A stretch of DNA of 64,000 bases from assembly GCF_054482525.1 (NCBI RefSeq), contig NZ_CM137006.1, one strand, 5' to 3'. Positions within the stretch are counted from its first letter, which is position 1; every line of letters starts with the position of its first letter. The notes beneath the pieces are model-generated. The model did not search any database. It saw only the letters and a list, made by a program, of their open reading frames with translations, and was not told where the DNA came from. The translations under genes were made by a program, and so were the position numbers. Positions 1 through 64,000 of the stretch are shown piece by piece.

Positions 1-1
1 C

Positions 2-883
2 ACCATTAAATGGGCGATCGCCGTTGGCGATCAGCGCGTTGAAACGGTGTATATCCCGGAAGACGACCGTGCCACGCTCTGCGTCTCTTCGCAGGTGGGG
101 TGTGCGCTGGAGTGTAAATTCTGTTCCACCGCCCAGCAGGGCTTTAACCGCAACCTGCGGGTATCGGAAATTATCGGCCAGGTGTGGCGTGCGGCGAAAA
201 TTGTCGGCGCAGCAAAAGTCACCGGTCAGCGTCCAATCACTAACGTAGTGATGATGGGTATGGGCGAGCCGCTGCTCAACCTGAACAACGTCGTTCCGGC
301 GATGGAAATCATGCTTGATGATTTCGGTTTTGGCCTGTCAAAACGTCGCGTCACGCTTTCCACTTCCGGTGTGGTTCCGGCGCTGGATAAACTGGGCGAT
401 ATGATCGACGTTGCGCTGGCTATCTCCCTGCACGCGCCGAACGACGAAATTCGTGACGAAATTGTGCCGATCAACAAAAAGTACAATATCGAAACGTTCC
501 TTGCGGCGGTGCGCCGTTATCTGGAGAAATCCAACGCCAATCAGGGCCGAGTCACTATTGAATACGTGATGCTTGACCACGTTAACGACGGCACTGAACA
601 CGCGCACCAACTGGCGGAACTGCTGAAAGATACGCCGTGTAAGATCAACCTGATCCCGTGGAATCCCTTCCCGGGCGCGCCGTATGGACGCAGCTCGAAC
701 AGCCGTATCGACCGTTTCTCAAAAGTGCTGATGAGCTACGGTTTCACCACTATTGTGCGTAAAACCCGTGGTGATGATATTGATGCTGCCTGTGGTCAGT
801 TGGCGGGCGATGTTATCGACCGTACGAAACGTACCCTGCGTAAACGGATGCAGGGTGAAGCCATCGACATTAAAGCGGTCTGA
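2..883 (+). CDS. rlmN: Radical-SAM rRNA/tRNA m2A methyltransferase RlmN, 5' end cut by window edge
   Basis: The frame is open from base 2. The translation [47 protein letters not shown] carries the CxxxCxxC radical-SAM motif, and synteny with rodZ-ispG-hisS fits. Confidence 0.95.
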
Positions 884-888
884 TAGCC

Positions 889-930
889 ATTACGCCACGG
901 TTACTTTATGTACCGTGGCGTAATCTTTTA
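889..930 (+). terminator. rlmN intrinsic terminator
   Basis: A 12-bp stem, ATTACGCCACGG / CCGTGGCGTAAT, is followed by CTTTTA just after the rlmN stop. Confidence 0.7.
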
Positions 931-1167
931 TGAATGAAGTATTAAGTTGCAATTGTCTGGTCAATATTAACGGTGCGTTTTTGCTGACTTTAAGGCAGTA
1001 TGTAACGATGCAACAGTAAGTTAGCCTTAGTGAATGTGGGCTTTGTCACGAGCACACAGACGGTCTTATACTGTATGATAACGGTTAACTTAACGGATGT
1101 TTCGCGGTGTGGGTGAGCATGATGGTTCACCGGCATCTCAATTCTCATTTAAACGTACCTGCAGCGA

Positions 1168-2181
1168 ATGAATACTGAAGCCACGCACGACCAAAATGAA
1201 GCACTTACTACCGGCGCTCGCCTGCGTAATGCTCGCGAACAACTAGGACTTAGTCAGCAGGCCGTTGCCGAGCGACTTTGCCTGAAGGTTTCCACGGTAC
1301 GCGACATTGAAGAAGATAAGGCACCCGCCGATCTTGCTTCAACATTCCTGCGCGGATATATCCGCTCTTATGCGCGTCTGGTACATATTCCAGAAGAAGA
1401 ACTGCTGCCAGGGCTGGAAAAGCAGGCTCCACTACGGGCTGCAAAAGTTGCGCCGATGCAGAGTTTTTCCCTTGGTAAACGCCGCAAAAAACGTGACGGC
1501 TGGCTGATGACCTTCACCTGGCTGGTGTTGTTTGTGGTTATCGGCCTGAGCGGTGCCTGGTGGTGGCAAGACCACAAAGCTCAGCAGGAAGAGATCACCA
1601 CTATGGCCGATCAATCTTCGGCGGAATTGAGCAGTAATAGCGAGCAGGGGCAGAGTGTTCCGTTAAATACGTCGACAACTACAGACCCGGCTACAACGTC
1701 CACGCCGCCAGCGTCTGTGGATACTACCGCAACCAACACGCAAACACCTGCCGTAACTGCGCCAGCACCAGCTGTTGATCCGCAACAGAATGCGGTTGTT
1801 TCGCCTTCGCAGGCAAATGTTGATACCGCCGCGACCCCGGCACCAACGGCAACAACAACGCCAGATGGTGCTGCGCCGTTGCCAACCGATCAGGCTGGCG
1901 TGACCACGCCGGTGGCTGATCCGAATGCGCTGGTGATGAACTTTACTGCCGATTGCTGGCTGGAGGTCACTGATGCTACCGGTAAAAAATTGTTTAGCGG
2001 TATGCAGCGTAAAGACGGTAATTTGAACTTAACCGGCCAGGCACCGTACAAACTGAAAATTGGTGCGCCAGCCGCAGTACAGATCCAGTATCAAGGGAAA
2101 CCTGTCGATCTGAGTCGTTTTATCAGAACTAACCAGGTTGCGCGTCTGACCCTCAATGCCGAACAATCACCGGCGCAGTAA
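1168..2181 (+). CDS. rodZ: Cytoskeleton protein RodZ (HTH, one TM segment, Pro/Thr/Ala-rich linker)
   Basis: 337 aa. It has an N-terminal XRE-type HTH ([22 protein letters not shown]), a TM segment ([22 protein letters not shown]) and the conserved C-terminal domain. Confidence 0.95.
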
Positions 2182-2207
2182 CAGACGGGTAACGCGGGAG
2201 ATTTTTC

Positions 2208-3326
2208 ATGCATAACCAGGCTCCAATTCAACGTAGAAAATCAACACGTATTTACGTTGGGAATGTGCCGATTGGCGATGGTGCTCCCATCGCCGTACAG
2301 TCCATGACCAATACGCGCACGACAGACGTCGAAGCAACGGTCAATCAAATCAAGGCGTTGGAACGTGTTGGCGCTGATATCGTCCGTGTCTCCGTACCGA
2401 CGATGGACGCGGCAGAAGCGTTCAAACTCATCAAACAGCAGGTTAACGTGCCGCTGGTGGCTGACATCCATTTCGACTATCGCATTGCGCTGAAAGTAGC
2501 GGAATACGGCGTCGATTGTCTGCGTATTAACCCTGGCAATATCGGTAATGAAGAGCGTATTCGCATGGTGGTTGACTGTGCGCGCGATAAAAACATTCCG
2601 ATCCGTATTGGCGTTAACGCCGGATCGCTGGAAAAAGATCTGCAAGAAAAGTATGGCGAACCGACGCCGCAGGCATTGCTGGAATCCGCCATGCGCCATG
2701 TTGATCATCTTGATCGCCTGAACTTCGATCAGTTCAAAGTCAGCGTGAAAGCGTCAGACGTCTTCCTCGCTGTTGAGTCTTATCGTTTGCTGGCAAAACA
2801 GATCGATCAGCCGCTGCATCTGGGGATCACCGAAGCGGGTGGCGCGCGCAGCGGGGCGGTTAAATCCGCCATTGGTTTAGGTCTGCTGCTGTCTGAAGGC
2901 ATCGGCGACACGCTGCGCGTATCGCTGGCGGCCGATCCGGTTGAAGAGATCAAAGTCGGTTTCGATATTTTGAAATCGCTGCGTATCCGTTCGCGAGGGA
3001 TCAACTTCATCGCCTGCCCGACCTGTTCGCGTCAGGAATTTGATGTTATCGGTACGGTTAACGCGCTGGAGCAACGCCTGGAAGATATCATCACTCCGAT
3101 GGACGTTTCGATTATCGGCTGCGTGGTGAATGGCCCAGGTGAGGCGCTGGTTTCTACACTCGGCGTCACCGGCGGCAACAAGAAAAGCGGCCTCTATGAA
3201 GATGGCGTGCGCAAAGACCGTCTGGACAACAACGATATGATCGACCAGCTGGAAGCACGCATTCGTGCGAAAGCCAGTCAGCTGGACGAAGCGCGTCGAA
3301 TTGACGTTCAGCAGGTTGAAAAATAA
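2208..3326 (+). CDS. ispG: HMBPP synthase IspG (GcpE)
   Basis: 372 aa. The translation [36 protein letters not shown] and the C-terminal CPTCSR...GCVVNGPGE Fe-S motifs fit IspG. Confidence 0.96.
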
Positions 3327-3436
3327 TAACGTGATGGGAAGCGCCTCGCTTCCCGTGTATGATTGAACCCGCATGGCTCCCGAAACATTGAGGGAAGCGT
3401 TGAGGGTTCATTTTTATATTCAGAAAGAGAATAAAC

Positions 3437-4711
3437 GTGGCAAAAAACATTCAAGCCATTCGCGGCATGAACGATTACCTGCCTGGCGAAACGGCCATCT
3501 GGCAGCGCATTGAAGGCACACTGAAAAACGTGCTCGGCAGCTACGGTTACAGTGAAATCCGCTTGCCGATTGTAGAGCAGACCCCGCTATTCAAACGTGC
3601 GATTGGTGAAGTCACCGACGTGGTTGAAAAAGAGATGTACACCTTTGAGGATCGCAATGGCGACAGCCTGACTCTGCGCCCTGAAGGGACGGCGGGCTGT
3701 GTACGCGCCGGCATCGAGCATGGTCTTCTGTACAATCAGGAACAGCGTCTGTGGTATATCGGGCCGATGTTCCGTCACGAGCGTCCTCAGAAAGGGCGTT
3801 ATCGTCAGTTCCATCAGTTGGGCTGCGAAGTTTTCGGTCTGCAAGGCCCGGATATCGACGCTGAACTGATTATGCTCACCGCCCGCTGGTGGCGCGCGCT
3901 GGGTATCTCCGAGCACGTAACTCTTGAGCTGAACTCTATCGGTTCGCTGGAAGCACGAGCCAATTACCGCGATGCGCTGGTGGCATTCCTTGAGCAGCAT
4001 AAAGAAAAGCTGGACGAAGACTGCAAACGCCGCATGTACACTAACCCGCTGCGCGTGCTGGATTCAAAAAATCCGGAAGTGCAGGCGCTTCTCAACGACG
4101 CTCCGGCATTAGGCGATTATCTGGACGAGGAATCTCGTGAGCATTTTGCCGGTCTGTGCAAACTGCTGGAGAGCGCGGGGATCGCTTACACCGTCAACCA
4201 GCGTCTGGTGCGTGGTCTGGATTACTATAACCGTACCGTTTTCGAGTGGGTGACTAACAGTCTCGGCTCCCAGGGCACCGTGTGTGCAGGCGGTCGTTAT
4301 GACGGTCTGGTGGAACAACTGGGCGGTCGTGCAACACCGGCTGTCGGTTTTGCGATGGGCCTCGAACGTCTTGTATTGTTAGTACAGGCCGTTAATCCGG
4401 AATTTAAAGCCGATCCTGTTGTCGATATATACCTGGTGGCTTCAGGTGCTGATACACAATCTGCGGCTATGGCATTAGCTGAGCGTCTGCGTGATGAATT
4501 ACCGGGCGTGAAATTGATGACCAACCACGGCGGCGGCAACTTTAAGAAACAGTTTGCCCGTGCTGATAAATGGGGTGCCCGCGTTGCTGTGGTGCTGGGT
4601 GAGTCTGAAGTGGCTAACGGCACAGCAGTAGTGAAGGATTTGCGCTCTGGTGAGCAAACGGCAGTTGCGCAGGATAGCGTAGCCGCGCATTTGCGCACGT
4701 TACTGGGTTAA
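3437..4711 (+). CDS. hisS: Histidine--tRNA ligase
   Basis: 424 aa with a GTG start. Class II aaRS motifs are present ([24 protein letters not shown]; GGRYDGL). Confidence 0.96.
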
Positions 4712-4728
4712 GGAAGGAGAAGGACAGC

Positions 4729-5349
4729 GTGGAAATTTACGAGAACGAAAACGACCAGGTAGAAGCGGTTAAACGCTTTTTTGCTGAAAATGGCAAAGCA
4801 CTGGCTGTTGGGGTGATTTTGGGCGTTGGTGCACTGATTGGCTGGCGCTACTGGAACAGCCATCAGGTTGATTCTGCACGCTCCGCTTCTCTTGCCTATC
4901 AAAATGCGGTTACCGCAGTGAGCGAAGGCAAACCGGATAGCATTCCGGCGGCGGAAAAATTTGCTGCTGAAAATAAAAATACTTATGGTGCGCTGGCTTC
5001 TTTGGAACTTGCGCAGCAATTTGTTGACAAAAATGAACTAGAGAAAGCTGCCGCCCAGTTACAACAGGGGCTGGCAGACACGAGCGATGAAAATCTCAAA
5101 GCCGTGATAAATCTGCGTCTTGCTCGCGTTCAGGTTCAGCTCAAGCAGGCTGATGCCGCGCTGAAAACCCTTGATGCCATCAAAGGTGAAGGGTGGGCTG
5201 CCATTGTTGCCGACCTGCGTGGTGAAGCATTGCTGAGCAAAGGTGATAAGCAAGGTGCGCGTAGTGCATGGGAAGCAGGCGTGAAAAGCGATGTTACCCC
5301 GGCACTGAGCGAAATGATGCAGATGAAAATTAATAATTTGTCCATCTGA
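4729..5349 (+). CDS. yfgM: YfgM (ancillary SecYEG-associated TPR-like membrane protein)
   Basis: 206 aa with a GTG start and an N-terminal TM segment. It sits in the conserved position between hisS and bamB. Confidence 0.9.
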   Translation: MEIYENENDQVEAVKRFFAENGKALAVGVILGVGALIGWRYWNSHQVDSARSASLAYQNAVTAVSEGKPDSIPAAEKFAAENKNTYGALASLELAQQFVDKNELEKAAAQLQQGLADTSDENLKAVINLRLARVQVQLKQADAALKTLDAIKGEGWAAIVADLRGEALLSKGDKQGARSAWEAGVKSDVTPALSEMMQMKINNLSI

Positions 5350-5359
5350 GAGGGACCCG

Positions 5360-6538
5360 ATGCAATTGCGTAAATTACTGCTGCCAGGACTGCTTTCCGT
5401 TACCCTTTTAAGCGGCTGTTCGCTGTTTAACAGCGAAGAAGATGTGGTAAAGATGTCCCCATTGCCGACCGTTGAAAACCAGTTTACGCCGACCACGGCG
5501 TGGAGCACTTCCGTTGGTAGCGGCATTGGCAACTTCTATTCCAATCTTCATCCGGCACTGGCGGACAACGTTGTCTATGCAGCGGACCGCGCTGGTTTAG
5601 TAAAAGCGCTGAATGCGGATGATGGCAAAGAAATCTGGTCTGTCAGCCTGGCCGAGAAAGATGGCTGGTTCTCTAAAGAGCCTGCATTACTTTCTGGCGG
5701 TGTGACCGTGTCTGGTGGGCATGTCTACATTGGCAGCGAAAAGGCGCAGGTTTACGCGCTGAATACCAGCGATGGTACTGTGGCATGGCAAACTAAAGTC
5801 GCGGGTGAAGCACTTTCGCGTCCGGTGGTCAGCGACGGTCTGGTGTTAATCCACACCAGTAACGGTCAGTTACAAGCGCTGAACGAAGCTGACGGCGCTG
5901 TCAAATGGACAGTTAACCTCGATATGCCTTCGCTCTCTTTGCGTGGCGAGTCTGCGCCGGCAACGGCTTTTGGTGCGGCCGTCGTGGGTGGCGATAATGG
6001 TCGCGTCAGCGCAGTGCTGATGGAACAGGGCCAGATGATTTGGCAGCAGCGTATTTCCCAGGCGACCGGTTCTACCGAAATTGACCGTCTGAGCGATGTT
6101 GACACGACTCCCGTCGTTGTTAACGGTGTTGTTTTCGCGCTGGCCTATAATGGTAACCTGACGGCGCTTGATCTGCGCAGTGGTCAGATTATGTGGAAAC
6201 GCGAACTGGGTTCGGTGAATGATTTCATCGTCGACGGCAATCGCATCTATCTGGTCGATCAAAATGACCGGGTGATGGCGTTGACCATTGATGGCGGCGT
6301 TACGCTGTGGACACAAAGCGATCTGTTGCATCGCCTGCTGACTTCTCCGGTGCTGTATAATGGCAACCTGGTGGTAGGTGACAGCGAAGGTTATCTGCAC
6401 TGGATTAACGTCGAAGATGGTCGTTTCGTTGCCCAGCAAAAAGTTGATAGTTCCGGTTTCCAGACTGAACCGGTTGCCGCTGATGGCAAACTGCTGATCC
6501 AGGCAAAAGACGGAACCGTGTACTCTATTACACGTTAA
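5360..6538 (+). CDS. bamB: Outer membrane protein assembly factor BamB (lipoprotein, PQQ-like beta-propeller)
   Basis: 392 aa with a lipobox (LLSGCS) and repeated propeller blades. Confidence 0.95.
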   Translation: MQLRKLLLPGLLSVTLLSGCSLFNSEEDVVKMSPLPTVENQFTPTTAWSTSVGSGIGNFYSNLHPALADNVVYAADRAGLVKALNADDGKEIWSVSLAEKDGWFSKEPALLSGGVTVSGGHVYIGSEKAQVYALNTSDGTVAWQTKVAGEALSRPVVSDGLVLIHTSNGQLQALNEADGAVKWTVNLDMPSLSLRGESAPATAFGAAVVGGDNGRVSAVLMEQGQMIWQQRISQATGSTEIDRLSDVDTTPVVVNGVVFALAYNGNLTALDLRSGQIMWKRELGSVNDFIVDGNRIYLVDQNDRVMALTIDGGVTLWTQSDLLHRLLTSPVLYNGNLVVGDSEGYLHWINVEDGRFVAQQKVDSSGFQTEPVAADGKLLIQAKDGTVYSITR

Positions 6539-6558
6539 TCGTCTCTGTCGTTCACTTT

Positions 6559-6596
6559 GAAAACGGCTCCTGGACAGGGGCCGTTTTCCTGTTTTT
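6559..6596 (+). terminator. bamB intrinsic terminator
   Basis: The stem GAAAACGGC / GCCGTTTTC is followed by CTGTTTTT. Confidence 0.75.
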
Positions 6597-6655
6597 AACA
6601 ACGACACGAATATAGCGTGCGTTGTCTGATGATGTATAAAAATGAGGCTTTAAAC

Positions 6656-8128
6656 ATGGTACCTGTGGTCGCGCTTGTCGGGCGCCCTAACGTAGGAAAA
6701 TCCACGTTATTTAACCGTCTAACTCGCACCCGAGATGCGCTGGTTGCGGATTTCCCGGGTCTGACTCGTGACCGTAAGTACGGTCGTGCAGAAATTGAAG
6801 GCCGTGAGTTTATCTGCATTGATACCGGCGGGATTGATGGTACAGAAGACGGTGTAGAAACCCGTATGGCGGAACAGTCGCTGCTGGCGATTGAAGAAGC
6901 GGACGTCGTACTGTTTATGGTGGATGCGCGCGCGGGCCTGATGCCGGCGGATGAAGCGATTGCCAAACATCTGCGCTCCCGTGAAAAACCGACCTTCCTG
7001 GTGGCAAACAAAACTGACGGGCTGGATCCCGATCAGGCGGTGGTTGATTTCTACTCGCTTGGTTTAGGGGAAATCTACCCGATCGCCGCGTCTCACGGTC
7101 GTGGCGTATTAAGTCTGCTGGAGCACGTGCTGCTGCCGTGGATGGAAGATCTCGCACCACAAGAAGAAGTGGATGAAGACGCTGAATACTGGGCGCAATT
7201 TGAAGCAGAAGAAAACGGCGAAGAAGAAGAGGAAGATGACTTCGACCCGCAAAGTCTGCCGATCAAACTGGCGATTGTGGGTCGTCCGAACGTAGGTAAG
7301 TCTACACTCACTAACCGTATTCTTGGTGAAGAGCGCGTTGTTGTTTACGACATGCCTGGCACCACGCGTGACAGTATCTACATTCCAATGGAACGCGACG
7401 GACGTGAGTATGTGCTCATTGACACCGCTGGCGTACGTAAACGCGGCAAAATCACCGATGCTGTAGAGAAGTTCTCGGTAATCAAAACGTTGCAGGCCAT
7501 TGAAGATGCCAACGTGGTGATGTTGGTGATTGATGCGCGCGAAGGTATTTCCGATCAGGATCTCTCCCTGCTGGGCTTTATTCTCAATAGTGGGCGCTCA
7601 CTTGTCATTGTGGTGAATAAGTGGGATGGCCTGAGCCAGGAAGTGAAAGAGCAGGTGAAAGAAACGCTGGACTTCCGTCTGGGCTTTATCGATTTTGCTC
7701 GTGTGCACTTTATCTCAGCCTTGCACGGCAGTGGTGTTGGTAATCTGTTTGAATCAGTACGTGAAGCGTATGACAGCTCCACCCGTCGTGTGGGGACCTC
7801 TATGCTGACGCGCATCATGACGATGGCTGTTGAAGATCACCAGCCGCCGCTGGTACGTGGTCGTCGTGTGAAGCTGAAATATGCCCACGCCGGTGGTTAT
7901 AACCCGCCGATTGTGGTGATTCACGGTAATCAGGTGAAAGACCTGCCTGATTCCTACAAGCGTTACTTGATGAACTACTTCCGCAAATCGCTGGACGTAA
8001 TGGGATCGCCGATTCGTATTCAGTTCAAAGAAGGGGAAAACCCGTATGCGAACAAGCGTAACACCCTGACGCCAACCCAGATGCGTAAACGTAAGCGTCT
8101 GATGAAGCACATCAAGAAAAATAAATAA
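6656..8128 (+). CDS. der: Ribosome-associated GTPase Der (EngA), tandem GTPase domains
   Basis: There are two G1 motifs (GRPNVGKST, twice). The start is chosen at [16 protein letters not shown] (490 aa); the upstream GTG/ATG extension in the ORF track is unlikely to be real. Confidence 0.95.
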
Positions 8129-8196
8129 TTATCCGTAAGTATTTTATCTGCCATTCCCTCTATAAATGTAGAGGGATGGCTACTGGAGGAATTCAT

Positions 8197-9809
<1,613 letters not shown>

Positions 9810-9891
9810 TTATTCAGTCGATAGTAACCCGCCCTTCGGGGATAGCAAGCATTTTTTGCAAAAAGGGGTAGATGCAATCGGTTACGCTCTG

Positions 9892-9897
9892 TATAAT
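9892..9897 (+). promoter_or_regulatory. Candidate -10 (TATAAT) of the guaBA promoter
   Basis: A perfect TATAAT lies about 45 nt upstream of the guaB ATG in the xseA-guaB divergent gap. No clean -35 was read. Confidence 0.5.
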
Positions 9898-9940
9898 GCC
9901 GCGGCAATATTTATTAACCACTCTGGTCGAGATATTGCCC

Positions 9941-11407
9941 ATGCTACGTATCGCTAAAGAAGCTCTGACGTTTGACGACGTTCTCCTCGTTCCTGCTCAT
10001 TCTACCGTTCTGCCGAATACTGCTGACCTCAGCACCCAGCTGACGAAAACTATTCGTCTGAATATCCCTATGCTTTCCGCAGCAATGGATACCGTAACGG
10101 AAGCGCGCCTGGCTATTGCTCTGGCTCAGGAAGGCGGTATCGGCTTTATCCACAAAAACATGTCCATTGAACGCCAGGCAGAAGAAGTTCGCCGTGTGAA
10201 AAAACACGAATCTGGCGTGGTAACTGATCCGCAGACTGTTCTGCCAACCACGACGCTGCGCGAAGTGAAAGAACTGACCGAGCGTAACGGTTTTGCGGGC
10301 TATCCGGTCGTTACCGAAGAAAACGAACTGGTGGGTATTATCACCGGTCGTGACGTACGTTTTGTTACCGACCTGAGCCAGCCGGTTAGCGTTTACATGA
10401 CGCCGAAAGAACGTCTGGTCACCGTGCGTGAAGGTGAAGCCCGTGAAGTTGTGCTGGCAAAAATGCACGAAAAACGCGTTGAAAAAGCGCTGGTGGTTGA
10501 TGACGAATTCCACCTGATCGGCATGATCACCGTCAAAGACTTCCAGAAAGCGGAACGTAAACCGAACGCCTGTAAAGACGAGCAAGGCCGTCTGCGTGTT
10601 GGTGCAGCGGTTGGCGCGGGTGCGGGTAACGAAGAGCGTGTTGACGCGCTGGTTGCCGCAGGCGTTGACGTTCTGCTGATCGACTCCTCTCACGGTCACT
10701 CAGAAGGCGTTCTGCAACGTATCCGTGAAACCCGTGCTAAATATCCTGATCTGCAAATCATCGGCGGCAACGTGGCAACAGCTGCAGGTGCACGCGCTCT
10801 GGCAGAAGCTGGTTGCAGCGCGGTTAAAGTCGGTATCGGCCCAGGCTCTATCTGTACGACTCGTATCGTGACTGGCGTCGGTGTTCCACAGATCACCGCC
10901 GTTGCTGATGCAGTAGAAGCCCTGGAAGGCACCGGTATTCCGGTTATCGCTGACGGCGGTATCCGTTTCTCAGGCGATATCGCCAAAGCTATCGCCGCAG
11001 GCGCAAGCGCGGTGATGGTGGGTTCCATGCTGGCGGGTACTGAAGAATCTCCGGGTGAAATCGAACTCTACCAGGGCCGTTCTTACAAATCTTACCGTGG
11101 GATGGGCTCTCTGGGTGCGATGTCCAAAGGTTCTTCTGACCGTTACTTCCAGAGTGACAACGCTGCCGACAAACTGGTGCCGGAAGGTATCGAAGGTCGC
11201 GTGGCCTATAAAGGTCGCCTGAAAGAGATCATTCACCAGCAGATGGGCGGCCTGCGCTCCTGTATGGGCCTGACCGGCTGTGGTACTATCGACGAACTGC
11301 GTACTAAAGCGGAGTTTGTACGTATCAGCGGTGCGGGCATTCAGGAAAGCCACGTTCACGACGTGACCATTACTAAAGAGTCCCCGAACTACCGTCTGGG
11401 CTCCTGA
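9941..11407 (+). CDS. guaB: IMP dehydrogenase
   Basis: 488 aa starting at [18 protein letters not shown], with a CBS pair and the catalytic [11 protein letters not shown] loop. Confidence 0.96.
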
Positions 11408-11413
11408 TTCTCT

Positions 11414-11444
11414 TCGCCCGACTTCATGTCGGGCGATTTATATT
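11414..11444 (+). other. guaB-guaA intercistronic hairpin (terminator-like attenuator)
   Basis: A 9-bp stem, TCGCCCGAC / GTCGGGCGA, is followed by TTTATATT. Confidence 0.45.
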
Positions 11445-11475
11445 ATCTGTTTCACTTGCCTCGGAATAAGCGTCA

Positions 11476-13053
11476 ATGACGGAAAACATTCATAAGCATC
11501 GCATCCTCATTCTGGACTTCGGTTCTCAGTACACTCAACTGGTTGCGCGCCGCGTGCGTGAACTGGGTGTTTACTGCGAACTGTGGGCGTGGGATGTGAC
11601 AGAAGCACAAATTCGTGACTTCAACCCAAGCGGCATTATTCTTTCCGGCGGCCCGGAAAGCACCACCGAAGAAAACAGCCCGCGCGCGCCGCAGTATGTC
11701 TTTGAAGCAGGCGTACCGGTATTCGGCGTTTGCTATGGCATGCAGACCATGGCAATGCAGTTGGGCGGTCACGTTGAAGCCTCTAACGAACGTGAATTTG
11801 GCTACGCGCAGGTTGAAGTCGTAAACGACAGCGCACTGGTTCGCGGTATCGAAGATGCGCTGACCGCAGACGGTAAACCGCTGCTCGATGTCTGGATGAG
11901 CCACGGCGATAAAGTTACCGCTATCCCGTCCGACTTCGTCACCGTAGCCAGCACCGAAAGCTGCCCGTTTGCCATTATGGCTAACGAAGAAAAACGCTTC
12001 TATGGCGTACAGTTCCACCCGGAAGTGACTCACACCCGCCAGGGTATGCGCATGCTGGAGCGTTTTGTGCGTGATATCTGCCAGTGTGAAGCCCTGTGGA
12101 CGCCAGCGAAAATTATCGACGATGCTGTAGCTCGCATCCGCGAGCAGGTAGGCGACGATAAAGTCATCCTCGGCCTCTCTGGTGGTGTGGATTCCTCCGT
12201 AACCGCAATGCTGCTGCACCGCGCTATCGGTAAAAACCTGACTTGCGTATTCGTCGACAACGGCCTGCTGCGTCTCAACGAAGCAGAGCAGGTTCTGGAT
12301 ATGTTTGGCGATCACTTTGGTCTGAACATTGTTCACGTTCCGGCAGAAGCTCGCTTCCTGTCAGCGTTGGCCGGCGAAAACGATCCGGAAGCAAAACGTA
12401 AAATCATCGGGCGCGTTTTCGTTGAAGTATTCGATGAAGAAGCACTGAAACTGGAAGACGTGAAGTGGCTGGCGCAGGGCACTATCTACCCTGACGTTAT
12501 TGAATCTGCCGCATCTGCAACCGGTAAAGCACACGTCATCAAATCTCACCACAACGTGGGCGGCCTGCCGAAAGAGATGAAGATGGGGCTGGTTGAACCG
12601 CTGAAAGAGCTGTTCAAAGACGAAGTGCGTAAGATTGGTCTGGAGCTGGGCCTGCCGTACGACATGCTGTACCGTCACCCGTTCCCGGGACCAGGCCTCG
12701 GCGTTCGTGTACTGGGCGAAGTGAAGAAAGAGTACTGCGACCTGCTGCGCCGTGCTGACGCCATCTTCATTGAAGAACTGCGTAAAGCGGACCTGTACGA
12801 CAAAGTCAGCCAGGCATTCACCGTCTTCCTGCCGGTACGTTCCGTTGGCGTAATGGGCGATGGTCGTAAGTATGACTGGGTTGTCTCTCTGCGTGCTGTC
12901 GAAACCATCGACTTTATGACCGCACACTGGGCGCACCTGCCGTATGACTTCCTCGGTCGCGTTTCCAACCGCATTATCAATGAAGTGAACGGTATTTCCC
13001 GCGTGGTGTATGACATCAGCGGCAAGCCACCAGCGACTATTGAGTGGGAATGA
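11476..13053 (+). CDS. guaA: GMP synthase (glutamine-hydrolysing)
   Basis: 525 aa with a GATase domain (GVCYGMQ), the ATP-PPase motif SGGVDSS and a C-terminus ending IEWE. Confidence 0.97.
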
Positions 13054-13099
13054 TTAACAGCTAACTCATAGCAACTCATTTCTATTCAGATATTAACTC

Positions 13100-13126
13100 A
13101 ACCCTCTGTTTTTACAGAGGGTTTTT
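13100..13126 (+). repeat. attL: left copy of the 27-bp imperfect direct repeat; also the guaA terminator hairpin
   Basis: AACCCTCTGTT-tt-TACAGAGGGTTTTT here matches AACCCTCTGTT-ac-TACAGAGGGTTTTT at 53625-53651. Each copy folds as a stem AACCCTCTG / CAGAGGGTT followed by a T-run. Confidence 0.8.
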
Positions 13127-13187
13127 GTTTTTATGTATTCATCTCTATTCACTCTACACCATATTTTTCGGCGGTACAGGTGACGGT

Positions 13188-13204
13188 ATTACCCTAAAGG
13201 TATA
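13188..13204. promoter_or_regulatory. Dyad site O1 (ATTACC-CTAAA-GGTATA), one mismatch
   Basis: Member of the TTACC-N5-GGTAA family, 42 nt upstream of the int start. Confidence 0.5.
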
Positions 13205-13245
13205 CTCTCATACCGTCATGAAAATGGTTTCTATACGGGTGAATT

Positions 13246-14496
13246 GTGCTTACCGATACAAAATTAAAAAACCTCAAGCCGCAGGACAAACTGTACAAGG
13301 TCTCCGATCGTGACGGGCTGTATGTAGCTGTGCTTACGTCAGGCACGGTCTCGTTTCGCTATGACTACCGTATCAACGGTCGTCGCGAAACACTGGTAAT
13401 CGGGCAGTATGGGCGTGACGGTATCAGCCTGGCAGAAGCGCGAGAAGAACTGATTGCTGCAAAGAAGCTGCTTAAAGCAGGCCAGTCGCCGGCTGCGGCT
13501 AAACGTGACGGTATCAAAAAGATTCGTGGTGCCGAGACGTTTGCGGTACATACCGACAGTTATATGAAACACGTCATCCTGGCTGACAGTACCCGCGCAA
13601 TGAAGCAGGCGGTGATTGACCGTGACATACTTCCGGTTCTTGGTAACAAAATGATGGCTGAAATTACCACATCGATGGTTCGTGATTTGTGTGACCGGAT
13701 TGTCGAACGCGGTGGTCGGGCAACAGCAGTACAGGCCAGGGAGATCATCAGCAGCGTATACCGTCACGCCAATGACCGTGGTCATGGTTTGTTTAATCCT
13801 GCGGCTGACATTAAACCTTCGTCTATCGCCATATTTAAACCACGAGAGCGAACACTGACACCAGAAGAAATTGGCCTGTTCTTCCGCACGCTGGATGCCA
13901 TTGGTGCTATGGGCACTATGAAAATGGCTTTAAAGCTGGTGCTTATCACTATGGTTCGTAAAGGCGAATTCACCAACGCAACGTGGGATGAAATAGATTT
14001 TAAAAAATGGACATGGACAATTCCTTCAGACCGCATGAAGGGAAGCCGGGCGCACGTTATTTACCTGCCTAAACAGGCTCAGGATATATTGGTCGGGTTG
14101 CAGATGTGCGCTGGTGGAAGTGAATATCTGGTTCCTGGTCGTTACAATTTCCGGAAGCCATTATCTAATGCCGCGCTGAACTCTCTGATCGACAGAACGG
14201 TGAAAATAATAAATGAAGATGGTGAGCATATTCAGGGCTTCACCGTACACGATATGCGCCGTACAGCCAGTACGTTGTTGCATGAGGCTGGTTATCCTTC
14301 AGACTGGATTGAAAAGGCTCTGGCACATGAGCAGAAAGGTGTGCGCGCCGTATATAACAAAGCGGAATACGCCAGACAGCGCGCCTACATGTTGCAGCAG
14401 TGGGCCGATATGATTGATTCCTGGATTAACGGGGAGCATACGGATCTGATTCCGTTCTCCCCGTCGAAGTTTGAGAAGTGGATGGCGGGGGAATAA
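13246..14496 (+). CDS. int: Tyrosine integrase (P4-type, DUF4102-like N-terminal arm-binding domain)
   Basis: 416 aa with a GTG start. The N-terminus reads LTDTKLKNLKPQDKLYKVSDRDGLYVAV, and catalytic residues appear in HDMRRTASTLL...LAHE...VRAVY. Confidence 0.9.
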   Translation: MLTDTKLKNLKPQDKLYKVSDRDGLYVAVLTSGTVSFRYDYRINGRRETLVIGQYGRDGISLAEAREELIAAKKLLKAGQSPAAAKRDGIKKIRGAETFAVHTDSYMKHVILADSTRAMKQAVIDRDILPVLGNKMMAEITTSMVRDLCDRIVERGGRATAVQAREIISSVYRHANDRGHGLFNPAADIKPSSIAIFKPRERTLTPEEIGLFFRTLDAIGAMGTMKMALKLVLITMVRKGEFTNATWDEIDFKKWTWTIPSDRMKGSRAHVIYLPKQAQDILVGLQMCAGGSEYLVPGRYNFRKPLSNAALNSLIDRTVKIINEDGEHIQGFTVHDMRRTASTLLHEAGYPSDWIEKALAHEQKGVRAVYNKAEYARQRAYMLQQWADMIDSWINGEHTDLIPFSPSKFEKWMAGE

Positions 14497-14499
14497 CGT

Positions 14500-14694
14500 T
14501 TAATAGTTCTGCTGATTTTCTTCCATCTCTGCTTCTGCTGCCAGTGATTCAATTTTGTTTTCGAATATTGCTGACAGTGTTGCAAATTCAGCATCAGTGA
14601 CAGCGGGAATTGGAACAAACCTGATCCCGCTGTGTGCAAGCATGTTTGCAGTTTCAAGGCATTTTCTTAAATCTGCTGGTGATGCCCTGTTCAT
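14500..14694 (-). CDS. Hypothetical 64-aa protein
   Basis: The start MNRASPADLRKCLE overlaps the stop of the methyltransferase gene in an ATGA junction. The longer ORF-track version would overlap the methyltransferase by 124 nt. Confidence 0.5.
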   Translation of the reverse strand: MNRASPADLRKCLETANMLAHSGIRFVPIPAVTDAEFATLSAIFENKIESLAAEAEMEENQQNY

Positions 14695-15341
14695 GCAGCA
14701 CGCTCCCGCCCCTGGTTGTCTGTTGGTGACATCGGAGAATTGCTGAATGCATTTGTTAATCCGCCAATATCCAACGCGTATCCTGGGTGTAGTTGCACTG
14801 CCGGGCCTTCGCACTGGTTACCCCAAACATCGAAGCCATGAGACGTCTGGCGGGCGAACAGTTCAATGCGAGAAACATCGCCTAACAATTGCACAAGTTT
14901 TTCACGAACGACATCTGGTTTTCTTGAATGCTCAAGCCGCGGTGCGGTAAATGACTGAACGATACCTGCATTAATGCGCGGAGGTAGTTTTCCCTTTACT
15001 GCAAACAGGCAATCTTCACTATTGGCGCGAGTCATGTGTCCCATACCCATAACCAGTTTATCTGGTTGTCGACTACCACATTTTATCCACGTGAAGCCCT
15101 TCATGGTCATCAGACGGAATCCCCAGGCTTCAACAACTTTTAGTGCTTCGAGTGGTTGTGTTGGCACCCACCACATGGCCAACAGACAGTTTTCATCGGC
15201 CAAATCCCACACAGGAAGGCGGCAGATATCCAGCACACTCATAACAGGATATTTAAAACCGGCACCGCGATTACCATCTGCGGCTTTGTCCCGGTATACC
15301 CAGGGTGGATCTGCATAGATTAGTGTGTATTTCTTAGTCAT
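14691..15341 (-). CDS. MT-A70-family N6-adenine DNA methyltransferase (orphan)
   Basis: MTKKYTLIYADPPWVYRDK carries the DPPW catalytic motif. The ATG at 15341 overlaps the upstream stop (ATGACTAA). No adjacent restriction gene is seen. Confidence 0.75.
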   Translation of the reverse strand: MTKKYTLIYADPPWVYRDKAADGNRGAGFKYPVMSVLDICRLPVWDLADENCLLAMWWVPTQPLEALKVVEAWGFRLMTMKGFTWIKCGSRQPDKLVMGMGHMTRANSEDCLFAVKGKLPPRINAGIVQSFTAPRLEHSRKPDVVREKLVQLLGDVSRIELFARQTSHGFDVWGNQCEGPAVQLHPGYALDIGGLTNAFSNSPMSPTDNQGRERAA

Positions 15342-15633
15342 AAACCACCCCACAACATCCTATGCCGCTATAGTCGCCACGGCGAAGGCCGTTACCTTTT
15401 GTGATACATTGGTCCCTGCGAACCGCGATCCTTGCACGTTCAACATCACCAGAAGCAACATCCATACACTGAAGCCAAAGGTGAGCGGCAATGCGGAATT
15501 GCCCTTTTTTCTCTCTTTCAATCGCGCGTTTTTCGATCTCTATCGCCGCAGGAGTAACGGCGACAATCTTTGAAGGGCTGCGCATTGAAACCTTGTTCAT
15601 GTGATATTTTTCAAGTCGGCTTAACTTTCTCAC
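15334..15633 (-). CDS. PerC/ANR-like small transcriptional regulator (putative)
   Basis: 99 aa. The core AIEREKKGQFRIAAHLWLQCMDVASGDVERARIAVRRDQC follows the A..E..G..R.AA..W...ER...RR..C pattern that I associate with PerC-family proteins. Confidence 0.45.
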   Translation of the reverse strand: MRKLSRLEKYHMNKVSMRSPSKIVAVTPAAIEIEKRAIEREKKGQFRIAAHLWLQCMDVASGDVERARIAVRRDQCITKGNGLRRGDYSGIGCCGVVYD

Positions 15634-15742
15634 TTAATCCAACCCTCTCTGAAAATTAATGCCAGCAGATAAAGCCATGCTGAAACAGAGGCCAGGAATA
15701 AGTACCATCCTGACCATTTGCTCCAGTGCCTTAGCAGCACAC

Positions 15743-15991
15743 TCATGCAGCGTTGCTCACAGGACGATATACACGTTGCTGAACAGGAGGCTTTTTACCC
15801 TGGAACTCTGCCGGGCTTGCTGCCTGACGTTCATCAAGCCAACGCTCAACTTCATCACGGTTCCATGCGCAGCGTTTATCGGTGATATACCAGCGTTTAG
15901 GAAATTCCCCTGCGCGCTCCATACGGTCGATAGTGCTCCATGACAGTGGCACCACCGCCAGGAGTTCCTTCTTACCTAATGCACCTTTCAT
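15743..15991 (-). CDS. AlpA-family phage regulatory protein / excisionase-like
   Basis: 82 aa. LSWSTIDRMERAGEFPKRWYITDKRCAWNRDEVERWL is typical of AlpA/Xis winged-helix proteins. Confidence 0.7.
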   Translation of the reverse strand: MKGALGKKELLAVVPLSWSTIDRMERAGEFPKRWYITDKRCAWNRDEVERWLDERQAASPAEFQGKKPPVQQRVYRPVSNAA

Positions 15992-16040
15992 AAATACCTC
16001 TCTTGGTTGCAGTGCGGCGCGCGTGGCGCCGCGGTGGTGG

Positions 16041-16922
16041 TTACATAGATGTTTCGTTTAATTCTTCCCGACGAACGCTGTAAACGTCGGTGGCTTTTGC
16101 CAGCAGTTCGTCATCATCTGAAAGTTTTTGTGCAATGTATTTGTAAGCCTTATCCAGTTCGGAGACAGTGCTGTAATTCATCGCTGCGCTGGTAAAGGCC
16201 ATCAGCATTTCTTCTGGCTCACGGCTATCCGCTTTACGCGTTTGCTCATCAGGCTTTTTCACTGATTTAGCGTTGATCAGACTGTTCATTCCCGCAGCCG
16301 TAGTCATTTGCGGAGTAATGTCTCGCTCAACGCGCGGTGCCGTTTCCTGTAATTCGTCAGGGGTGTAAACACCGAGAAGTACATCAGGAGCGTGCAGGCG
16401 AGCCCATCGTTTCGTGCAAAGATAGGCAAGTTGCTGGCGCGGATCCTGTTCCCACAATGGAGAGTTACGCACTCCTGCTTGCGCCATACTGATGGTAAGC
16501 TCACGTGGTTCTGCTTCTCCTTTAAGAACTGCTGACACAGTTACCGTCAGATTCGGTGATTTATCTGTTTTGCCGTTAACATTCGACCAGTCACCGCTCC
16601 AGCGATAATTCAGGCGTGTCGCCAGCAGGCTGGAAGAGGATACGACCGCGTTTACCAACTGTGCTTCGTAGCCTAACGTTCCGTTTACCACATGCGTTTT
16701 CTGCGCCACGGCGAAAGGGTTCATTCCCCACTGTGCCGCCTGCATGGTCACCGCCAGGCAATCGGCAGGTTTGCCTTCAAGATGTTTCGGTACAGTCGCT
16801 TTGCTTTGTGACATCAACTCCGCGAAACGCACCAGTTGATTCATGCCCTCGGGGCTGAAGATTGCCGCAGCAGTGCCTACAGTTGCGCCTGGTTGTGATG
16901 TGATTGCGATATCATTGCTCAT
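16041..16922 (-). CDS. RecT/Bet-family single-strand annealing recombinase
   Basis: 293 aa. It has QAAQWGMNPFAVAQKTHVVNGTLGYEAQLVNAV and is translationally coupled to the exonuclease gene. Confidence 0.6.
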   Translation of the reverse strand: MSNDIAITSQPGATVGTAAAIFSPEGMNQLVRFAELMSQSKATVPKHLEGKPADCLAVTMQAAQWGMNPFAVAQKTHVVNGTLGYEAQLVNAVVSSSSLLATRLNYRWSGDWSNVNGKTDKSPNLTVTVSAVLKGEAEPRELTISMAQAGVRNSPLWEQDPRQQLAYLCTKRWARLHAPDVLLGVYTPDELQETAPRVERDITPQMTTAAGMNSLINAKSVKKPDEQTRKADSREPEEMLMAFTSAAMNYSTVSELDKAYKYIAQKLSDDDELLAKATDVYSVRREELNETSM

Positions 16923-17740
16923 ACGTACATATCCTGTTTACGTGCCCAGTCAGGGCGTTTAATAATTTCCACTCCGCCCCATTCATCGTTGATGCGGCAT
17001 TCGTGATAGGTATTCAGATCCCGGCGGAACAGAGCGTGCCCGGCATCGACATCCGGCGCATCCAGCTCGAACACGCGTACCGGATACCGACCACAATCAA
17101 TGCTTTCGCTCACGGCAAGAAAGAAAAAACCATGTGGCTGACCAGTAACCCTCATTGCGCCTTCGCGGTACATTGCGTCCTGCACGTGGTAGCGGAACTC
17201 CTCGATGTGGCGTGCAAAACGGTCCATATCTGTAACCTTTTTCACGTCGACGATCACGTTGTGCTCTTTCAGCCATTTGTCTGGACGAATGCGGCACAAC
17301 TCACCAGTCTCTTCATCGTTCCAGTACATTGATGCTTCGCAGTAACCAGGTGCTTCCAGCATCCAGCGTGCCGCCGGGTGAGCCATTGCGCTATCACGCA
17401 TCAGCTCCAGTTTCCGCCACTGCTCGGCATCAAGTACCGTAATCCCCATATCCGCCACATCACGAAGAAATGCCTCTTCGTCAGCTTTACCTTGTTTCGT
17501 CCGACGATCGAATTTCGGCGAAACAATGAAGCGTTTGTCGAACTCTCCAGGCTCCAGAAGCAGACAGTGCAATGCGGTTCCCATATCCAGTGCAGACTTT
17601 TTCTCTTCGTCTTCTGGTGCTGCCTGAACCCATTTAAGAAGCGCCGGATTCTTGGCAACCATGTCCAGTTGCGACTTACTCACGCCGTCCCCGGCGTGGT
17701 AGTCTTCGTTGCTGATGTCGAAATAAATTCCCGGCTTCAT
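16919..17740 (-). CDS. PD-(D/E)XK exonuclease, RecE C-terminal (exonuclease VIII)-like
   Basis: 273 aa with GIYFDISNEDYHAGDGVSKSQL and DVKKV...EEFRYHVQDAMY motifs. Confidence 0.65.
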   Translation of the reverse strand: MKPGIYFDISNEDYHAGDGVSKSQLDMVAKNPALLKWVQAAPEDEEKKSALDMGTALHCLLLEPGEFDKRFIVSPKFDRRTKQGKADEEAFLRDVADMGITVLDAEQWRKLELMRDSAMAHPAARWMLEAPGYCEASMYWNDEETGELCRIRPDKWLKEHNVIVDVKKVTDMDRFARHIEEFRYHVQDAMYREGAMRVTGQPHGFFFLAVSESIDCGRYPVRVFELDAPDVDAGHALFRRDLNTYHECRINDEWGGVEIIKRPDWARKQDMYV

Positions 17741-18036
17741 GCCGCGTCCCTCTGCCCATCAAGCTGATCAGCCAGATCCCAGCGGGCGATAATTGCCATT
17801 GCCTCGCGCCGGTAGGAATCCATCAGTTCTTCGAACTCAGGGCTGTCTTTAGCTGCTTCCAGCACTTCCTGGCGAACTCCTTTGCCTGTTACAACGTCGA
17901 AAGTTGAGGCCAGTTGATGAAGCCGGATGCTCTCAATCAGTTCAACTTGTCGGTCATATAGCTGTTCTGACAGGCGGTAGTCCTTGTCGAATGCCAGCAT
18001 GATTTTTTGAAGATTTTTCTGCTGATTAACGTTCAT
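17737..18036 (-). CDS. Hypothetical protein
   Basis: The start MNVNQQK is preceded by GGGAGG. The ORF-track start at 18051 lies inside that SD and inside the upstream small ORF. Confidence 0.5.
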   Translation of the reverse strand: MNVNQQKNLQKIMLAFDKDYRLSEQLYDRQVELIESIRLHQLASTFDVVTGKGVRQEVLEAAKDSPEFEELMDSYRREAMAIIARWDLADQLDGQRDAA

Positions 18037-18038
18037 TA

Positions 18039-18191
18039 TCAGCCCTCCCATATCTCGTTATCGTTGGCCACATCGCGAGCTTCTTTGCTGACGAAAGCCC
18101 ACTTAATACCTTCCTGTAAGGTGCGGAACTTCCAGCTCATGAATCCGCATGCAGTAACGCAGTACCAACCGTTGATGATTTTCCACTGCAT
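18039..18191 (-). CDS. Hypothetical 50-aa protein, first gene of the leftward operon
   Basis: MQWKIINGWYCVTACGFMSWKFRTLQEGIKWAFVSKEARDVANDNEIWEG. A GAGGT SD lies 8 nt upstream. It is below the ORF-track size cutoff. Confidence 0.35.
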   Translation of the reverse strand: MQWKIINGWYCVTACGFMSWKFRTLQEGIKWAFVSKEARDVANDNEIWEG

Positions 18192-18209
18192 AACTTGTTA
18201 CCTCGGTTT

Positions 18210-18226
18210 GTTACCGTTGAGGTAAT
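18210..18226. promoter_or_regulatory. Dyad site O2 (GTTACC-GTTGA-GGTAAT)
   Basis: Perfect TTACC-N5-GGTAA just upstream of the first leftward gene. Confidence 0.6.
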
Positions 18227-18271
18227 GATTATGCGTATTTGGTTTGGTGTCAATAGATATGAGTTAAAAAA

Positions 18272-18288
18272 ATTACCCACAAGGTAAT
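18272..18288. promoter_or_regulatory. Dyad site O3 (ATTACC-CACAA-GGTAAT)
   Basis: Perfect dyad. A TTGACA hexamer on the minus strand lies between O3 and O2. Confidence 0.6.
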
Positions 18289-18297
18289 CTTGCTGGC

Positions 18298-18324
18298 AAT
18301 AAAAAAGCCGCCATGAGGCGGCTT
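18298..18324 (-). terminator. Terminator of the repressor gene
   Basis: On the minus strand, AAGCCGCC-tcat-GGCGGCTT is followed by TTTTTTATT. Confidence 0.8.
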
Positions 18325-18344
18325 ACTTGCTGAAAACTATAGTT

Positions 18345-18929
18345 TTATTGTTTGCTTTTTTCGTTCTGGTTGATGACAAATTCAATGTAACTTTCGATCT
18401 TTGCTTTCTCGGTTTCGGGTAACAATGCGTAGCGCGAGCGGTCATAGTTGATAGTCGCAGGGTCGTGCGGGTGAATCAGTAATTCATAGCCGTGACGCCC
18501 GAATGCGGATGCAACATTCTCCAGGGTGGAAATGGAAACGCTGACCTCATTGTTTAACAGGCGGCTGATTGTCACCTGGGCGACGCCGGATGCGCGGTGA
18601 AGTTTTCCCTGTGTTGAAAGGTCGCGGCTTTCGCTCATCCAGCGTTCCAGGTTGTGAGCCGCCAGCTGACCAATGTCGCTTGGGCCGACAGGCTGAAAAC
18701 CTTCCTGAGAAAGCGAGCGATCGATATCAAGCCAGTTACGGGGTTTATTGGCGGCAGCTTCAATTTTTCGCGCAACCTGGTCGCCGATAACCTTCTTACC
18801 AAGAGCCCAGCGGTTTACCAGATTTGCCTGAGTTCCAAGTTTTTCTGCCATCCGCGTCTGAACACCATTGAATTCACGGTCGATCAAGTCGTTGAGATTT
18901 TGCCTGCGGACGTCCTGGATACTTTTCAT
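18345..18929 (-). CDS. Prophage repressor with two XRE-type HTH domains and no S24 peptidase domain
   Basis: 194 aa. HTH 1 reads VQTRMAEKLGTQANLVNRWALGKK and HTH 2 reads LHRASGVAQVTISRLLNNEVSVSISTLENVASAF. It is divergent from a cro-like gene, and no Ala-Gly or Ser...Lys autocleavage module is seen. Confidence 0.7.
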   Translation of the reverse strand: MKSIQDVRRQNLNDLIDREFNGVQTRMAEKLGTQANLVNRWALGKKVIGDQVARKIEAAANKPRNWLDIDRSLSQEGFQPVGPSDIGQLAAHNLERWMSESRDLSTQGKLHRASGVAQVTISRLLNNEVSVSISTLENVASAFGRHGYELLIHPHDPATINYDRSRYALLPETEKAKIESYIEFVINQNEKSKQ

Positions 18930-18983
18930 TTTCTGGAAAATCGCCTCATATATGAATCAGTAGATGATTCAATTTAAAGCAAT

Positions 18984-19000
18984 ATTACCCAACAGGTAAA
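18984..19000. promoter_or_regulatory. Dyad site O4 (ATTACC-CAACA-GGTAAA)
   Basis: Perfect dyad in the repressor/cro divergent gap. Confidence 0.6.
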
Positions 19001-19031
19001 TGCACCCCATAGGTAACTATCCTTGATTTTT

Positions 19032-19048
19032 GTTACCTTATGGGTGAA
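19032..19048. promoter_or_regulatory. Dyad site O5 (GTTACC-TTATG-GGTGAA), one mismatch
   Basis: It lies in the spacer of a readable rightward promoter, TTGTTA-17-TATTAT. A lone GGTAAC half-site sits at 19011-19017. Confidence 0.45.
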
Positions 19049-19083
19049 TATTTATTATCTGAAATAAATATCAGGCAATAGCT

Positions 19084-19314
19084 ATGAGCGATAACGGACA
19101 TTTCGATTTCAAAAAGCACTGGCTTGCACTTACTCCGGATGAGCGTGAAGCCTTCGCACAGGAAGCCGGAACGACGAGTCACTATATACAGACTCACTTA
19201 ACAGGTAAGCGCAAAATGCCAGGTAAGGTATTGATGAATGGGCTTTTTAAAGCCTGTAAAACAAGACAATGGCTGCGCTCAAAAGCAGAACTGGCATACT
19301 TCTTCTACTCATGA
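19084..19314 (+). CDS. Cro/YdaS-like HTH protein
   Basis: 76 aa with an HTH (EAFAQEAGTTSHYIQTHLTGKR). It is the first rightward gene opposite the repressor. Confidence 0.55.
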   Translation: MSDNGHFDFKKHWLALTPDEREAFAQEAGTTSHYIQTHLTGKRKMPGKVLMNGLFKACKTRQWLRSKAELAYFFYS

Positions 19315-19335
19315 TATCCAGCCACAACCCTCTGT

Positions 19336-19359
19336 AGACCGCCACCCGGCGGTCTTTTC
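19336..19359 (+). terminator. Intrinsic terminator after the cro-like gene (tR1-like)
   Basis: AGACCGCC-accc-GGCGGTCT is followed by TTTTCA. Confidence 0.75.
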
Positions 19360-19368
19360 ATATCTATT

Positions 19369-19385
19369 CGTACCTCAAAGGTAAT
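19369..19385. promoter_or_regulatory. Dyad site O6 (CGTACC-TCAAA-GGTAAT), one mismatch
   Basis: It lies immediately after the terminator and upstream of the replication operon. Confidence 0.5.
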
Positions 19386-19462
19386 AAAAAACCAAATCTG
19401 GTTGATCAAATTTTCCAATTGTGCAAAATAGCCAATATCAATAACAAAAAGGGGCGGAAAAA

Positions 19463-19675
19463 TTGAAGATAGTAACCAGAATGGAGGCCGCAAAAGCCGG
19501 GTTAAATCGCTATTTCACAGGAAAGCGGTGCCGTCACGGCCATCTCTCTGAAAGGTATGTTCTGAACGGAACATGTGTTGAATGTGCAATGAATAGCGCC
19601 AACCGCCATCGTAATGAATTTGCTTGTGCACTAAAGAGTGCAAGAGGGGAAACCTATGGCAAGCAGCTGGATTAA
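19463..19675 (+). CDS. Small zinc-ribbon protein (hypothetical)
   Basis: 70 aa with a TTG start preceded by AAGGGG. It contains GKRCRHGHLSERYVLNGTCVEC. Confidence 0.5.
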   Translation: MKIVTRMEAAKAGLNRYFTGKRCRHGHLSERYVLNGTCVECAMNSANRHRNEFACALKSARGETYGKQLD

Positions 19676-20486
19676 GGTTGAAGTTATCACTCCTGATAAA
19701 CCTGAAATTTTTCAGATAGCAGAAATTCTGGGTATTGATCCAGATGCTGTTCTTGGAAAGCTGGTTCGTATATGGGCATGGGCTGACCAGCAAACAATAG
19801 ACGGTAACGCTGGCAGCGTTACAAAAGGAGTACTTGATAGACTCGCTTTTATTACAGGATTTGCTGACGCCCTCATTAGCGTCGGATGGCTTGCTTATCA
19901 TGACGGCAAACTAATTCTTCCAAACTTTGAGCGACACAATGGAGAATCATCGAAAAAACGTGCACTTACGAATAGAAGAGTGGCAGAGCATCGAAAACGA
20001 GTAACGCAAAAAGTAACGCCAACAGCGTTACAAAAGGAGTTACCAGAGGAAGAGGAAGAGGAAGATATATATAAAACCCCACACATAGCGCACGTGCGCG
20101 AGGGTGCTCCGACCAGTGAAGCGAACAGTACGCCGTTGCAGGTGGCAGAACCTGAATTTCTGGATGGCCTGAGTGAACCCATCGGGAAATTTCCGATGAC
20201 AGATGGCTGGCTACCGTCGCCAGATTTTCGGCGGCGTGCTGCGCTGTGGGGAACGGCCCTGCCGGAACCGGAATTTACACCTGCTGAACTTGCTGCATTC
20301 CGGGATTACTGGATGGCTGAGGGCAAAGTGTTCACGCAGGTTCAGTGGGAACAAAAATTCGCCAGGCACGTAAATCATATCAGGGGAAAATCAAAAAATG
20401 CCGGGAAAAGCGATGAGCTTGACTGGAATAACACTGACTGGATAGAAGGGGTGTGGGATGAAATCAACTCCAGAACTTCTCAATGA
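19656..20486 (+). CDS. Replication initiation (O-like) protein with DnaT-like C-terminal domain
   Basis: It starts at MASSWIKVEV, has an acidic EEEEEED linker, and has the C-terminal DGWLPSPDF...ELAAFRDYWMAEGKVFTQVQWEQKF. It is followed by a lambda-P-like gene. Confidence 0.6.
   Translation: MASSWIKVEVITPDKPEIFQIAEILGIDPDAVLGKLVRIWAWADQQTIDGNAGSVTKGVLDRLAFITGFADALISVGWLAYHDGKLILPNFERHNGESSKKRALTNRRVAEHRKRVTQKVTPTALQKELPEEEEEEDIYKTPHIAHVREGAPTSEANSTPLQVAEPEFLDGLSEPIGKFPMTDGWLPSPDFRRRAALWGTALPEPEFTPAELAAFRDYWMAEGKVFTQVQWEQKFARHVNHIRGKSKNAGKSDELDWNNTDWIEGVWDEINSRTSQ
19804..19831. repeat. Iteron-like repeat 1: GTAACGC-TGGCA-GCGTTAC-AAAAGGAGT
   Basis: A 7-bp inverted repeat with a 5-nt spacer and a 9-nt tail, near-identical to 20013-20040 but read in a different codon phase. 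Confidence 0.55.
20013..20040. repeat. Iteron-like repeat 2: GTAACGC-CAACA-GCGTTAC-AAAAGGAGT
   Basis: Second copy, with an extra GTAACGC half-site at 20001-20007. It is followed by a polypurine tract, AT-rich GATATATATAAAA (20064-20076) and the palindrome GCGCACGTGCGC (20088-20099). Confidence 0.55.
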
Positions 20487-21234
20487 GTACGATCGCTTAC
20501 GTGAGCATGGTGTTGCTGTGCATGAAGAGCGGCGTGACAGCAATGGCAAAAAGGAGCAGGTTGCTAGAATTTTCAATGAACTATTTGTCCAGTTACAGGC
20601 TGCATTTCCTGCAAGCGTTTCGACCATAAGGGAGCAGAACAAACTTAATGAATTCCGTAAGCAATGGATGCTTGCGTTTCTGGAGAATGGGATCACTACA
20701 ATGGAACAGGTTAACGCTGGTATGCGCCACGCCCGCGCCAGTGAATCTCCGTTCTGGCCGTCGCCAGGGCAATTCATCAAGTGGTGCAAAGACAGCAAGA
20801 TGGTTCTTGGCGTCACCATTGACGATGTGATGGCGGAGTTTCACCGGTACAGCAAGGAAAAAAGTTTATATCCTGGTGGTCCCGAAAGATTCCCGTGGCG
20901 ACATCCGGTTATGTACTGGGTCGTATGTGATACCCGCCGTGCAATGTATCAGCGCCAGCTTAGCGAGATTGAGGTTGAGAAACACGCGCGCAGGCTGCTC
21001 GATGATTGGGCGAAAAAGGTGGCTTCCGGACAGCAGATACCCGATCCGGTGATCAGCATACAGGCAAAGCCAGAACCCATGAGTACGCCTCCTGACACTG
21101 GGAGAGACGTTTACCATCCACCAGGGCGAAGTTTCGGGTGCATGCCTAACGCCGCCACCCTGGGGGGAATAACACCGGCGCAGTGGCTGATAGAGGAATA
21201 CAGGCGGGGAAAGGCGGCAGGATTTATCAAGTAA
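20458..21234 (+). CDS. Lambda P-like replication protein (DnaB helicase loader)
   Basis: 258 aa. FPASVSTIREQNKLNEFRKQWMLAFLENGITTMEQVNAGMRHARASESPFWPSPGQFIKWC closely parallels the lambda P sequence as I recall it. Confidence 0.8.
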   Translation: MKSTPELLNEYDRLREHGVAVHEERRDSNGKKEQVARIFNELFVQLQAAFPASVSTIREQNKLNEFRKQWMLAFLENGITTMEQVNAGMRHARASESPFWPSPGQFIKWCKDSKMVLGVTIDDVMAEFHRYSKEKSLYPGGPERFPWRHPVMYWVVCDTRRAMYQRQLSEIEVEKHARRLLDDWAKKVASGQQIPDPVISIQAKPEPMSTPPDTGRDVYHPPGRSFGCMPNAATLGGITPAQWLIEEYRRGKAAGFIK

Positions 21235-21269
21235 TACCAGCGCGATAGCGCATTTTTTTACGCCTACAT

Positions 21270-21286
21270 GATTACCTGTTGGGTAA
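21270..21286. promoter_or_regulatory. Dyad site O7 (ATTACC-TGTTG-GGTAAT)
   Basis: Perfect dyad. TTACCT (21271-21276), 17 nt, then TCTAAT (21294-21299) reads as a promoter. Confidence 0.6.
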
Positions 21287-21331
21287 TAAAATGTTCTAAT
21301 CTCTATTGATTTCATGTCTTATGTGGTTTTT

Positions 21332-21348
21332 AATTACCTAAGGGGTAA
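21332..21348. promoter_or_regulatory. Dyad site O8 (ATTACC-TAAGG-GGTAAA)
   Basis: Perfect dyad overlapping the RBS of the gene starting at 21352. Confidence 0.55.
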
Positions 21349-21351
21349 ATC

Positions 21352-21696
21352 ATGAGAAAACAGATACAGGCTCTTGGTCGACTCAAAACAGGCCAAATGA
21401 ACAAAACAGAATCTGCGTATTGCCAGCACCTTGAGCTGCGTAAACGTGCAGGAGAAATCGTCTGGTATCGATTTGAGGGTATCAAGCTGCGGTTAGCTGA
21501 CAACACGTTCTATACGCCCGATTTTGCTGTGATGCTCGCCACCGGCGAGATGGAACTGCACGAAGTGAAAGGTTTCTGGACCGACGACGCCAGGGTGAAA
21601 ACCAAAGTCGCCGCAGATCAGTATCCGTTCCGAATCATCGGGGTAACGGTTAAACCAAAGAAAGCAGGTGGTGGCTGGAACATCGAAGAGTTCTGA
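21352..21696 (+). CDS. DUF1064-like PD-(D/E)XK nuclease (possible Holliday junction resolvase)
   Basis: 114 aa with the YTPDF...HEVKG motif. Confidence 0.5.
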   Translation: MRKQIQALGRLKTGQMNKTESAYCQHLELRKRAGEIVWYRFEGIKLRLADNTFYTPDFAVMLATGEMELHEVKGFWTDDARVKTKVAADQYPFRIIGVTVKPKKAGGGWNIEEF

Positions 21697-21757
21697 AGCG
21701 ACGATCTTTTTAGTTATCAATGTAATCAATAAGTTATGTGGATAAGCGAGGGTAAAG

Positions 21758-22276
21758 ATGGAAAGTAATATCAAAGGGTTAGTTGCCGCCGGGCATGAGA
21801 TGGCTTCGGAACTGAAAGCAGAATGTGGTGCCGTTGATATGCGCAGTGTGGCAAAGCTGATCAGCGATTTGGCAACGCAACTGGAAGTGCAACTGGTGCG
21901 TGCTAATGCGCTGGCGGCGGAGAATGAGCTGGCTCGTAAGGCAGTTCAGGCATTCTGCGATGTTGTTGGCGACAACACCGAGGTTATCGCTGAGGTGGTT
22001 GGGCGAGATGGCGTTCTGGTTATTTTGGAGGCCATGAAGGCAACAGGAAATATGCCAGCCACCGATGCTTTCCTGGCTGAAGTGCGGGCGCAGGGCGTGG
22101 ATGCTGCTATAGAAGCTGCAAAAAATCTGGTGGCCCAAGAATATGAGTATAAGGATTTCAAAGCGGCGCAGAGTGATTGCTGTATGCACCCTGGTTCAGA
22201 TCTGGTAGGGAAGGTTGAAATGACTGAGTGGTTAGTTGACTTTGCTGCCCAGCTTCGCAAAGGAGGCAACCAGTGA
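21758..22276 (+). CDS. Hypothetical protein
   Basis: A 172-aa ORF with phage-like coupling to the next gene. Confidence 0.5.
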   Translation: MESNIKGLVAAGHEMASELKAECGAVDMRSVAKLISDLATQLEVQLVRANALAAENELARKAVQAFCDVVGDNTEVIAEVVGRDGVLVILEAMKATGNMPATDAFLAEVRAQGVDAAIEAAKNLVAQEYEYKDFKAAQSDCCMHPGSDLVGKVEMTEWLVDFAAQLRKGGNQ

Positions 22277-22761
22277 GCGAAATTAATTACCAGGCACTGC
22301 GTGAGGCGGCGGAACGTGCAATTCCAGCAATGGAACGCCTGTTAATGTTGCCAGCTGATGATGATTTGTTAAGTGAACAGGAACTTAAAGATTACGGTGT
22401 GGATATTGATGCGCTCAACGCCTTCAAATTTCTGGCCGGACCAGAAACCGTGCTGGCACTACTGGATGAACGGGAAAGGAACCAGCAATACATCAAATCC
22501 CGCGACCAGGAGAACGAGGATATTGCGCTAACGGTAGGGAAGTTGCGCGTTGAGCTTGAGGCAGAAAAACAGCGGGCAAAGGATCTGTTTATGGAAAATG
22601 CTCGGCTTAAGTCAGGTATAGCCGGTCTGATACACCTCGGTATTCGATATGCAGATGTTGATGTCATGAAAATTGCTGGAGATGCCCAGCTTTCTACCCC
22701 ATGCACTGACAGCATCATAAACAGCATTGCAACAGGCATTCGCATCAACGGAGGTGAGTAG
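22273..22761 (+). CDS. Ead/Ea22-like coiled-coil protein (putative)
   Basis: 162 aa with an INYQALREAAERA N-terminus and a central coiled coil. Confidence 0.4.
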   Translation: MSEINYQALREAAERAIPAMERLLMLPADDDLLSEQELKDYGVDIDALNAFKFLAGPETVLALLDERERNQQYIKSRDQENEDIALTVGKLRVELEAEKQRAKDLFMENARLKSGIAGLIHLGIRYADVDVMKIAGDAQLSTPCTDSIINSIATGIRINGGE

Positions 22762-22937
22762 TGCGTGTGGCATGTATTGGCTTGTTACCGTACCCGACTC
22801 GTTTTTGGGCTTCTGCGCTAATTGCAAAGCCACAGGTCCTGATGGCTGACAACATCACCCCAGCACCAAAGCGCCGCCATACCGGTATTGCAGCGGCACG
22901 ACGAGCAGCAAAGAGACGCAGGAGAGCAAAGCGATGA
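22761..22937 (+). CDS. Small Arg/Lys-rich protein (hypothetical, 58 aa)
   Basis: The GTG start overlaps the previous stop and GGAGGTGAG lies upstream. The protein ends ...AAARRAAKRRRRAKR, and its stop overlaps the next ATG (ATGA). Confidence 0.3.
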   Translation: MRVACIGLLPYPTRFWASALIAKPQVLMADNITPAPKRRHTGIAAARRAAKRRRRAKR

Positions 22938-23110
22938 AAAACCGTAAGGCAAAACGACTTTTTTTACAGCGACCTGTGCGTGTGGTGGAGCTGGTTATTA
23001 GCAACCATAAGATAGCGGTACTCCATCCATTTGGTCAGGTGGCTTTTGCCGCAAAGCGTAAGCCTACTGCGTCACAGAACAGGCGGAAGAAAGGGTACGC
23101 AGTAAGATGA
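22934..23110 (+). CDS. Small basic protein, MKNRKAK paralog 1 (58 aa)
   Basis: MKNRKAKRLFLQRPVRVVELVISNHKIAVLHPFGQVAFAAKRKPTASQNRRKKGYAVR. It is coupled to the next gene through an ATGA overlap. Confidence 0.35.
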   Translation: MKNRKAKRLFLQRPVRVVELVISNHKIAVLHPFGQVAFAAKRKPTASQNRRKKGYAVR

Positions 23111-23295
23111 AAAACCGTAAAGCAAAGATTCTGTTAGTTCGTAGAAACGCTCCTGGCGTCTGGCAGTGGGTGAGACTCAGCAACCGACGGATGGGGTTGA
23201 TGAAATATTACGGGATGATGGATTGTGGTTTTTGCAAAAAGCCCAGCGCGGCGCAAAACCGCTGGAAAAACCATTTGCGCACTAAAGGAGAGTGA
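23107..23295 (+). CDS. Small basic protein, MKNRKAK paralog 2 (62 aa)
   Basis: It has the same first 7 codons as the preceding ORF. It is present in the ORF track. Confidence 0.4.
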   Translation: MKNRKAKILLVRRNAPGVWQWVRLSNRRMGLMKYYGMMDCGFCKKPSAAQNRWKNHLRTKGE

Positions 23296-23296
23296 T

Positions 23297-23812
23297 ATGG
23301 CGTTAACACACCGCGAACTCTGTCAGATTGCGTACAAGTTCCTTAAGCGCAACGGGTTCAAGGTTTGTTTTCATGACCGCTTTATAGCTGTAACCAGTAC
23401 CGGAGAACAGCCAGATGCTATGGGGTTCAGAAATTCAGCATCATGCCTGATAGAGGCGAAGTGTTCTCGTGCTGATTTGTTGGCAGATAGAAAAAAGCGT
23501 TTTCGTAAAAATCCGTCTCTTGGAATGGGCGACTGGCGATTCTTTATTAGTGAGCCGGGAATTATTTCAATTGAGGATTTACCACCTGGCTGGGGATTAC
23601 TTCACGTTGTTAACGGAAGAGTACGGAAAGTACATGGGTGGCCCAAGGGTAATTGCTGTTGGGGTAACCCTGAAGATAAACCTTTTATTGGGAATAAGCA
23701 GGTTGAATGCGATTACATGTTATCTGCATTAAGGCGCATGGAGTTGAGAGGGCACCTTAATGAAATATATGACGGTGTAATTGTTAATAAGAAAGAAGGA
23801 AACGCGGCATGA
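23297..23812 (+). CDS. MmcB-like PD-(D/E)XK nuclease-fold protein
   Basis: It starts at MALTHREL after the SD AAAGGAG. GEQPDAMGF...CLIEAKCSRADLLAD...DWRFFISEPG...LPPGWGLL fits the D...E.K nuclease pattern. Confidence 0.5.
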   Translation: MALTHRELCQIAYKFLKRNGFKVCFHDRFIAVTSTGEQPDAMGFRNSASCLIEAKCSRADLLADRKKRFRKNPSLGMGDWRFFISEPGIISIEDLPPGWGLLHVVNGRVRKVHGWPKGNCCWGNPEDKPFIGNKQVECDYMLSALRRMELRGHLNEIYDGVIVNKKEGNAA

Positions 23813-24204
23813 TCACTATTACCAATAAGAAACAGTATCCCAGCGAGCAATATCTTAATGAGCTGATCACCAACATAGAGTTTGCTGCAAGGGCACCAGT
23901 TGAAGTCGTGAGAGCAATGGCAGCAGAGCTACAGAAGCGGCGCGAAGCTGATAGCGCAGAACCAGTTGCTTATATTTTCAAACATCCGGCCGGGAAATTA
24001 TTCTGGGCTTTAACGGATGAAAGTAATAAAGAGCAAGCGGACGTTATTCCTGTTTATGCCGCCCCTCCAGTGCCAGTAGTACCTGAAGAAAAACCAATGC
24101 CTAACCCTCTTAAAATGTACGCGGTCGATGCTGTTGCCGCTATTGCAGAGGTGAGAGGCTGGAATGCCTGCCGCGCCGCCATGCTTCAGGGTAAAGGAGA
24201 GTGA
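23809..24204 (+). CDS. Hypothetical protein
   Basis: A 131-aa ORF, translationally coupled on both sides. Confidence 0.5.
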   Translation: MITITNKKQYPSEQYLNELITNIEFAARAPVEVVRAMAAELQKRREADSAEPVAYIFKHPAGKLFWALTDESNKEQADVIPVYAAPPVPVVPEEKPMPNPLKMYAVDAVAAIAEVRGWNACRAAMLQGKGE

Positions 24205-24205
24205 T

Positions 24206-24415
24206 ATGGCTATTGCCGCAAGTTACACCATGCATCTCTATTGTGACTGCCGCCAGTGTACGGAAGGTGTATATCCAGTGCCAGACTTCGGTGAGTATAT
24301 CGGTACGTCATGGTCTGGTTGTGCAAAAGAGGCCCGTAAAGACGGGTGGCGAATAAGCGCCGACAAAACACGTGCTTTTGCGCCCGGGCATAAAGTTTTG
24401 AGGATTAACACATGA
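24206..24415 (+). CDS. Hypothetical Cys-rich 69-aa protein
   Basis: It starts at MAIAASYTMHLYCDCRQC after the same SD/start string as at 23283. Confidence 0.45.
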   Translation: MAIAASYTMHLYCDCRQCTEGVYPVPDFGEYIGTSWSGCAKEARKDGWRISADKTRAFAPGHKVLRINT

Positions 24416-25215
24416 CCACTATTACCAAAGAACGTATTGAATTGTTCATTAAAAATCCGCTTGAAAACGGGCTTACTCGTGGCGAACAAATGGAACTGGC
24501 ACGAATTGCACTGGCATCACTGGAACGCGAACAGATTCGCCACGAGCATGCCAAATGGTCTGACTCCACATTTGGCTGCGTTGGCCCCATTGGTCCACTG
24601 AAACACCTCTCAAAAGAGGCACTGGAAGCCGCAGCCGAACCAGACGATCTTAGCGAGTGGGCTGATATGCAGTTTCTGTTGTGGGATGCACAGCGCCGTG
24701 CTGGCATCAGCGATGCTGAAATTAACGTTGCTATGGAAGATAAATTGAAGATCAACATGGAGCGCCAGTGGCCTGAGCCAAAAGATGGTGAGCCTCGCTT
24801 GCACATTAAAGAACCCGGCAACTCTCCGGTAATTCCGGATGGTTTATCCACGGTATGCGCTGAGGCTTATCAGGTTGTAGGAGTTATGGCAGATGCGCTT
24901 GGTGTATTCGGTGATGCAGCAGTACAGAACGTTCTGGATAACCTGTCACAGCAAAAACTTGTTCACAGAGATGTGCTGCCGTTCTCGCTTCCGGCAACTC
25001 CGGATGGTTGGATAAGCTGTAGTGATCTAATGCCGGAAGACACCAAAATGTTACTGGCATTTAGTCAAGGTGAAATCGTGGCAGCATATTGGAACTGGGT
25101 TGTAAATCCAATTGATTACAAAAAATATAGAGCTTTCACGTATTTATCAGGAAATATCTTGGATGACGTAACCCACTGGATGCCGCTACCAGAACCGCCG
25201 CAGGAGGTGAAGTGA
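24412..25215 (+). CDS. DUF550 (dATP/dGTP pyrophosphohydrolase-like) plus DUF551 domain protein
   Basis: HAKWSDSTFG...GPLKHLSKEALEAAAEPDDLSEWADMQFLLWDAQRRAG, with the C-terminal DGWISCSDLMPED...THWMPLPEPP. Confidence 0.6.
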   Translation: MTTITKERIELFIKNPLENGLTRGEQMELARIALASLEREQIRHEHAKWSDSTFGCVGPIGPLKHLSKEALEAAAEPDDLSEWADMQFLLWDAQRRAGISDAEINVAMEDKLKINMERQWPEPKDGEPRLHIKEPGNSPVIPDGLSTVCAEAYQVVGVMADALGVFGDAAVQNVLDNLSQQKLVHRDVLPFSLPATPDGWISCSDLMPEDTKMLLAFSQGEIVAAYWNWVVNPIDYKKYRAFTYLSGNILDDVTHWMPLPEPPQEVK

Positions 25216-25565
25216 TGGACTATTCACAGTTAAGTGATTTTGAAATTAACAGAATGGTAGGAGACATAATTTTTAAAGGCCTTTGGGCGTGTAAACCGGA
25301 AACATCAGGGAATAACACCAACAAATGGTATTACGGAAATACTGATACAACTTTTGAGCCATTAAACCCTTTACCTGACTACTGCAATAATCCATCGGAT
25401 GCATGGCCTATTATTGTTGATAATAAAATCAGTCTAACCTGCCACCAATCTCGCGGTGAGTGGTCAGCTGTTTTTAATGTCGAGAACATTTGCTTTCATG
25501 CGAATAATCCACTCCGAGCCGCCATGATTGTATTTCTCATGATGCAGGAAAATCAGAATGGCTAA
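25212..25565 (+). CDS. NinX-like (DUF2591) protein
   Basis: 117 aa with the DYCNNPSDAWPII motif. Confidence 0.5.
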   Translation: MMDYSQLSDFEINRMVGDIIFKGLWACKPETSGNNTNKWYYGNTDTTFEPLNPLPDYCNNPSDAWPIIVDNKISLTCHQSRGEWSAVFNVENICFHANNPLRAAMIVFLMMQENQNG

Positions 25566-25896
25566 ATCAGCAGCAGAGCGCAAAGCCGCTCAGAGAGCCA
25601 GACAAGCTGCATCTGGTGTGCGTAAGCTGGAGATTGTGCTTGATGCTCAGGAAATTGAAATGCTTGAGCGTAACTGTGCCGCACGTCGCCCCGGGCGTGC
25701 GCCTTACGAATTTGGTGAGTATATAGCGTTACTGATCCGCCAGGATGATGCACGCGTGCGCGGGCGTATAAAATCGATCAGTAGAAAACGTTGCGGTAAG
25801 TGCGGCGAGAGAGTTCCCGTTAATTCATGCCCGTGTAATGGTGACTCGCAATGCTGGGTGACTAAAGGCTGGTATGAAACGAAATTAATAGTGTGA
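25558..25896 (+). CDS. Hypothetical protein with basic N-terminal helix and C-terminal Cys cluster, last gene before the packaging operon
   Basis: 112 aa with AERKAAQRARQAASGVRKLEIVLD and CGKCGERVPVNSCPCNGDSQC. The stop codon lies inside the palindrome at 25893. Confidence 0.5.
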   Translation: MAKSAAERKAAQRARQAASGVRKLEIVLDAQEIEMLERNCAARRPGRAPYEFGEYIALLIRQDDARVRGRIKSISRKRCGKCGERVPVNSCPCNGDSQCWVTKGWYETKLIV

Positions 25897-25904
25897 CATG
25901 TCAC
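25893..25904. repeat. Palindrome GTGACATGTCAC, copy 1
   Basis: A perfect 12-bp palindrome overlapping a stop codon, about 40 nt before a terminator. Confidence 0.7.
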
Positions 25905-25945
25905 GAGTAGATTATGCATGATGAATTTGACGGGTTTTGAATACT

Positions 25946-25971
25946 GCCGCCAACTATGGCGGCTTTATTTT
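25946..25971 (+). terminator. Intrinsic terminator ahead of terS
   Basis: GCCGCC-aactat-GGCGGC is followed by TTTATTTT. Confidence 0.75.
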
Positions 25972-25981
25972 GCATGGTACT

Positions 25982-25998
25982 ATTACCACAACGGTAAC
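25982..25998. promoter_or_regulatory. Dyad site O9 (ATTACC-ACAAC-GGTAAC)
   Basis: Perfect dyad between the terminator and terS. A degenerate repeat, ATTACCACGGTGGTTAT, follows at 26000-26016. Confidence 0.55.
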
Positions 25999-26014
25999 TA
26001 TTACCACGGTGGTT

Positions 26015-26611
26015 ATGATGCCTGCTGAACCTAAAACCTATAAACGCAAATCAACGCAATTTAAGCCACTAACAGCAATGCAGGAGGCTTATTGCCAGTC
26101 ATACATCAAAACGCCTGAAAACCAGACTCAGGCAGCGATTAACGCAGGATTCTCCCCAAATACAGCGGCAGTTAAAGCCAGTGTCATGATGCGCGATGAA
26201 CGCATTCAGAAACGGATTGCCGAGTTGATGGAGGAGCGCAACAAACGAATGCGCGTCAGTGCTGATTACGTTCTCATGCGCCTGGTGGAGATCGACCAGA
26301 TGGACGTTATCGACATCCTCAACGACGATGGGAGCCTTAAACCAATCCGTGAGTGGCCGAAAATCTGGCGCACTACGCTTAGTGGCTTTGATCTGTCATC
26401 GACCATCATGAACATGAACGAGGATTCGATAGAGACAATCCTCAAAAAAATTAAATGGCCTGACAAGGTGAAGAACCTTGAGCTGATTGGTAAGCATGTT
26501 GATGTCAATGCGTTCAAAGAACGTCTGGATGTTAATGTGAATGTGACAATTGCTGATCGCATAGCGGCAGCCAGGAAGAGACTGAAAGAACGTCAGGATG
26601 GCAATCAGTGA
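26015..26611 (+). CDS. terS: Terminase small subunit
   Basis: The start is taken at MMPAEPK. The ORF-track TTG start at 25937 would run through the terminator and operator. The region LTAMQEAYCQSYIKTPENQTQAAINAGFSPNTAAVKASVMMRDERIQKRI is Terminase_2-like. Confidence 0.7.
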   Translation: MMPAEPKTYKRKSTQFKPLTAMQEAYCQSYIKTPENQTQAAINAGFSPNTAAVKASVMMRDERIQKRIAELMEERNKRMRVSADYVLMRLVEIDQMDVIDILNDDGSLKPIREWPKIWRTTLSGFDLSSTIMNMNEDSIETILKKIKWPDKVKNLELIGKHVDVNAFKERLDVNVNVTIADRIAAARKRLKERQDGNQ

Positions 26612-28083
26612 CAGATACAGCGTTATCTCCTGAAGAGCAGTTAATTGAGGATATTGCAGGGTTCACTCACGATCCGCTTGGCTATGCCCTCTATGCGTTC
26701 CCGTGGGGGGAAGAGGGGACTGAACTGGCACATGCTACCGGCCCACGTCAGTGGCAGGCCGATGCGTTCCGAGAGATACGTGATCACCTGCAGAATCCAG
26801 AGACGCGTTATCAGCCGCTTATGCTGGCACGTGCTTCTGGTCACGGTATTGGTAAATCCGCATTCATCTCAATGCTCATCAACTGGGGCATGTCCACTTG
26901 CGAGGATTGTAAGGTCGTGGTGACCGCCAACACCGACAACCAGCTACGAACGAAGACCTGGCCGGAAATTATCAAGTGGTCGAACCTTGCTATCACGAAA
27001 GACTGGTTTACCTGTACCGCTACCGCGATGTACAGCAATGACCCTGGGCACGACAAGCGGTGGCGGGCTGACGCAATACCCTGGTCTGAGCACAACACTG
27101 AGGCATTCGCCGGACTACACAACGAGCGCAAACGCATCATCGTGGTGTTTGATGAAGCGTCGAACATTGCGGATCTGGTGTGGGAAGTTGCCGAGGGTGC
27201 GCTTACGGACGAAGACACTGAGATTATTTGGGTGGCGTTCGGAAACCCTACACGTAACACCGGGCGTTTTCGCGAATGTTTCCGCAAATATAAACACCGC
27301 TGGAAAACTGCGCAGATTGACAGCCGGACGGTGGAAGGCACTAACAAACAGCAGTTGCAGAAATGGGTTGATGACTACGGGGAAGACAGCGACTTCGTTA
27401 AAATCCGTGTGCGTGGCATATTCCCTGATGCATCTGAATTGCAGTTTATCCCTACCGGTCTTACTGACGAGGCAATGAAACGGGTGGTAACCGCTGCGCA
27501 GGTTGCACATGCTCCGGTGATAATCGGCGTTGACCCGGCATACTCCGGCGTTGATGACGCTGTGATATACCTGCGGCAGGGGCTACACAGTAAGGTGCTG
27601 TGGACTGGCAACAAGACTACCGACGATCTGATTATGGCGAAGCGTATCGCTGACTTTGAAGACCAGTATCAGGCTGACGCGGTGTTCATCGACTTCGGTT
27701 ACGGAACCGGTTTGAAGTCAATCGGTGACGGCTGGGGTCGTACATGGCAACTTGTTCCGTTCGGTGGCGCGTCTACTGACCCGCAGATGCTCAACAAGCG
27801 TGGGGAGATGTTCAACTCATGCAAGACATGGCTGAGGCTCGGTGGCATGCTGGATGACCAGGAAACAGCGGACGACCTGTCGGCAGCAGAGTACAAAGTT
27901 CGAGTGGACGGTAAAATCGTTATCGAACCGAAGGAAGATATCAAAGAGCGACTTGGGCGTTCTCCTGGTAAAGGCGATGCGCTACTGCTGACGTTTGCGT
28001 TCCCTGTGTCGAAGCGTCTGCGAATTCCCGGTCAGCAGAACCAGCAAGGCAAGGCCATCACAGATTACGATCCCTATGCTTAA
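26608..28083 (+). CDS. terL: Terminase large subunit
   Basis: 491 aa with a Walker A-like ASGHGIGKS, VVFDEAS (Walker B) and a C-terminal nuclease region. It is coupled to terS. Confidence 0.8.
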   Translation: MTDTALSPEEQLIEDIAGFTHDPLGYALYAFPWGEEGTELAHATGPRQWQADAFREIRDHLQNPETRYQPLMLARASGHGIGKSAFISMLINWGMSTCEDCKVVVTANTDNQLRTKTWPEIIKWSNLAITKDWFTCTATAMYSNDPGHDKRWRADAIPWSEHNTEAFAGLHNERKRIIVVFDEASNIADLVWEVAEGALTDEDTEIIWVAFGNPTRNTGRFRECFRKYKHRWKTAQIDSRTVEGTNKQQLQKWVDDYGEDSDFVKIRVRGIFPDASELQFIPTGLTDEAMKRVVTAAQVAHAPVIIGVDPAYSGVDDAVIYLRQGLHSKVLWTGNKTTDDLIMAKRIADFEDQYQADAVFIDFGYGTGLKSIGDGWGRTWQLVPFGGASTDPQMLNKRGEMFNSCKTWLRLGGMLDDQETADDLSAAEYKVRVDGKIVIEPKEDIKERLGRSPGKGDALLLTFAFPVSKRLRIPGQQNQQGKAITDYDPYA

Positions 28084-28126
28084 TCCGCTGGTGGGGATAA
28101 TGTCGTTGATATCCTCTGGTGAGGAT

Positions 28127-28157
28127 AAAACAAAGCCAGCTCATAGGCTGGCTGTTT
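28127..28157. terminator. Bidirectional terminator between terL and the reverse-strand moron
   Basis: AAAACAA-AGCCAGC-tcatag-GCTGGCT-GTTTGTG. Confidence 0.65.
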
Positions 28158-28170
28158 GTGACATGTCACA
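28157..28170. repeat. Palindrome TGTGACATGTCACA, copy 2 (14 bp here)
   Basis: It contains the same 12-mer as 25893 and 45766. It abuts the terminator and lies 3 nt from the moron stop codon. Confidence 0.7.
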
Positions 28171-28173
28171 GAG

Positions 28174-28596
28174 CTAGAAAATAATTTCATCAAATGCAGC
28201 ATTTATTGCCTTTGCTTCGCTAATGGCGCCTTGTTTATCGACAATAGCTTTTTTACCAAGCACCTCGGCAAGGCACTGTAGCTTCATGTTGTATAAGTGT
28301 TCGCTCATGTAATCATTATCACTTTTTGCTTTAGCGCAAACAGAGCGAGAAATATCAAACACATCGCCTTTTTCCATTTCAGAACGTTGTGCTGTTATCC
28401 AGTCATGGAACGTAACGCTAGTACCATGGTCTTCGCTAAGAGTTAACCCGGTCAGTCCCTCACTCTGAATTACTTCGTAATGCATTTCATTACCAGCAAA
28501 AACGCCATAAAAAACGCAGTCTTCAGCCTGAACGATACGAGAATATTTTAATGGCCATTCATTTAGATACTTAGCCAACATATCAATTGTTTTCAT
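28174..28596 (-). CDS. Hypothetical 140-aa protein (reverse-strand moron, visibly AT-rich)
   Basis: A clean ORF with SD AAGGTGAGATC before the ATG. I recognise no motif in it. Its orientation is opposite to the packaging and structural genes. Confidence 0.6.
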   Translation of the reverse strand: MKTIDMLAKYLNEWPLKYSRIVQAEDCVFYGVFAGNEMHYEVIQSEGLTGLTLSEDHGTSVTFHDWITAQRSEMEKGDVFDISRSVCAKAKSDNDYMSEHLYNMKLQCLAEVLGKKAIVDKQGAISEAKAINAAFDEIIF

Positions 28597-28607
28597 GATC
28601 TCACCTT

Positions 28608-28631
28608 AAAAAAATGCCCGGCGAACCGGGC
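28608..28631 (-). terminator. Terminator-like hairpin immediately 5' of the moron gene
   Basis: On the minus strand, GCCCGG-ttcg-CCGGGC is followed by ATTTTTTT, ending 12 nt before the ATG at 28596. Confidence 0.5.
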
Positions 28632-28709
28632 GAACTGGAAGCAATGAGTTATGCCTTCCGTGGCTGTACGGGTTTACAGCATGAAGTCATCGCAATGGCG
28701 TCCTGCTGT

Positions 28710-28751
28710 AAAAAGGGCGGTGATAGTCCTTCAAGGGAAACCATCACCGCC
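28710..28751 (-). terminator. Terminator downstream of the tRNA
   Basis: On the minus strand, a GGCGGTGAT ... ATCACCGCC stem is followed by CTTTTT. Confidence 0.6.
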
Positions 28752-28794
28752 AAGCACCTGGAACTTCTGGCATCACGGTCCTTAGGCGTGATTC

Positions 28795-28871
28795 TGGCGC
28801 GGCATGCAGGATTCGAACCTGCGACCAACCGCTTAGAAGGCGGTTGCTCTGTCCAACTGAGCTAATGCCAC
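28795..28871 (-). tRNA. tRNA-Arg (anticodon UCU), 77 nt with encoded CCA
   Basis: Hand-folded cloverleaf: acceptor GTGGCAT/ATGCCGC, D arm GCTC-AGTTGGACA-GAGC, anticodon arm ACCGC-CTTCTAA-GCGGT, T arm GCAGG-TTCGAAT-CCTGC, discriminator G, then CCA. Confidence 0.85.
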
Positions 28872-29192
28872 AACGCTGAGAGCACTTAGCCTGTTAAGGC
28901 GCCACACTTTGTCGCGGCTCCATAAATGCTCTCATCGTTGTACCCTCGTCTCTTCCGAGGTGTCACACCGAATCGCCGGGATGGTGAATCCCCGTGCGCG
29001 GAATAAAACCGCTCGACTTGCACATTCCGGCTACCTGGTTCGTTTGCCCGAGCAAGGGAGGGTGCCCCTTAAACGTATCCAGACCGCTATCGGCGCATGT
29101 GCCATACGCCGTACTGCTCAAAATAAAAGCTCACCCCACCTGTTCAATTTAACGACAAGCCAGTCAGATTAGTAACTGGAGTGAATTCTTTG

Positions 29193-29209
29193 GTTACCTG
29201 AAAGGTAAT
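29193..29209. promoter_or_regulatory. Dyad site O10 (GTTACC-TGAAA-GGTAAT)
   Basis: Perfect dyad between the leftward tRNA unit and the rightward structural operon. Confidence 0.55.
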
Positions 29210-29298
29210 AATTCGTGCGTTAAATGTCAACTGTCTACGATAAATAAATCATATGTGGTTAAATTGGTAATAATTTAATTGCGTACGGAGTCATTGAT

Positions 29299-29505
29299 AT
29301 GTGCATGGGTAGCTCACCATCAGTGCCTGCAACACCAGAAGTTCAGGCAGCACCACAGGAGCAGGATGCCGCCGTTGTTGATGCCCGCGACGAAGAAACT
29401 CGTCGCCGTCGCGCTGCTGCTGGTCGTAGTTCTACGCTGCTTACCGGTTCTCAGGGCGACACATCAACCGCTAATACCAGCGGTAAAACGCTGCTTGGTC
29501 AGTAA
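29299..29505 (+). CDS. Small conserved protein upstream of the portal gene (hypothetical)
   Basis: 68 aa, ending RRRRAAAGRSSTLLTG...GKTLLGQ. It is the first gene of the structural operon. Confidence 0.5.
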   Translation: MCMGSSPSVPATPEVQAAPQEQDAAVVDARDEETRRRRAAAGRSSTLLTGSQGDTSTANTSGKTLLGQ

Positions 29506-29519
29506 CCGGAGTCATTGAA

Positions 29520-31199
29520 ATGGCGGAAACAACTAAAGAGCGATTGAACAAACAGTTCGCACAACTTGAAAGCGAGCGTCAGTCGTTCGAGCCGCACTGG
29601 CGCGAGTTGAGTGATTACATCAACCCGCGTGGTTCCCGCTTTCTGACTTCTGAGGTCAACCGTAACGATCGGCGCAATACACGCATTATTGATTCGACCG
29701 GGACTATGGCGGCGCGCACTCTCGCCAGCGGCATGATGTCAGGCATCACAAGCCCCGCGCGTCCGTGGTTTCGCCTGGCTACGCCAGATCCTGAAATGAT
29801 GGATTATGGCCCTGTTAAGTTGTGGCTTGAGGCAGTTCAGAACCGCATGAACGATATGTTCAATAAGTCGAATCTCTACCAGTCTCTTCCGCAGTTATAC
29901 GGAAGCCTCGGCACATACAGCACTGGTGCAATGGCAGTGCTGGAGGATGACGAGGACATCATTCGCACAATGCCATTCCCGATAGGCAGTTACTACCTGG
30001 CTAACTCACCTCGTGGCAGTGTTGACACCTGTTTTCGCAAGTTCTCTATGACTGTTCGTCAGCTTGTTCAGGAGTTCGGGCTAAATAACGTCAGCGAATC
30101 CGTAAAAAGCATGTGGGAAAGCGGCACCTACGAGAAGTGGATCGAAGTGATGCATTCGGTTTACCCGAACATTGACCGCGATACATCGAAGCTGGATAGC
30201 AAGAACAAGCCATTCAAATCGGTTTATTACGAGGTTGGTGGAGATAACGACAAGTTGTTGCGTGAGTCCGGATTCGATGAGTTTCCAATTATGGCTCCGC
30301 GCTGGGAAGTTAACGGCGAAGATGTTTATGGATCATCATGCCCGGGTATGCTGGCGCTTGGACCTGTTAAGGCATTGCAGCTTCTCCAGAAGCGCAAGTC
30401 GCAGTTGATTGATAAAGCCACCAATCCGCCGATGGTTGCTCCGACTTCCCTCAAGAATCAGCGCGCCTCCCTTCTTCCTGGCGACATCACGTATATCGAT
30501 CAGATTACTGGTCAGGATGGCTTCAGGCCTGCTTATCTGGTTAACCCCAGTACAGCAGATTTGGTGGCAGACATTCAGGACACTCGTCAAATCATTAACA
30601 GCGCCTACTTTGTCGATCTGTTCATGATGTTGCAGAACATCAATACCCGCTCGATGCCTGTTGAAGCGGTGATCGAAATGAAAGAAGAAAAACTTCTGAT
30701 GTTGGGGCCGGTTCTGGAGCGTCTGAACGACGAATGTCTTAATCCTCTCATTGACCGCGCTTTCTCGATGATGGTGCGCAAAAACATGCTGCCGCCACCG
30801 CCTGACGCGATGGAAGGCATGCCCCTGAAGGTCGAATACATTTCCGTCATGGCTCAGGCGCAGAAGTCTATCGGCCTGTCCAGTCTGGCGTCCACGGTTA
30901 ACTTCATTGGTCAACTTGCGCAAGCGAAACCAGAAGCTCTCGACAAACTCAACGTTGATCAGGCGATCGATGCATTCGCTGATATGTCCGGAGTGTCTCC
31001 AACCGTCATTGTTCCGCAGGAACAGGTTGAGCAGGCTCGCCAGCAACGGGCACAGCAACAACAGCAGCAACAAATGATGGCGATGGGGATGGCGGCGGCA
31101 CAGGGGGCCAAGACGCTAAGCGAAGCTAAAACTTCGGATCCGAGTGTGTTGTCAGCTATGGCGAATGCAGTTAGTGGTCAGGGTGGGCAATCACAATGA
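29520..31199 (+). CDS. Portal (head-to-tail connector) protein, T7 gp8-like family
   Basis: 559 aa. The N-terminus KERLNKQFAQLESERQSFEPHWRELSDYINPRGSRF and the Gln-rich C-terminus fit, as does its position after terL. Confidence 0.75.
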   Translation: MAETTKERLNKQFAQLESERQSFEPHWRELSDYINPRGSRFLTSEVNRNDRRNTRIIDSTGTMAARTLASGMMSGITSPARPWFRLATPDPEMMDYGPVKLWLEAVQNRMNDMFNKSNLYQSLPQLYGSLGTYSTGAMAVLEDDEDIIRTMPFPIGSYYLANSPRGSVDTCFRKFSMTVRQLVQEFGLNNVSESVKSMWESGTYEKWIEVMHSVYPNIDRDTSKLDSKNKPFKSVYYEVGGDNDKLLRESGFDEFPIMAPRWEVNGEDVYGSSCPGMLALGPVKALQLLQKRKSQLIDKATNPPMVAPTSLKNQRASLLPGDITYIDQITGQDGFRPAYLVNPSTADLVADIQDTRQIINSAYFVDLFMMLQNINTRSMPVEAVIEMKEEKLLMLGPVLERLNDECLNPLIDRAFSMMVRKNMLPPPPDAMEGMPLKVEYISVMAQAQKSIGLSSLASTVNFIGQLAQAKPEALDKLNVDQAIDAFADMSGVSPTVIVPQEQVEQARQQRAQQQQQQQMMAMGMAAAQGAKTLSEAKTSDPSVLSAMANAVSGQGGQSQ

Positions 31200-31492
31200 C
31201 AGATTACGAAGACGATCAACTGAAAGAAGAAAACGCCCGTAAGCAACGTGACATGGCGCAGCGTGAAATTGATGACATTCGCTTTGTCATGAGCAGTGAA
31301 CAGGGGCGTCGCGTTGTCTGGTCGGTGCTGGAGAAAGGCCGTGTGTTTTCCGCTATCTCACCGATGGACGCTATGGCAATGGCATTTAATGAGGGGCAAC
31401 GCAATCTGGCGCTGGAACTGTTTCAGCGCGTTATGGCGCATTGCCCTGAACAGTATTTGAAGATGGCCAAAGAGGCCAGTGAACAGGAGTGA
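31196..31492 (+). CDS. Hypothetical protein
   Basis: A 98-aa ORF, coupled to the neighbouring genes. Confidence 0.5.
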   Translation: MTDYEDDQLKEENARKQRDMAQREIDDIRFVMSSEQGRRVVWSVLEKGRVFSAISPMDAMAMAFNEGQRNLALELFQRVMAHCPEQYLKMAKEASEQE

Positions 31493-31494
31493 TC

Positions 31495-32190
31495 ATGAAT
31501 TTATTTGAGCGTTTGCTGTATCGCCGTCTTTGCAATGAGCAACCAGTCGATGGTGGAGCAGCTCCGGCTGCGTCAGAACCGTCAGCGCCTGCAGGTGATA
31601 ACCATGCTCCAGTTGGTGATCCATCACAACCGGAAGGTGATAAGTCACAACCTGTTGCTGATGGCGATAAACCTGCTGATGACAAAAATCCTGAAAACGA
31701 TAAGCAGGATGAAAAAAAGGACGGCGATAAACCAGAGGGTGCGCCTGAGAAGTACGAGTTTCAGGCTGCCGAAGGCGTAGAGCTGGATACAGAAGCGTTG
31801 AAGGAATTCGAGCCGGTGGCGCGAGAACTAAACCTGACCAACGAGCAAGCGCAAAAGCTGGTTGATGCTTATCCGAAGATTCTGGCAGGTGTTCAGCAGC
31901 GCCAGGTAGAAGCCTGGCAGAAAACAACCGAGCAGTGGGCTGCGGATGTAAAAGCTGACAAAGAAATCGGTGGCGACAAGTTGATTTCTAACCTTAGCGC
32001 CGCACAGCGTGCGCTTGACCAGTTCGGGACACCTGAACTCAAAGAATATCTGAACACCACCGGGCTGGGTAATCACCCTGATCTGGTCAAAACGTTCGTG
32101 AAAATCGGAAAGGCGATGTCTGAAGATGGCATGGTCACCGGTGGTAATGAAGGCCAGCGTAGTGCGGCCGAAGTGCTCTATGGCAAATAA
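31495..32190 (+). CDS. Scaffolding protein (putative)
   Basis: An acidic, low-complexity N-terminal half with a helical C-terminal half, placed directly upstream of the major capsid gene. ACAGGAG lies 5 nt before the ATG at 31495. Confidence 0.55.
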   Translation: MNLFERLLYRRLCNEQPVDGGAAPAASEPSAPAGDNHAPVGDPSQPEGDKSQPVADGDKPADDKNPENDKQDEKKDGDKPEGAPEKYEFQAAEGVELDTEALKEFEPVARELNLTNEQAQKLVDAYPKILAGVQQRQVEAWQKTTEQWAADVKADKEIGGDKLISNLSAAQRALDQFGTPELKEYLNTTGLGNHPDLVKTFVKIGKAMSEDGMVTGGNEGQRSAAEVLYGK

Positions 32191-32198
32191 GAGAGGAA

Positions 32199-33191
32199 AT
32201 GACAATGGCTGTTAAAGGCTTAACTGCGCTAACGCTGGCTGACTGGGGTAAGCGCGTCGATCCAAACGGGAAAGTCGATAAGATTATCGAGCTTCTCGGT
32301 CAAACTAACCCGATCCTTCAGGATATGCCTTTTGTCGAAGGGAACCTTCCTACCGGACACCGAACCACTATTCGTTCTGGTTTACCTTCAGCTACCTGGC
32401 GTTTGCTGAACTATGGCGTACAGCCAAGCAAATCAACCACAGTGCAGGTAACCGATTCCGTTGGCATGCTGGAAACCTATGCGGAAGTCGATAAGTCACT
32501 GGCTGATCTGAACGGCAATACCGCCGAATTCCGCCTGTCTGAAGACCGCGCATTTATTGAAGCGATGAATCAGCAGATGGCGCAGACGCTGTTTTATGGT
32601 GATTCCAGCGTTAACCCTCAGCAGTTTATGGGACTGTCCTCCCGCTATTCCAGCCTGTCTGCGGGTAATGCTCAGAATATCATTGATGCTGGTGGCACGG
32701 GTACAGATAACACCTCAATCTGGTTAGTGGTGTGGGGCGAAAACACCGTGCATGGCATCTTCCCGAAAGGGCAGAAGGCTGGCATCCAGATGGAAGATAA
32801 AGGCCAGGTGACACTGGAAGATGCTAATGGCGGCAAGTACGAAGGCTATCGCACCCATTACAAATGGGATAACGGACTTGCTCTGCGTGACTGGCGTTAT
32901 GTTGTTCGCATTGCAAACATCGATGTCAGCAATCTTTCAGAACCATCCTCTGCCGCAAATATTGCGAAGTTGATGGTTAAAGCACTACATCGCATTCCAA
33001 ACCGTGGCATGGGCCGCCCGGTGTTCTACATGAACCGCACTGTAGGCCAGGCTCTTGATCTGCAGTCTCTGGAGAAAACATCTCTGGCTATCAGCGTAAA
33101 AGAGACAGAAGGCGAGTGGTGGACTTCATTCCGTGGTGTACCAATCCGTGAAACTGATGCGCTTCTGGAAACAGAAGCCCGCGTGGTGTAA
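32199..33191 (+). CDS. Major capsid protein
   Basis: About 330 aa; the likely true start is the ATG at 32205 (MAVKGLT). The call rests on position, size and a strong post-gene hairpin. Confidence 0.7.
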   Translation: MTMAVKGLTALTLADWGKRVDPNGKVDKIIELLGQTNPILQDMPFVEGNLPTGHRTTIRSGLPSATWRLLNYGVQPSKSTTVQVTDSVGMLETYAEVDKSLADLNGNTAEFRLSEDRAFIEAMNQQMAQTLFYGDSSVNPQQFMGLSSRYSSLSAGNAQNIIDAGGTGTDNTSIWLVVWGENTVHGIFPKGQKAGIQMEDKGQVTLEDANGGKYEGYRTHYKWDNGLALRDWRYVVRIANIDVSNLSEPSSAANIAKLMVKALHRIPNRGMGRPVFYMNRTVGQALDLQSLEKTSLAISVKETEGEWWTSFRGVPIRETDALLETEARVV

Positions 33192-33207
33192 CGCCTGTTA
33201 TTAACCT

Positions 33208-33227
33208 GTGGGTCGTAACAGACCCAC
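33208..33227 (+). other. Post-capsid-gene hairpin (possible attenuator)
   Basis: GTGGGTC-gtaaca-GACCCAC, with no T-run. Confidence 0.35.
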
Positions 33228-33242
33228 TAATGGAGAAAGAAG

Positions 33243-33680
33243 ATGATCACCGACAAACTGTTGATGTTCTCCGAAGCTCAGGCGGTTACGAATACCGCGG
33301 CTTCTACTGACGTAATCGATCTCGGTCCAATTGACGGAAAACGTCGTGATATCGGCGTGGGTTACCCGCTTGAGTTTTGGGTGCTGGTTAACGCAGCCGC
33401 CGCAGCAAGCGGTGATGCAACTGTAAACATCCAGTTGCAGACGAGTGAGAATAACACCTCATGGACCACTATTTATGATAGTGGCGCACTGGTAAAGACC
33501 GCCCTGACAGCAGGTAAACGAGTTGTTTCTGCAAAGGTGCCTGCCGGTGTTCAGCGATATCTGCGTGTTAACTACTCCGTCGCAACTGGCCCACTAACGG
33601 CTGGCGAATTCACTGCTGGTATCAGTCTTGATGTTGATGCCAATACGCCGTATCCGATCCGCTCAAAAGTAACTGGTTAA
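33243..33680 (+). CDS. Capsid decoration/cement protein candidate (Bbp16-like)
   Basis: 145 aa directly after the capsid gene, with a beta-rich composition. The family assignment is from memory only. Confidence 0.4.
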   Translation: MITDKLLMFSEAQAVTNTAASTDVIDLGPIDGKRRDIGVGYPLEFWVLVNAAAAASGDATVNIQLQTSENNTSWTTIYDSGALVKTALTAGKRVVSAKVPAGVQRYLRVNYSVATGPLTAGEFTAGISLDVDANTPYPIRSKVTG

Positions 33681-33690
33681 GGTGATATCG

Positions 33691-34026
33691 ATGTCAGGTG
33701 AGAAACCAAGATACCGCGTTCTGCGCCTCTCTCATATCCATAACACTCTGTGGCCGGAGGGGGCAGAAATCGAATACGAAGGTGAGCCTGGTAGCGCACT
33801 GGAACCTGTTAACGATGCAGCCAGACAGGCAAAAGCAAAAGTTGCAGGAAAGGTGTCAATGGCAGCAACCAGCACCAAAATCATCAACGATGTGTCAGAT
33901 GATGGTGAACTGGATAAGCTCCGTGAAGAGTACGAATTGCTCTTTAACGAGAAGCCACACCATAACGCCAAAGCTGAAACGCTCCGCGAGAAGATCGCAG
34001 ATAAGCGTAAAGAACTGGGCGTGTAA
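33691..34026 (+). CDS. Hypothetical structural-region protein
   Basis: AAGGTGA lies 5 nt before the ATG at 33691. Confidence 0.45.
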   Translation: MSGEKPRYRVLRLSHIHNTLWPEGAEIEYEGEPGSALEPVNDAARQAKAKVAGKVSMAATSTKIINDVSDDGELDKLREEYELLFNEKPHHNAKAETLREKIADKRKELGV

Positions 34027-34042
34027 GCCTCGCGAATCAGAC

Positions 34043-34064
34043 AAGGGGCTTCGGCCCCTTTATT
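34043..34064 (+). terminator. Hairpin with UUCG loop plus T-rich tail
   Basis: AAGGGGC-ttcg-GCCCCTT-TATT. Confidence 0.5.
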
Positions 34065-34076
34065 GCAGGAGTGTAT

Positions 34077-34400
34077 ATGGAACTCGTAAACCTCAAAACC
34101 GGCACTGACAGCTACCAGGATGAGAGCGGAGAAACCAGAACTCGTGATGAATACCCGTGGGGGCTGTGCATCACTCTTAATAACGACACATTGAATAAGC
34201 TGAAGGCGCAACCTAAGGGCGTCGGAACGGAAGTGATGATAACTGCAAAGGCTGTTATTCGAGGCCTGTCTGCCAGAGAAACTGACGATGGCGTTAATCG
34301 CAGCGCCGATCTGCAGATCACTGATATGGCGATCGCTCCTGTTTCCGGGGATGTAGAAAAATCAGCGGCTGAAACTCTGTACGGTAACGGAGGTGAGTGA
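34077..34400 (+). CDS. Hypothetical structural-region protein
   Basis: AGGAG lies 5 nt before the ATG at 34077 (MELVNLKTG). Confidence 0.45.
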   Translation: MELVNLKTGTDSYQDESGETRTRDEYPWGLCITLNNDTLNKLKAQPKGVGTEVMITAKAVIRGLSARETDDGVNRSADLQITDMAIAPVSGDVEKSAAETLYGNGGE

Positions 34401-35005
34401 TGGCCTCTGTAGTAGAGATCTGTAATCGTGCGCTGTCCAATATTGGCAACAGCCGCAGCATTAACAGCCTGACGGAAGCCAGCAAGGAAGCGGGGGAATG
34501 TTCGCTGCACTTTGAGGCCTGCCGTGATGCTGTGCTTTCTGATTTTGACTGGAACTTTGCTACCAAACGCGTGGCGCTTGCAGATACGAGCAATCCACCG
34601 CCTGACTGGGAATATGCGTACCAGTACCCGTCAGATTGTCTGCGCATTACTGAAATTATGCTTCCTGGTGTACGCAATCCAACAGCAGCAATGCGCGTTC
34701 AGTACGAAGTTGGTGCAGACACCAACGGAACAGGAAAGTTGATCTACACAGACCAGCCTCAGGCATGGCTCAAGTATGTCTCTCGCGTTACAGATGTGAA
34801 CATGTTTGATGCCATTTTTATGGAGGCGTTGGCCTGGCGTCTTGCGGCAGCTATTAACATGGCGCTGACTGGGAATGCAGACCTCGGTACGTTTGCCCTC
34901 AATATGTACAATCGCGTGATTCTTAGTGCTGGCTCGCATAGCCAGAATGAATCACAGGAACCACAGCCACCGGTTGACGAGTTTACCATTGCGAGGTTGT
35001 CCTGA
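34397..35005 (+). CDS. Head-tail adaptor / tail tubular protein A-like
   Basis: 202 aa followed by an 823-aa protein, which mirrors the T7 gp11/gp12 sizes and order. Confidence 0.4.
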   Translation: MMASVVEICNRALSNIGNSRSINSLTEASKEAGECSLHFEACRDAVLSDFDWNFATKRVALADTSNPPPDWEYAYQYPSDCLRITEIMLPGVRNPTAAMRVQYEVGADTNGTGKLIYTDQPQAWLKYVSRVTDVNMFDAIFMEALAWRLAAAINMALTGNADLGTFALNMYNRVILSAGSHSQNESQEPQPPVDEFTIARLS

Positions 35006-37476
35006 TGGCTATCAGTTGGATCCAGCCCAGCTTTGCCGGTGGTGAGATTGGACCGTCGTTGTACGGACGTATCGACATGGCGAAGTACCAGGTGGCATTG
35101 CGCAAGTGCGATAACTTTATCGTGCGGCAGTATGGCGGCGTTGAGAATCGACCTGGTACGCGTTTTGTCGGTGCCGCCAAATACCCAAATCGGAAATGCC
35201 GCCTGATCCCGTTCCAGTTCTCGACGGTTCAGACCTATGCTCTGGAGTTCGGACACCAGTACATGCGCGTTATCAAAGATGGTGCGTTGGTGCTGAACAG
35301 CAGCAATGTTATTTATGAAATTGCCACGCCATATACTGAAGCCGATCTGTTCCGAATTAAATTTACGCAAAGCGCCGACGTGCTTACGCTGGTTCACCCG
35401 GCATACCCGCCGAAAGAGTTGCGCCGCTATGCGCATGACAACTGGCAACTGGTTGATGTGGTAACGAAGAACGGGCCATTTGAAGATATCAATATTGACG
35501 AGTCAGTGACGGTTTATGCCAGCGCCAGCACTGGGACAATTACGTTAACGGCAAGCGCCTCTATTTTTGGCGCGGAGCAGGTAGGCAAATTGTTCTATCT
35601 GGAACAGCCTGCAGTGGATTCTGTGCCGGTATGGGAAACCAGTAAGAGTACGTCGATTGGCGATATTCGCCGTGCAGACAGTAACTACTATCGCGCCGTT
35701 ACAGCAGGAAAAACAGGCACTTTGCGCCCTTCGCATACAGAAGGCACATCATGGGATGGCTGGGGCGGATCCGGTGATGATGATACTGGCATTGAGTGGG
35801 AGTATCTGCACAGTGGTTTTGGCATTGCCCGTATAACTGCTGTAAATGGCACTACTGCAACTGCTGAGGTGATTTCCTATATCCCTTCGCAGGTCGTTGG
35901 CGAGGATAATGCCAGCTATAAATGGGCTAAATATGCCTGGAACAGTGTTAATGGTTATCCTGGCACTGTTGTTTATTATCAACAACGTCTTTACTTCGCC
36001 GCATCGACTGCGTTCCCTCAGACTATCTGGGCCAGCCGTACTGGGGATTATAAGGATTTTGGCAAAAGCAATCCTACGCAGGATGACGACAGAATTATCT
36101 ACACCTATGCCGGGCGTCAGGTTAATGAGATCCGCCACCTGATTGATGTTGGTTCGCTGGTGGCGCTGACTTCCGGAGGTGAGTATGTCATCACCGGCGA
36201 CCAGAACAAAGTGTTAACCCCATCATCATTTGCATTCAGCTCTCAGGGATCAAATGGCTCAAGCAACGTCCCGCCAATTGCCGTGGCGAATATTGCTTTG
36301 TTCGTCCAGGAGAAAGGCAGTGTTGTACGTGATCTGGCCTACTCATTCGATGTTGACGGCTATCAGGGGAACGACCTGACCATCCTTGCCAATCATCTTT
36401 TTCAGAAGCACAGCATTGTTGACTGGTGCTTCTCGATTGTCCCTTACTCCAGCGCCTTCTGCATTCGTGATGACGGTAAATTGCTGGTGATGACCTATTT
36501 GCGTGATCAGCAGGTTTTTGCATGGGCACCACAATCCAGTACCGGGAAATATGAAAGCACATGCAGTATCAGCGAAGGCAATGAAGATGCGGTGTATTTC
36601 GTCGTTAACCGAACCGTTAACGGGCAAACAGTGAGATACATAGAGCGACTGTCCAGCCGTTTATTTACCAGCGATGAAGATGCTTTCTTTGTTGATTCTG
36701 GCCTTAGCTATGATGGAAGAAATACGTCTGACAGAACGATGACCATCACTGGTGGTTCTGGTGAATGGGATTACCGCGCGGAATATACAATCAGTATTTC
36801 TGGTGGTGCGTACTTCACCAGTAGTGATGTCGGTGCGCAACTACAATTCCCTTATACCGGAACTGATCCTGATACTGGCGATGAAGTGTCAAAAGAATTA
36901 CGTTGCGACATTATTTCTGTAACCAGCAATACCGCTGTAGTGGTTCGTCCTAACAGGAACGTCCCATCATCCCTCAGGAATGTGGCCACCACGAACTGGC
37001 AGATGGCGCGCCGGACATTTGGAGGCCTGTCTCATCTTGAAGGCCAGATCGTAAACATTCTCTCTGATGCGAACGTGGAACCACAGAAAGTTGTTTCCGG
37101 AGGTGCCGTCACGCTGGAATCTCCGGGGGCTGTAGTGCACATCGGCCTGCCAATAACTGCTGAATTCGAAACACTGGATATCAACATTAGCGGACAGGAA
37201 ACGCTGCTGGACAAAAAACAGGTGATCCCGTCCGTTACTCTGGTTGTGAATGCCAGTCGCGGCATCTGGGCGACTACGCCCGGCGGTAAATGGTACGAAT
37301 ATCCACAGCGTGAATTCGAGTTCTACGATGATCCTGTTGATGATGCTACCGGAAAAGTAGAAGTGAAACTGGACAGTAACTGGGGCAAAAACGGGCGTGT
37401 AAAAATCCGTCAGCTTGACCCGTTGCCGCTGTCTGTTCTTGCCGTTATTCCTCGCCTTACTGTTGGGGGAGTCTGA
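35005..37476 (+). CDS. Tail tubular protein B-like (nozzle)
   Basis: 823 aa. The call is based on position and size. Confidence 0.45.
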   Translation: MAISWIQPSFAGGEIGPSLYGRIDMAKYQVALRKCDNFIVRQYGGVENRPGTRFVGAAKYPNRKCRLIPFQFSTVQTYALEFGHQYMRVIKDGALVLNSSNVIYEIATPYTEADLFRIKFTQSADVLTLVHPAYPPKELRRYAHDNWQLVDVVTKNGPFEDINIDESVTVYASASTGTITLTASASIFGAEQVGKLFYLEQPAVDSVPVWETSKSTSIGDIRRADSNYYRAVTAGKTGTLRPSHTEGTSWDGWGGSGDDDTGIEWEYLHSGFGIARITAVNGTTATAEVISYIPSQVVGEDNASYKWAKYAWNSVNGYPGTVVYYQQRLYFAASTAFPQTIWASRTGDYKDFGKSNPTQDDDRIIYTYAGRQVNEIRHLIDVGSLVALTSGGEYVITGDQNKVLTPSSFAFSSQGSNGSSNVPPIAVANIALFVQEKGSVVRDLAYSFDVDGYQGNDLTILANHLFQKHSIVDWCFSIVPYSSAFCIRDDGKLLVMTYLRDQQVFAWAPQSSTGKYESTCSISEGNEDAVYFVVNRTVNGQTVRYIERLSSRLFTSDEDAFFVDSGLSYDGRNTSDRTMTITGGSGEWDYRAEYTISISGGAYFTSSDVGAQLQFPYTGTDPDTGDEVSKELRCDIISVTSNTAVVVRPNRNVPSSLRNVATTNWQMARRTFGGLSHLEGQIVNILSDANVEPQKVVSGGAVTLESPGAVVHIGLPITAEFETLDINISGQETLLDKKQVIPSVTLVVNASRGIWATTPGGKWYEYPQREFEFYDDPVDDATGKVEVKLDSNWGKNGRVKIRQLDPLPLSVLAVIPRLTVGGV

Positions 37477-37940
37477 TGATCGATGTTCAAATTATTCCCG
37501 CTACCGAAGAGCATCTTCAGATGATTTTGCCGGATGTTCGTCAGGCTGATATTGACGAACTGTATGCGGTATCGCTGATGACTACCGAAGATGCGCTGCG
37601 CGTTGGTCTTCGCACTGCGACTATGGCCTGGTCAGGGTTCGCGAACGGAGAACTGGTAACCATGTTTGGTGTATCTCCGGCGTCAATGATCGGTGGCAAT
37701 GGTACGCCCTGGCTGGTAGGAACCAGCCGTATTGAAAAATATCAGAAGACATTTCTGCGCCACTGCCGCCCTGTATTGCAGCAGATGCTGGCAGTTTATC
37801 CGCGCCTGGAAAACTACGTCGACGAGCGAAACCATGTTGCCAAAGCATGGCTGCACTGGCTTGGATTCAGGCTTGAAGAAGCCGCGCCTTATGGTGCTCT
37901 TGGTCTTAATTTCCACAGATTTCACATGGAGAGAAAATAA
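37476..37940 (+). CDS. Internal virion protein A-like (T7 gp13/DUF2833-like)
   Basis: 154 aa. The order 13-14-15-16 is as in T7-like phages, with ENYVDERNHVAKAWLHWLGF at the C-terminus. Confidence 0.4.
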   Translation: MIDVQIIPATEEHLQMILPDVRQADIDELYAVSLMTTEDALRVGLRTATMAWSGFANGELVTMFGVSPASMIGGNGTPWLVGTSRIEKYQKTFLRHCRPVLQQMLAVYPRLENYVDERNHVAKAWLHWLGFRLEEAAPYGALGLNFHRFHMERK

Positions 37941-38485
37941 TGTGCGATCCGGTTATTGCTGGTGGCGCAATGCTCGCCATGAGTGGCATTCAGGCATACA
38001 CCCAGTACCAACAGGGAAAGTATGCCTCGAAGGTTGCAGAAGCGAACGCAGATATAGCCACAGCTCAGGCAAATGATGCAATAAACAGAGGTAACGCTGA
38101 AGCTGAGCAACGACGCAGAGAGACCCGACAGCGGCTTGGTACACAGGCGGCGACAATGGGGGCTACCGGCGCTGATTTATCTACAGGTAACGCGCTGGAT
38201 ATATTTGGCGACACTGCCCAGTTTGGCGCTCTTGATTCGCTGACGACGGTGAATAACGCGCAACGCGAGGCTTACGGTTATCAGGTTCAGGCTGCCAACT
38301 ATAAAGCAGAAGCCAGTTCAGCCCGTAAACAGGGGAATGTGGGAGCAGCAACAACATTGCTCACTGCGCCTCTGAAGGCATACGGTGCCTACCAGATGTT
38401 TGGTGGGACGTGGAGTCCGTTTACTCAAAGTACTCCTGCACCAATCGGGGCAGCAGCAGGAACCAGATTACCCGGAGGATTATAA
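37940..38485 (+). CDS. Internal virion protein B-like (T7 gp14-like)
   Basis: 181 aa with a hydrophobic N-terminus and an Ala/Gln-rich helical body. Confidence 0.45.
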   Translation: MCDPVIAGGAMLAMSGIQAYTQYQQGKYASKVAEANADIATAQANDAINRGNAEAEQRRRETRQRLGTQAATMGATGADLSTGNALDIFGDTAQFGALDSLTTVNNAQREAYGYQVQAANYKAEASSARKQGNVGAATTLLTAPLKAYGAYQMFGGTWSPFTQSTPAPIGAAAGTRLPGGL

Positions 38486-40998
38486 TGCCAGTCGTACCAA
38501 CAGTATCCGGACGTCAGGTTGAGAGCCGTGGAGTTCAGTCAGCAGGCTTGCAGACGTTTTCTCAGCCAGGTATTGGTGATGCTTTTGTTCGGGCAGGGGC
38601 AGAGGCTATTGATGTTTTTGGTCAGGCAAAACAGCGTGCCAATATCGCTCTGGCTCAGGAGGCATCTCTTAACCTCAGTCAGATAAGCAGTGATCTGCTG
38701 AATAATCCTGAAACAGGATTGCTTAACCTGAAAGGGAAAAATGCTATTGGAAAAGGCCATGAGTATACGCAGCAGTTTGATGCTCAGGTCGAACAACTGG
38801 CTATGTCGCTGCCGGATGAACAGGCTCGTAATGCTTTCATGCAGCAGGCGCAGCAGCAGCGCATTCAGTTCACTACGCAGGCAGGGCGGCACGAGATAGG
38901 GCAAATAAATGCCTACGAAGAAGGCCAGTTTCAGGCTACGCTGCTGAACAATGGTAAAAATGCCGCAGCATTGTATGGCGACAACGCCGCATACGTATTG
39001 GCTAATAAGCAAACTTTCCAGCAAATTGAGGATTACGGCATTGCACATGGCTGGAGTGACGAGCAAATCCAGGCCAAGAAAATCGAGTTTAAAGAAGCAA
39101 CAGCAAAAGCAACTGCTCAAAATGCTATTGGAGCAAACTATCTTCAGGTAAGACAGCAAAACGGCGAGTTAAGCGATACTGCTGCTGGATCTCGCCGTGC
39201 TGTAGCAGATAGTGGCTCTTTCGATCGTACCCGCGGTATACGCAACAATAACCCCGGCAATCTTGAATACAGCAAAACTAATCCGTGGGTTGGGCAGACA
39301 GGTGATGATGGTCGCTTTGCTAAATTCGAAACACCTGAACACGGTATTCGTGCATTAGGGCGGAACCTGATGTCGTATCAGCGGCAGGGTATTGATACCG
39401 TCAGCGAGATAATTAATCGCTGGGCACCGCCCACTGATAAAAATGACACAATGTCGTATATCAAAGCAGTGTGCGAACAACTTGGCGTTTCTGCTGATGA
39501 GTCTCTCGATGCATCTAATCCGGATACCCTGAAGGCGCTTTGTGCAGCCATTATCCATCATGAAAACGGTAGCCAGCCATACAGTGATCAGCAGTTAACT
39601 GATGGTGTTAGTGCTGCGCTGGGGCTTTCTCAGCTACCGACAAAAAATAAACGTTATACCGGTGTAGCTTGGTTCGATGCTTTAAGTGAATCAGATCAGG
39701 CCAGCGTGTTGCGACAGACTGATGCACTAGCCAGACAACAGCAGGCTGAATATAAAACGATGCTCGACAGCCGGGTTCGCGATGCGACGGCTGCGTATAT
39801 GCGTGGCGTTGAATTTCCTAACCCACCTGGTGAGGATGATTTTATTGCAGCTTATGGAGTCAGAGAAGGAAACCTGCGATATACCGAGTTTAAGAATACG
39901 CAGATCGCCGGACAGTATATAGGCTCTTTCCGCAACATGCCGACAAGCAGCATTACAGCATATGTTGAGCAATTACGCCCGGATACTGGTGATACAGGGG
40001 AGGGGTATGCGGCACGCGCAGCTCTTTATGACAACGTTGTTTCGGCTGCAAATCAGGTGATAAAGCAGCGGCAGTCGGATCCTGTGCAGTTCTCTCTTGC
40101 CTCCGGACAGGCAAAGCCTATCGACATGAGCAATAAGGATAACTTTGGACAGAGCGTTGCCTTGCGTGCCGCTCAGGTCAGTGACCTTGCTAAGTCATAT
40201 GGCACTCCACTGACGTTCTTTTCCAAAGACGAGGCCAATCAGATCGGTGTTTTCTTTCGTGATGCTCCAGTTTCCCAACAGGCAGCATATCTCGATACCA
40301 TCAGGCAGAGCACTGGTGGTGGGCAGGTGTATATGTCAGCACTACAGCAGATCAGTGCCAACGCTCCATCTGCTGCCGTTGCCGGGATACTGATGGATAA
40401 GCCTGGTGGTATTTTGGCAGAAAAAAACTGGTTTAATCCGGATGTTTCCGTGTCTCCTGAAACCGCTGCGCAGACAATTCTTGCTGGCGCGGCGGCTCGT
40501 AAAGGTACTGATGATGCGAAAGGTATTCCGATGCCTAAAGATGCTGATCTTCGCCTTGAGTTTTCTGACATGGTGAAGGATGCATTTGCTGGTGACGCTC
40601 AGGGGGCATCAATGGCATACGAGATCGCAAAGGATTATTACGCTGGTGTGATGGCGAAAAAAGGCGTGGTATCAGGCGAAATTGACAATGATGTCTGGAA
40701 ACAGGCTGTTAACGTAGCTACAGGTGGCGTGCATGACTATAACGGAATGGGGAATGTCCTTTTGCCGTGGGGAATGTCTGCAGAGCAATTCGATAAGCAG
40801 GTTAATCAGGCTTGGAATGAACAAGTTGTCGGCTCTGGGATAAAAACACCGCCTGGTCAGTATGGTTTGCAAAGTTACGGCGATAGTCAGTACCTGGTGA
40901 AACTTGGTACTGGTTATCTGCTGAAAGATGATGGTTCTCCCGTTGTTCTTAATCTGACACAGAAGCGTCAGAGATTCTCCGGAGATATTCCGCAATGA
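38485..40998 (+). CDS. Large internal virion (ejection/core) protein with possible muralytic segment
   Basis: 837 aa starting at MPVVPTVSGRQ. The segment RGIRNNNPGNLEYSKTNPWVGQ...FAKFETPEHGIRALGRNLMSY...INRWAPPTDKNDT resembles a virion-associated cell-wall-acting domain that I recall from other phages. Confidence 0.5.
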   Translation: MPVVPTVSGRQVESRGVQSAGLQTFSQPGIGDAFVRAGAEAIDVFGQAKQRANIALAQEASLNLSQISSDLLNNPETGLLNLKGKNAIGKGHEYTQQFDAQVEQLAMSLPDEQARNAFMQQAQQQRIQFTTQAGRHEIGQINAYEEGQFQATLLNNGKNAAALYGDNAAYVLANKQTFQQIEDYGIAHGWSDEQIQAKKIEFKEATAKATAQNAIGANYLQVRQQNGELSDTAAGSRRAVADSGSFDRTRGIRNNNPGNLEYSKTNPWVGQTGDDGRFAKFETPEHGIRALGRNLMSYQRQGIDTVSEIINRWAPPTDKNDTMSYIKAVCEQLGVSADESLDASNPDTLKALCAAIIHHENGSQPYSDQQLTDGVSAALGLSQLPTKNKRYTGVAWFDALSESDQASVLRQTDALARQQQAEYKTMLDSRVRDATAAYMRGVEFPNPPGEDDFIAAYGVREGNLRYTEFKNTQIAGQYIGSFRNMPTSSITAYVEQLRPDTGDTGEGYAARAALYDNVVSAANQVIKQRQSDPVQFSLASGQAKPIDMSNKDNFGQSVALRAAQVSDLAKSYGTPLTFFSKDEANQIGVFFRDAPVSQQAAYLDTIRQSTGGGQVYMSALQQISANAPSAAVAGILMDKPGGILAEKNWFNPDVSVSPETAAQTILAGAAARKGTDDAKGIPMPKDADLRLEFSDMVKDAFAGDAQGASMAYEIAKDYYAGVMAKKGVVSGEIDNDVWKQAVNVATGGVHDYNGMGNVLLPWGMSAEQFDKQVNQAWNEQVVGSGIKTPPGQYGLQSYGDSQYLVKLGTGYLLKDDGSPVVLNLTQKRQRFSGDIPQ

Positions 40999-42797
40999 GT
41001 TACTTTGGCCTTAATCCAGTAAACCAGAATCAGCAGCTTGACGAAGCAGCATCAAATCCAGCTGGCTTTAACAGCGATGTTGGTTTTTTCGACAATGCTG
41101 TAGGAGCGGCATTGTCTGGTTTGTACTCCGGGCTGGTGGCAAAGCCAGATCAGTTGCTATGGGCAGGGATGGATAAAATCGTATCCCCGATTGCTCAGTT
41201 TGTTAACGAAAACACCTCGCTCAATGATACTTCAGTTTCATACATTGCCGAGCAGAGAAAACTAGCAGAGCAGCAGGTTAAGCGGCTGACGCCTGATGCC
41301 GCGACAACCGGAACCGCTGGGCAGGTTCTTTATGGGTTGTTCGATATGGGCGGGCAGGCTGTTGTCGGTACAACGCTCGGTGGTCCTGTCGGAGGTGCAG
41401 CGGCGGTAACTTCGCTACAGGGTTTTTCTGAGTTTGAACGGCTGACAGCACAGGGTGTTGATTTCAGGACGGCGCAGGAAGCGGGATTAGTGCAGGGCAT
41501 TACTGCTGGTGCCGGAACGCTGATCCCTATGAGCCTCGGGTTACGTGCTGGTGGTGCGCTGGCGGAAGGTGTGGCGGCTCAGCTTGCGCGGACGGGTGAG
41601 AGTTCAGTGCGACGCGCCGCAGCAACAGCAGTACGTGCAACGCCAGATATTGCCTATGCCGCAGGTACAAATATTGCGTTCGGTATGGCACAGCGTGGGC
41701 TTACTGCAAAAACACTTCGTGATGGTGGCTATAGCGAAATGGCTAACCAGTATGATGTGTTGGATCGACAGGCAATTGCTATTGATGCTGTTCTTGGGGT
41801 GGCGTTTGGTGGTGTCGGCAGATTTATTAACTCTCGCGGCGAGTCTACAAACGCACCAAATTTTTCACCAGTTGATATCGATGCTGCACTGGCGGCGAAT
41901 GCCGCTCATCATGCTGAAATTGATATTGCGCCCGGCGTGCCGATCAACGTGCTTTCGCGCAATTCTCACATTCAGGCTCTGCGAAAAGCTATGTCTGATG
42001 TTAGCCAGGGGAGACCTGTAGACGTTGCCAGCATTGTTGAGTCTGCATCTTTCAGTGAAATTCCTGGGCGCAAGAGTCTGCTGTCTCAGGCAGTTAATGA
42101 GGCTCTGTCATCTGTAGATGATGGAGTAACGGCGCGCGCTATAGAAAATCGGTTGCTTGAAGAACAGGCCGCGCAGCTTTTGCCGCGTGGAGATAGACAG
42201 GTTTACCAGTCTGAAATCGCTAATAGCCAACGAATTATTGAAAATCTCACTGAACAGCGTGCACAAATTCTTGCAGAAGAGCCAACCGGTAGCGGTAAAG
42301 CTTTGTCTCGTGCTCGATCAGATAAACAGGCCAGACTTCGCGATATTGATCAACGAATCCGGCAGGCACAAGAACGCCTGGAATTTTCCCGTAACGCGTT
42401 GGCACCGCACGAGCCTGGCGGTCAGTTTTTTGAAGCTCGAGCAGAACTGGCTCGGAGACAGCAGGCAGAAAGTGAACTTAATGCTCAGGCTGTTTCATTC
42501 TATAAAACAGCAGAGGTCAGGACGCCAGACGAAGTAGCTCCTTTTGAGCCTGATAAAATATTGCAACAGGCAGAACAAAAAATGATGTCAGATCAGGCAG
42601 GAGATATTGATCTGCGCATAGCTGAAGACTCGCTGCTTGAATCACCTGACATGATAATCACCGTGCTGGATGATGATGGTAATCCACAATCGCGCAGTGC
42701 GCGTGAAGTACTGGATGAAGCGAACAGGGAAAGTGAGCAGGCAATACAGGATTCCAGCCTGTTTGATGTTGCTGTGGCGTGTTTCTTGAGAGGTTAA
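40995..42797 (+). CDS. Large internal virion (ejection/core) protein
   Basis: 600 aa with an Ala/Gly-rich N-terminal half and a coiled-coil C-terminal half. Confidence 0.5.
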   Translation: MSYFGLNPVNQNQQLDEAASNPAGFNSDVGFFDNAVGAALSGLYSGLVAKPDQLLWAGMDKIVSPIAQFVNENTSLNDTSVSYIAEQRKLAEQQVKRLTPDAATTGTAGQVLYGLFDMGGQAVVGTTLGGPVGGAAAVTSLQGFSEFERLTAQGVDFRTAQEAGLVQGITAGAGTLIPMSLGLRAGGALAEGVAAQLARTGESSVRRAAATAVRATPDIAYAAGTNIAFGMAQRGLTAKTLRDGGYSEMANQYDVLDRQAIAIDAVLGVAFGGVGRFINSRGESTNAPNFSPVDIDAALAANAAHHAEIDIAPGVPINVLSRNSHIQALRKAMSDVSQGRPVDVASIVESASFSEIPGRKSLLSQAVNEALSSVDDGVTARAIENRLLEEQAAQLLPRGDRQVYQSEIANSQRIIENLTEQRAQILAEEPTGSGKALSRARSDKQARLRDIDQRIRQAQERLEFSRNALAPHEPGGQFFEARAELARRQQAESELNAQAVSFYKTAEVRTPDEVAPFEPDKILQQAEQKMMSDQAGDIDLRIAEDSLLESPDMIITVLDDDGNPQSRSAREVLDEANRESEQAIQDSSLFDVAVACFLRG

Positions 42798-42802
42798 ATT
42801 AA

Positions 42803-45277
42803 ATGAGACAGGAATGTATACAAGCGGTCCAGCAGGCGGCGCAGCGCACGTTAACGGCGCGAGAAATACAGAACATTGAAGACCGCATTTATCGAAATAT
42901 GCGCTCCATTGCTCGTGATGACCCGATGTCGTGGCGACAACTTTCCGAATCAGAACGGTTGTATCGTGCAGCACAATTGGCATCTGAAGAATTACAGCGA
43001 GAAGCGGCATTAAAGAAACGTCGTGTGGCCCTCACTATAGCCGCACGTCAGAGATTGGATAAATTTATCAATAGCTATCAAGGGGCTGATGGGAAACTTG
43101 GCGCTCTTAACCGTACTATTGCTTTTAATGCAGACGGTAAATCGAATTTCCTCTCTGTTGAATCCAGAACAAAAGCCACCCGTGATTATGCATTGAGTCA
43201 ATTGCAGGAGGCATTCGAAGCAGTTGATCCTCGCTTTTTTGGTCTGTTTGAAGATGAAGCGGGCGTACGTGACCTGATATATGAAATGCGGGGGCAAAAT
43301 ACTGGCAATGCTAAAGCAAGAAAAGGTGCTAAGGCGTGGAGAGAAGTTACAGAGCTGCTGCGCCGCCGGTTTAATGATGCTGGTGGGGACATTGGCTATC
43401 TCGAAAACTGGGGGATCCCTCAACATCATTCTATGGAAAAGGTTGGGGCGGTATCAAAAGATAAATGGGTTAGCGATGTTATAGGTAAGCTGGATCGCAA
43501 ATATTATACCCGAGCCGATGGACAACTGATGAACGATGCCGAGTTGTCTGCATTTCTTGGAGAGGCTTATAACACGATCGCTACTGGTGGGCTGAATAAG
43601 CTTACTGATACCGGAATGCGAATTTCCGGCGCACGTGCTAACCGTGGTAATGCATCACGACAGATACATTTCAAAGATGCAGATTCCTATCTGCAATATC
43701 AGCAACTTTATGGCGATCGCTCTCTATGGGAAATCATGGTCGGTCACCTGGAAGGTATCAGTAAAGATATTGCACTGGTGGAAACATATGGTCCAAACCC
43801 CGATCATGTTTTCCGCTCTCTTCTTGATCAGGTGAAGGCAGAAACGGCAACAGCTAACCCGAGTAAAACCGGTAAAGTCGAGCGGCTGGCGAACAACACA
43901 GAGAATCTGTACAACTTTATTTCCGGAAAGACACAGCCTGTAGCGAATCCGCACATCGCGCGATGGTCTGACAATATCCGCAACTGGCTGGTTGCCAGCA
44001 GACTCGGATCCGCGTTGCTGTCATCGTTCTCTGATCTTGGAACCATGTATCTGTCTGCGAAGGTTACCAACCTTCCAATGAACCAGTTATTCCGCAACCA
44101 GCTTGAAGCTATGGACCCAACGAACCGTACAGAACTTGCGCGGGCGCGCCGCGCTGGTCTGGCGATGGAATCTCTACTTGGCAGCGTTAACCGCTGGGCG
44201 ATGGATAATATGGGGCCGTCTGTGTCTCGTTGGGCTGCAACGGCGGTAATGCGTGCCAGTGGGCTTACAGCATGGTCAGATGCGCACAAGCGCGCCTATG
44301 GCGTAACCATGATGGGAAGCCTGGGAGAAGTAGTGTCACGGACACCAGACCTTCGTCGCCTCGATGACTCTGATTTTCGTATCCTGAAAAGCAAAGGGAT
44401 TACTGACACAGACTGGAGCGTATGGAAGTTGGCGCAACAGGAGGACTGGGGGAACGGTAATAATACGATGCTGACACCGGAAAGCATTATGCGTATCCCT
44501 GATTCAGCAGTTAAACATCTTGGTGAGCCTGAACGCGTGAAATTTGAGGCAATGCGTAAACTGCTCGGTGCCGTAACTGAAGAAGTTGATATGGCTGTTA
44601 TTACACCGGGAGCACGTGAGCAACTGATAACCGGTTCTGGTATTCAGCGTGGAACATGGAAAGGTGAATTAACGAGAAGTGTTTTCCTGTTTAAATCGTT
44701 CCCTATCTCGGTTGTTATGCGTCACTGGTCACGCGCTATGGGTATGCCGTCTGCTGGTGGGCGTGCGGCATATATTGCGACGTTTATTGCCAGTACGACC
44801 ATTCTTGGCGCTTTGTCGCAACAACTTAACGACCTTGCGTCTGGTCGTAATCCTCGAGAGATGACAGGAGAAGATGCTGCTAAATTTTGGCTTGGTGCTC
44901 TACTGAAAGGTGGTGGTCTTGGCCTTTACGGTGACTTTTTATTGTCAGATCACACTAGGTACGGGAGCGGCGCGCTGGCGTCGATGCTTGGCCCGGTAGC
45001 TGGTCTGGTTGATGACGTAGTGAAGATAGCTCAGGGCATACCGCTAAATGCTGTGGAAGGGAAGAGTGAGCAGACTGGTGGTGATCTGGTGAAGCTGGGG
45101 AAAGGTTTGATGCCAGGTGCGAATCTCTGGTACTTGAAGGCGGCTCTCGATCACATGATCTTTAATCAGATGCAGGAGTATTTTTCACCAGGCTATTTGC
45201 GTAAAATGGAGCAACGTTCGAAGAAAGAGTTTAACCAGACATACTGGTGGCGACCTCAGGATGTCACTCCGCAATAA
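42803..45277 (+). CDS. Large internal virion (ejection/core) protein
   Basis: 824 aa with C-terminal hydrophobic segments. Confidence 0.5.
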   Translation: MRQECIQAVQQAAQRTLTAREIQNIEDRIYRNMRSIARDDPMSWRQLSESERLYRAAQLASEELQREAALKKRRVALTIAARQRLDKFINSYQGADGKLGALNRTIAFNADGKSNFLSVESRTKATRDYALSQLQEAFEAVDPRFFGLFEDEAGVRDLIYEMRGQNTGNAKARKGAKAWREVTELLRRRFNDAGGDIGYLENWGIPQHHSMEKVGAVSKDKWVSDVIGKLDRKYYTRADGQLMNDAELSAFLGEAYNTIATGGLNKLTDTGMRISGARANRGNASRQIHFKDADSYLQYQQLYGDRSLWEIMVGHLEGISKDIALVETYGPNPDHVFRSLLDQVKAETATANPSKTGKVERLANNTENLYNFISGKTQPVANPHIARWSDNIRNWLVASRLGSALLSSFSDLGTMYLSAKVTNLPMNQLFRNQLEAMDPTNRTELARARRAGLAMESLLGSVNRWAMDNMGPSVSRWAATAVMRASGLTAWSDAHKRAYGVTMMGSLGEVVSRTPDLRRLDDSDFRILKSKGITDTDWSVWKLAQQEDWGNGNNTMLTPESIMRIPDSAVKHLGEPERVKFEAMRKLLGAVTEEVDMAVITPGAREQLITGSGIQRGTWKGELTRSVFLFKSFPISVVMRHWSRAMGMPSAGGRAAYIATFIASTTILGALSQQLNDLASGRNPREMTGEDAAKFWLGALLKGGGLGLYGDFLLSDHTRYGSGALASMLGPVAGLVDDVVKIAQGIPLNAVEGKSEQTGGDLVKLGKGLMPGANLWYLKAALDHMIFNQMQEYFSPGYLRKMEQRSKKEFNQTYWWRPQDVTPQ

Positions 45278-45286
45278 GGAAGTGTT

Positions 45287-45460
45287 GTGTTTTTAATTAT
45301 TTTGAGTGTGATAATTTCTGGTGGATTGTTATTTATTGACCGCTACAAATATTTTCTTAACCCTCAGACTCAAGCTATTTGCTGGTTCATCTTTGTTGTG
45401 CAGGGAGTAGTTCTTGTTGCAAGCCTTATTGAGGGGAGGCCTCTTATTTTTACTGGGTAA
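45287..45460 (+). CDS. 57-aa two-TM membrane protein (hypothetical)
   Basis: The GTG start has AAGGAAG 4 nt upstream. The sequence is VFLIILSVIISGGLLFIDRYKYFLNPQTQAICWFIFVVQGVVLVASLIEGRPLIFTG. It is below the ORF-track cutoff. Confidence 0.35.
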   Translation: MFLIILSVIISGGLLFIDRYKYFLNPQTQAICWFIFVVQGVVLVASLIEGRPLIFTG

Positions 45461-45472
45461 ATAGGTGACTAC

Positions 45473-45769
45473 ATGCAAGCTATAGGATTCATTGTTTATA
45501 TCGTCGTTGGTCTTTTTCAGTTGGCAGCAATTATGGCTGGGCTTGAATCATGGTGGGGATTGCACTGGATAATTGCAGCCCCCATTGCTTTCATCGTGAG
45601 CTATATTCCATTTGTTGGAGCGATTGTTGGTATGGTTGGCGCTGTGGATGTATGGCGGTGGGAGTGGTGGCAGGCTGGCCTTCTCTTCTTTGGTGGGATC
45701 ATCTTTGCTATTGTCTGCGGTGGAATGTCATCATTTTTCGAATGGCTATCATTCAGAAAAGGGACGTGA
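45473..45769 (+). CDS. 98-aa polytopic membrane protein (hypothetical)
   Basis: It has three to four hydrophobic segments and is Trp-rich (VDVWRWEWWQAG). Confidence 0.55.
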   Translation: MQAIGFIVYIVVGLFQLAAIMAGLESWWGLHWIIAAPIAFIVSYIPFVGAIVGMVGAVDVWRWEWWQAGLLFFGGIIFAIVCGGMSSFFEWLSFRKGT

Positions 45770-45777
45770 CATGTCAC
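45766..45777. repeat. Palindrome GTGACATGTCAC, copy 3
   Basis: It overlaps the stop codon of the 98-aa gene and directly abuts a terminator. Confidence 0.7.
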
Positions 45778-45802
45778 AGGCCGCTTTCGCGGCCTTGTTT
45801 TT
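45778..45802. terminator. Terminator at the end of the structural operon, shared with the convergent small gene
   Basis: AGGCCGC-tttc-GCGGCCT is followed by TGTTTTT. Confidence 0.75.
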
Positions 45803-45962
45803 AACGAATGCCACCGCCGCCCGGACGGGAATCCGCAGAACGCCCACCGCAGCGGGAGCCGTCAGCGGCAGTATCGCTGTCGTGCTGACAACGACCGGCA
45901 AAGGCCTGAGTTGAAGCTACCAGAGACAACAAAACGAACAGTGCAGCAAATGCTTTTTTCAT
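45801..45962 (-). CDS. Secreted 53-aa pre-peptide (signal peptide plus 31-aa Gly/Arg/Asp-rich, two-Cys mature part)
   Basis: MKKAFAALFVLLSLVASTQAFA | GRCQHDSDTAADGSRCGGRSADSRPGGGGIR. The longer GTG start at 46034 would begin inside the upstream terminator. Confidence 0.45.
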   Translation of the reverse strand: MKKAFAALFVLLSLVASTQAFAGRCQHDSDTAADGSRCGGRSADSRPGGGGIR

Positions 45963-46034
45963 TGTGAAATTTCCATCTATAAGCCACCTCAATGTGGCGT
46001 CAATGAGTGTAGCACTGACTTTTGTTTCGTCCAC

Positions 46035-46055
46035 AAAAAATCCCGCAGCGCGGGC
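46035..46055 (-). terminator. Terminator after the YafO-like gene
   Basis: On the minus strand, CCCGC-gct-GCGGG is followed by ATTTTTTG. Confidence 0.5.
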
Positions 46056-46601
46056 TTATTCCTTCCATTTATCAGAAAAAAGATCTTCTTCTAAAGGCAT
46101 TGGTTCTGTTTTTGTTTTCTCAAAGAATTGATAACTGATAGTGATTGCTGCCTCTTTAAACTCTTCTTGCTCAGTTATGTTGTGGGCATCTGCGTCAACA
46201 AAAAACATAACCAGCGCATCACGATTGTGATTTACCGAATAAACTAAAAAGCAATTACTTGTTGGTATGCATTTTACTTGCACAGACGCTATTTTTTTCC
46301 ATGCATCCCAAGATGATTTTTTACCAGTGTGTTTTTTATCACTATCTTCTGGAATATAGTCTTGGTTATCGACATGAGTATGCCTGACATTTAGTTTAAG
46401 CATTTCTGTCGGACGAGCAAATGCAGCATCTTTACCAAGAGATGGATGGTATCCCGTTTTCCAATACTGGGTAAAGGCATCAGATACTTTCTTCAGCTCA
46501 AGATCAGATGCACAAAGGGCCGAGAAATTTTGCGTATGCAATACTCGACCCTTATATCTGACAATTTGATTTTTATCATTCTGCGACGCAGACGAACTCA
46601 T
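46056..46601 (-). CDS. YafO-like toxin domain protein (putative ribosome-dependent mRNA interferase)
   Basis: It starts at MSSSASQ after AAGGAAAATT. The pattern F.QYWKTGYHPSLGKDAAF....LKLNVRHTHV...TSNCFLVYSVNHNRDALVMFFVDADAHN parallels the E. coli YafO pattern F.SYKRDGVLPDIFGRDALY...VAHIHL...DEAHLVYCQG...AWLLIAILKPEPH. Confidence 0.45.
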   Translation of the reverse strand: MSSSASQNDKNQIVRYKGRVLHTQNFSALCASDLELKKVSDAFTQYWKTGYHPSLGKDAAFARPTEMLKLNVRHTHVDNQDYIPEDSDKKHTGKKSSWDAWKKIASVQVKCIPTSNCFLVYSVNHNRDALVMFFVDADAHNITEQEEFKEAAITISYQFFEKTKTEPMPLEEDLFSDKWKE

Positions 46602-46755
46602 AATTTTCCTTATTGTTACGAGAATCAAAGAAAGCGCGGGATACGCGACTTGCGTGATCTTTTGTCATAGTAACTTTTACGCACTCTACGCTTCCATTGA
46701 AAGAACGTCTTGCGGCAGCTTGCGCTCTACGCATCTGCAATTTTTCGTTTCGCAT
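46576..46755 (-). CDS. 59-aa basic protein upstream of and overlapping the YafO-like gene (candidate antitoxin/regulator)
   Basis: MRNEKLQMRRAQAAARRSFNGSVECVKVTMTKDHASRVSRAFFDSRNNKENYEFVCVAE. A GAGGT SD lies 6 nt upstream, and it overlaps the downstream start by 26 nt. Confidence 0.3.
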   Translation of the reverse strand: MRNEKLQMRRAQAAARRSFNGSVECVKVTMTKDHASRVSRAFFDSRNNKENYEFVCVAE

Positions 46756-46781
46756 GACATTACCTCATATCTCATAAGTTC

Positions 46782-46810
46782 ATTACACGGATTAATAAAA
46801 ATGAAACCAA
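46782..46810 (-). promoter_or_regulatory. Candidate sigma70 promoter of the YafO-like operon (TTGGTT-17-TGTAAT)
   Basis: Read on the minus strand. The dyad O11 lies 4 nt upstream of the -35. Confidence 0.4.
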
Positions 46811-46814
46811 TCCG

Positions 46815-46831
46815 TTTACCCTTGAGGTAAT
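46815..46831. promoter_or_regulatory. Dyad site O11 (TTTACC-CTTGA-GGTAAT)
   Basis: Perfect TTACC-N5-GGTAA. Confidence 0.55.
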
Positions 46832-46867
46832 AGTACGCTATTCACCCACAGTCTGCAATCTGTACAG

Positions 46868-46894
46868 AATTATTTAAAGGCACATCCCTGTGCC
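46868..46894 (-). terminator. Hairpin after the Bro-N gene
   Basis: On the minus strand, GGCACA-ggga-TGTGCC is followed by TTTAAATAATT. Confidence 0.45.
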
Positions 46895-46902
46895 GCCGCC
46901 CG

Positions 46903-47598
46903 TCAGAAGAACCCTGCCTTGTCGTTGATGTACTCCGCGTGCGTCTGGATATCACGCAGGCATTTGCTCACACCGACGATGTAGCAGAACATGGTGGTCA
47001 GCTCCGCCGCCGCGCCCGATACGTCGTGCCCGTCGTCCTGTAACTGGTTCAGCAGATTCATCAGCAGTGAGTTCTCCGTCAGGCCGAGAACACCAGACGG
47101 CGAATGAATCAGGCTGCGGTAGCCGGGCTTCAGTGGGGCACTGTAGGTTTTGTTCTCTATCTTCATCGCCTGCATCACTGCTGATGCTGTGGCGTTGGCT
47201 ACCTGGTCGGCAACCATCTTTATGCGCTCTTCCTGCGGGAGCGAGTTTTTAATGTAACTTCCGGTGCGGCGGATCTGAGGAAGAACCTCACCTGTAACCC
47301 ATTTACGAAAGCGGTATGGGATAGTGCCTGGTGTCACTGCGTCGCGGCAGCGGAGGATCAGTGTGTAGAGGCCTGACTCGGAGATGATGATCGATTCTTG
47401 CTCACCGCCAGGGGTGTCGGTTGAAGCGACGCCCTTCTCATCATCATCAAGTTTTCGAACAGCATCTCGATGGTTTGCTATGCCTATAGCCCGACAAACA
47501 TCTGAAGCGATAAACCATGGCTCACCATTAATGACGATTACTCGTATATCGGCTTGGGATTCGAAAGAAAAAATGGACGTGCTTTTTGTAGCTGTCAT
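46903..47598 (-). CDS. Bro-N domain antirepressor-like protein
   Basis: 231 aa. The N-terminus FESQADIRVIVINGEPWFIASDVCRAIGIANHRDAVRKLDDDEKGV is a typical Bro-N domain. The C-terminal 70 aa are paralogous to the ORF at 47914-48186. Confidence 0.7.
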   Translation of the reverse strand: MTATKSTSIFSFESQADIRVIVINGEPWFIASDVCRAIGIANHRDAVRKLDDDEKGVASTDTPGGEQESIIISESGLYTLILRCRDAVTPGTIPYRFRKWVTGEVLPQIRRTGSYIKNSLPQEERIKMVADQVANATASAVMQAMKIENKTYSAPLKPGYRSLIHSPSGVLGLTENSLLMNLLNQLQDDGHDVSGAAAELTTMFCYIVGVSKCLRDIQTHAEYINDKAGFF

Positions 47599-47754
47599 AG
47601 TGGTTACCTTTTAGTCTGGTTAATCACCACTACCGACGCCAATCGGTTGGTGGTGAGCTGTGCAGGGTTGGCGTAACCGGCTAAAAGGACCCGGCGCACC
47701 TTTCGGTGCCCCCACACAGCCCACCATAATACGAATGTGGCCGTGCTATACGCA

Positions 47755-47776
47755 TAAAAAAACCGCTTGCGCGGTG
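47755..47776 (-). terminator. Intrinsic terminator inside the Ant leader
   Basis: On the minus strand, ACCGC-gcaa-GCGGT is followed by TTTTTTTT. Confidence 0.65.
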
Positions 47777-47875
47777 AATGCGCCTTTTAGTAATCCGGGA
47801 CGCCAATCCCGGCACTGGATTTTGCCAGTGCCCGATTACTATGGCACAAGAGGAGTGCGATGTAAATTTACCGCA
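47755..47875 (-). ncRNA. Predicted short leader transcript (about 120 nt) from the operator-overlapped promoter to the intrinsic terminator
   Basis: The promoter at 47882-47910 and the terminator at 47755-47776 are on the same strand. In between lie the hairpins GGCACTGG/CCAGTGCC (47811-47832) and CCGGGA-cgccaa-TCCCGG (47795-47812). Confidence 0.3.
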
Positions 47876-47883
47876 AAGGTAAA
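47867..47883. promoter_or_regulatory. Dyad site O12 (TTTACC-GCAAA-GGTAAA)
   Basis: Perfect dyad covering the predicted start site of the promoter at 47882-47910. Confidence 0.6.
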
Positions 47884-47910
47884 TATAAGCACTTCATTTG
47901 GTAATTGCAA
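47882..47910 (-). promoter_or_regulatory. Sigma70 promoter TTGCAA-17-TATATT (Ant leader promoter)
   Basis: On the minus strand, the -35 is TTGCAA (47905-47910), the spacer is 17 nt, and the -10 is TATATT (47882-47887). Confidence 0.55.
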
Positions 47911-47913
47911 ACC

Positions 47914-48186
47914 TTATCTGGTTTGTTTTCGTAATTGTTCGGCACAATAGTCGAGATGTGTTTGCAGATCCTGCATAGACATCTGTGAGCTGGTGACGTA
48001 GTTAATCAGTGCAGTCAGTTCGGCAAGTGGGCCATCGACATTAAATCCATCCTTATCTAGATCCCGGAGTAATTTCATCAAGTGCGATCCCTCCACCAGT
48101 GACTTGACGCCTCCCGGCGTGTGAATCCTTTCGGTAAATCCGTCTTCCAGTGGATAGTGATACTGCTGCATCTTAATCTTCTCCAT
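47914..48186 (-). CDS. Small LexA-controlled protein homologous to the Ant C-terminal domain (candidate SOS antirepressor)
   Basis: A 90-aa ORF. The likely real start is the ATG at 48171 (85 aa), 9 nt after GGAG. IHTPGGVKSLVEGSHLMKLLRDLDKDGFNVDGPLAELTALINYV...MQDLQTHLDY aligns with Ant IHSPSGVLGLTENSLLMNLLNQLQDDGHDVSGAAAELTTMFCYI...LRDIQTHAEY. Confidence 0.6.
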   Translation of the reverse strand: MEKIKMQQYHYPLEDGFTERIHTPGGVKSLVEGSHLMKLLRDLDKDGFNVDGPLAELTALINYVTSSQMSMQDLQTHLDYCAEQLRKQTR

Positions 48187-48193
48187 GCAATAA

Positions 48194-48209
48194 CTGTATA
48201 TTTATACAG
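48194..48209. promoter_or_regulatory. LexA (SOS) box CTGTATATTTATACAG
   Basis: Perfect CTGT-N8-ACAG with an all-A/T spacer inside TAACTGTATATTTATACAGTAT. On the minus strand it contains a TATAAA -10 candidate. Confidence 0.8.
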
Positions 48210-48247
48210 TATCAAATAATTTGTTTGCTATCCAGCACGTTTTGCAA

Positions 48248-48264
48248 ATTACCTAAAAGGTAAT
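48248..48264. promoter_or_regulatory. Dyad site O13 (ATTACC-TAAAA-GGTAAT)
   Basis: Perfect dyad overlapping the rightward promoter TTACCT (48249-48254), 17 nt, TATATT (48272-48277) for the tailspike gene. Confidence 0.6.
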
Positions 48265-48367
48265 ATCTATTTATATTCACAGTATTTCTATCCATATGTG
48301 GTTTTTCAGGTAATAGAATAACCAGATATGCGGCGCAACGGGTGCTGCGACTATCTGGAGATTTAAC

Positions 48368-51142
48368 ATGACGGTCTCAACCGAAGTTGACCACAACGAA
48401 TACACAGGTAACGGCGTTACGACATCATTTCCGTATACCTTCCGCATTTTCAAAAAAACAGACCTGGTTGTTCAGGTGTCTGACCTGAACGGTAACGTAA
48501 CAGAATTGGTTCTGGATACCGGTTATACGGTAACTGGGGCGGGCACTTATAGTGGCGGTTCTGTTGTTCTTCCGTCGCCGCTTGCTGCTGGCTGGAAAAT
48601 CACGATAGAGCGTGTGCTTGATGTGGTGCAGGAGACTGATCTTCGCAATCAGGGAAAATTTTTCCCCGAAGTTCATGAGGATGCATTTGACTACCTGACG
48701 ATGCTGATCCAGCGATGTTTTGGGTGGTTCAGACGTGCATTGATGAAACCATCTTTGCTTGCAAAATATTACGATGCAAAGCAAAACAGAATTTCTAACC
48801 TTGCAGATCCATCACTTGAGCAGGATGCTGTAAATAATCGCTCAATGCGTAATTATGTCGATGCTGCAATCGCCGGGGTTGTTGGTGGTTTTGGTTGGTT
48901 TATTCAGTATGGTTTTGGGGCAGTATATCGAACGTTCCAGGATAAGATGCGGGATATCGTCAATGTTCGCGATTTTGGTGCAAAAGGGGATGGCATTACT
49001 GACGATACAGACGCAATAACAAATGCCATCATTTACTGCGCATCTAACGGAAAACGCCTGAAGTGGGATTCTGGTGTGTATTTGATTAGCCGCATAAAAT
49101 GCGGCGGGGATAATTATAACTATGACTGGGTAGCTGATGGCAAGGTTGTCTTAAAGTCAACCGCAAAAGAGCCTCTTGGTCCAAACTGGATTGATGATTA
49201 TTTCATAAGACTCGAAGGTGGAGATGCCACGCCAATTGACTATAATTCAACAATAAATCCTGGTGACACATCAATATCAATTAACTCAGCATATTCTGTT
49301 GATGCAGGCGATATAATTATGATTCATGGTAATCGCTTAATTCAGACAGATAATAGAGGACAGGCTTGTGAAGGTGAAATGCATGTTGTTACTGCTTTTG
49401 ATAATGCAACAAAAAAAGCGGAGATATCAGGTGCATTTTATTTTTTCTACTCTGCGAGCAATGATTACTCAACGACCGTAACAGCATCTGTATCCGGAGG
49501 TGAATTCTCATTTGGTAATGATGCAACATTAACAAAACAATACAATCAGGTAAAAGTAACAGGTGTCACCGGAGCTAACGCCGGAATATCAAGATACATA
49601 ACTCATTGGGATTACGACACTAAAACAGCAAAATTTGAATATGCTCAGGGACCATTCCCGTTTAAACCATCTGTTGGAGACGTGTTTAAAATCACAAGAA
49701 AGGCAAATATATATAAAAGAAAACCATGCTACGGCAGAATTGTCGGTGATTTCAATTTTGAAAGACCTGTCACGCAGAACGCATCTCCTGGTGATTTGGG
49801 GTTCCGTGGTCTTGTGATAGATGGCGCTGTTGATATGCATATAGAAGGAATAAAACTAATCGGCTTTTCAGAAACTGGAATTTTTCTTGAGTCATGCTAC
49901 AGAACGAAAATAATAGAGCCATATATTGAATACTCAAACCGTGCATATGATTTAACAAACGGCACTGGTTATGGTGTTGAAATATACAATAGCAGCTATT
50001 GCACAGTCGTGGATATGATAGCATTTGCTTGCAGGAGGGGGCTTGATGTAAGCGGGACTCAAATGGTATCACTGTATAATAACATTATAAATCCAACGAT
50101 GATGGGTGGTGGAACTGCATATGATGGAGTTAAATTTTTCCCTGATGGCGATACAAGAAATTCATGTTGCGGTGGACACGGCCCATCATACGAAACAACT
50201 TTTACAGGCGGCAATTCAGTCAATTTGTATTATGCTGGTGTAATACGCGGATTAAATGAAGTGTATGATGGAATGAACGCCAGGGGATTTAGCGGACCGG
50301 CTCCTTTTTTTGTAAGATATAGTGGTGGTGGGTTCACGATTCAGAACTGTAATTATATTGATGGTTTTACTGAGATGTCTTTGCCATACAACTTGAGGTA
50401 CAAACCTGTGAATGCAACTCAACGTAATCACAGACCTTTTGTTTTTATTGAAACAACTCTGGCACAGACAGACAGAAACTCTTACTATAAAGAACTTCCT
50501 GTTGTTATTAAGAATAATACCGCAAGGACTGTTCTCAAGGGCTTTTTACGTTTTGAGGTTAATGATGGCCTCACCCCTCTAATCCAAAATATTTATTTTG
50601 GTGGTAATTTATGCATGGCGAACCCAGAAACATCAGACTCTGTATCAGGGCAAACAGAGGCAGTAATGGTTTATTCATCAGTTCCTGGTGCAATAATTGT
50701 TCGAAATTTCCATGATCTTGGCGGTAACAGAATTGTTCCTGTTGGAGCAGGATACAGATACTGCGGTATGTTCAACACGCCAGATGGAATAGCAGGAACA
50801 ATAGTTCAACCAGACGGAAAATATCTAATAACACTTGAAGCCAACAAATCTACAAGTATCCTTGTTGGTGGATATGTCCCATGTGTTCGCCTTGATATGC
50901 ACGACATACTTGATATTCATGGGGTAATTGCAGTTGGTGTTCTTATTCATCGTGGTGAGGCAATTGATTTTTCTCCTTTAAAAGAAATTAATAAGCAAAA
51001 TGTTGTATTGAAAACCGGAGTTCTTTCAGATAATGATGGTGATGAAAATAACTTAAATATTTCGTTTGACTTTGCAACCATATATTTAAGCAACAAGATG
51101 CCAAATAAGATTCAACTATCTATTGAAGTATCAGGAGTGTAA
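48368..51142 (+). CDS. Tailspike: conserved N-terminal particle-binding domain plus pectate-lyase-like beta-helix receptor-binding/depolymerase body
   Basis: 924 aa. The N-terminus MTVSTEVDHNEYTGNGVTTSFPYTFRIF...ETDLRNQGKFFPEVHEDAFDYLTMLIQ is one I recall from epsilon15/phiV10-type tailspikes. It is followed by VNVRDFGAKGDGITDDTDAITNAI. Confidence 0.8.
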   Translation: MTVSTEVDHNEYTGNGVTTSFPYTFRIFKKTDLVVQVSDLNGNVTELVLDTGYTVTGAGTYSGGSVVLPSPLAAGWKITIERVLDVVQETDLRNQGKFFPEVHEDAFDYLTMLIQRCFGWFRRALMKPSLLAKYYDAKQNRISNLADPSLEQDAVNNRSMRNYVDAAIAGVVGGFGWFIQYGFGAVYRTFQDKMRDIVNVRDFGAKGDGITDDTDAITNAIIYCASNGKRLKWDSGVYLISRIKCGGDNYNYDWVADGKVVLKSTAKEPLGPNWIDDYFIRLEGGDATPIDYNSTINPGDTSISINSAYSVDAGDIIMIHGNRLIQTDNRGQACEGEMHVVTAFDNATKKAEISGAFYFFYSASNDYSTTVTASVSGGEFSFGNDATLTKQYNQVKVTGVTGANAGISRYITHWDYDTKTAKFEYAQGPFPFKPSVGDVFKITRKANIYKRKPCYGRIVGDFNFERPVTQNASPGDLGFRGLVIDGAVDMHIEGIKLIGFSETGIFLESCYRTKIIEPYIEYSNRAYDLTNGTGYGVEIYNSSYCTVVDMIAFACRRGLDVSGTQMVSLYNNIINPTMMGGGTAYDGVKFFPDGDTRNSCCGGHGPSYETTFTGGNSVNLYYAGVIRGLNEVYDGMNARGFSGPAPFFVRYSGGGFTIQNCNYIDGFTEMSLPYNLRYKPVNATQRNHRPFVFIETTLAQTDRNSYYKELPVVIKNNTARTVLKGFLRFEVNDGLTPLIQNIYFGGNLCMANPETSDSVSGQTEAVMVYSSVPGAIIVRNFHDLGGNRIVPVGAGYRYCGMFNTPDGIAGTIVQPDGKYLITLEANKSTSILVGGYVPCVRLDMHDILDIHGVIAVGVLIHRGEAIDFSPLKEINKQNVVLKTGVLSDNDGDENNLNISFDFATIYLSNKMPNKIQLSIEVSGV

Positions 51143-51178
51143 TTGTATCAATTTGCTAAATTAAAAAAGGATAAAAAT

Positions 51179-51463
51179 ATGGATACAACACCAATAACAC
51201 ATGCAGTATGCGCGGTTATTGCGCAGATACTGGTTGGCCTTTCTACCGGAAACTGGGCTTACGGTGCGATAGCCGGTTGTACGTTCTTCATTGCGCGTGA
51301 ACACACCCAGGCAGAATATCGCTGGATAGAAAAGTTTGGGAAAGGGAAACGTATCAACATGCCATGGTGGGGAGGTTTTGATCCACGCGTGTGGGATGTG
51401 GGAAGTCTGTTGGATTTTGCTGTTCCTGTCATTTTTTGTTTTTGTATTTATTTCTCTATTTGA
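51179..51463 (+). CDS. 94-aa membrane protein (hypothetical)
   Basis: It starts at MDTTPITHAVCAV, has three hydrophobic segments and is AT-rich. The TTG start at 51143 is unlikely. Confidence 0.45.
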   Translation: MDTTPITHAVCAVIAQILVGLSTGNWAYGAIAGCTFFIAREHTQAEYRWIEKFGKGKRINMPWWGGFDPRVWDVGSLLDFAVPVIFCFCIYFSI

Positions 51464-51467
51464 CCGC

Positions 51468-51492
51468 TACCGCGCCATCAAATGGCGCGGTA
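51468..51492 (+). other. Strong hairpin after the membrane-protein gene
   Basis: An 11-bp stem, TACCGCGCCAT-caa-ATGGCGCGGTA, with no T-run. Confidence 0.4.
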
Positions 51493-51674
51493 TTCAACCC
51501 GATCTCCATAGTTTGAATCATTTCTGTACTGTTGTTTCTTCAGTGTTATGTAAAAGGTGAGCCTTATTATCGGCATGAAAACAGGGGATTGACGATGTTG
51601 AAGTAACAAAAAACCATAAATGGTTTATCATGCATAATGCTTTACTGTTCAGGAGGTAGTTATGCATATAAACG

Positions 51675-52088
51675 GTGGAAAACATGTCAGCTCAACTAAC
51701 CAGTGAAACTTTAAATCAGTGGCTTAGCATGAGTTCTCTGGCGGCGGTGATAGCAGGAGTTCCTCCTGAGGTTGCTTTGGGGGCTTTGGCTGGAGCGGTA
51801 ATTTTTGTTACCTCTGCGGTAGAGTATCCCATTCGTCGTCGTGTACTCTTGTCGATGCTTAGCTTTCTCTGCGGCCTTCTTTTTTATAAACCAGCAGCAT
51901 CAATTCTTATCGGCATAGCCAGCATGATCCCTACTATCACGCAGGACTCTTTTGAAAAAGGGATTGTTTTCTCTGCTGGCGCATTCGTGTCAGCAATTGT
52001 TGCTGTGCGTATTGGTATATGGCTCTACCACCGTTCCGATAATCCACGCGAGTTAATTCCGGGGAGAAAAGACGATGGTAACGCATGA
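51675..52088 (+). CDS. Holin-like multi-TM protein
   Basis: 137 aa with 3-4 TM segments and a charged C-terminus. It is the first gene of the lysis cluster. Confidence 0.45.
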   Translation: MENMSAQLTSETLNQWLSMSSLAAVIAGVPPEVALGALAGAVIFVTSAVEYPIRRRVLLSMLSFLCGLLFYKPAASILIGIASMIPTITQDSFEKGIVFSAGAFVSAIVAVRIGIWLYHRSDNPRELIPGRKDDGNA

Positions 52089-52383
52089 GTTTTTTTTGCT
52101 TATCACCAATGCAGTTATTTGTACTGGCATAGCAATTCGTGTTGTCACATTCCGGCGTAACGGATCTCAACATCGAAGATGGGGGGGGTGGCTTGCTTAT
52201 TTCCTGATTGTTGCTGCGGCCAGTATTCCGGTTCGTGTTGCCTATGCAATCTGGTTCCGCACGCCAATGGCTGTGGATTTATCTGAGGTCATTATCAACG
52301 CTGTCATGCTCGCTGCGGTTATTAAAACGCGCGGTAACGTCGTTCAAATTTTCAAAGTATCGAGGTCTAAACATGGAGATTAA
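52075..52383 (+). CDS. Second holin/antiholin-like membrane protein
   Basis: 102 aa with 3 TM segments and a basic C-terminus. It overlaps both neighbouring genes. Confidence 0.45.
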
Positions 52384-53002
52384 ACAATTCCAGCGAGCTG
52401 CTGGTATTAGCGAGGCGCTGGCCGCACGCTGGTTCTCGCATATAACTTCTGCGATGAAAGAGTTTGGTATCAGCAAACCAGAAGATCAGGCAATGTTTAT
52501 TGCTCAGGTCGGGCATGAGTCTGGAGGTTTCACCCGGTTGCAGGAAAATTTCAACTACAGCGTCAGCGGACTGGCTAACTTTGTTCGGGCTGGGCGTCTC
52601 ACTCAGGGACAGGCCAACGCACTGGGTCGCCGTGCTGGTGAACCGCCATTACCACTCGAGCGCCAGCGTGCGATCGCAAATTTGGTGTACAGCAAACGCA
52701 TGGGGAACAATGCCCCCGGCGATGGCTGGAATTACCGGGGTCGCGGACTTATCCAGATTACCGGTTTGAATAACTATCGTGATTGCGGAAACGGCCTGAA
52801 AGTGGACCTGCTGGAGAATCCTGAACTGTTGGCGCAGGACGAATACGCGGCTCGTAGCGCGGCGTGGTTCTTCTCCAGCAAAGGCTGCATGAAGTATACC
52901 GGAGATATTGCACGTGTAACTCTGCTTATCAATGGTGGCCGGAACGGCATTGATGACCGGCGCGCGCGATACATCACTGCCAGTAAGGTGCTGGCGGTAT
53001 GA
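52373..53002 (+). CDS. Endolysin, glycoside hydrolase family 19 (chitinase-like)
   Basis: It starts at [23 protein letters not shown]...[16 protein letters not shown]...AARSAAWFF...INGG.NG motifs are present. Confidence 0.8.
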
Positions 53003-53496
53003 TCTGGGCATTCGCAAAAGCATACTGGAAACAGTTGGTTATCATGGCGATGCTTGCTGTTCTGGTCATATCAGGAGTTGTAGCCTGGAATGCACACGGT
53101 AGTCGTCAGTACGACGCCGGGTATGCACAGGCACAGGAAGATCAGAAACAGGCTGATGATAAGGCCAGGTCACAACGTGATCAGGAGAAAACACAAATTG
53201 AACGTGAAGCACAATCCCGTATCGATGTGGCGCGTGTTGATGCTGAGCATGCTAATGCCGCTGCTGACAGCCTGCGCGCCGAGCTTGACAAAACCAAGCG
53301 ACTCGCCGAACACTATACCGGATCTTTCCCCACTGGCACGTCAGCCAGCAAGGTCATCGGTGTGCTCGCCGACATGCTTGAAGAAAGCAACCGAGTTTAC
53401 AACGCAACAGCAGCTGAGGCTGAAAAGTATCGGATTGCAGGAGAATCCTGCGAACAGCAATACGATTCACTGAAGAAACAAAAATCGTGGCACTGA
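52999..53496 (+). CDS. i-spanin (Rz-like)
   Basis: 165 aa with an N-terminal TM segment and a coiled-coil periplasmic domain. It follows the endolysin gene. Confidence 0.7.
53225..53473 (+). CDS. o-spanin (Rz1-like lipoprotein) embedded in the +1 frame of the i-spanin gene
   Basis: [17 protein letters not shown] has the lipobox LTAC, and the mature part is Pro-rich. Only the distal part of ORF 53090-53473 is used. Confidence 0.6.
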   Translation: MWRVLMLSMLMPLLTACAPSLTKPSDSPNTIPDLSPLARQPARSSVCSPTCLKKATEFTTQQQLRLKSIGLQENPANSNTIH

Positions 53497-53624
53497 TTTC
53501 CGGTGACGGTATATAAAACGGTACGGCGAAAATCAGGTTGCAGAAAGTTGTTATCAGTCAATTGGTTATGTGTGTCGTAAATAATTGAGTGGGAATAATT
53601 TGACCCTGCACTATGAATGAACAA

Positions 53625-53651
53625 AACCCTCTGTTACTACAGAGGGTTTTT
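53625..53651 (+). repeat. attR: right copy of the 27-bp repeat; terminator-like hairpin
   Basis: AACCCTCTGTT-ac-TACAGAGGGTTTTT is followed by TATC. Confidence 0.8.
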
Positions 53652-53690
53652 TATCTTCAAGAATTATAGGCTTGAAGTTACTTACATCGA

Positions 53691-54230
53691 TTAATTAAAC
53701 CAGCTGTCCGATTTGTTCTCTTCTGCTTTGCCCACGCTTTTCATCAGATCTCGACCGCCCTCAGTCATATTCCTGTTTGCGTCAGCTTCAGATTGCACCA
53801 CATCGGTTTGCGCAGCTTTGTGCTTCAGTTCCTGATCGATAAATTCGTTTTCTCGCTTAACGCGGGCTTCTTCTTTCGCCAGCGCCAGTTTTTGTTTCTG
53901 AATCTCTAAGCTGCGTAGCTCATCTTCATAACTTTGATCGCGTTTTTTGTCCGCAGAGGCTTCGGCGTCCAGTTTATCCTGACGAGCTTTCTTATTTGCC
54001 GCTGCCGTTGCCGCTCTTTTGTTAGCGGCGGCCTGGGCGTTTGCGCGACGTTGCTTCTCTTGCTGGATTTCCCTGTTGCGCTCCGCGACCCATTCGTCAT
54101 GCTGCCTTTGCTCTTCATTTTTACCTTGCTGTTCCGCTTCTGCGACAGCAGAGAGTTGATCCTGCAATGATGAGGCGATAGCCGGATAGCTTAAGGAGGC
54201 TAAGATGGCGCAAAGAAAAACTTTCTTCAT
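53691..54230 (-). CDS. yfgI: YfgI (secreted coiled-coil protein)
   Basis: 179 aa with a signal peptide (MKKVFLCAILASLSYPAIA) and Lys/Glu/Gln-rich repeats. Its position is as in K-12. Confidence 0.85.
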   Translation of the reverse strand: MKKVFLCAILASLSYPAIASSLQDQLSAVAEAEQQGKNEEQRQHDEWVAERNREIQQEKQRRANAQAAANKRAATAAANKKARQDKLDAEASADKKRDQSYEDELRSLEIQKQKLALAKEEARVKRENEFIDQELKHKAAQTDVVQSEADANRNMTEGGRDLMKSVGKAEENKSDSWFN

Positions 54231-54245
54231 GACTCCTCCTGATCA

Positions 54246-54764
54246 TTAGCTCTTTTCAGGACATTTGGTATTTGGCTGAATACGCGTTTCGTTATACGTC
54301 GTGGTAATAACAACGGCTAAACCTGTCGTAAACTGGCACTCTTTACCCACCTGGGTGGAGGTATACACTTTGGTGCCTTCCTTATACGTTAGAGAAACAC
54401 CTTCCACTAAGGTTTTATCATTCACCATAGAACCCGCTGCCGCGCCAACAGCTCCGCCGCCAACTGCACCTGCCGTCGTTCCGGAATTGCTGCCAGACCC
54501 GACGTTGTGGCCAATAACACCGCCAGCGACTGCACCAATAAGCGCGCCGAAGGCTTGTGCGTTTCGTTTATTTTGGGAGTTGTCTACGGCAACTTTTGCG
54601 GGAAGAATGGAAATAATATTAACGGTTTTAGTTTCTTGTTTGGTATTCAGTTGATCGGTTTGATAAACATCGGCGGCATGATCATCAGCATTTGACTGGC
54701 ATCCTGCCAGAGTGAATGACGCTAACATTGCCACAGGCAGAAGACATTTTTTAAATTTCATCAC
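54246..54764 (-). CDS. yfgH: Outer-membrane lipoprotein YfgH (glycine-zipper)
   Basis: 172 aa with the lipobox LAGC and GALIGAVAGGVIGHNVGSG. Confidence 0.85.
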   Translation of the reverse strand: MMKFKKCLLPVAMLASFTLAGCQSNADDHAADVYQTDQLNTKQETKTVNIISILPAKVAVDNSQNKRNAQAFGALIGAVAGGVIGHNVGSGSNSGTTAGAVGGGAVGAAAGSMVNDKTLVEGVSLTYKEGTKVYTSTQVGKECQFTTGLAVVITTTYNETRIQPNTKCPEKS

Positions 54765-55074
54765 TATTCCTTGTTATACACATTACGAAAAATAAGACAT
54801 TTAAGATCATCAAAAGAGGAAAGTAAATGTATTGCGTATAAAGGAATAGATTAAATTTATTAAAATTCATGTGGAAAATAATTTATAAAAATACATCATT
54901 AAAACATATGTATTAATTTTATATTTATTTCGCAGCCAAACAGGATAAACATCAGTCAGGACAAAGACGTAAAATTTAAGATGAAAGAATATCTGCCGCT
55001 TTGATAATCCCAAAGAGCAAAAGCATCCGACAGCGAGGTGCCGTTATGTTCTGTGAAAGTTGAGAAGGTAACCG

Positions 55075-55266
55075 CTAACGTTGTACCGGTGATTCGACGG
55101 AGAGTGTGGATTGCTGAGCTTCTTTTTTGCTCTGATGGTGCTGCCATGCACCGACGGACGAGTAGATAAAACGGCCAAAGAAGAAGATAAAGCTGATGAG
55201 CAGTACGATACGGGTCATGCGACTGTTAAATCGGTGTCGTTTTCGCATACTGGTTGCCTGACTCAC
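55075..55266 (-). CDS. yfgG: Small membrane protein YfgG
   Basis: 63 aa, MSQATSMRKRHRFNSRMTRIVLLISFIFFF. Confidence 0.75.
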   Translation of the reverse strand: MSQATSMRKRHRFNSRMTRIVLLISFIFFFGRFIYSSVGAWQHHQSKKEAQQSTLSVESPVQR

Positions 55267-55617
55267 AAAAGGTTCCTTGAAGTATGTCCCACGCTGTGGA
55301 CGGTACTTACATTAAGGCACAACAGGACAAAATGGTCAATTCTTCGTTATGTAAAAAAGCGTCAGTGGATACATATTTTAATGTTATGGAAGTTAATTTA
55401 ATTATTTACAATGATGATGTAATAATGATGAATTAACATGATAAACGTAATAATTCATTAATCAGGGTTATTTTGTTTGATATATATCAATTGGAACTTT
55501 CATATGACACTTAGAATCAATGCTCTCTATAGTGATGAATAATCATCATTCGAAGTCAGGTGGGATGCCTGTCTGAATACACCTCCTTCAGGATGTGGGG
55601 GATTCTGCTGAGCATCT

Positions 55618-57861
55618 ATGAAACTGAATGCAACTTATATAAAAATACGTGATAAATGGTGGGGGCTTCCGCTGTTCCTGCCTTCTTTAATCTTGCCCAT
55701 TTTCGCCCACATTAATACTTTCGCGCATATTTCTTCCGGTGAGGTTTTTCTCTTTTATCTGCCTCTGGCTCTGATGATCAGCATGATGATGTTTTTCAGC
55801 TGGGCGGCATTGCCAGGGATCGCCTTAGGGATTTTTGTCCGCAAATATGCAGAGCTGGGTTTTTACGAAACGCTCTCATTAACGGCTAATTTTATTATCA
55901 TTATCATTCTCTGTTGGGGCGGTTACAGGGTCTTTACTCCCCGGCGTAACAACGTTTCACATGGTGATACCCGTTTAATTTCCCAGCGTATATTCTGGCA
56001 GATTGTGTTTCCTGCAACGCTGTTTCTGATACTTTTCCAGTTTGCTGCGTTTGTAGGATTACTGGCGAGCAGAGAAAATCTGGTCGGCGTCATGCCTTTT
56101 AACCTCGGGACCTTAATCAATTATCAGGCCTTACTGGTGGGCAATCTGATTGGTGTCCCGCTGTGCTACTTCATCATTCGTGTAGTGCGAAATCCGTTTT
56201 ATTTACGTAGTTATTATTCGCAATTAAAACAGCAGGTTGATGTCAAAGCCACCAAAAAAGAGTTCGCACTCTGGCTACTGGCATTAGGTGCTTTACTGCT
56301 GCTGTTATGCATGCCGTTAAATGAAAAAAGCACAATTTTTAGCACCAACTATACCTTGTCATTATTGCTGCCCCTGATGATGTGGGGAGCGATGCGCTAT
56401 GGTTATAAGCTGATTTCGCTGCTCTGGGCGGTCGTGTTGATGATCAGCATCCACAGCTATCAAAATTACATTCCCATTTATCCTGGCTATACCACGCAGC
56501 TGACCATAACCTCCTCCAGTTATCTGGTATTCTCTTTTATTGTCAATTATATGGCTGTACTGGCAACCCGTCAGAGAGCGGTAGTCAGACGCATTCAGCG
56601 GCTTGCGTATGTGGACCCGGTAGTTCATCTGCCAAATGTTCGCGCCCTGAATCGCGCGTTGCGTGATGCCCCCTGGTCTGCGCTTTGTTATTTACGCATC
56701 CCTGGCATGGAAATGCTGGTTAAAAACTATGGCATCATGCTACGGATTCAGTACAAGCAAAAACTTTCTCACTGGCTGTCACCATTGCTGGAACCGGGTG
56801 AAGATGTTTATCAGCTATCGGGTAACGATCTCGCGCTGCGACTGAATACAGAATCGCACCAGGAGCGCATTACCGCACTGGATAGCCATCTCAAGCAATT
56901 TCGTTTCTTTTGGGATGGAATGCCGATGCAACCGCAGATTGGCGTCAGTTACTGCTATGTGCGCTCGCCAGTGAATCATATCTACTTACTGCTGGGAGAG
57001 CTAAATACGGTCGCCGAACTTTCCATCGTGACCAACGCCCCAGAAAATATGCAGCGTCGCGGGGCAATGTATTTGCAACGCGAATTGAAAGATAAAGTCG
57101 CGATGATGAATCGGCTACAGCAGGCGCTGGAACACAACCATTTTTTCCTGATGGCCCAGCCGATTACCGGTATGCGTGGCGATGTCTACCATGAAATTCT
57201 TCTGCGTATGAAAGGTGAGAATGATGAACTGATCAGCCCCGACAGCTTCTTGCCGGTCGCGCACGAATTTGGTTTATCGTCGAGTATCGACATGTGGGTC
57301 ATTGAACATACGCTGCAATTTATGGCTGAAAACAGAGCGAAGATGCCCGCTCACCGTTTTGCCATTAATCTGTCGCCAACCTCGGTATGTCAGGCTCGTT
57401 TTCCCGTTGAAGTCAGTCAGCTGCTGGCTAAATATCAGATTGAAGCGTGGCAACTTATTTTTGAAGTCACCGAAAGTAATGCTCTGACCAATGTTAAGCA
57501 GGCGCAAATCACCTTGCAGCATCTTCAGGAATTAGGCTGCCAGATTGCGATTGATGATTTCGGCACCGGCTACGCCAGCTATGCGCGGCTTAAAAATGTG
57601 AATGCCGATTTGCTTAAAATTGACGGCAGTTTTATCCGCAATATTGTGTCAAATAGTCTGGATTATCAGATAGTGGCGTCGATTTGCCACCTGGCGCGAA
57701 TGAAGAAAATGCGGGTAGTGGCAGAGTATGTTGAAAACGAAGAGATCCGCGAGGCGGTGCTCTCTTTGGGGATCGATTATATGCAGGGTTATCTTATTGG
57801 TAAGCCGCAACCGTTAATTGATACGCTGAATGAAATCGAACCCATTCGCGAAAGTGCCTGA
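55618..57861 (+). CDS. pdeF: Cyclic-di-GMP phosphodiesterase PdeF (YfgF): membrane sensor domain, degenerate GGDEF, EAL
   Basis: 747 aa with a multi-TM N-terminus and EAL-domain motifs EVTES and DDFGTGYAS. Confidence 0.9.
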   Translation: MKLNATYIKIRDKWWGLPLFLPSLILPIFAHINTFAHISSGEVFLFYLPLALMISMMMFFSWAALPGIALGIFVRKYAELGFYETLSLTANFIIIIILCWGGYRVFTPRRNNVSHGDTRLISQRIFWQIVFPATLFLILFQFAAFVGLLASRENLVGVMPFNLGTLINYQALLVGNLIGVPLCYFIIRVVRNPFYLRSYYSQLKQQVDVKATKKEFALWLLALGALLLLLCMPLNEKSTIFSTNYTLSLLLPLMMWGAMRYGYKLISLLWAVVLMISIHSYQNYIPIYPGYTTQLTITSSSYLVFSFIVNYMAVLATRQRAVVRRIQRLAYVDPVVHLPNVRALNRALRDAPWSALCYLRIPGMEMLVKNYGIMLRIQYKQKLSHWLSPLLEPGEDVYQLSGNDLALRLNTESHQERITALDSHLKQFRFFWDGMPMQPQIGVSYCYVRSPVNHIYLLLGELNTVAELSIVTNAPENMQRRGAMYLQRELKDKVAMMNRLQQALEHNHFFLMAQPITGMRGDVYHEILLRMKGENDELISPDSFLPVAHEFGLSSSIDMWVIEHTLQFMAENRAKMPAHRFAINLSPTSVCQARFPVEVSQLLAKYQIEAWQLIFEVTESNALTNVKQAQITLQHLQELGCQIAIDDFGTGYASYARLKNVNADLLKIDGSFIRNIVSNSLDYQIVASICHLARMKKMRVVAEYVENEEIREAVLSLGIDYMQGYLIGKPQPLIDTLNEIEPIRESA

Positions 57862-57865
57862 ATAA

Positions 57866-57894
57866 TGCGGGCCGACATTTCTTGTCGGCCCGCA
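57866..57894. terminator. Bidirectional terminator between pdeF and ppx
   Basis: TGCGGGCCGACA-tttct-TGTCGGCCCGCA. Confidence 0.75.
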
Positions 57895-57899
57895 AAGCA

Positions 57900-61512
<3,613 letters not shown>

Positions 61513-61683
61513 TACCACTTTTACTCCGTTTTATTCACGGGACACTGCCTGGATATTATGGCGAGCAATATTGGCAGATGTCCAACTATGCCAGAAAAGG
61601 GGGAAAAAAACTGCTGGAGCTTGCGATTTACAGGTGAATTGAAAAACGCCAGCGGCAGAGCTGGCGCTTTAACTACGGGGGCA

Positions 61684-62321
61684 TTACTCGTCGGCAGCGT
61701 AGCCCTGCGGCGGCAGACGTTGACCATCCAGCCACGCGGCGTTTTCGTGCATTTTCAGACGACCATCGGCAAACCAGCTAATCACCAGTGGATAAATAGC
61801 GTGTTCCTGGGTTTGCACGCGGGCGGTGATGTCATCTTCCGTATCACCAGCAAATACCGGGACTTTCGCCTGTAAAATAACCGGGCCACCGTCCAGTTCA
61901 TCGGTGACGAAATGCACCGATGTACCGTGCTCTTCATCGCCATTTTCCAGCGCCTGACGATGGGTGTGTAATCCGGGATATTTCGGCAGCAGAGAAGGGT
62001 GAATGTTCAGCAAACGCCCGGCATAGTGGGAGACAATCGCCGGGCTGAGAATGCGCATAAAACCAGCCAGCACGACCACATCGGGTGCGTACATGTCGAT
62101 TTCATGAATCAACTCCCGGTCATAGGCTTCACGACTGTCAAACGCGCTGGCGATGAGCGTATGCGTTGCAATACCCGCCTGGCGGGCGCGTTCAAGGCCG
62201 AACGCGTCAGCCTTATTGCTGAAAACTGCCCGTACGGTGCCTTTAATTTTATTGGTTTTGCAGGCGTCAATAATTGCCTGCAAATTACTTCCGTTGCCGG
62301 AAATAAGCACCACAATATTCA

Positions 62322-62322
<1 letters not shown>
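61684..62322 (-). CDS. purN: Phosphoribosylglycinamide formyltransferase
   Basis: 212 aa with MNIVVLISGNGSNLQAIIDA. The ATG overlaps the purM stop (TAATG). Confidence 0.95.
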
Positions 62323-63377
<1,055 letters not shown>

Positions 63378-63422
63378 TTACTTGCGGTAGAAAAATAAAA
63401 TTCGGCGCAATTCTAACAGGGA

Positions 63423-63438
63423 AAGCAAACGTTTGCGA
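63423..63438. promoter_or_regulatory. PurR operator of purMN
   Basis: AAGCAAACGTTTGCGA matches the palindromic pur box core GCAAACGTTTGC, about 65 nt upstream of the purM start. Confidence 0.75.
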
Positions 63439-63683
63439 GACTGCTTTACACAACCTTTTTGTACGTCTTTTCCCCAGGCGCGCGGCAAAACAATACTTGT
63501 ACCAGGGCAAAGGATCGTTTTCGGATGGAATAATCTTCTTCCATAACTATTTGAATATAAAATAACTTTATCTCAAACCGTTATCATTTTGACTAAAGTC
63601 AACGAAAATAATATTGCCGCCTTGAAGAAAGGAGGTATAATCCGTCGATTTTTTTTGTGGCTGCCCCTCAAAGGAGAAAGAGT

Positions 63684-64000
63684 ATGAAGATCGTGGAAGT
63701 CAAACACCCACTCGTCAAACACAAGCTGGGACTGATGCGTGAGCAAGATATCAGCACCAAGCGCTTTCGCGAACTCGCTTCCGAAGTGGGTAGCCTGCTG
63801 ACTTACGAAGCGACCGCCGACCTAGAAACGGAAAAAGTAACTATCGAAGGCTGGAACGGCCCGGTAGAAATCGACCAGATCAAAGGTAAGAAAATTACCG
63901 TTGTGCCAATTCTGCGTGCGGGTCTGGGGATGATGGACGGTGTGCTGGAAAACGTTCCGAGCGCGCGCATCAGCGTCGTCGGTATGTACCGTAATGAAGA
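63684..64000 (+). CDS. upp: Uracil phosphoribosyltransferase, 3' end cut by window edge
   Basis: AAGGAG lies upstream of the ATG. The hand translation is [44 protein letters not shown]. It is not in the ORF track because no stop codon falls in the window. Confidence 0.9.

Follow-up and report, generated by a model that had tools for sequence, protein, structure and literature searches.

The 64,000-nt window analysed here (contig NZ_CM137006.1, assembly GCF_054482525.1) almost certainly carries, at 13039–53600, an intact temperate podovirus of the phiV10/epsilon15 type (Uetakevirus) integrated at the 3′ end of guaA. The crossover site is a 17-bp core, ATTGAGTGGGAAT(G/A)ATT, which runs from the fourth-last guaA codon through the stop codon and two bases beyond it; it is identified as such because the virion attP already holds core, spacer, hairpin and int in this order and because phage homology is bounded by 13039 and 53600. 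The terminator hairpins found at both ends are not a duplicated recombination site, since one is host DNA and the other a phage-carried look-alike. The phage family, the guaA attachment site, the core sequence and the arm motifs have all been described before, and the junction adds no new biology. The main value of the analysis is a correction: the longest terminal repeat should not define prophage boundaries. In this prophage, that repeat is the hairpin, which resembles the host terminator but is carried by the phage; recombination took place in a shorter repeat, the 17-mer that lies 45–61 bp upstream.

Identity and extent of the prophage

According to the initial annotation, the guaA–yfgI junction is interrupted by a complete prophage of epsilon15/phiV10 type, and nucleotide and protein matches bear this out. 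The span that it gave to the element, 13100–53651, is wrong: in nucleotide comparisons, homology to four circular or virion genomes begins at 13039 and stops at 53600. For annotation, the prophage comprises 13056–53600 (40,545 bp). The identical guaA/phage junction is present in 567 of 5,426 complete E. coli genomes (about 10%); in 4,563, the site is unoccupied and holds a single core and a single AC-loop hairpin.

Attachment core and strand exchange

11476..13053, + strand: guaA (GMP synthase); ORF list, RefSeq annotation of homologous loci, translation
13039..13055, + strand: attL core ATTGAGTGGGAATGATT, with stop codon TGA; attP/attB alignment, start of homology at 13039, PMC9782041
53584..53600, + strand: attR core ATTGAGTGGGAATAATT; attP/attB junction alignment, end of homology at 53600
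53691..54230, − strand: yfgI (DUF5384), convergent with guaA; ORF list, RefSeq annotation of homologous loci

The 17-mer is common to attL, attR, the attP of phiV10 and ZX5 and the empty attB, and the phage and host flanks switch exactly there. In the virion attP of phiV10 and ZX5, the lysis genes, the P arm, the 17-mer, a 44-nt spacer, a hairpin with a TT loop and int are contiguous. attL consists of guaA, the 17-mer and the phage spacer and TT-loop hairpin; attR consists of the phage P arm, the 17-mer, the native 24-nt spacer and a hairpin with an AC loop, this spacer and hairpin matching the empty sites exactly. This architecture is repeated in four other lysogens. The published attachment core, attP = attB = attgagtgggaatgatt at the guaA 3′ end, was verified for ZX5 by PCR and Sanger sequencing, the excision junctions (attP and attB) being shown by junction PCR, and the same core is stated as proven for phiV10 and epsilon15 (PMC9782041); the integration of these two phages at guaA, which the initial annotation mentioned, agrees with it.

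The attL and attR cores differ in a single G/A position, so that the guaA stop codon is TGA at attL and TAA at attR. In this window alone, the difference would narrow the crossover to the first 13 core bases; the window is the only informative case, as the four other lysogens have G at both ends. The guaA coding sequence is unaltered by integration (it ends IEW E stop), and its 3′ flank is replaced.

Integration was by the element's P4-type tyrosine integrase, through exchange between phage attP and bacterial attB within the 17-bp common core. As guaA's own terminator is 3′ of the core, integration has displaced it by 40.5 kb, to attR. The phage P′ arm, which adjoins the core, carries a substitute guaA 3′ flank (the 44-nt spacer and hairpin), now behind guaA at attL.

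Two terminators and the phage-borne guaA 3′ flank

13056..13099, + strand: phage-borne 44-nt spacer, proximal P′ arm; attP of phiV10, ZX5, HEMP4, epsilon15 and Tyrion
13100..13126, + strand: phage-borne rho-independent terminator hairpin, TT loop; folding, terminator annotation in phiV10 and epsilon15
53601..53651, + strand: guaA 3′ flank native to E. coli, consisting of a 24-nt spacer and a bidirectional terminator hairpin (AC loop, 53625–53651); identical to uninterrupted loci

The pattern AACCCTCTGTT-NN-TACAGAGGGTTTTT occurs exactly twice, at 13100–13126 (loop TT) and 53625–53651 (loop AC), with 0 occurrences expected from 100 shuffles. The two 27-nt copies with different loops had been recognised in the initial annotation, and both fold as terminator-type hairpins; the right-end copy had, however, been assigned to the phage, and 53625–53651 is the native guaA/yfgI terminator. 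The one hairpin anticipated at uninterrupted guaA–yfgI loci was found there, with the AC loop. The phage-borne hairpin matches the native terminator at 25 of 27 positions. In the variants of epsilon15 (ACAGGGGG, with one G–U pair, unlike the hairpin of the element) and Tyrion (ACGGAGGG), pairing is preserved only via G–U, which is consistent with a hairpin formed in + strand RNA. Judging from sequence, the phage-borne hairpin probably ends guaBA transcripts and would block read-through into int, and the native hairpin at attR would continue to terminate yfgI, as well as any transcription leaving the phage lysis genes. A scan for a sigma-70-like int promoter between the hairpin and int found none.

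Phage 21 and e14, which integrate into icd, and P4-type elements, which integrate into the 3′ ends of tRNA genes, supply a substitute 3′ end, so that the target gene remains intact. In contrast to these elements, only four codons and the stop codon are duplicated here, what is replaced is mainly the untranslated 3′ flank with its terminator, and the substitute hairpin is almost identical to that of the host.

It is possible, if rather unlikely, that the spacer and hairpin are a regulatory 3′-UTR cassette, in which an RNase III-type stem formed with the last guaA codons alters guaA mRNA stability or int expression in the lysogen. The 3′ part of the spacer, as RNA, is predicted to pair with these codons in a strong 14-bp stem that encloses a small inner hairpin (z = −6.4); the stretch equivalent to 13056–13099 is labelled ‘RNaseIII’ in the epsilon15 RefSeq record, and the distance from core to hairpin stays at about 44–45 nt across unrelated spacer classes. 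In the 13 related sequences compared, one-sided changes preserve pairing in the core/spacer stem. None of these sequences shows a compensatory double change, however, and the 5′ strand of the stem is already constrained as coding sequence and att core. ZX5 lysogeny, moreover, had no effect on growth or other tested phenotypes (PMC9782041). Similar spacers 3′ of guaA, with no integrase gene, also occur in two Citrobacter species, so the phage spacer may simply be an inherited host 3′ flank.

To trace the origin of the phage-borne flank, genome contigs were scanned with the hairpin as the pattern, which gave 43 loci (Salmonella enterica subsp. enterica was outside its scope). The hairpin is found natively 3′ of guaA in Klebsiella, Raoultella, Citrobacter, Buttiauxella and Serratia. 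In Citrobacter sp. NCU1 and Awk 4, a phage-like spacer lies 3′ of guaA without an integrase or a P′-arm remnant, and, among the flanks compared, that of two Citrobacter species is closest to the phage segment of about 71 nt. These sequences suggest that the phage-borne flank may be of host origin. That the segment is a captured enterobacterial guaA 3′ UTR acting as a cassette, which rewires the 3′-end processing or stability of guaA mRNA or insulates or regulates int, is unlikely; if true, such a cassette would operate in about 10% of E. coli strains.

Integrase, arm-type sites and excisionase

13180..13189, + strand: putative P′ arm-type Int site GTGACGGTAT, 66 nt before the int start; integrase-binding annotation in epsilon15
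13210..13219, − strand: inverted near-copy of the arm motif, ATGACGGTAT, 36 nt before the int start
13246..14496, + strand: tyrosine integrase, P4 type (Arm-DNA-bind_3, central and catalytic domains); Pfam, 88% identity to epsilon15 Int
15743..15991, − strand: AlpA-family protein, probable excisionase/regulator; Pfam PF05930, epsilon15 gp33 homologue annotated as excisionase
53503..53512, + strand: putative P arm-type Int site GTGACGGTAT, 288 nt before the int start in attP coordinates; epsilon15 annotation

The integrase gene starts 190 nt past the core and its product contains the domains PF13356, PF22022 and PF00589. Its position at the left end, with conserved putative arm-type motifs in both arms, is as the initial annotation had it. 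The 11-mer GGTGACGGTAT occurs exactly twice (0 expected), once in each phage arm as first reported, but the second copy lies at 53502–53512 rather than 53512–53522, and the 10-mer GTGACGGTAT within it also occurs elsewhere. Exact 10-mers are located at 13180, 13415, 13505, 13758 (− strand) and 53503, those at 13415, 13505 and 13758 within int, and the inverted copy at 13210 has one mismatch. With at most one mismatch allowed, there are 13 matches against 2.8 expected, and all five exact copies are at the att/int ends. Eight relatives, down to an Int of 71% identity, keep the motif at −288, −66, −36, +169 and +259 from the int start; the epsilon15 RefSeq record gives it as an integrase-binding site. 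The GTGACGGTAT sites in both arms would position Int, and the AlpA-family protein may serve excision.

Gene content and integrity

16041..17740, − strand: RecT annealase and PD-(D/E)XK exonuclease, recombination module; Pfam
18345..18929, − strand: HTH repressor; Pfam HTH_3, phiV10 and ZX5 annotation
19084..19314, + strand: small divergent early gene in the cro position, without a Pfam family; ORF list, phiV10 annotation, Pfam
19638..21234, + strand: replication genes (DnaT-like initiator, lambda P-like protein); Pfam
25937..28083, + strand: terminase, small and large subunits; Pfam Terminase_2, phiV10 annotation
28795..28871, − strand: phage tRNA-Arg (UCU); ARAGORN, Rfam
29520..31199, + strand: portal, podovirus head-to-tail connector; PF12236 Head-tail_con (E = 1.6e-187), 81% identity to epsilon15 gp4
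32199..33191, + strand: major capsid protein, epsilon15 gp7 family; PF20911 GP7 (E = 2e-149), 43% identity to epsilon15 gp7
34397..37476, + strand: tail tubular A-like and B-like proteins, homologues of epsilon15 gp11 and gp12; synteny, annotation
37476..45277, + strand: internal virion/ejection proteins of 154, 181 (T7 gp14 family), 837, 600 and 824 aa; Pfam T7_gp14, annotation
46903..47831, − strand: Bro-N antirepressor gene, preceded by C4 antisense RNA (47646–47731) and isrK RNA (47756–47831); Pfam, Rfam
48368..51142, + strand: tailspike; N-terminal ~165–203 aa common to the epsilon15/phiV10 group, receptor-binding part different
51675..53496, + strand: lysis cassette (membrane protein, holin, GH19 endolysin, Rz-like spanin); Pfam, annotation

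The gene order had been read correctly as int, recombination arm, repressor/cro, O/P, terS/terL, structural genes, tailspike and lysis genes. Many gut prophages are reportedly inactive, as a preprint's title has it, and the element could be a fixed, cryptic prophage that is no longer inducible and merely looks complete. This is very unlikely: all gene lengths equal those in the viable phages phiV10 and ZX5, the attL and attR cores and the arm sites are intact, and the genes for Int, the AlpA-like protein, the repressor, the terminase, the portal, the capsid and lysis are all uninterrupted; the close relative ZX5 was induced spontaneously, at 10^7 PFU/mL (PMC9782041).

The hairpin as a false boundary

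The initial annotation had the phage inserted exactly in the guaA terminator hairpin. There was no such insertion, since the left hairpin copy is phage DNA, guaA's replacement terminator; it and 13056–13099 are contiguous in the attP of phiV10 and ZX5, and strand exchange took place 45–61 bp upstream, in the 17-bp core overlapping the guaA stop codon. Insertion in the hairpin would leave host DNA up to the attL hairpin and phage DNA up to the attR hairpin; comparison with virion attP and empty sites identified 13056–13099 as phage and 53601–53624 as host. A model in which attP and attB share the 27-nt hairpin and exchange inside it regenerates a hairpin at both junctions can be given virtually no credence. 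In its favour, no other near-identical direct repeat at the ends is as long as the hairpins, which agree in exact blocks of 14 and 11 nt, and empty sites have one hairpin. But the model predicts bacterial DNA to the left of the left hairpin; the sequence there, 13056–13099, matches no empty E. coli site and is the same, or nearly so, as in the attP of phiV10, ZX5, HEMP4, epsilon15 and Tyrion. By contrast, the right hairpin is preceded by the native bacterial spacer, 53601–53624, virion-genome homology ending at 53600. The published core is the 17-mer (PMC9782041). As a crossover site, the hairpin is thus refuted by the order of the virion attP, the homology bounds, the empty sites and the four other lysogens. 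The 17-mer direct repeat that marks the recombination site was absent from the list in the initial annotation.

Relationship to other phages and islands

The Escherichia phages HEMP4, ZX5, TL-2011b, phiv142-3 and phiV10, which belong to Uetakevirus or are close to it, have 95–99% nucleotide identity to the element over about 45–87% of each of its halves. The two halves are covered to 75% and 82% by phiv142-3 (identity 97.8% and 96.6%), to 84% and 60% by ZX5 (98.1% and 97.2%) and to 43% and 75% by phiV10 (about 95.7%). The five phages share with the element the gene order, the 17-bp core, the P′ spacer, the TT-loop terminator and the arm motifs. Compared with these relatives, the element is mosaic in the accessory early genes at 22.1–25.0 kb and has a moron at 28174–28596 and a YafO-like gene at 46056–46628; an O-acetyltransferase gene 3′ of the tailspike gene is present in phiV10 and TL-2011b and absent here. 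The tailspike N-terminus is 93–95% identical to those of ZX5, phiv142-3 and EC.W1-9 over 203 aa; over 165 aa, its identity is 71% to epsilon15 gp20 and 68% to phiV10 gp25, confirming that it is shared with these phages, as had been proposed. The region of the receptor-binding domain, 49030–51181, has no counterpart in any phage record searched.

Statements on the Salmonella phage epsilon15 rest on its RefSeq features and PMC9782041. Identity to the element is 88% for Int, 81% for the portal, 43% for the capsid protein and 71% for the first 165 aa of the tailspike, the last three being comparisons that the initial annotation had proposed. Likewise, epsilon15 has the att core, GTGACGGTAT sites in both arms and inside int, and a terminator stem-loop between the core and int. 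It differs in host and tailspike specificity and in its O-antigen conversion genes gp21, gp22 and gp28, which are absent in the element.

Elsewhere in Enterobacterales, islands at the guaA 3′ end were found in Pseudocitrobacter, Klebsiella pneumoniae ATCC 13883, Citrobacter werkmanii, Buttiauxella warmboldiae and Winslowiella arboricola. All five have, in this order, guaA, the core, a spacer, the same hairpin and an Int homologue (71–91% identity) with the same arm-motif positions; their spacer classes differ from that of the element. In the Buttiauxella and Winslowiella islands, the entire block of core, spacer and hairpin, about 86 nt long, is repeated at both ends.

Insertion site and recombination core

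The prophage, a phiV10/epsilon15-type (Uetakevirus) element, lies between guaA and yfgI. An artificial empty site joined from both flanks was searched against 5,426 complete E. coli genomes, and an uninterrupted guaA–yfgI locus was matched in 4,563 of them. Each of the four empty loci that were fetched carries, as the initial annotation had expected, one hairpin copy, with an AC loop, 24–26 nt 3′ of the guaA stop codon. In the virion-derived genomes of phiV10 and ZX5, attP is ordered ...CGTAAATA – ATTGAGTGGGAATGATT – 44-nt spacer – AACCCTCTGTTTTTACAGAGGGTTTTT – GTTTTTATG... int. At the left junction (attL) of the window, guaA is followed by a 17-mer and then by the same spacer and TT-loop hairpin as in the phiV10/ZX5 attP; at the right junction (attR), the phage P arm, on the side of the lysis genes, is followed by the 17-mer and then by the host's own 24-nt spacer and its hairpin with AC loop, matching the empty sites base for base. 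In local BLAST against four circular or virion genomes, homology starts at 13039 and stops at 53600, and an identical junction layout was found in four further lysogens. The comparison of attP, attL and attR, the homology limits and the four lysogens together establish the 17-mer as the recombination core; it spans the end of the guaA reading frame, with four codons (I-E-W-E) and the stop, plus two further bases.

Features of the insertion region, as read from the sequence
11476–13053, plus strand: guaA
13039–13055: recombination core, left copy
13056–53600: prophage proper, 40,545 bp
13100–13126: hairpin with TT loop
13246–14496, plus strand: int
53584–53600: recombination core, right copy
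53625–53651: hairpin with AC loop
53691–54230, minus strand: yfgI

The initial annotation had placed the phage exactly in the guaA terminator hairpin, rebuilt at both ends; judged by the attP of phiV10/ZX5 and the homology limits, this is wrong by 45–61 bp. Core position 14 is G in attL (TGA stop) and A in attR (TAA stop). G occupies this position in all attP sequences examined, and A in the empty strain SCU-102, which has the same guaA 3′ allele as the window. Given an A in the original host allele, the two points of exchange would lie left of position 14, within ATTGAGTGGGAAT; this narrowing comes from one informative case, the four other lysogens having G at both ends.

According to the ZX5 study, attP = attB = attgagtgggaatgatt, at the 3′ end of guaA; attB, attL and attR were verified by PCR and Sanger sequencing, and the same att sequence is stated to be proven for phiV10 and epsilon15 (PMC9782041). 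TL-2011b is likewise reported within guaA (PMC3293862). The guaA–attL–int junction is present in 567 of the 5,426 complete E. coli genomes (at least 80% query coverage). This is a known prophage type at a known site, correctly recognised at the outset with a wrong junction model.

Terminator hairpins

The window contains exactly two copies of the pattern AACCCTCTGTT-NN-TACAGAGGGTTTTT (chance expectation 0), one at each junction and with differing loops, as first noticed; a strong hairpin fold with a 3′ T run is predicted for both copies. The left hairpin and the preceding 44 nt are phage DNA and the right hairpin is the native terminator, the apparent target duplication being a look-alike hairpin carried by the phage. 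Since recombination at the stop codon would part guaA from its own terminator, the phage would have to bring a replacement. This hairpin would also shield int: in the lysogen against guaBA read-through, in the free phage against read-through of the late operon. In the epsilon15 and Tyrion variants pairing is retained only via G-U, as expected of a hairpin in RNA transcribed from the plus strand.

A scan of genome contigs with the hairpin as pattern yielded 43 loci. About 25 Enterobacterales species carry the stem CCCTCTGT/ACAGAGGG 3′ of guaA, in most cases with a TT loop. In several of these (examples are Klebsiella, Raoultella, Citrobacter sp. FP75, Buttiauxella sp. B2 and Serratia) integrase is absent downstream and ordinary chromosomal genes, e.g. 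pdeF-like or cytochrome, are found there, so the hairpin is an old native guaA terminator. Citrobacter sp. NCU1 and Awk 4 have the phage-type spacer 3′ of guaA, with no integrase or P′-arm remains. Core, spacer and hairpin, about 86 nt, are identical at both ends (attL/attR) of the guaA-linked islands in Buttiauxella warmboldiae (L029/L041) and Winslowiella arboricola (L022/L036). Most simply, the proximal part of the phage P′ arm, on the int side, would be a guaA 3′ flank of host origin. Across unrelated spacer classes, the core-to-hairpin distance is constant at about 44–45 nt.

An identical 26-nt hairpin was also met in unrelated phyla, namely Desulfobacterales/Thermodesulfobacteriota (loci L024, L026, L035) and Chitinophagaceae, Lacibacter (L015, L027, L028), three times immediately 3′ of a tRNA gene; convergent evolution of terminators is the presumed explanation. 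IS200C lies directly 3′ of the native attR hairpin in the E. coli lysogens WP8-S17-ESBL-12, PKF11 and TUM10828 (L056 39864–39990, L057, L058) and also in one otherwise empty guaA–yfgI site (H61); the native hairpin may therefore be an IS200 target.

In the predicted fold of the attL transcript, the last guaA codons pair with the 3′ portion of the phage spacer in a further stem of 14 bp (z = −6.4); at the same place the flank native to E. coli gives no more than a weak stem of 5 bp. The corresponding region is labelled ‘RNaseIII’ in the epsilon15 RefSeq record. Among 13 related sequences, the pairs are maintained solely through one-sided changes, with no compensatory pairs. A regulatory role of this predicted stem is possible; no phenotype of lysogeny was observed in the ZX5 study (PMC9782041).

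Integrase arm-type sites

The 11-mer GGTGACGGTAT, proposed initially as an arm-type motif, has exactly two copies in the window, 13179–13189 and 53502–53512; the left copy had been placed correctly and the right one 10 positions off. The motif is real and already annotated: in the epsilon15 RefSeq record, GTGACGGTAT is labelled as integrase-binding in each of the arms and at two places within int. Binding here is putative. Exact copies of GTGACGGTAT in the window, at 13180, 13415, 13505, 13758 (minus strand) and 53503, are confined to the att/int ends; an inverted copy with one mismatch lies at 13210, and at most one mismatch gives 13 matches against 2.8 expected. Three exact copies lie inside the int ORF:

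13415–13424, plus strand
13505–13514, plus strand
13758–13767, minus strand

Both plus-strand copies code for an (R/C)DGI peptide, and their position is conserved in all relatives examined. Relative to the int start, GTGACGGTAT is found at −288, −66, −36, +169 and +259, as in epsilon15, phiV10 and Tyrion and in guaA-linked islands of Pseudocitrobacter, Klebsiella, Citrobacter and Buttiauxella, the integrases of which are 71–91% identical. These conserved positions are a good phylogenetic footprint of putative Int sites. The sites immediately upstream of int suggest autoregulation, by analogy with P4.

Identity of the prophage

The two prophage halves were compared by megablast with 50,697 phage records; the matches are Uetakevirus or close relatives.

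Megablast matches of the prophage halves (coverage / identity)
HEMP4: first half 85% / 99.6%; second half 82% / 98.6%
TL-2011b: first half 87% / 96.9%; second half 48% / 96.5%
vB_EcoP_ZX5: first half 84% / 98.1%; second half 60% / 97.2%
phiv142-3: first half 75% / 97.8%; second half 82% / 96.6%
phiV10: first half 43% / 95.5%; second half 75% / 95.9%

Protein identity to epsilon15 is 88% for integrase, 81% for portal, 43% for major capsid protein and 71% for tailspike residues 1–165. The epsilon15/phiV10 assignment and the gene order in the initial annotation are correct. The Pfam families include a P4-type integrase with arm-binding domain, an AlpA-family protein, RecT, a PD-(D/E)XK exonuclease and an HTH repressor; DnaT-like and lambda-P-like replication proteins; a small terminase, a podovirus connector, an epsilon15 gp7-type capsid protein and a T7 gp14-family core protein; and a GH19 endolysin with an Rz-like protein. 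In length the genes match those of phiV10 and ZX5, both viable phages, and the prophage appears intact.

Features particular to this copy and other observations

The distinguishing features of this prophage are ordinary mosaicism: early genes are variable, the O-acetyltransferase gene 3′ of the tailspike is absent, and the tailspike receptor-binding domain and a YafO-like gene set it apart. These last two are listed here with other features of the prophage.

28174–28596, minus strand: variable 140-aa ORF of no Pfam family, adjoining the tRNA gene
28795–28871, minus strand: phage tRNA-Arg (UCU), between large terminase and portal, opposite to the structural genes
46056–46628, minus strand: 190-aa YafO-like ORF, the YafO-toxin match being below threshold (23.2 bits, cutoff 25)
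46903–47598, minus strand: Bro-N antirepressor gene
47646–47831, minus strand: C4 antisense RNA (79 bits) and isrK RNA (78 bits), Rfam
48368–51142: tailspike; receptor-binding part (49030–51181), a pectate-lyase-like beta-helix

The tailspike receptor-binding domain has no counterpart among the 50,697 phage records; it is present in nine complete E. coli genomes, in two of which it is fused to a P22-type head-binding domain, indicating module exchange between podovirus lineages. The 46056–46628 ORF may be a toxin–antitoxin moron; its homologue in TL-2011b bears the annotation YafO family toxin, and phiV10 lacks it. With the C4 and isrK RNAs directly upstream, the Bro-N locus is a P1/P7-type antirepressor module under antisense control. 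In the host flank, sroE sRNA (3326–3417, plus strand, 117 bits) is consistent with an Escherichia chromosomal context.

Follow-up and report, generated by a model that had tools for sequence, protein, structure and literature searches.

A 17-bp dyad, the predicted operator of the Rep repressor, lies at nearly every promoter of a phiV10/epsilon15-type prophage

The window, the whole stretch of 64 kb that was analysed, carries a 40.5-kb prophage of the phiV10/epsilon15 type (Uetakevirus) integrated in guaA. The attL core at its left boundary has the sequence given for phiV10, epsilon15 and ZX5 (PMC9782041). Rep matches the Rep of phage SPC32H (PDB 5D50_A) over its full length (E 3.5e-42), with 43% identity overall, 53% in the N-terminal domain and 39% in the C-terminal domain. 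The antirepressor Ant aligns with 5D50_E over 83 residues with few differences. A preliminary description of this DNA had given the name Ant to the Bro-N gene, while the real SOS-controlled antirepressor is the gene (47914-48186) that it listed only as an SOS gene. The LexA box of ant is a perfect CTGT-N8-ACAG with an AT-rich centre. The Cro-like protein retains 59-84% identity across lineages. Searches against Pfam, PHROGs and NCBIfam detected no N- or Q-like gene, in line with the preliminary description.

Table 1. Predicted operators and neighbouring features of the prophage, in window coordinates
Feature	Position	Strand	Remarks
attL core ATTGAGTGGGAATGATT	13039..13055	+	guaA 3' end; left prophage boundary
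Int arm-type site GTGACGGTAT	13180..13189	+	shares 2 nt with int-proximal dyad
int-proximal operator-like dyad ATTACCCTAAAGGTATA	13188..13204		right half imperfect; in attL P' arm
O_L1, PL-proximal operator	18210..18226		perfect; adjoins -10 of minus-strand TTGACA-17-AATCAT
O_L2, PL-distal operator	18272..18288		perfect; 62 bp from O_L1, just past rep terminator
Intrinsic terminator after rep	18305..18324	-	O_L2 directly next
rep, 194-aa repressor	18345..18929	-	HTH N-terminal domain and tetramerising C-terminal domain
O_R3, rep/cro gap	18984..19000		perfect dyad
O_R2, degenerate middle operator TGCACCCCATAGGTAAC	19001..19017		adjoins O_R3; weight-matrix score 12.2
O_R1	19032..19048		one mismatch; within spacer of the cro-like gene's promoter
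cro-like gene, 76 aa	19084..19314	+	matches phrog_35 'transcriptional repressor'
Intrinsic terminator after cro-like gene	19336..19355	+	
Post-cro operator CGTACCTCAAAGGTAAT	19369..19385		past terminator 19336-19355, ahead of replication genes; position conserved
DUF1064 operon distal operator	21271..21287		perfect dyad
DUF1064 operon proximal operator	21333..21349		perfect; adjoins -10 of TTGATT-17-TTTAAT (21306-21334); overlaps RBS
Intrinsic terminator after last early gene	25946..25963	+	ahead of terS operator
terS operator	25982..25998		perfect; past terminator 25946-25963; adjoins extended -10 TGgTACTAT (25975-25983)
Weak tandem copy ATTACCACGGTGGTTAT beside terS operator	26000..26016		conserved in phiV10, TO6, Tyrion, epsilon15
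tRNA-Arg unit/portal operon operator	29193..29209		perfect; adjoins -10 of leftward TAGACA-18-AATTAT (29208-29237)
YafO-like cassette operator	46815..46831		perfect; about -8 to +9 of minus-strand TTGCAG-17-TACTAT (46830-46858)
Bro-N gene operator	47867..47883		perfect; adjoins -10 of minus-strand TTGCAA-17-TATATT (47882-47910)
ant, small antirepressor	47914..48186	-	PDB 5D50_E 'Anti-repressor protein', E 1.3e-46
LexA box CTGTATATTTATACAG	48194..48209		8 bp upstream of ant start codon
Divergent ant/tailspike gap operator	48248..48264		perfect; adjoins palindromic -35-like TTGCAA (48242-48247)
attR core, one mismatch	53584..53600	+	right prophage boundary

The 17-bp dyad has the consensus (A/G/T)TTACC-N5-GGTAA(T/A/C). 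The window contains ten perfect copies of TTACC-N5-GGTAA, all inside the prophage, against 0.01 expected from dinucleotide shuffles, and 17 copies with at most one mismatch against 1.3 expected. In 218 kb of control DNA, comprising the host flanks, two 50-kb pieces of the E. coli chromosome and two unrelated phages, there are no perfect dyads and ten with one mismatch (1.85 per 40.5 kb); the unrelated phages contain no copy. A similar density in host DNA, which the preliminary description had named as refuting its reading, is thus not what is seen. All 13 sites listed there were recovered, ten of them perfect. Eleven starts were right and two were off by one (21270 for 21271; 21332 for 21333), and the list had overlooked two degenerate tandem copies, at 19001 and 26000. 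A palindromic weight matrix built from the 13 sites scores them at 17 or more and the next best at 12; as regards the three imperfect sites, the gap is in part circular. The remaining one-mismatch dyads, at 48480 and 51807, lie in coding DNA, and their number fits the background. The statement that all sites lie in ORF-free gaps holds for real genes, with an exception at 25982 if terS starts at TTG 25937. This is the start in phiV10 and PGAP and would span the operator; the epsilon15-like ATG at 26018 is the more probable start.

Operators occupy orthologous positions across seven genomes that represent four host genera, with carriers in E. coli, Salmonella, Enterobacter and Klebsiella. PhiV10, TO6, Tyrion, epsilon15, SPC32H and BUCT711 have the imperfect sites 13188, 19032 and 19369 at matching positions, which validates these three independently. 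Pairwise mismatch across lineages is 6% in the half-sites, 43% in the 5-bp spacer and 34% in the flanks, and the spacers differ even among phages that are 97% identical. Perfect dyads number 6-11 in each of the ten Rep-bearing genomes or loci. At three loci with distant Rep relatives the dyad is the most frequent 5-N-5 dyad in a pattern-free count.

The operator directly abuts the -10 element at five promoters, namely PL, DUF1064, terS, YafO-like and Bro-N, and this is a repressing position. A TTG-N3-N17-(-10) arrangement abutting the operator is present at 4 of 26 site-orientations, compared with a background of 0.2-0.9% (P 1e-4 to 2e-7). The abutment, together with the extended -10 of terS, is conserved across lineages. 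The preliminary description had placed the YafO-like site (46815) ahead of a -35 element as a possible activating position; it instead lies at about -8 to +9 of a minus-strand promoter that is conserved, as expected for repression, and the same arrangement is found in TO6. Among three promoters read earlier, the promoter scan recovers 47882-47910 only; neither 48249-48277 nor 21271-21299 is matched by it or conserved. For DUF1064, the promoter that is conserved lies at 21306-21334. PhiV10, TO6, Tyrion and BUCT711 keep the Bro-N operator.

At the PL and DUF1064 promoters the operators are paired. Of the other Rep-bearing genomes checked, six have O_L1 and O_L2 62 bp apart, as here, and BUCT711 has them 63 bp apart. 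Epsilon15 and SPC32H have a third PL-side copy 75 bp away, and a Serratia prophage has two copies left of rep, 75 bp apart. The DUF1064 pair is spaced by 62 bp in all eight genomes that have it (the seven compared above and L012); in L011 and L013 its place is taken by adjoining copies 18 bp apart. The rep/cro gap contains a triple operator (O_R3, O_R2 and O_R1), and the O_R2 orthologue is perfect in epsilon15, SPC32H and BUCT711. At the left end, the int-proximal dyad sits between inverted Int arm-type sites, the second copy being at 13210-13218. Its halves ATTACC/GGTATA are constant among relatives, with five different spacers. The arm-type 10-mer is marked four times as 'integrase' binding in the epsilon15 record.

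The claim that the motif heads nearly every transcription unit stands, with the lysis unit as an exception: it contains no Rep operator at up to two mismatches. In the portal and tailspike leaders, about 70 bp separate the operator from any -10-like element downstream of it; these two operators and the post-cro one are in positions that are not occluding for the downstream unit. The earlier conclusion that each operon is gated singly, with no cascade, is not established, in view of the operator-free lysis unit, the distant portal and tailspike operators and a second conserved motif at the late leaders.

The dyad is real and, judged from sequence, is almost certainly where the prophage master repressor binds, at nearly every promoter. 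The SPC32H Rep is a tetramer that binds palindromic sites and is disassembled by Ant (PMC9638917). The proposal that the double-HTH protein at 18345-18929 binds the dyad gains from its full-length homology to that Rep and is tempered by a dyad that stays the same when the helix changes. Specifically, the Rep block NLVNRW is invariant in five aligned Uetakevirus lineages, and more distant relatives with NLVSRW, or with NLISRW plus an insertion, keep the same dyad. Because the Rep helix does not covary with the dyad in these relatives, homology and annotation carry the assignment to Rep over, for example, the Cro-like protein.

We consider it very probable that the dyad is the Rep operator, that the units are silenced singly and that they are released jointly by a LexA/Ant trigger. 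In the lysogen, Rep would occupy operators at almost every prophage promoter and keep the units silent one by one, probably as a tetramer with two DNA-binding pairs, as in the literature on its SPC32H homologue. At PL, DUF1064, terS, YafO-like and Bro-N, the first two bases of the operator are also the final two of the -10 element, so bound Rep would cover about -8 to +9 and block RNA polymerase; at the cro-like promoter it would act from within the spacer. At PL and DUF1064, where the second operator is exactly 62 bp upstream, one tetramer could bridge the pair. Induction would proceed without Rep cleavage. DNA damage would take LexA off its box on the ant promoter, and the Ant then produced would strip Rep from DNA, so that all guarded units would open together.

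The strongest competitor, which we hold possible but the less likely account, makes Rep a lysogeny lock only. A second regulator acting at the motif ~CCATATrTGGTT, a perfect palindrome AACCATATATGGTT in phiV10, would time the lytic genes in a cascade after all, with portal, tailspike and lysis needing positive control or antitermination. The motif position is conserved in all lineages, in the portal, tailspike, lysis and post-cro leaders and in the PL and DUF1064 promoter spacers, with seven matches in the window against 1.8 expected. The lysis leader has the motif (51612-51625) without a Rep operator, a lysis promoter that was both constitutive and unguarded would be lethal, and the late leaders have no recognisable -35. 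However, the motif stands out weakly from its flanks (20% versus 29% mismatch), its distance to the -10-like hexamer varies by unit, and no candidate binder is linked to it, the phrog_536 regulator gene also occurring in motif-free phages. Simple read-through from the tailspike promoter, which Rep would guard, could also account for transcription of the lysis genes. A somewhat weaker case can be made that copies past terminators (19369, 25982, 18272 and 21271) or at a distance ahead of late promoters (29193 and 48248) are not promoter operators but roadblocks or insulators against read-through between units, or only anchors for looping by Rep. The terminator-then-operator order, correctly noted before at 19369 and 25982, holds likewise at 18272 (rep terminator 18324-18305) and is seen four times in all; phiV10 has a terminator annotated at the orthologous place. 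The pair spacing, which in nearly all genomes is 62 bp at each of the two promoters (63 bp for the BUCT711 PL pair), and the location of the portal and tailspike operators fit this role. In contrast, 25982 adjoins a conserved extended -10, 29193 and 48248 adjoin elements of divergent units (minus-strand AATTAT; TTGCAA beside ant), and the dyad is symmetric whereas stoperators are orientation-dependent.

That another conserved protein is the main binder, such as the 76-aa Cro-like protein, or Rep and Cro together as in lambda, seems improbable. The half-sites remain identical while Rep falls to 43% identity with an altered putative recognition helix, and the Cro-like protein is the better conserved. 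Yet the homologous Rep is reported on palindromic operator DNA (PMC9638917), the epsilon15 annotators gave the sites to the repressor, and Cro on every late promoter would block lytic growth. Least likely of all, the dyads would be module-boundary sequences for recombination among related phages, with regulation secondary. Copies do bracket each variable cassette (YafO, Bro-N and the extra TO6 gene), and the spacer divergence between near-identical phages agrees with exchange at these points; but 17 bp with a free spacer is very little homology, and the fixed promoter geometry and selective half-site conservation favour protein binding.

Like lambda CI/Cro, the Rep system has a triple operator between divergent repressor and cro-like genes and operators at PL. 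Lambda has only two operator regions and a cascade via N and Q, whereas the window has about ten guarded regions and no detectable N/Q homologue. In phage P1, one repressor, C1, controls many units through dispersed operators and is inactivated by antirepressors rather than by cleavage, as predicted here; P1 differs in its asymmetric 17-mer operators, in a C1 of unrelated sequence and in having a known late activator, Lpa. The stoperators of mycobacteriophages L5/L1 are orientation-dependent, and some halt transcription from upstream. Multiple asymmetric operators, the 'stoperators', are described for the L5/L1 repressor (PMC1934351). Many repressor sites per genome are common to both systems, but the L5/L1 sites are asymmetric and often inside operons, while those of the window are symmetric and in intergenic promoter regions.

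The Rep-Ant-LexA switch of Salmonella phage SPC32H (PDB 5D50/5D4Z) is reportedly the subject of Kim & Ryu 2013 and Kim et al. 2016. SPC32H shares with the window full-length homologues of Rep (43% identical) and Ant, a LexA box on the ant promoter and palindromic operators, and its genome has the same dyad at the same positions. Unlike SPC32H, the E. coli phage of the window has an extra Bro-N gene and a toxin cassette under predicted operator control.

The repressor sites of Salmonella phage epsilon15 are reportedly treated in Kropinski et al. 2007. The preliminary description had given the motif as a proposed epsilon15 operator, and the same dyad is indeed annotated in AY150271.2, as 'protein_bind: repressor, lysogeny', before terS, the portal operon, tailspike and the RuvC operon and at three places left of the repressor gene. 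Epsilon15 and the window share the identical ATTACC-N5-GGTAAT dyad, and both have sites before terS and portal, between ant and the tailspike gene, on the left side of the repressor gene and ahead of the middle early operon. The epsilon15 sequence also has copies that its record omits: the rep/cro triple (33340, 33357 and 33387), the lysis leader (24703), a second pre-RuvC site (35968) and the int-proximal site (26881). Unlike epsilon15, the window has no lysis-leader copy and has operators on the YafO-like and Bro-N cassettes, which epsilon15 lacks. The operator layout is therefore already annotated for epsilon15, and the window supplies a new and well-documented case of it, not a discovery. 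Beyond the epsilon15 annotation, it adds the int-proximal copy in the attL arm, the rep/cro triple, the 62-bp pairs and the operator-guarded accessory cassettes.

The dyad TTACC-N5-GGTAA occurs in the window as 10 perfect copies, against 0.01 expected, and as 17 copies when up to one mismatch is allowed, against 1.3 expected. A control of 218 kb, comprising the host flanks of the window, two 50-kb stretches of E. coli chromosome and two unrelated phages, contains no perfect copy; one-mismatch copies number 10 there, a rate of 1.85 per 40.5 kb, and a scan of the two unrelated phages for the dyad gave none. The lack of a similar density in host DNA favours the finding of the preliminary description, whose 13 sites all exist; two of their starts are one base off (correctly 21271 and 21333). 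Six one-mismatch copies lie within the prophage. Two of them, 48480 and 51807, are in coding DNA and match the background rate, and the remaining four (13188, 19032, 19369 and 26000) occupy conserved positions. A degenerate copy at 19001, absent from the earlier list, has a perfect middle operator as its counterpart in epsilon15, SPC32H and BUCT711.

The prophage's left att core lies at the guaA 3' end, and a single mismatch distinguishes the right one. The same core has been given for phiV10, epsilon15 and ZX5 (PMC9782041). Over most of its length, the prophage is 96-99.6% identical to Escherichia phages HEMP4, ZX5, TL-2011b and phiV10. More remote relatives are Enterobacter phage Tyrion, Klebsiella phages and Salmonella phages epsilon15, SPN1S and SPC32H. 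All of these phages, near and remote, belong to the genus Uetakevirus.

Features of the prophage and its predicted control elements (window positions; promoters are listed by the start of the operator that they abut)
Feature	Position	Strand	Details
Prophage	13039-53600		40.5 kb; flanked by att core ATTGAGTGGGAATGATT
PL promoter	18210	minus	TTGACA-17-AATCAT
DUF1064 promoter	21333	plus	TTGATT-17-TTTAAT
YafO-like promoter	46815	minus	TTGCAG-17-TACTAT
Bro-N promoter	47867	minus	TTGCAA-17-TATATT
LexA box CTGTATATTTATACAG	48194-48209		perfect match; 8 bp upstream of ant start codon
Accessory cassette	45801-46755	minus	three genes behind operator-covered promoter
59-aa gene	46576-46755	minus	accessory cassette
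YafO-family toxin-like gene	46056-46628	minus	Pfam E 7.6e-5, under gathering score
77-aa membrane-associated protein gene	45801-46034	minus	accessory cassette
phrog_536 'transcriptional regulator' gene	25558-25896		last early gene; 112 aa
Second motif, post-cro leader	19390-19403		
Second motif, DUF1064	21315-21328		
Second motif, portal leader	29247-29260		
Second motif, tailspike leader	48290-48303		
Second motif, lysis leader	51612-51625		

The epsilon15 record (AY150271.2) contains eight features annotated as 'protein_bind: repressor, lysogeny', and their sequences read ATTACC-N5-GGTAAT, so the 17-mer that the preliminary description gave for the epsilon15 repressor was right. The annotated epsilon15 sites lie before terS, the portal operon and the RuvC operon, in the gap between gp19 and the tailspike gene, and at three places left of the repressor gene; they have both half-sites in common with the window sites. 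No repressor site is annotated in the phiV10 record, and a literature search with the motif string returned unrelated primer matches only.

Conservation was scanned in seven genomes, namely the window, phiV10, the E. coli TO6 prophage, Tyrion, epsilon15, SPC32H and Klebsiella phage BUCT711. Each contains 8-11 perfect copies at matching map positions. Over 13 positional classes in these genomes, pairwise comparison gives 6% mismatch for the half-sites, 43% for the 5-bp spacer and 34% for the 12-bp flanks, a pattern that is the signature of a dimeric DNA-binding protein. Distant Rep relatives led to three extra loci: a Serratia prophage whose integrase is different, an E. coli prophage and a metagenomic contig. 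When all 5-N(3-7)-5 dyads are counted without a preset pattern, TTACC-N5 ranks at the top in all three; it has 6-7 copies, and no other dyad exceeds 3. Operator spacers differ even between phages about 97% identical overall (18272-18288, 21271-21287, 21333-21349 and 48248-48264, compared with phiV10 and TO6); in the upstream operator of the PL pair, 18272-18288, the two spacers are CACAA and CGTTA. The spacers thus seem to evolve more quickly than the DNA around them.

The repressor, Rep (194 aa, 18345-18929), matches crystallised SPC32H Rep over its full length (5D50_A, residues 1-190, E 3.5e-42; phmmer against PDB) and also matches 5D4Z_A, which contains the C-terminal domain only (E 3.6e-20). 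By homology, Rep has the two domains of a Uetakevirus Rep, an N-terminal HTH and a C-terminal domain for tetramerisation and Ant binding. The gene at 47914-48186, previously described as an SOS gene, encodes a 90-aa homologue of the SPC32H antirepressor Ant (5D50_E, E 1.3e-46); a perfect LexA box adjoins the gene. Kim & Ryu are said to have found in 2013 that Rep is not cleaved and that ant is under LexA control. SPC32H Rep is a tetramer that binds palindromic DNA through DNA-binding pairs drawn from different dimers, and the tetrameric Ant breaks the Rep tetramer (PMC9638917).

Among the conserved proteins of these phages, Rep has diverged most: its identity to the counterparts in Salmonella and Klebsiella phages is 43-45%, and the Cro-like, AlpA-like, PerC-like and Ant proteins of the same phages reach 59-94%. 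Ant itself is 62-86% identical although its partner is the poorly conserved C-terminal domain of Rep. Within the N-terminal HTH, the block N36-L37-V38-N39-R40-W41 is invariant in five aligned lineages, in agreement with the invariant operator half-site. Distant relatives with NLVSRW, or with NLISRW and a 5-aa insertion, retain TTACC-N5-GGTAA unchanged, and hence the dyad offers no covariation that would prove which protein reads it. Taken together, homology, prior annotation, conservation and promoter geometry give good support to the dyads as predicted operators of Rep. Because half-sites are identical despite Rep identities of 43-45%, phages of different host genera may share immunity specificity.

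The operators are placed in a defined way relative to promoters. Specifically, at four sites (Table) a TTGnnn hexamer is followed, after 17 bp, by a -10-like hexamer that shares its final two bases with the start of the operator. This abutting arrangement is found in 4 of 26 site-orientations, compared with 0.2% of comparable prophage positions (P 2e-7) and 0.9% of positions within the same gaps (P 1e-4), and it is seen again in other lineages. The terS site has the same abutment, with an extended -10 TGgTACTAT (TGtTACTAT in epsilon15), which fits a promoter lacking a -35 immediately after the terminator at 25946-25963. At abutting promoters the operator is predicted to span about -8 to +9, a repressing position. 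The site at 46815 occupies this position relative to its promoter, which argues against the activating role suggested for it before; the promoters proposed at 48249-48277 and 21271-21299 fall below the scan threshold and are not conserved. In the promoter of the Cro-like gene, operator 19032 fills the spacer 3' of a conserved TTGATT. At both PL and DUF1064, a second operator is located 62 bp upstream of the first; almost every genome with the pairs keeps this spacing at both promoters, with 63 bp in the BUCT711 PL pair. One Rep tetramer could plausibly bridge each 62-bp pair. Two other pairs, 18984/19001 and 25982/26000, consist of abutting copies 17-18 bp apart.

Several sites do not conform to simple occlusion. 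Site 29193 adjoins a leftward promoter, TAGACA-18-AATTAT, which faces the tRNA-Arg gene (28795-28871); any -10-like element belonging to the portal operon is about 70 bp downstream of this site. Site 48248 adjoins a palindromic TTGCAA usable as a -35 for ant, and the conserved GGTAATAGAAT in the tailspike leader is about 65 bp downstream of the site. Site 19369 lies 3' of the cro terminator, and its odd CGTACC half is kept in E. coli and Enterobacter phages. Between the tRNA-Arg gene and a Gp49-family gene (28174-28596) are two terminator-like hairpins on the minus strand (28751-28716 and 28631-28616). The Gp49-family gene lacks a dedicated Rep operator, and its expression may differ from that of the other units. 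The TTG start of terS at 25937 used by phiV10 and PGAP (224 aa) would enclose the terminator and two operators; the ATG at 26018, giving 197 aa as in epsilon15 terS, is more likely the true start.

The int-proximal copy, 13188 (ATTACCCTAAAGGTATA), retains the halves ATTACC and GGTATA across lineages with five different spacers (CTAAA, TTAAA, ATTAC, CCAAA and TTATC), indicating the same kind of constraint as at the other operators. The Serratia prophage, whose integrase is another one, does not have this copy, and in the epsilon15 record it has no repressor-site annotation. Located in the P' arm of attL, it is flanked by an Int arm-type site, GTGACGGTAT (13180-13189), with which it shares 2 nt, and by an inverted copy of that site at 13210-13218; the epsilon15 record carries four 'integrase' binding annotations for this 10-mer. 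Further arm-type copies are found at 13415, 13505 (inside int) and, in the attR arm, 53503. The conserved deviation GGTATAct yields TATACT, a good -10. On the simplest reading, Rep at 13188 would cover the int promoter; possibly it would also interfere with Int arm binding, and perhaps with excision.

Operators also accompany the accessory genes. Because its promoter is covered by an operator, the accessory cassette with the YafO-like gene is probably silent in the lysogen and expressed on induction. The leader of the Bro-N gene is roughly 270 nt long, with a predicted start near 47875 and the start codon at 47598. It contains a minus-strand terminator-like hairpin at 47775-47762 followed by T7, which may be an attenuator, and a second promoter-like site, TTTACA-17-CATAGT, is present at 47866-47838, after the operator. 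The TO6 prophage has an extra plus-strand gene, 36441-37169, inserted between Bro-N and ant, and this insert comes with a perfect operator at 36405, within the stretch 36312-36420 of TO6. Each variable cassette thus seems to travel with an operator.

The preliminary description favoured individual gating over a lambda-style cascade, an inference that is not supported. No N- or Q-family antiterminator was detected among the early genes with Pfam, PHROGs and NCBIfam, but three observations argue against a purely flat scheme. In the window, the lysis unit (small gene 51179-51463, then 51675 onward) contains no operator even when two mismatches are allowed, whereas the corresponding leader does contain one in epsilon15, phiV10, SPC32H and Tyrion. 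A recognisable -35 is missing from the portal, tailspike and lysis leaders. Finally, there is a second motif, approximately CCATATrTGGTT. The small gene, beginning at ATG 51179, is an extra one; it and a hairpin lacking a T-run (about 51469-51490) separate the tailspike gene from the lysis genes.

The second motif occurs at conserved positions in every lineage examined, as a perfect palindrome AACCATATATGGTT in phiV10 and Tyrion, and the window gives seven hits against 1.8 expected. It mismatches in 20% of comparisons and its flanks in 29%, a modest contrast; the right half, TGGTT, is best kept. The motif lies 7 nt upstream of TAATAA (portal), TAATAG (tailspike) and TATAAT (lysis), and inside the spacer of the PL and DUF1064 promoters. 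In the replication-gene leader it is 4 nt 3' of the post-cro operator and merges into a -35-like TTGATC. A literature search with the string found no mention of it in the library searched, only unrelated primer matches.

An RNA hairpin would need a pairing partner, which is present only in the tailspike leader of the window (48320-48330) and is not conserved, and this reading was rejected; by eye, no sigma-54, DnaA-box, IHF or CRP site fits the motif. The phrog_536 product, considered as a late activator that binds the motif, is predicted to form a strand-helix-helix followed by an invariant Cys-rich tail (C79, C82, C91, C93, C99), with a low-confidence AF2 model (pLDDT 58) and no match in Pfam, NCBIfam or PDB. 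Its gene, widespread among enterobacterial prophages, is also found in ZF40, Chlobot and N15, all of which lack the motif, and this candidate was rejected. So was the AlpA-family gene as a source of a Q-like antiterminator, as P. aeruginosa AlpA is a different, larger protein; the 82-aa PF05930 protein is more likely an excisionase-type regulator. We tentatively raise an idea that we hold to be rather unlikely, that Uetakevirus promoters are of a two-key type, in which the Rep operator is combined, in most lytic units, with the second motif read by another phage regulator, possibly the Cro-like protein. One factor would then turn early units down and late units up, and such a design would also account for a lysis unit without a Rep operator. 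The second motif is the most interesting loose end.

Relative to public annotation, the 15-site map for the phiV10 group, the rep/cro triple (18984, 19001 and 19032), the copy in the int/attL arm, the -10/operator abutment, the 62-bp pairs and the predicted operator control of the YafO-like and Bro-N cassettes are new. The result is a complete operator map for the E. coli prophages of the phiV10 type, in whose records these sites go unannotated. This map points to a flat design, in which one antirepressor-sensitive repressor would hold about a dozen promoters directly, including those of mobile cargo (the YafO-like toxin cassette and Bro-N) and probably the integrase promoter in the attachment-site arm. 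It can be used for annotation and inducibility prediction of the common guaA prophages, including those of O157 and O103 strains, for engineering phiV10-based reporter phages, and for choosing sites for Rep ChIP or EMSA.

Compared with known systems, the prophage lacks a detectable antiterminator gene of the kind that defines a lambda-type N/Q cascade. The sites also differ from L5-type stoperators, which are asymmetric, orientation-dependent and located within transcription units, whereas the conserved copies here are symmetric and all intergenic. The prophage does share with the Uetakevirus Rep regulon a Rep homologue, an identical dyad, orthologous site positions and a small antirepressor gene with a LexA box. 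The system belongs to an established type, exemplified by the Rep-Ant-LexA switch of epsilon15/SPC32H with its dispersed operators, and existing knowledge of that switch is unchanged.

Follow-up and report, generated by a model that had tools for sequence, protein, structure and literature searches.

The replication origin of bacteriophage lambda, oriλ, lies in the middle of the initiator gene O, where iterons that are each inverted repeats are followed by an AT-rich tract (PMC7466680, PMC3349717). Two of these iterons and the AT tract are enough for unwinding, and O also binds single-stranded DNA (PMC7466680, PMC3349717). The Rac prophage has likewise been reported to hold an active origin, oriJ (PMC3945230). 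In the window (the whole stretch of DNA analysed, 64,000 nt), a phage that is 98–99.9% identical here to the Escherichia phages HEMP4, ZX5 and TL-2011b carries a replication initiator gene with sequence elements that recall these systems. We propose that the segment 19804–20080 is probably the origin of this phage, a candidate laid out on the lambda plan with an initiator of a different family, whose firing we infer from sequence. A literature search, whose scope did not extend to the older oriJ mapping studies, returned no description of an origin for this initiator family, and the RefSeq annotation of epsilon15 lists no origin in the initiator region. The oriJ mapping papers are reportedly Diaz 1979 and Potrykus 2000.

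The initiator gene and the elements within it

The features of the locus, in window coordinates, are as follows.

19656–20486, + strand: replication initiator gene with its ATG at 19656 (276 aa); the longest open reading frame begins with a GTG at 19638
20458–21234, + strand: lambda-P-type helicase loader gene, sharing 29 nt with the 3′ end of the initiator gene
19804–19822, no strand: cluster 1, full dyad GTAACGC-TGGCA-GCGTTAC, coding for the N-domain loop G50–T56
20001–20007, + strand: cluster 2, half-site 1, GTAACGC, the weakest site
20013–20031, no strand: cluster 2, half-sites 2 and 3, full dyad GTAACGC-CAACA-GCGTTAC
20037–20043, − strand: cluster 2, half-site 4, GAGTTAC as read on the + strand, with a single C between it and the purine tract
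20045–20065, + strand: polypurine tract AGAGGAAGAGGAAGAGGAAGA, (AGAGGA)3AGA, 21 nt, the local variant of the family-wide AGAGAAGAGAAGAGAAGAGAAGA
20064–20076, no strand: A/T-only run GATATATATAAAA, 13 bp, candidate first strand-opening site
20077–20080, no strand: C-run CCCC that ends the A/T run, with mosaic joints around it (20065–20080)
20088–20099, no strand: palindrome GCGCACGTGCGC, 12 bp, a lineage-specific form

The initiator matches phrog_2509 ('replication initiation protein'), and its sole Pfam match is the DnaT DNA-binding domain at aa 185–255. Its N-domain has no Pfam or NCBIfam family, and the protein gives neither a match to lambda O nor a hit to Pfam Phage_rep_O. Because the DnaT C-domain is the only Pfam hit and the N-domain is without a family, we regard the locus as an analogue of oriλ and the protein as no member of the O family. 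The preliminary description had called the gene O-like, a term that holds by analogy only; the C-domain is DnaT-like. A full DnaT (primosomal protein 1) was also rejected, since its score with the DnaT equivalog model NF002770, 92.3 bits, is well below the cut-off of 201 and the alignment is confined to aa 177–258. The YdaU/DUF1376 type known from the K-12 Rac prophage was set aside because no DUF1376 was detected in the window initiator at E <= 0.01 and the N-half of K-12 YdaU is unrelated. Upstream of the gene, a 70-aa Cys-rich open reading frame was considered as the source of a binding protein and rejected, being absent from most distant loci with the motif.

An AlphaFold model of the initiator, built on 48 homologues, shows a confident helical N-domain with a β-hairpin (aa 5–95) that is winged-helix-like, then a long basic helix (aa 97–118), a disordered linker (aa 124–169) and a DnaT-type ssDNA-binding C-domain (aa ~178–255). 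The linker, the least-constrained part of the protein, is coded by 20025–20162, and this interval takes in the palindrome and the A/T run as well as the purine tract and the 3′ half of cluster 2. The next gene was previously taken for a lambda-P homologue, and it is one by Pfam Phage_lambda_P (PF06992, E 1.7e-55), with a further match to phrog_109 ('P-like helicase loader', 2.9e-88).

Within the initiator gene, the preliminary description had drawn attention to a 28-nt dyad repeat at 19804–19831 and 20013–20040, read in two codon phases, with an extra GTAACGC at 20001–20007. All of these positions are confirmed in the sequence. Copy 1 is GTAACGC-TGGCA-GCGTTAC-AAAAGGAGT and copy 2 is GTAACGC-CAACA-GCGTTAC-AAAAGGAGT, a pair with 89% identity in the repeat search. 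The phases relative to the ATG at 19656 are those that had been claimed: GTAACGC begins on the second codon position in copy 1, giving D-G-N-A-G-S-V-T, and on the first in copy 2, giving V-T-P-T-A-L. What did not hold up is the 28-mer as a unit. The 9-nt tail common to both copies is less conserved than the dyad arms, and in copy 2 it is made of a spacer and the start of a fourth half-site. The second locus as a whole runs GTAACGC (20001), N5, GTAACGC (20013), N5, GCGTTAC (20025), N5, GAGTTAC (20037), or four half-sites in the order -> -> <- <- at 12-bp spacing (20001–20043), and the predicted functional unit is the 7-bp half-site rather than the 28-mer. A Shine-Dalgarno reading of AAAAGGAG was rejected, as no start codon follows copy 2, the tail is variable among relatives and in copy 2 the sequence is accounted for by spacer and half-site 4.

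The 19-bp dyad pattern, allowing up to two mismatches, is found at two places in the 64 kb, namely the copies at 19804 and 20013 only. Shuffled sequences contain 0.2 matches on average, with 2 of 100 shuffles reaching two. GTAACGC by itself is over-represented in the window (24 copies versus 7 expected), and the only clustered copies are the five at 19804–20031. The two clusters are 209 bp apart here and 193–279 bp apart across the family, a spacing without strict helical phasing; both the separation and the loose phasing count against an origin.

Constraint on the repeats and the purine tract across the initiator family

Selection on the repeats was examined among 47 unique sequences of close relatives, drawn from viral contigs and phage records and reaching up to 23% nucleotide divergence. 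Outside the arms, third codon positions vary in 104 of 123 cases, and 90 of them vary strongly. In the four arms of the two full dyads, none of the 8 third positions is strongly variable, compared with 90/123 elsewhere (Fisher 5.5e-5), and just 2 of the 28 arm positions vary at all. The sole variable position of the cluster 1 dyad in these homologues is in the spacer, at 19814, compared with 86% of third codon positions that vary elsewhere, and the spacer of dyad 2 is hypervariable, with non-synonymous changes included (P/Q/R/L and T/P/A/S/I/V). The half-site at 20001–20007 reads GAAACGC in many close relatives. In epsilon15-type genes (74 unique sequences), which carry GTCCGC/GCGGAC instead, strongly variable third positions number 0/16 within the motif and 78/117 elsewhere (1.7e-7), an independent replication of the arm constraint seen in the subfamily of the window. 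Invariant arms around a free spacer are the signature of base-specific dyad recognition, and the pattern indicates that the dyads are under purifying selection as DNA.

More distant loci, of which ten were inspected, were collected by tblastn of the N-domain against phage records. GTAACGC/GCGTTAC recurs at the same two gene positions (about nt 149–200 and 345–404) in Rac-type prophages, Xanthomonas phage CP2, Pseudomonas phages VW-6S and PAN70, Ralstonia phage YL1 and an uncultured phage, at 48–66% protein identity and up to 64% GC. The cluster 1 dyad keeps its gene position in Rac-442/2, CP2, YL1, the Manatee Spring phage and a Planctomycete prophage, the last of which has the same dyad as the window, spacer included. 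Half-site 4, imperfect in the window, is a perfect GCGTTAC in a Klebsiella phage, Rac-442/2 and most distant relatives, and in Rac an 11-bp insert separates it from half-site 3. Site 2 reads G-N-A-x-S-V-T in Rac-442/2, CP2, YL1, the Manatee phage and the Planctomycete relatives, and V-T-x-x-A-L in the window; given this difference of frame, the motif has survived changes of reading frame. Together with the frozen synonymous arm sites of two subfamilies, this upholds the earlier statement that the repeat is conserved as DNA and not as protein.

Other members of the family use other half-sites. An unbiased hexamer count and the inspection of further loci together gave at least seven classes (GTAACGC, GTTGCGC, GTCACG, GTGACG, GTAGAC, GTCCGC, TGTCAC), and a gene has its class at cluster 1 and cluster 2 alike. 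For example, both clusters have TGTCAC/GTGACA in Vibrio phage 1.211.A, GTAGAC/GTCTAC in Ralstonia phage Raharianne and GTTGCGC/GCGCAAC in a Planctomycetales MAG, and a metagenomic relative has GTAGAC. In epsilon15 and phiPSA1, both clusters are -> -> <- <- arrays of GTCCGC/GCGGAC, and cluster 1 of eps15-type genes sits elsewhere in gene and protein (nt 55–101). A survey of 80 loci, with one genome per species, covered Pseudomonadota, Planctomycetota, Verrucomicrobiota (including Akkermansia) and others. Four or more copies of one half-site class are present in 69/80 loci, with GTCACG and GTGACG appearing as further classes; the two-cluster arrangement is present in 58/80, and a purine run directly follows the last half-site in 62/80. 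The paired change of both clusters fits a single trans-acting protein with diverged specificity, and no gene product other than the N-domain was shared by every locus inspected. The repeat of this family thus co-varies with the specificity of the initiator, as in iteron origins, though motif and gene are physically linked; because the motif lies inside the gene and both are inherited together, the co-variation is not by itself proof of binding.

Repressor operators, too, are typically dyads around a free spacer, and the same sites could therefore serve the initiator itself, or a phage or host regulator, in autoregulating or blocking the replication operon, with replication starting elsewhere. 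Rac-442/2 and phage 673R7 do carry one more full dyad, their third, ~31 nt ahead of the initiator start codon, where operators typically sit, and cluster 1 is far from the A/T tract. The window phage, however, has no dyad upstream of the gene, and the initiator is the only candidate regulator common to all loci. Moreover, cluster 2 adjoins a purine and A/T tract whatever the half-site, whereas an operator needs neither, and we consider operators with an origin elsewhere rather unlikely. Autoregulation and origin function can coexist.

The purine tract is near-universal in the family. The 23-mer AGAGAAGAGAAGAGAAGAGAAGA is identical in seven genomes (eps15, phiPSA1, CP2, YL1, Raharianne, the Manatee phage and the Planctomycete prophage), and the window and the Rac lineage have (AGAGGA)n in its place, with n = 2 to 5 among close relatives. 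The junction of half-site, C and AGAG is constant across all half-site classes. Inside the tract, arginine is encoded by AGA in 26 of 26 cases, compared with 60 AGR codons out of 230 in the remainder of these genes (Fisher 2.6e-14), and this holds even for phages of 57–64% GC. Since AGA is used without exception, the tract is kept as DNA, and its translation (R-E-E-K-R-R-E, or E-E-E-E-E-E in the window) is a by-product, at most a co-constraint.

The same codon choice bears on whether the locus has any DNA-level function, the alternative being a repeated peptide (G-N-A-x-S-V-T and R-E-E-K-R-R-E) or chance. A majority of the distant relatives read both sites in the same frame as the same peptide, and in the tract a frame shift tells little, as (GAGAA)n yields R-E-E-K-R in one cyclic permutation or another whichever frame is read. 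Nevertheless, this phage and its 47 close relatives read site 2 in the other frame as a different peptide, frozen synonymous positions are confined to the arms, and the codons GGT and GTT are kept in phages of 62–64% GC. The different protein position of cluster 1 in eps15-type genes speaks against a peptide as well, as does the invariable AGA, and an explanation from protein or chance is highly improbable. At site 1, the DNA motif is confounded with the conserved peptide G-N-A-x-S-V-T.

Megablast matches to other phages break at 20065–20080. Matches to the N-domain module end at 20080 (BUCT554) and 20065 (the Klebsiella phage), and a match of the DnaT-like C-domain to another phage begins at 20067. 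The ydaU gene of K-12 Rac has an unrelated DUF1376 N-half with repeats of its own, (A/G)TGTTCAAACA, joined to the same C-half as ydaU of Rac-442/2. From these joints, and from the exchange of N-half and repeats in K-12 ydaU, it follows that N-domain and repeats travel together. In lambdoid O genes the origin-specificity module, again N-domain plus repeats, is exchanged likewise.

Mosaic joints at this place would also suit a module-exchange linker, and a recombination boundary belongs with a group of structural explanations in which the repeats form a hairpin or cruciform (in DNA or mRNA) or the tract a triplex or R-loop. As single strands, the two loci form stable hairpins (−7.6 and −8.8 kcal/mol, z about −4.6), and inspection of the sequence shows the common 20-nt core AGAGAAGAGAAGAGAAGAGA to be a perfect mirror repeat. 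But within subfamilies the arms are invariant and never change as compensatory pairs, which argues for base-specific recognition, and half-sites in direct repeat at 11–13 bp spacing fit duplex binding and not a simple hairpin. No credible Rfam family was detected in a scan of 18000–22000, and a recombination hotspot could result from the conservation of an origin sequence and not be its purpose. The (AGAGGA)n variant of the window is no mirror repeat, for which reason mirror symmetry or H-DNA was rejected as the conserved principle. An intrinsic terminator, suggested by TTTTT on the minus strand after dyad 2, was rejected too: AAAAGG comes after the hairpins on the + strand, and the minus-strand T-run is missing after dyad 1 and is not conserved. 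Taken as a whole, a structural or recombinational purpose strikes us as quite improbable.

Candidate opening site and the proposed origin

The locus reproduces the lambda ori layout that had been claimed for it, with inverted-repeat iterons, then a purine/AT tract inside the initiator gene, and then a P-type gene (PMC7466680, PMC3349717). An AT-rich stretch downstream of the repeats was found where the preliminary description had placed it, at 20064–20076, though it is just 13 bp long. The least stable 15-mer within 18900–21400 is AAGATATATATAAAA (20062–20076), and in a duplex stability scan the 20-mer around the A/T run is at the 98.8th percentile of the window; on a scale of 40 bp, the region is no less stable than intergenic DNA nearby, which, like the shortness of the run, counts against an origin. 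An A/T-only stretch follows the purine tract on its 3′ side in all close relatives, and then a C-run, which in relatives is either CCCC or CCCCCC-TAA-CCCCCC.

The polypurine run and the perfect palindrome, also part of that description, are at the positions given for them, but the palindrome failed as a conserved part. An exact copy is present in 22 of 83 close loci, with CGCGCGCG-type or CCCCC..GGGGG motifs in others, and as a DNA hairpin it is unremarkable (fold z −0.5, no better than shuffles). We therefore rejected it as a core element, and it is probably not essential. As other lineages have related GC-rich or (CG)n motifs downstream, a GC-rich boundary may matter and not the sequence of the palindrome.

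One possible course of initiation can be outlined for the proposed origin, and we infer initiator binding, tract melting and the start of replication here. Dimers of the winged-helix-like N-domain would bind the 7-bp half-sites of clusters 1 and 2, and contacts between the proteins on the two clusters would bend or loop the intervening 209 bp. The resulting stress would open the polypurine and A/T tract at 20045–20076, whereupon the DnaT-like C-domain would hold the exposed single strand and, with the P-like loader, recruit host DnaB. As in lambda, initiation is probably aided by transcripts that cross the gene from the early rightward promoter. DnaA boxes are at chance level, with one weak box at 19420–19428. 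The GC skew changes sign at about 18–20 kb, which is uninformative because the change coincides with divergent early operons.

The tract may do more than melt passively. An R-loop formed by the early transcript with the tract at AGAGAAGAGAAG..., or a triplex, would go beyond a passive melting role; we judge this unlikely. In such a case, the initiator bound to the half-sites would pass the opened tract to a DnaT-/PriA-like or P-type loading pathway, and the origin, if the reading is true, would be a transcription-primed one common to prophages of several bacterial phyla. With the purine strand in the early transcript, the RNA:DNA hybrid could be unusually stable. In a related and equally speculative reading, the invariant protein motif F-E-R-H-N-G-x-S-A-K-K-R-A together with the basic helix would read the invariant tract, and variable parts of the domain would read the variable half-sites.

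Most likely, what is new here is a candidate origin that follows the lambda plan, has its sites in two clusters beside a near-universal purine tract, and belongs to a different initiator family of very wide distribution. If this is right, an origin and a specificity code would be defined for a large initiator family without an assigned origin, which occurs in epsilon15/phiV10-type phages, Rac-type prophages of E. coli and Shigella, phages of Pseudomonas, Xanthomonas and Ralstonia, and prophages of Planctomycetes and Akkermansia. Across hosts of very different GC content a DNA sequence of 23 nt stays identical. A rule for finding such origins would also follow, in which the purine tract is located in the initiator linker and the half-sites are then sought upstream. 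Additionally, the family would offer natural specificity variants for studies of initiator-iteron co-evolution and small origin cassettes for phage-derived replicons.

Comparison with known replication systems

Replisome organisers of phages of Gram-positive bacteria, such as G38P of SPP1 with oriL in gene 38, bind repeats in their own coding sequence beside an AT-rich region. The hosts and helicase loaders of these phages differ from those of the window phage, and no relationship in sequence or Pfam family was detected. Host DnaT, which acts in the PriA-dependent restart primosome, differs from the window initiator in that the latter is without the N-terminal half of DnaT, has a phage winged-helix-like domain instead and is paired with a P-type loader.

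The Rac prophage of strain 442/2 and phage 673R7 carry the N-domain of this initiator with GTAACGC dyads. In both, the N-domain is fused to a K-12-type YdaU C-half and followed by the DnaC-like YdaV. In K-12 Rac, YdaU has its DUF1376 N-domain and the other repeats described above. Because of these differences, experiments on oriJ are no test of the GTAACGC sites, and K-12 Rac was rejected as an experimental proxy. No oriJ annotation is present in NC_000913.

The closest likeness is to oriλ of lambda and the Stx phages. Here as there, the origin would be inside the initiator gene, between an origin-binding N-domain and a loader-interacting C-domain, and a P-family loader gene comes directly next. 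The repeats are about 18–19 bp in length and are themselves inverted repeats, and beside them is a purine-rich AT tract, followed by GC-rich or palindromic DNA. Among the differences, the initiator is not detectably related to O in sequence, and the sites in the window are split into two clusters 209 bp apart, whereas the 4–6 iterons of oriλ are contiguous. At their 12-bp spacing, the window half-sites also stand as both direct and inverted neighbours. The A/T-only run measures 13 bp as opposed to 38 bp in lambda, and the purine tract of the window family is nearly identical across very distant hosts.

Initiator motif and tracts around the putative opening zone

One segment of the prophage initiator protein, together with the basic helix that follows it, is nearly unchanged in all half-site classes, the initiator subfamilies that differ in half-site sequence:

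19920-19964, initiator aa 89-103, motif P-N-F-E-R-H-N-G-E-S-S-K-K-R-A

The purine tract of the putative origin is likewise almost invariant in all of these classes, matching the motif and its basic helix, and the two may represent a protein-DNA partnership. Among close relatives, the tract ranges from 15 to 35 nt as a result of varying (AGAGGA) number, with 2 to 5 copies each (window 20045-20065 and loci L006-L085), and the hexamer behaves like an in-frame microsatellite within the putative origin. On the 3′ side of the A/T-only run, C-tracts or GC dyads are recurrent (window 20077-20110 and relatives), taking the form of CCCCCCTAACCCCCCAAGGGGG in Klebsiella-type phages, PAN70 and Raharianne, and of (CG)n in epsilon15 and TL-2011b.

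The GTAACGC half-site itself is found 24 times in the whole window versus 7.2 expected from shuffles. Five copies lie at 19804-20031, and the remainder, scattered over the window, probably reflect codon usage (GGT-AAC-GCx).

Immunity region and genes upstream of the initiator

The interval 18345-19355 is a lambda-like immunity region, followed by a small ORF:

18345-18929, leftward, HTH repressor gene
19030-19058, promoter-like site
19084-19314, rightward, regulator of 76 aa (phrog_35)
19336-19355, strong terminator-like hairpin directly 5′ of the replication genes
19463-19675, +, Cys-rich ORF of 70 aa with the pattern C-x-H-G-H ... C-x-x-C (uncharacterised family phrog_1081)

The sign of GC skew flips at approximately 18-20 kb (window 14000-20000), coinciding with the switch between leftward and rightward early operons. 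The Cys-rich ORF, whose 3′ part overlaps the initiator gene start, is shared with close Enterobacterial relatives and is absent from distant members of the initiator family.

Comparison with Rac-type genomes and oriJ

Rac-442/2 and phage 673R7 carry a third full dyad, approximately 31 nt 5′ of the initiator start codon, which could be an autoregulatory operator and has no counterpart in the window. Its positions, and that of the K-12 gene, are:

L004:1195-1213 and L086:1469-1487, third full dyad GTAACGCTGCGAGCGTTAC
NC_000913 1421119-1421976 (L096:3120-3977), E. coli K-12 Rac ydaU

The oriJ origin of Rac is known from experiment and carries no annotation. The N-domain of K-12 YdaU is DUF1376, unrelated to that of the window initiator, and the ydaU linker has a repeat of its own, (A/G)TGTTCAAACA, which starts near gene nt ~393, recurs at ~426 and is found in inverted orientation at ~449. 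The repeats are candidate iterons of oriJ.

Follow-up and report, generated by a model that had tools for sequence, protein, structure and literature searches.

What recognizes a 12-bp palindrome, GTGACATGTCAC, that recurs at the borders of one prophage, and what would it do there? An exact search of the window (the whole 64-kb stretch of DNA that was analyzed) recovered the three copies claimed in the earlier note, with no fourth copy in the 64 kb even when one mismatch was allowed, whereas shuffled sequence gave a mean of 0.18 matches and reached three or more copies in 0/100 shuffles. The copies belong to an epsilon15/phiV10-type (Uetakevirus) prophage at about 13113–53651 that is inserted after guaA, and the host flanks of the window contain zero GTGACATGTCAC sites.

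Three rightward transcription units (the early-right operon, the terS-terL pair, and the structural operon) each have one of the sites at their 3' end (Table 1). Each copy lies against an intrinsic terminator (a terminator-like hairpin with a T-run), as had been proposed, and the TGA inside copies 1 and 3 does serve as the stop codon of two genes (…KLIV* and …KGT*, respectively). Copy 2 is intergenic, between the end of terL and a reverse-strand gene, for whose product a search for a family match found none. It follows the hairpin in the direction of terL and precedes it in the direction of this reverse-strand moron, so that no single geometric model fits all three copies. Conservation at the level of DNA or RNA, not protein, was correctly recognized in the earlier note, with DNA being by far the better fit of the two. 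The operator ahead of terS is real and belongs to the repressor type annotated in epsilon15; 11 exact repressor operators were found in the prophage, and those at 25983, 29194, and 48249 give each unit that comes after a palindrome its own promoter. The cargo described as AT-rich has a GC content of 0.42 next to copy 2 and 0.38–0.41 next to copy 3, compared to 0.53–0.56 in terL.

Table 1 Features around the three palindrome copies (positions in the window).
Feature	Position	Strand	Details
Candidate binding-protein gene	25558–25896	+	112 aa; epsilon15 gp49 / phiV10 gp55 / N15 gp46 family, PHROG 536
Palindrome copy 1	25893–25904		14-bp form TGTGACATGTCACG at 25892–25905; overlaps TGA stop of gp49-like gene
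Intrinsic terminator, early-right unit end	25946–25963	+	42 nt after copy 1; folded
Two CI-type repressor operators, TTACC-N5-GGTAA	25983–26015		Starts 25983 and 26001; just upstream of terS; start of next unit
terL	26608–28083	+	terS just upstream, ends at 26611; terS-terL unit bracketed by copies 1 and 2
Intrinsic terminator	28134–28153	-	Strong on minus strand (T-run TTGTTTTAT), weak on plus; 4 nt from copy 2; folded
Palindrome copy 2	28158–28169		TGTGACATGTCACA; between terL terminator hairpin and stop of reverse cargo gene
Reverse-strand cargo gene	28174–28596	-	140 aa; transcript order: stop codon, copy 2, terminator
Repressor operator	29194–29208		Upstream of portal/structural operon; start of unit after copy 2
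Moron	45473–45769	+	98-aa hydrophobic protein; between upstream terminator (45430–45446) and copy 3
Palindrome copy 3	45766–45777		CGTGACATGTCACA; TGA stop of small membrane-protein moron; abuts structural-operon terminator
Intrinsic terminator closing structural operon	45778–45795	+	Directly abuts copy 3; fold z = -2.6
Leftward accessory/antirepressor island	45801–47831	-	Converges on copy 3
Accessory island contents		-	ORFs 45801–46034 and 46056–46628; antirepressor ORF 46903–47598
Accessory island RNAs			C4 antisense RNA 47646–47731; isrK 47756–47831
Repressor operator	48249–48263		Upstream of tailspike gene (48368–51142); start of unit after copy 3

Most likely, the 12-mer forms the core of a 14-bp operator with two-fold symmetry, YGTGAC-NN-GTCACR. 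Immediately outside the half-sites, 63/66 cases have Y, a constraint that was not imposed by the search, and the central dinucleotide varies among sites (AT, AG, TG, AC, GC, GG, CC); a varying center with a fixed Y flank is what one would expect if a protein reads the half-sites. The spacing is specific: 128 sites in 80 IMG/VR loci have the N2 arrangement, with 0–2 for every other spacing, and GTGAC/GTCAC pairs with other spacings (N0–N6) or in the everted arrangement are essentially absent from 14 genomes that carry the gp49-like gene.

Comparisons with Uetakevirus relatives of Escherichia, Salmonella, and Enterobacter revealed the same 12-mer at the same three borders, with different flanks on the cargo side. 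Related phages thus do keep the site at the corresponding borders, and together with the site-free host flanks of the window this means that the refutation test of the earlier note does not refute the observation. The position of copy 1 is occupied in ZX5, epsilon15, Tyrion, PAT1, and BUCT711, and in phiV10 with one mismatch (GTGACATGTTAC). Copy 2 is conserved about 2.2–2.45 kb after the gp49-like gene (in PAT1 as GTGACAGGTCAC), is absent from BUCT711, and lies at a slot that holds six distinct cargo arms among the relatives. The border of copy 3 is occupied in phiV10, ZX5, epsilon15, Tyrion, BUCT711, and PAT1, with differing left flanks.

Beyond these relatives, the gp49-like gene family travels with GTGAC-NN-GTCAC in about eight unrelated phage backbones, and the gene-carrying genomes have 1–5 sites each, compared to about 0.04 expected (for GTGAC-N2-GTCAC in 14 such genomes, 1–4 each, compared to 0.03–0.05). 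Gene and sites occur together in Uetakeviruses from four host genera, the myovirus ZF40 (protein 67% identical; exact 14-mer three times), N15 and phiKO2 (protein 35% identical; both have GTGACYRGTCAC three times, in three matching positions), P2-like Yersinia phages, the Vibrio phages K303, PhiPS02, and L334, the lambda-like Chlobot, Pseudomonas phages that encode a distant family member (25–40% identical, alignment A4), and an Aeromonas phage with a variant site (GTGACCGGACAC three times). The stop codon of the gene itself has a site on it or next to it in Uetakevirus, ZF40, N15, phiKO2, Chlobot, and the Pseudomonas phages (66 sites at offset 0 from the last codon in the 80 IMG/VR loci), and in the Aeromonas phage a site is directly 5' of the gene's own ribosome-binding site. 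PY54, an N15-related telomere phage without the gene, has 0 sites and is a natural knock-out in which gene and sites are both missing. Across all bacteria, the 14-mer occurs at roughly chance frequency; the site is therefore specific only within gene-carrying genomes. Terminator-like sequences account for 11/194 arms next to sites vs. 1.35% in controls (about four-fold enriched), and non-redundant site arms are mostly not terminator-like. Terminators next to sites are also found, independently, in the Pseudomonas phages (described below). Some sites are well inside genes (N15 repA, ZF40 gp08, and a BUCT711 virion gene), and others directly precede ribosome-binding sites (Aeromonas, Vibrio, and N15 gene 47).

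PHROG 536 is a small family of stand-alone phage proteins. From its sequence profile and structure model, the 112-aa member looks like an N-terminal YbfE-like ribbon-helix-helix (RHH) domain followed by a C-terminal TraR/DksA-like zinc finger. At scores that all fall below curated cut-offs, NF008671 (LexA-regulated protein YbfE, RHH family) matches 23/66 diverse members (best E = 1.5e-5), further RHH matches among members are to RHH_1, RHH_5, RepB-RCR_reg, and NikR, and DksA/TraR NCBIfam models give nine member-level matches over 66 members (NF008243, four; NF010268, three; TIGR02419, two). YbiI and TraR (twice) top the PDB profile search (E = 0.009–0.015), hhalign against TraR gives 81% probability (E = 1.2e-5, 52 columns), and the AlphaFold secondary structure fits this architecture (basic helix, extended segment, two helices, Cys cluster, helix).

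The TraR/DksA family (F-plasmid TraR, lambda Orf73, E. coli YbiI) comprises C4 zinc-finger proteins that bind to RNA polymerase's secondary channel. Small proteins homologous to TraR are common in phages and plasmids (PMC9239242, PMC6970531). Residues about 48–108 of the gp49-like protein align with nearly the whole of TraR, with which they share the CxxCG..(I/L)P..G...C zinc knuckle and the long helix ahead of it. However, an invariant Thr replaces the fourth zinc-ligand Cys, a different Cys (C91) is conserved, and the free acidic N-terminus needed for channel action is missing, which makes contact with RNA polymerase uncertain. Moreover, TraR/DksA proteins do not bind DNA and act globally on initiation, whereas the gp49-like protein has a DNA-binding-type N-terminal domain and specific sites. 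The basic N-terminal stretch, the strand-like RKLEIVL, and the two helices of this domain fit the pattern of RHH repressors (CopG/Arc/MetJ; YbfE), even though the monomer model does not form the strand. A palindromic operator would suit RHH proteins, which read short symmetric sites as obligate dimers; their classical operators are mostly arrays at a promoter, whereas the sites described here are single and located at gene 3' ends beside terminators.

Given this co-occurrence and predicted fold, the 112-aa protein is the most likely partner of the palindrome. The explanation that we favor, and consider reasonably probable, is that the palindrome is the cognate operator of this phage-encoded protein, acting on RNA polymerase at unit ends. 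A dimer would bind the 14-bp site as double-stranded DNA and would modulate RNA polymerase at the three unit ends, either by standing between convergent units as a roadblock or insulator or by changing, through local action, how efficiently the adjacent terminator works, and each following unit would restart from its own repressor-controlled promoter. The analysis shows the site statistics, the conservation, the co-occurrence of gene and sites, the proximity to terminators, and the domain similarities; from these we infer that the protein binds the site and may contact RNA polymerase, where it could either promote or suppress termination. A pure analogy is offered by lacI O3, an operator that likewise overlaps the 3' end of its regulator's own gene, where a bound protein could stall polymerase on its own message; O3 reportedly acts as a roadblock and mediates autoregulation by truncated transcripts (Abo et al. 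2000).

A Q-like late antiterminator, i.e., a protein that loads onto RNA polymerase at a DNA site upstream of a terminator, is an unlikely alternative. The sites would then be loading sites rather than boundary or insulator elements, allowing read-through from the early-right operon into terS-terL and past later internal terminators. As in lambda Q and other lambdoid late antiterminators, the Uetakevirus gene closes the early genes and is followed directly by a terminator and the late genes, a position shared by the Vibrio and Pseudomonas phages, in which no Q homologue was seen. Both systems combine a DNA site with a zinc-containing module that possibly binds RNA polymerase (here, the TraR-like domain is the possible route), and at copies 1 and 3 the hairpin comes after the site. 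Downstream of the Pseudomonas gene come a strong promoter (TTGACA-17-TACGAT), a leader that contains two terminators, and then the lysis genes; these phages also have a site on the terL stop codon, before an internal intrinsic terminator 9 nt later, and a second site on another gene's stop codon, before a bidirectional terminator. However, the prophage would have no need of read-through, since every late unit comes with a repressor operator and promoter of its own. Antitermination on the minus strand at copy 2 would send antisense transcription into terL, and antitermination at copy 3 would send it through the antirepressor island. In the Pseudomonas phages, the site is ~70 bp upstream of the late promoter -35, hence transcripts from that promoter never cross it. 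Unlike the lambda Q site, the palindrome does not lie within a promoter that has a sigma-dependent pause; a Q-like gene is present besides the gp49-like one in N15, phiKO2, ZF40, and Chlobot, and the gp49-like protein has no sequence similarity to Q families.

We attach a still lower probability to a recombination linker, in which the palindrome would have no dedicated binding protein and would be a short border sequence for cargo swaps by a RecE/RecT-type recombinase or host systems. Uetakeviruses encode RecE/RecT, the cargo beside the sites is AT-richer, and 11 unrelated arms are found joined to the gp49-end arm, six to the terL-terminator arm, and three to the structural-terminator arm. The module-exchange junction suggested in the earlier note holds as a description (the same arm joined to 6–11 unrelated arms), but not as the primary function, because sites are found inside conserved genes and the Y/R flank is constrained. 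Repeats within one genome would favor deletion of terS-terL, and sites persist within conserved coding regions (repA of N15/phiKO2, an integrase-like gene in Pseudomonas). The central dinucleotide varies whereas half-sites and Y/R flank are fixed, which fits protein read-out, not homology; four of the six copy 2 cargo junctions lie 9 nt past the palindrome, after GGTGTTATT. Neither the co-occurrence with one gene family nor the loss of both in PY54 is explained by a linker.

An RNA element, with a small hairpin at transcript 3' ends or before ribosome-binding sites acting in processing, stability, or as a translational operator, is very improbable. Copies do lie in transcribed 3' regions just before terminators, and sites occur 3–20 nt before Shine-Dalgarno sequences in Aeromonas, Vibrio, N15, and Chlobot phages. 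Nevertheless, the 14-nt hairpin reaches only -2.8 kcal/mol (57/200 shuffles fold as well), the sequence is strictly conserved with no compensatory changes, and an Rfam search gave no family match. The N15-type site has an asymmetric center and both orientations relative to transcription occur, whereas a dimer bound to duplex DNA would be in keeping with the Y/R flanks and the two-fold symmetry.

Marginally less credible again are variants of matS, the 13-bp MatP site (GTGACRNYGTCAC) that organizes the E. coli Ter macrodomain, bound here by host MatP or another host factor and linked to that macrodomain or the division machinery. The GTGAC/GTCAC half-sites and the two-fold symmetry are identical to those of matS, and MatP (structures 4D8J and 3VEA) also uses an RHH domain. 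The hosts are mostly Enterobacterales and Vibrio, which have MatP, and Vibrio K303 and PhiPS02 each contain one true 13-bp matS consensus (GTGACACCGTCAC). However, the spacer is 2 bp, not 3 bp, in all >160 sites, none of the enterobacterial genomes examined has the N3 spacing, and the motif tracks the phage gene, not the host (PY54 control). The sites described here occur in a guaA prophage and, with the same N2 motif and the same gene, in phages of Pseudomonas, which is not known to have MatP. The gp49-like protein has no detectable MatP homology (hhalign 0.2–0.4%). No 13-bp matS was found in 500 prophages, in which it is apparently counter-selected (PMC3603311).

A packaging signal, also suggested previously, is not supported: there are at least three copies per genome, many sites are far from terminase genes, and the motif is present in cos phages as well (N15 and a phage with lambda-like terminase).

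Returning to an operator for the phage's own protein, the mosaic junctions are probably a by-product that falls at the sites because site and terminator are the only constrained element between exchangeable cargo, and the identical 12–14-mer in many phages may provide a short homology patch for recombination. Among the roles listed in the earlier note, the favored one is a binding site for a dimeric phage protein, and the gene that ends in copy 1 (25558–25896) now supplies a specific candidate binder for the palindrome. Judging from the genomes compared, this gene and its sites appear to be exchanged as a single module among phages that are otherwise unrelated.

An exact search of the window returned the palindrome GTGACATGTCAC at the three positions that the earlier note had named and nowhere else, and allowing one mismatch gave no extra matches. 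The chance level was a mean of 0.18 matches, and 0 of 100 dinucleotide-preserving shuffles contained three. The surroundings were also as that note described them: copies 1 and 3 provide the stop codons of two ORFs, copy 2 is intergenic with an extended form, TGTGACATGTCACA, T-run terminator-like hairpins are present at all three places, and the cargo adjoining copies 2 and 3 has a higher AT content than terL. The 23 kb of host DNA within the window contained zero GTGAC-NN-GTCAC sites. Two candidate readings were rejected. The phiV10 record begins inside the palindrome, which could be taken for a genome end, but the record is merely opened past the gp55 stop codon, with no cos evidence. In a promoter scan, the GTGACA of all three copies was flagged as a -35 hexamer, a weak candidate whose -10 elements are not conserved in relatives.

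Positions of the palindrome copies and of the prophage features discussed in the text
Feature	Position (strand)	Remark
guaA	11476-13053	left prophage end
14-bp direct repeat TACAGAGGGTTTTT	13113-13126 and 53638-53651	brackets prophage
Integrase gene	13246-14496	left prophage end
CI-type operator, example copies	18211, 18273, 18985, 21272, 21334, 25983, 29194, 46816, 47868, 48249	TTACC-N5-GGTAA
gp49-like gene	25558-25896 (+)	112 aa, ends ...KLIV; TGA stop from copy 1
Palindrome copy 1	25893-25904	
Terminator-like hairpin	25946-25963 (+)	
Terminator-like hairpin	28153-28134 (-)	
Palindrome copy 2	28158-28169	intergenic
tRNA-Arg gene	28795-28871 (-)	anticodon TCT
Hydrophobic ORF	45473-45769	98 aa, ends ...KGT; stop from copy 3
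Palindrome copy 3	45766-45777	
Terminator-like hairpin	45778-45795 (+)	
Accessory-island ORF	46056-46628 (-)	190 aa
Antirepressor gene	46903-47598	leftward
C4 antisense RNA	47646-47731 (-)	Rfam match
isrK	47756-47831 (-)	Rfam match
LexA-like box CTGTATATTTATACAG	48194-48209	antirepressor island

The region matches podoviruses of the epsilon15/phiV10 type (genus Uetakevirus), and Escherichia phage HEMP4 showed 100% identity over the query. The left copy of the direct repeat lies 60 nt past guaA and ahead of the integrase gene, and the integration site reported in the ZX5 paper agrees with the prophage position after guaA. The CI-type operator TTACC-N5-GGTAA, which is annotated as the repressor site in epsilon15, has 11 exact copies inside the prophage (18211-48263) and 17 copies with at most one mismatch (1.3 expected). 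Operators precede terS (25983), the portal operon (29194), the antirepressor island, and the tailspike gene (48249). From this scatter, the repressor seems to control many promoters directly, in which it is like phage P1 C1 with its many scattered, directly controlled promoters. Thus, the right arm can be described as consecutive units that each begin with an operator-promoter, continue through genes, and finish with a palindrome and terminator. Copy 1 closes the early-right unit, copy 2 closes terS-terL, and copy 3 closes the structural operon. Convergent units meet at two of these ends, where terL is opposed by a reverse cargo gene and the tRNA-Arg gene (copy 2; the tRNA gene is part of the cargo that separates terL from the portal operon) and the structural operon by the leftward antirepressor island (copy 3). 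The C4 antisense RNA and isrK matches lie just upstream of the antirepressor gene, and the island converging on copy 3 resembles an SOS-linked antirepressor module of the P1 immI type. The accessory-island ORF gave a sub-threshold match to the YafO toxin (E = 7.6e-5; 23.2 bits vs a cut-off of 25).

Related phages keep the 12-mer at the borders to which the earlier note had assigned it, and the same three borders hold it in ZX5, epsilon15 (Salmonella), and Tyrion (Enterobacter). All three borders are occupied in phiV10 as well, copy 1 with one mismatch (GTGACATGTTAC; position 39101 of the phiV10 locus, L001), and copy 2 in Salmonella PAT1 reads GTGACAGGTCAC. In Klebsiella BUCT711, copies 1 and 3 are retained, copy 2 is missing, and an additional site lies within a virion gene; in this phage, the end of terL and the cargo gene overlap, and a terminator is absent. 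The phiV10 mismatch and the missing copy in BUCT711 therefore indicate that single sites can be lost. Among relatives, the cargo-side sequence diverges either immediately, at the first base, or a few bases further on, so that the site and its terminator form a conserved island amid exchangeable DNA. On the other side of the palindrome, 11 unrelated arms occur opposite the arm at the gp49 end, 6 opposite the terL-terminator arm, and 3 opposite the structural-terminator arm. Of the six cargo arms found at copy 2, four have only 9 nt, GGTGTTATT, in common (L015, L033, L050, L066, and other loci), and these hold the stop codons of different reverse genes (on their own strand AATAACACC, with TAA stops). 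The exchange junctions therefore lie at the cargo gene stop, not at the palindrome edge.

Homologues of the gp49-like gene (epsilon15 gp49/N15 gp46 family) were found in phages whose virion and replication modules are unrelated, and GTGAC-NN-GTCAC was strongly over-represented in every gene-carrying lineage examined. The Pectobacterium myovirus ZF40 (protein 67% identical) has three exact copies of the extended form, one of them 3 nt past the gene stop. N15 and phiKO2 (protein 35% identical) carry GTGACTGGTCAC or its complement three times, in the same three places: over the TGA stop of the gene, within repA, and upstream of the antirepressor operon. These are not N15 partition sites, as the annotated phiKO2 SopB sites differ in sequence (GTGCGACCACGGTCGCAC). 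In P2-like Yersinia phages, a variable cargo slot begins after the gp49-like gene, and its far end holds an exact site and, 33 bp away, a one-mismatch site. The Vibrio phages K303, PhiPS02, and L334 have three sites (centres AC, GC, GG or CC), one of which is always directly ahead of the terS ribosome-binding site, and an Aeromonas phage has the variant GTGACCGGACAC three times, each directly ahead of a Shine-Dalgarno sequence, including that of the gp49-like gene. Pseudomonas phages, which carry a distant branch of the family, have 3-5 exact sites per 10-20 kb locus, with one on the stop codon of the gp49-like gene and one on that of terL. The lambda-like Chlobot has a single site 7 nt past the gp49-like gene, and PY54, an N15 relative without the gene, has zero, a control that speaks for the link between gene and site.

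The spacing of the half-sites is equally restricted. In 14 gene-carrying genomes, the 2-nt spacing (N2) occurs 1-4 times per genome (0.03-0.05 expected), and there are practically no sites with an N0, N1, or N3-N6 spacing or in the everted arrangement; 80 IMG/VR loci contain 128 N2 sites vs 0-2 for each other spacing. Among non-redundant sites, the base outside the half-site is a pyrimidine in 63/66, a preference not imposed by the search pattern, and the centre dinucleotide is free. Based on the fixed half-sites, pyrimidine flank, and free centre, the functional element is therefore YGTGAC-NN-GTCACR. When sampling started from the 14-mer, the gp49-like gene was adjacent in 3/120 matches from all bacteria, a sample that is mostly chance, and within the stretch in 32/120 matches from IMG/VR. 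Locus searches with single distant family proteins yielded few or no loci. Palindromes of the GTGACATGTCAC type also occur three times in tandem with an 18-bp period on two unrelated bacterial contigs (L249 200-247, Candidatus Jettenia ecosi; L332 2988-3035), with a polysaccharide sugar-transferase gene ~400 nt downstream and no gp49-like gene nearby; these arrays look like operators of some other regulator that uses the same palindrome.

A packaging role, which the earlier note had listed, is excluded, given that a pac or cos signal is expected as one site at or next to terS, whereas three copies extend over 20 kb and the motif in the cos phages N15 and phiKO2 is far from cos and also within repA. 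A pure recombination linker, for which the exchanged arms would speak, cannot explain why sites lie within conserved genes, why the half-sites are fixed and the centre is free, or why the sites are linked to the gene; a common 12-14-mer may nevertheless favour exchange at these borders. Host matS, the site of MatP, has the half-sites in common with the palindrome but not the spacing, its 13-bp consensus GTGACRNYGTCAC having a 3-bp centre (PMC3603311). The centre is 2 bp in all three window copies and in every enterobacterial-relative site, with an N3 count of 0. Comparison of the family with E. coli MatP (hhalign; sequence verified against PDB 4D8J) gave probabilities of 0.2% for alignment A1 and 0.4% for A4, which includes distant (25-40% identical) members. 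The sites are also not confined to Ter of MatP hosts: the motif and gene occur in Pseudomonas phages, and the prophage follows guaA. The guaA position is outside the Ter macrodomain, and Pseudomonas is not known to have MatP. Prophages reportedly avoid matS (PMC3603311). Vibrio phages K303 (L009 19491-19503) and PhiPS02 (L335 14562-14574) each contain one true 13-bp matS, GTGACACCGTCAC, at the stop of the same small gene, besides their 12-bp sites (~0.01 expected per genome).

Other known sites were rejected on spacing or sequence. The CRP-type site is TGTGA-N6-TCACA, and copy 2 is TGTGA-CATG-TCACA, with an N4 spacing. The SlmA site GTGAGTACTCAC has conserved A-G and C-T at positions 4-5 and 8-9, where the 12-mer has C at position 5 and G at position 8. 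FNR and LexA sites were ruled out on the same grounds; LexA-like boxes occur elsewhere (e.g., 48194). An RNA element, for which placement beside terminators might argue, is unlikely: the hairpin (-2.8 kcal/mol) is not better than shuffles, the sequence is conserved and pairing is not, the asymmetric N15 site is found in either orientation with respect to transcription, and Rfam had no match for the palindrome.

The window protein matched PHROG 536 ('transcriptional regulator') and no Pfam family at threshold; annotation of the family is generic, either 'transcriptional regulator' or 'hypothetical'. Among 1.84 billion representatives, the family accounts for a small set of 209 clusters at 50% identity, and its members are almost all stand-alone proteins of 100-135 aa, with long fusion members discounted because they appear to be gene-calling read-through from upstream genes. 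For the N-terminal domain, 23 out of 66 diverse members matched NF008671 ('LexA regulated protein', YbfE ribbon-helix-helix (RHH) family; best E = 1.5e-5), the window protein itself reaching E = 0.046 (14.2 bits, cut-off 62), and a few matched RHH_1, RHH_5, RepB-RCR_reg, and NikR. The AlphaFold monomer, of mediocre confidence (pLDDT 68), is predicted to comprise a basic helix, an extended segment (21-29), two helices (30-43 and 52-75), a Cys cluster, and a terminal helix, an order that is still compatible with an N-terminal RHH and a C-terminal zinc-finger domain; fold searches returned nothing significant. When PDB was ranked by the family profile, YbiI and TraR (two entries) were the top three (E = 0.009-0.015, residues ~48-108), and hhalign against TraR gave 81% probability (E = 1.2e-5). 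DksA/TraR zinc-finger models produced nine member-level matches among the 66 members (NF008243: 4, NF010268: 3, TIGR02419: 2), all below cut-offs, and no match to Pfam zf-dskA_traR was reported. C79, C82, and C99 align with TraR Cys 1-3, and the fourth position of the CxxC...CxxC pattern is a conserved Thr (T102); judging from sequence, the conserved C91, at a different position, may substitute for the missing Cys. The most economical reading is an RHH dimerisation/DNA-binding domain fused to a divergent TraR-like zinc finger. Because the RHH-like domain precedes the TraR-equivalent helix, there is no free acidic N-terminus. TraR and its phage homologues bind RNA polymerase, not DNA (PMC6970531, PMC9239242), and a paper devoted to TraR homologues makes no mention of RHH/TraR-like fusions.

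A symmetric 14-bp DNA element is thus tightly linked to one small protein family, and its placement is recurrent, at gene 3' ends beside terminators or just before ribosome-binding sites. The order of a stop codon in the site followed by a terminator recurs independently in Pseudomonas phages. Overall, arms of the terminator-like class show roughly a four-fold enrichment at the sites, although the majority of sites have no terminator beside them. General hairpin enrichment was not found, as folding energies of the arms were no lower than those of controls, and the enrichment is limited to the stricter, terminator-like class. We suggest that a dimer of the gp49-like protein would bind the element and that its TraR-like part, once bound, would act on RNA polymerase there.

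Whether such a protein would work as a Q-like antiterminator has to be kept alive in view of the Pseudomonas and Vibrio layouts, in which the gp49-like gene is exactly at the Q position and no Q is present. Judged by synteny, the gene is directly upstream of the late promoter, terminator, and late genes in Uetakevirus, Vibrio, and Pseudomonas phages, and a promoter and two leader terminators follow it in the Pseudomonas phages. On the Pseudomonas phage contig L338 (10354-10680; same in L339-L341), a near-consensus promoter (TTGACA-17-TACGAT) after the gp49-like gene is followed by a ~190-nt leader with two intrinsic terminators and then by lysis genes; this late control region resembles lambda PR'-tR', and the phage has no recognisable Q gene. 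Against this, separate Q-like genes exist in N15, phiKO2, ZF40, and Chlobot, and the gp49-like protein had no match to Q families in Pfam, NCBIfam or PDB. We slightly favour a boundary or insulator role, because a separate promoter serves every late unit of the window prophage and antisense transcripts would result from antitermination at copies 2 and 3. It is conceivable, although we rate it as rather improbable in full, that the gp49/gp46 family represents a novel class of transcription factors in phages, in which an RNA-polymerase-binding TraR/DksA-like module is tethered by RHH to sites just before intrinsic terminators and delivered to elongating polymerase at defined positions, setting termination efficiency locally (suppressed or enforced) and serving the early/late switch in Uetakeviruses and Q-less Vibrio and Pseudomonas phages.

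As an element, an operator bound by a dimeric phage regulator belongs to a familiar type. Three features are undescribed in the literature searched, where the motif strings were also not found: the predicted combination of RHH and TraR-like domains, an operator lying on the stop codon of its own regulator gene, and a location close to terminators in many types of phage. Epsilon15-type phages are well known for structure and serotype conversion, and here they provide a candidate protein-operator pair conserved over podo-, myo-, and siphovirus backbones and at least four host orders. If the TraR-like half contacts RNA polymerase, the gp49-like protein would be the first secondary-channel factor directed to specific sites, and it would exemplify a new phage means of delimiting or reading through transcription units. 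The 14-mer also serves as an annotation marker of transcription-unit ends and cargo slots in these prophages, at which defence and moron genes are exchanged.
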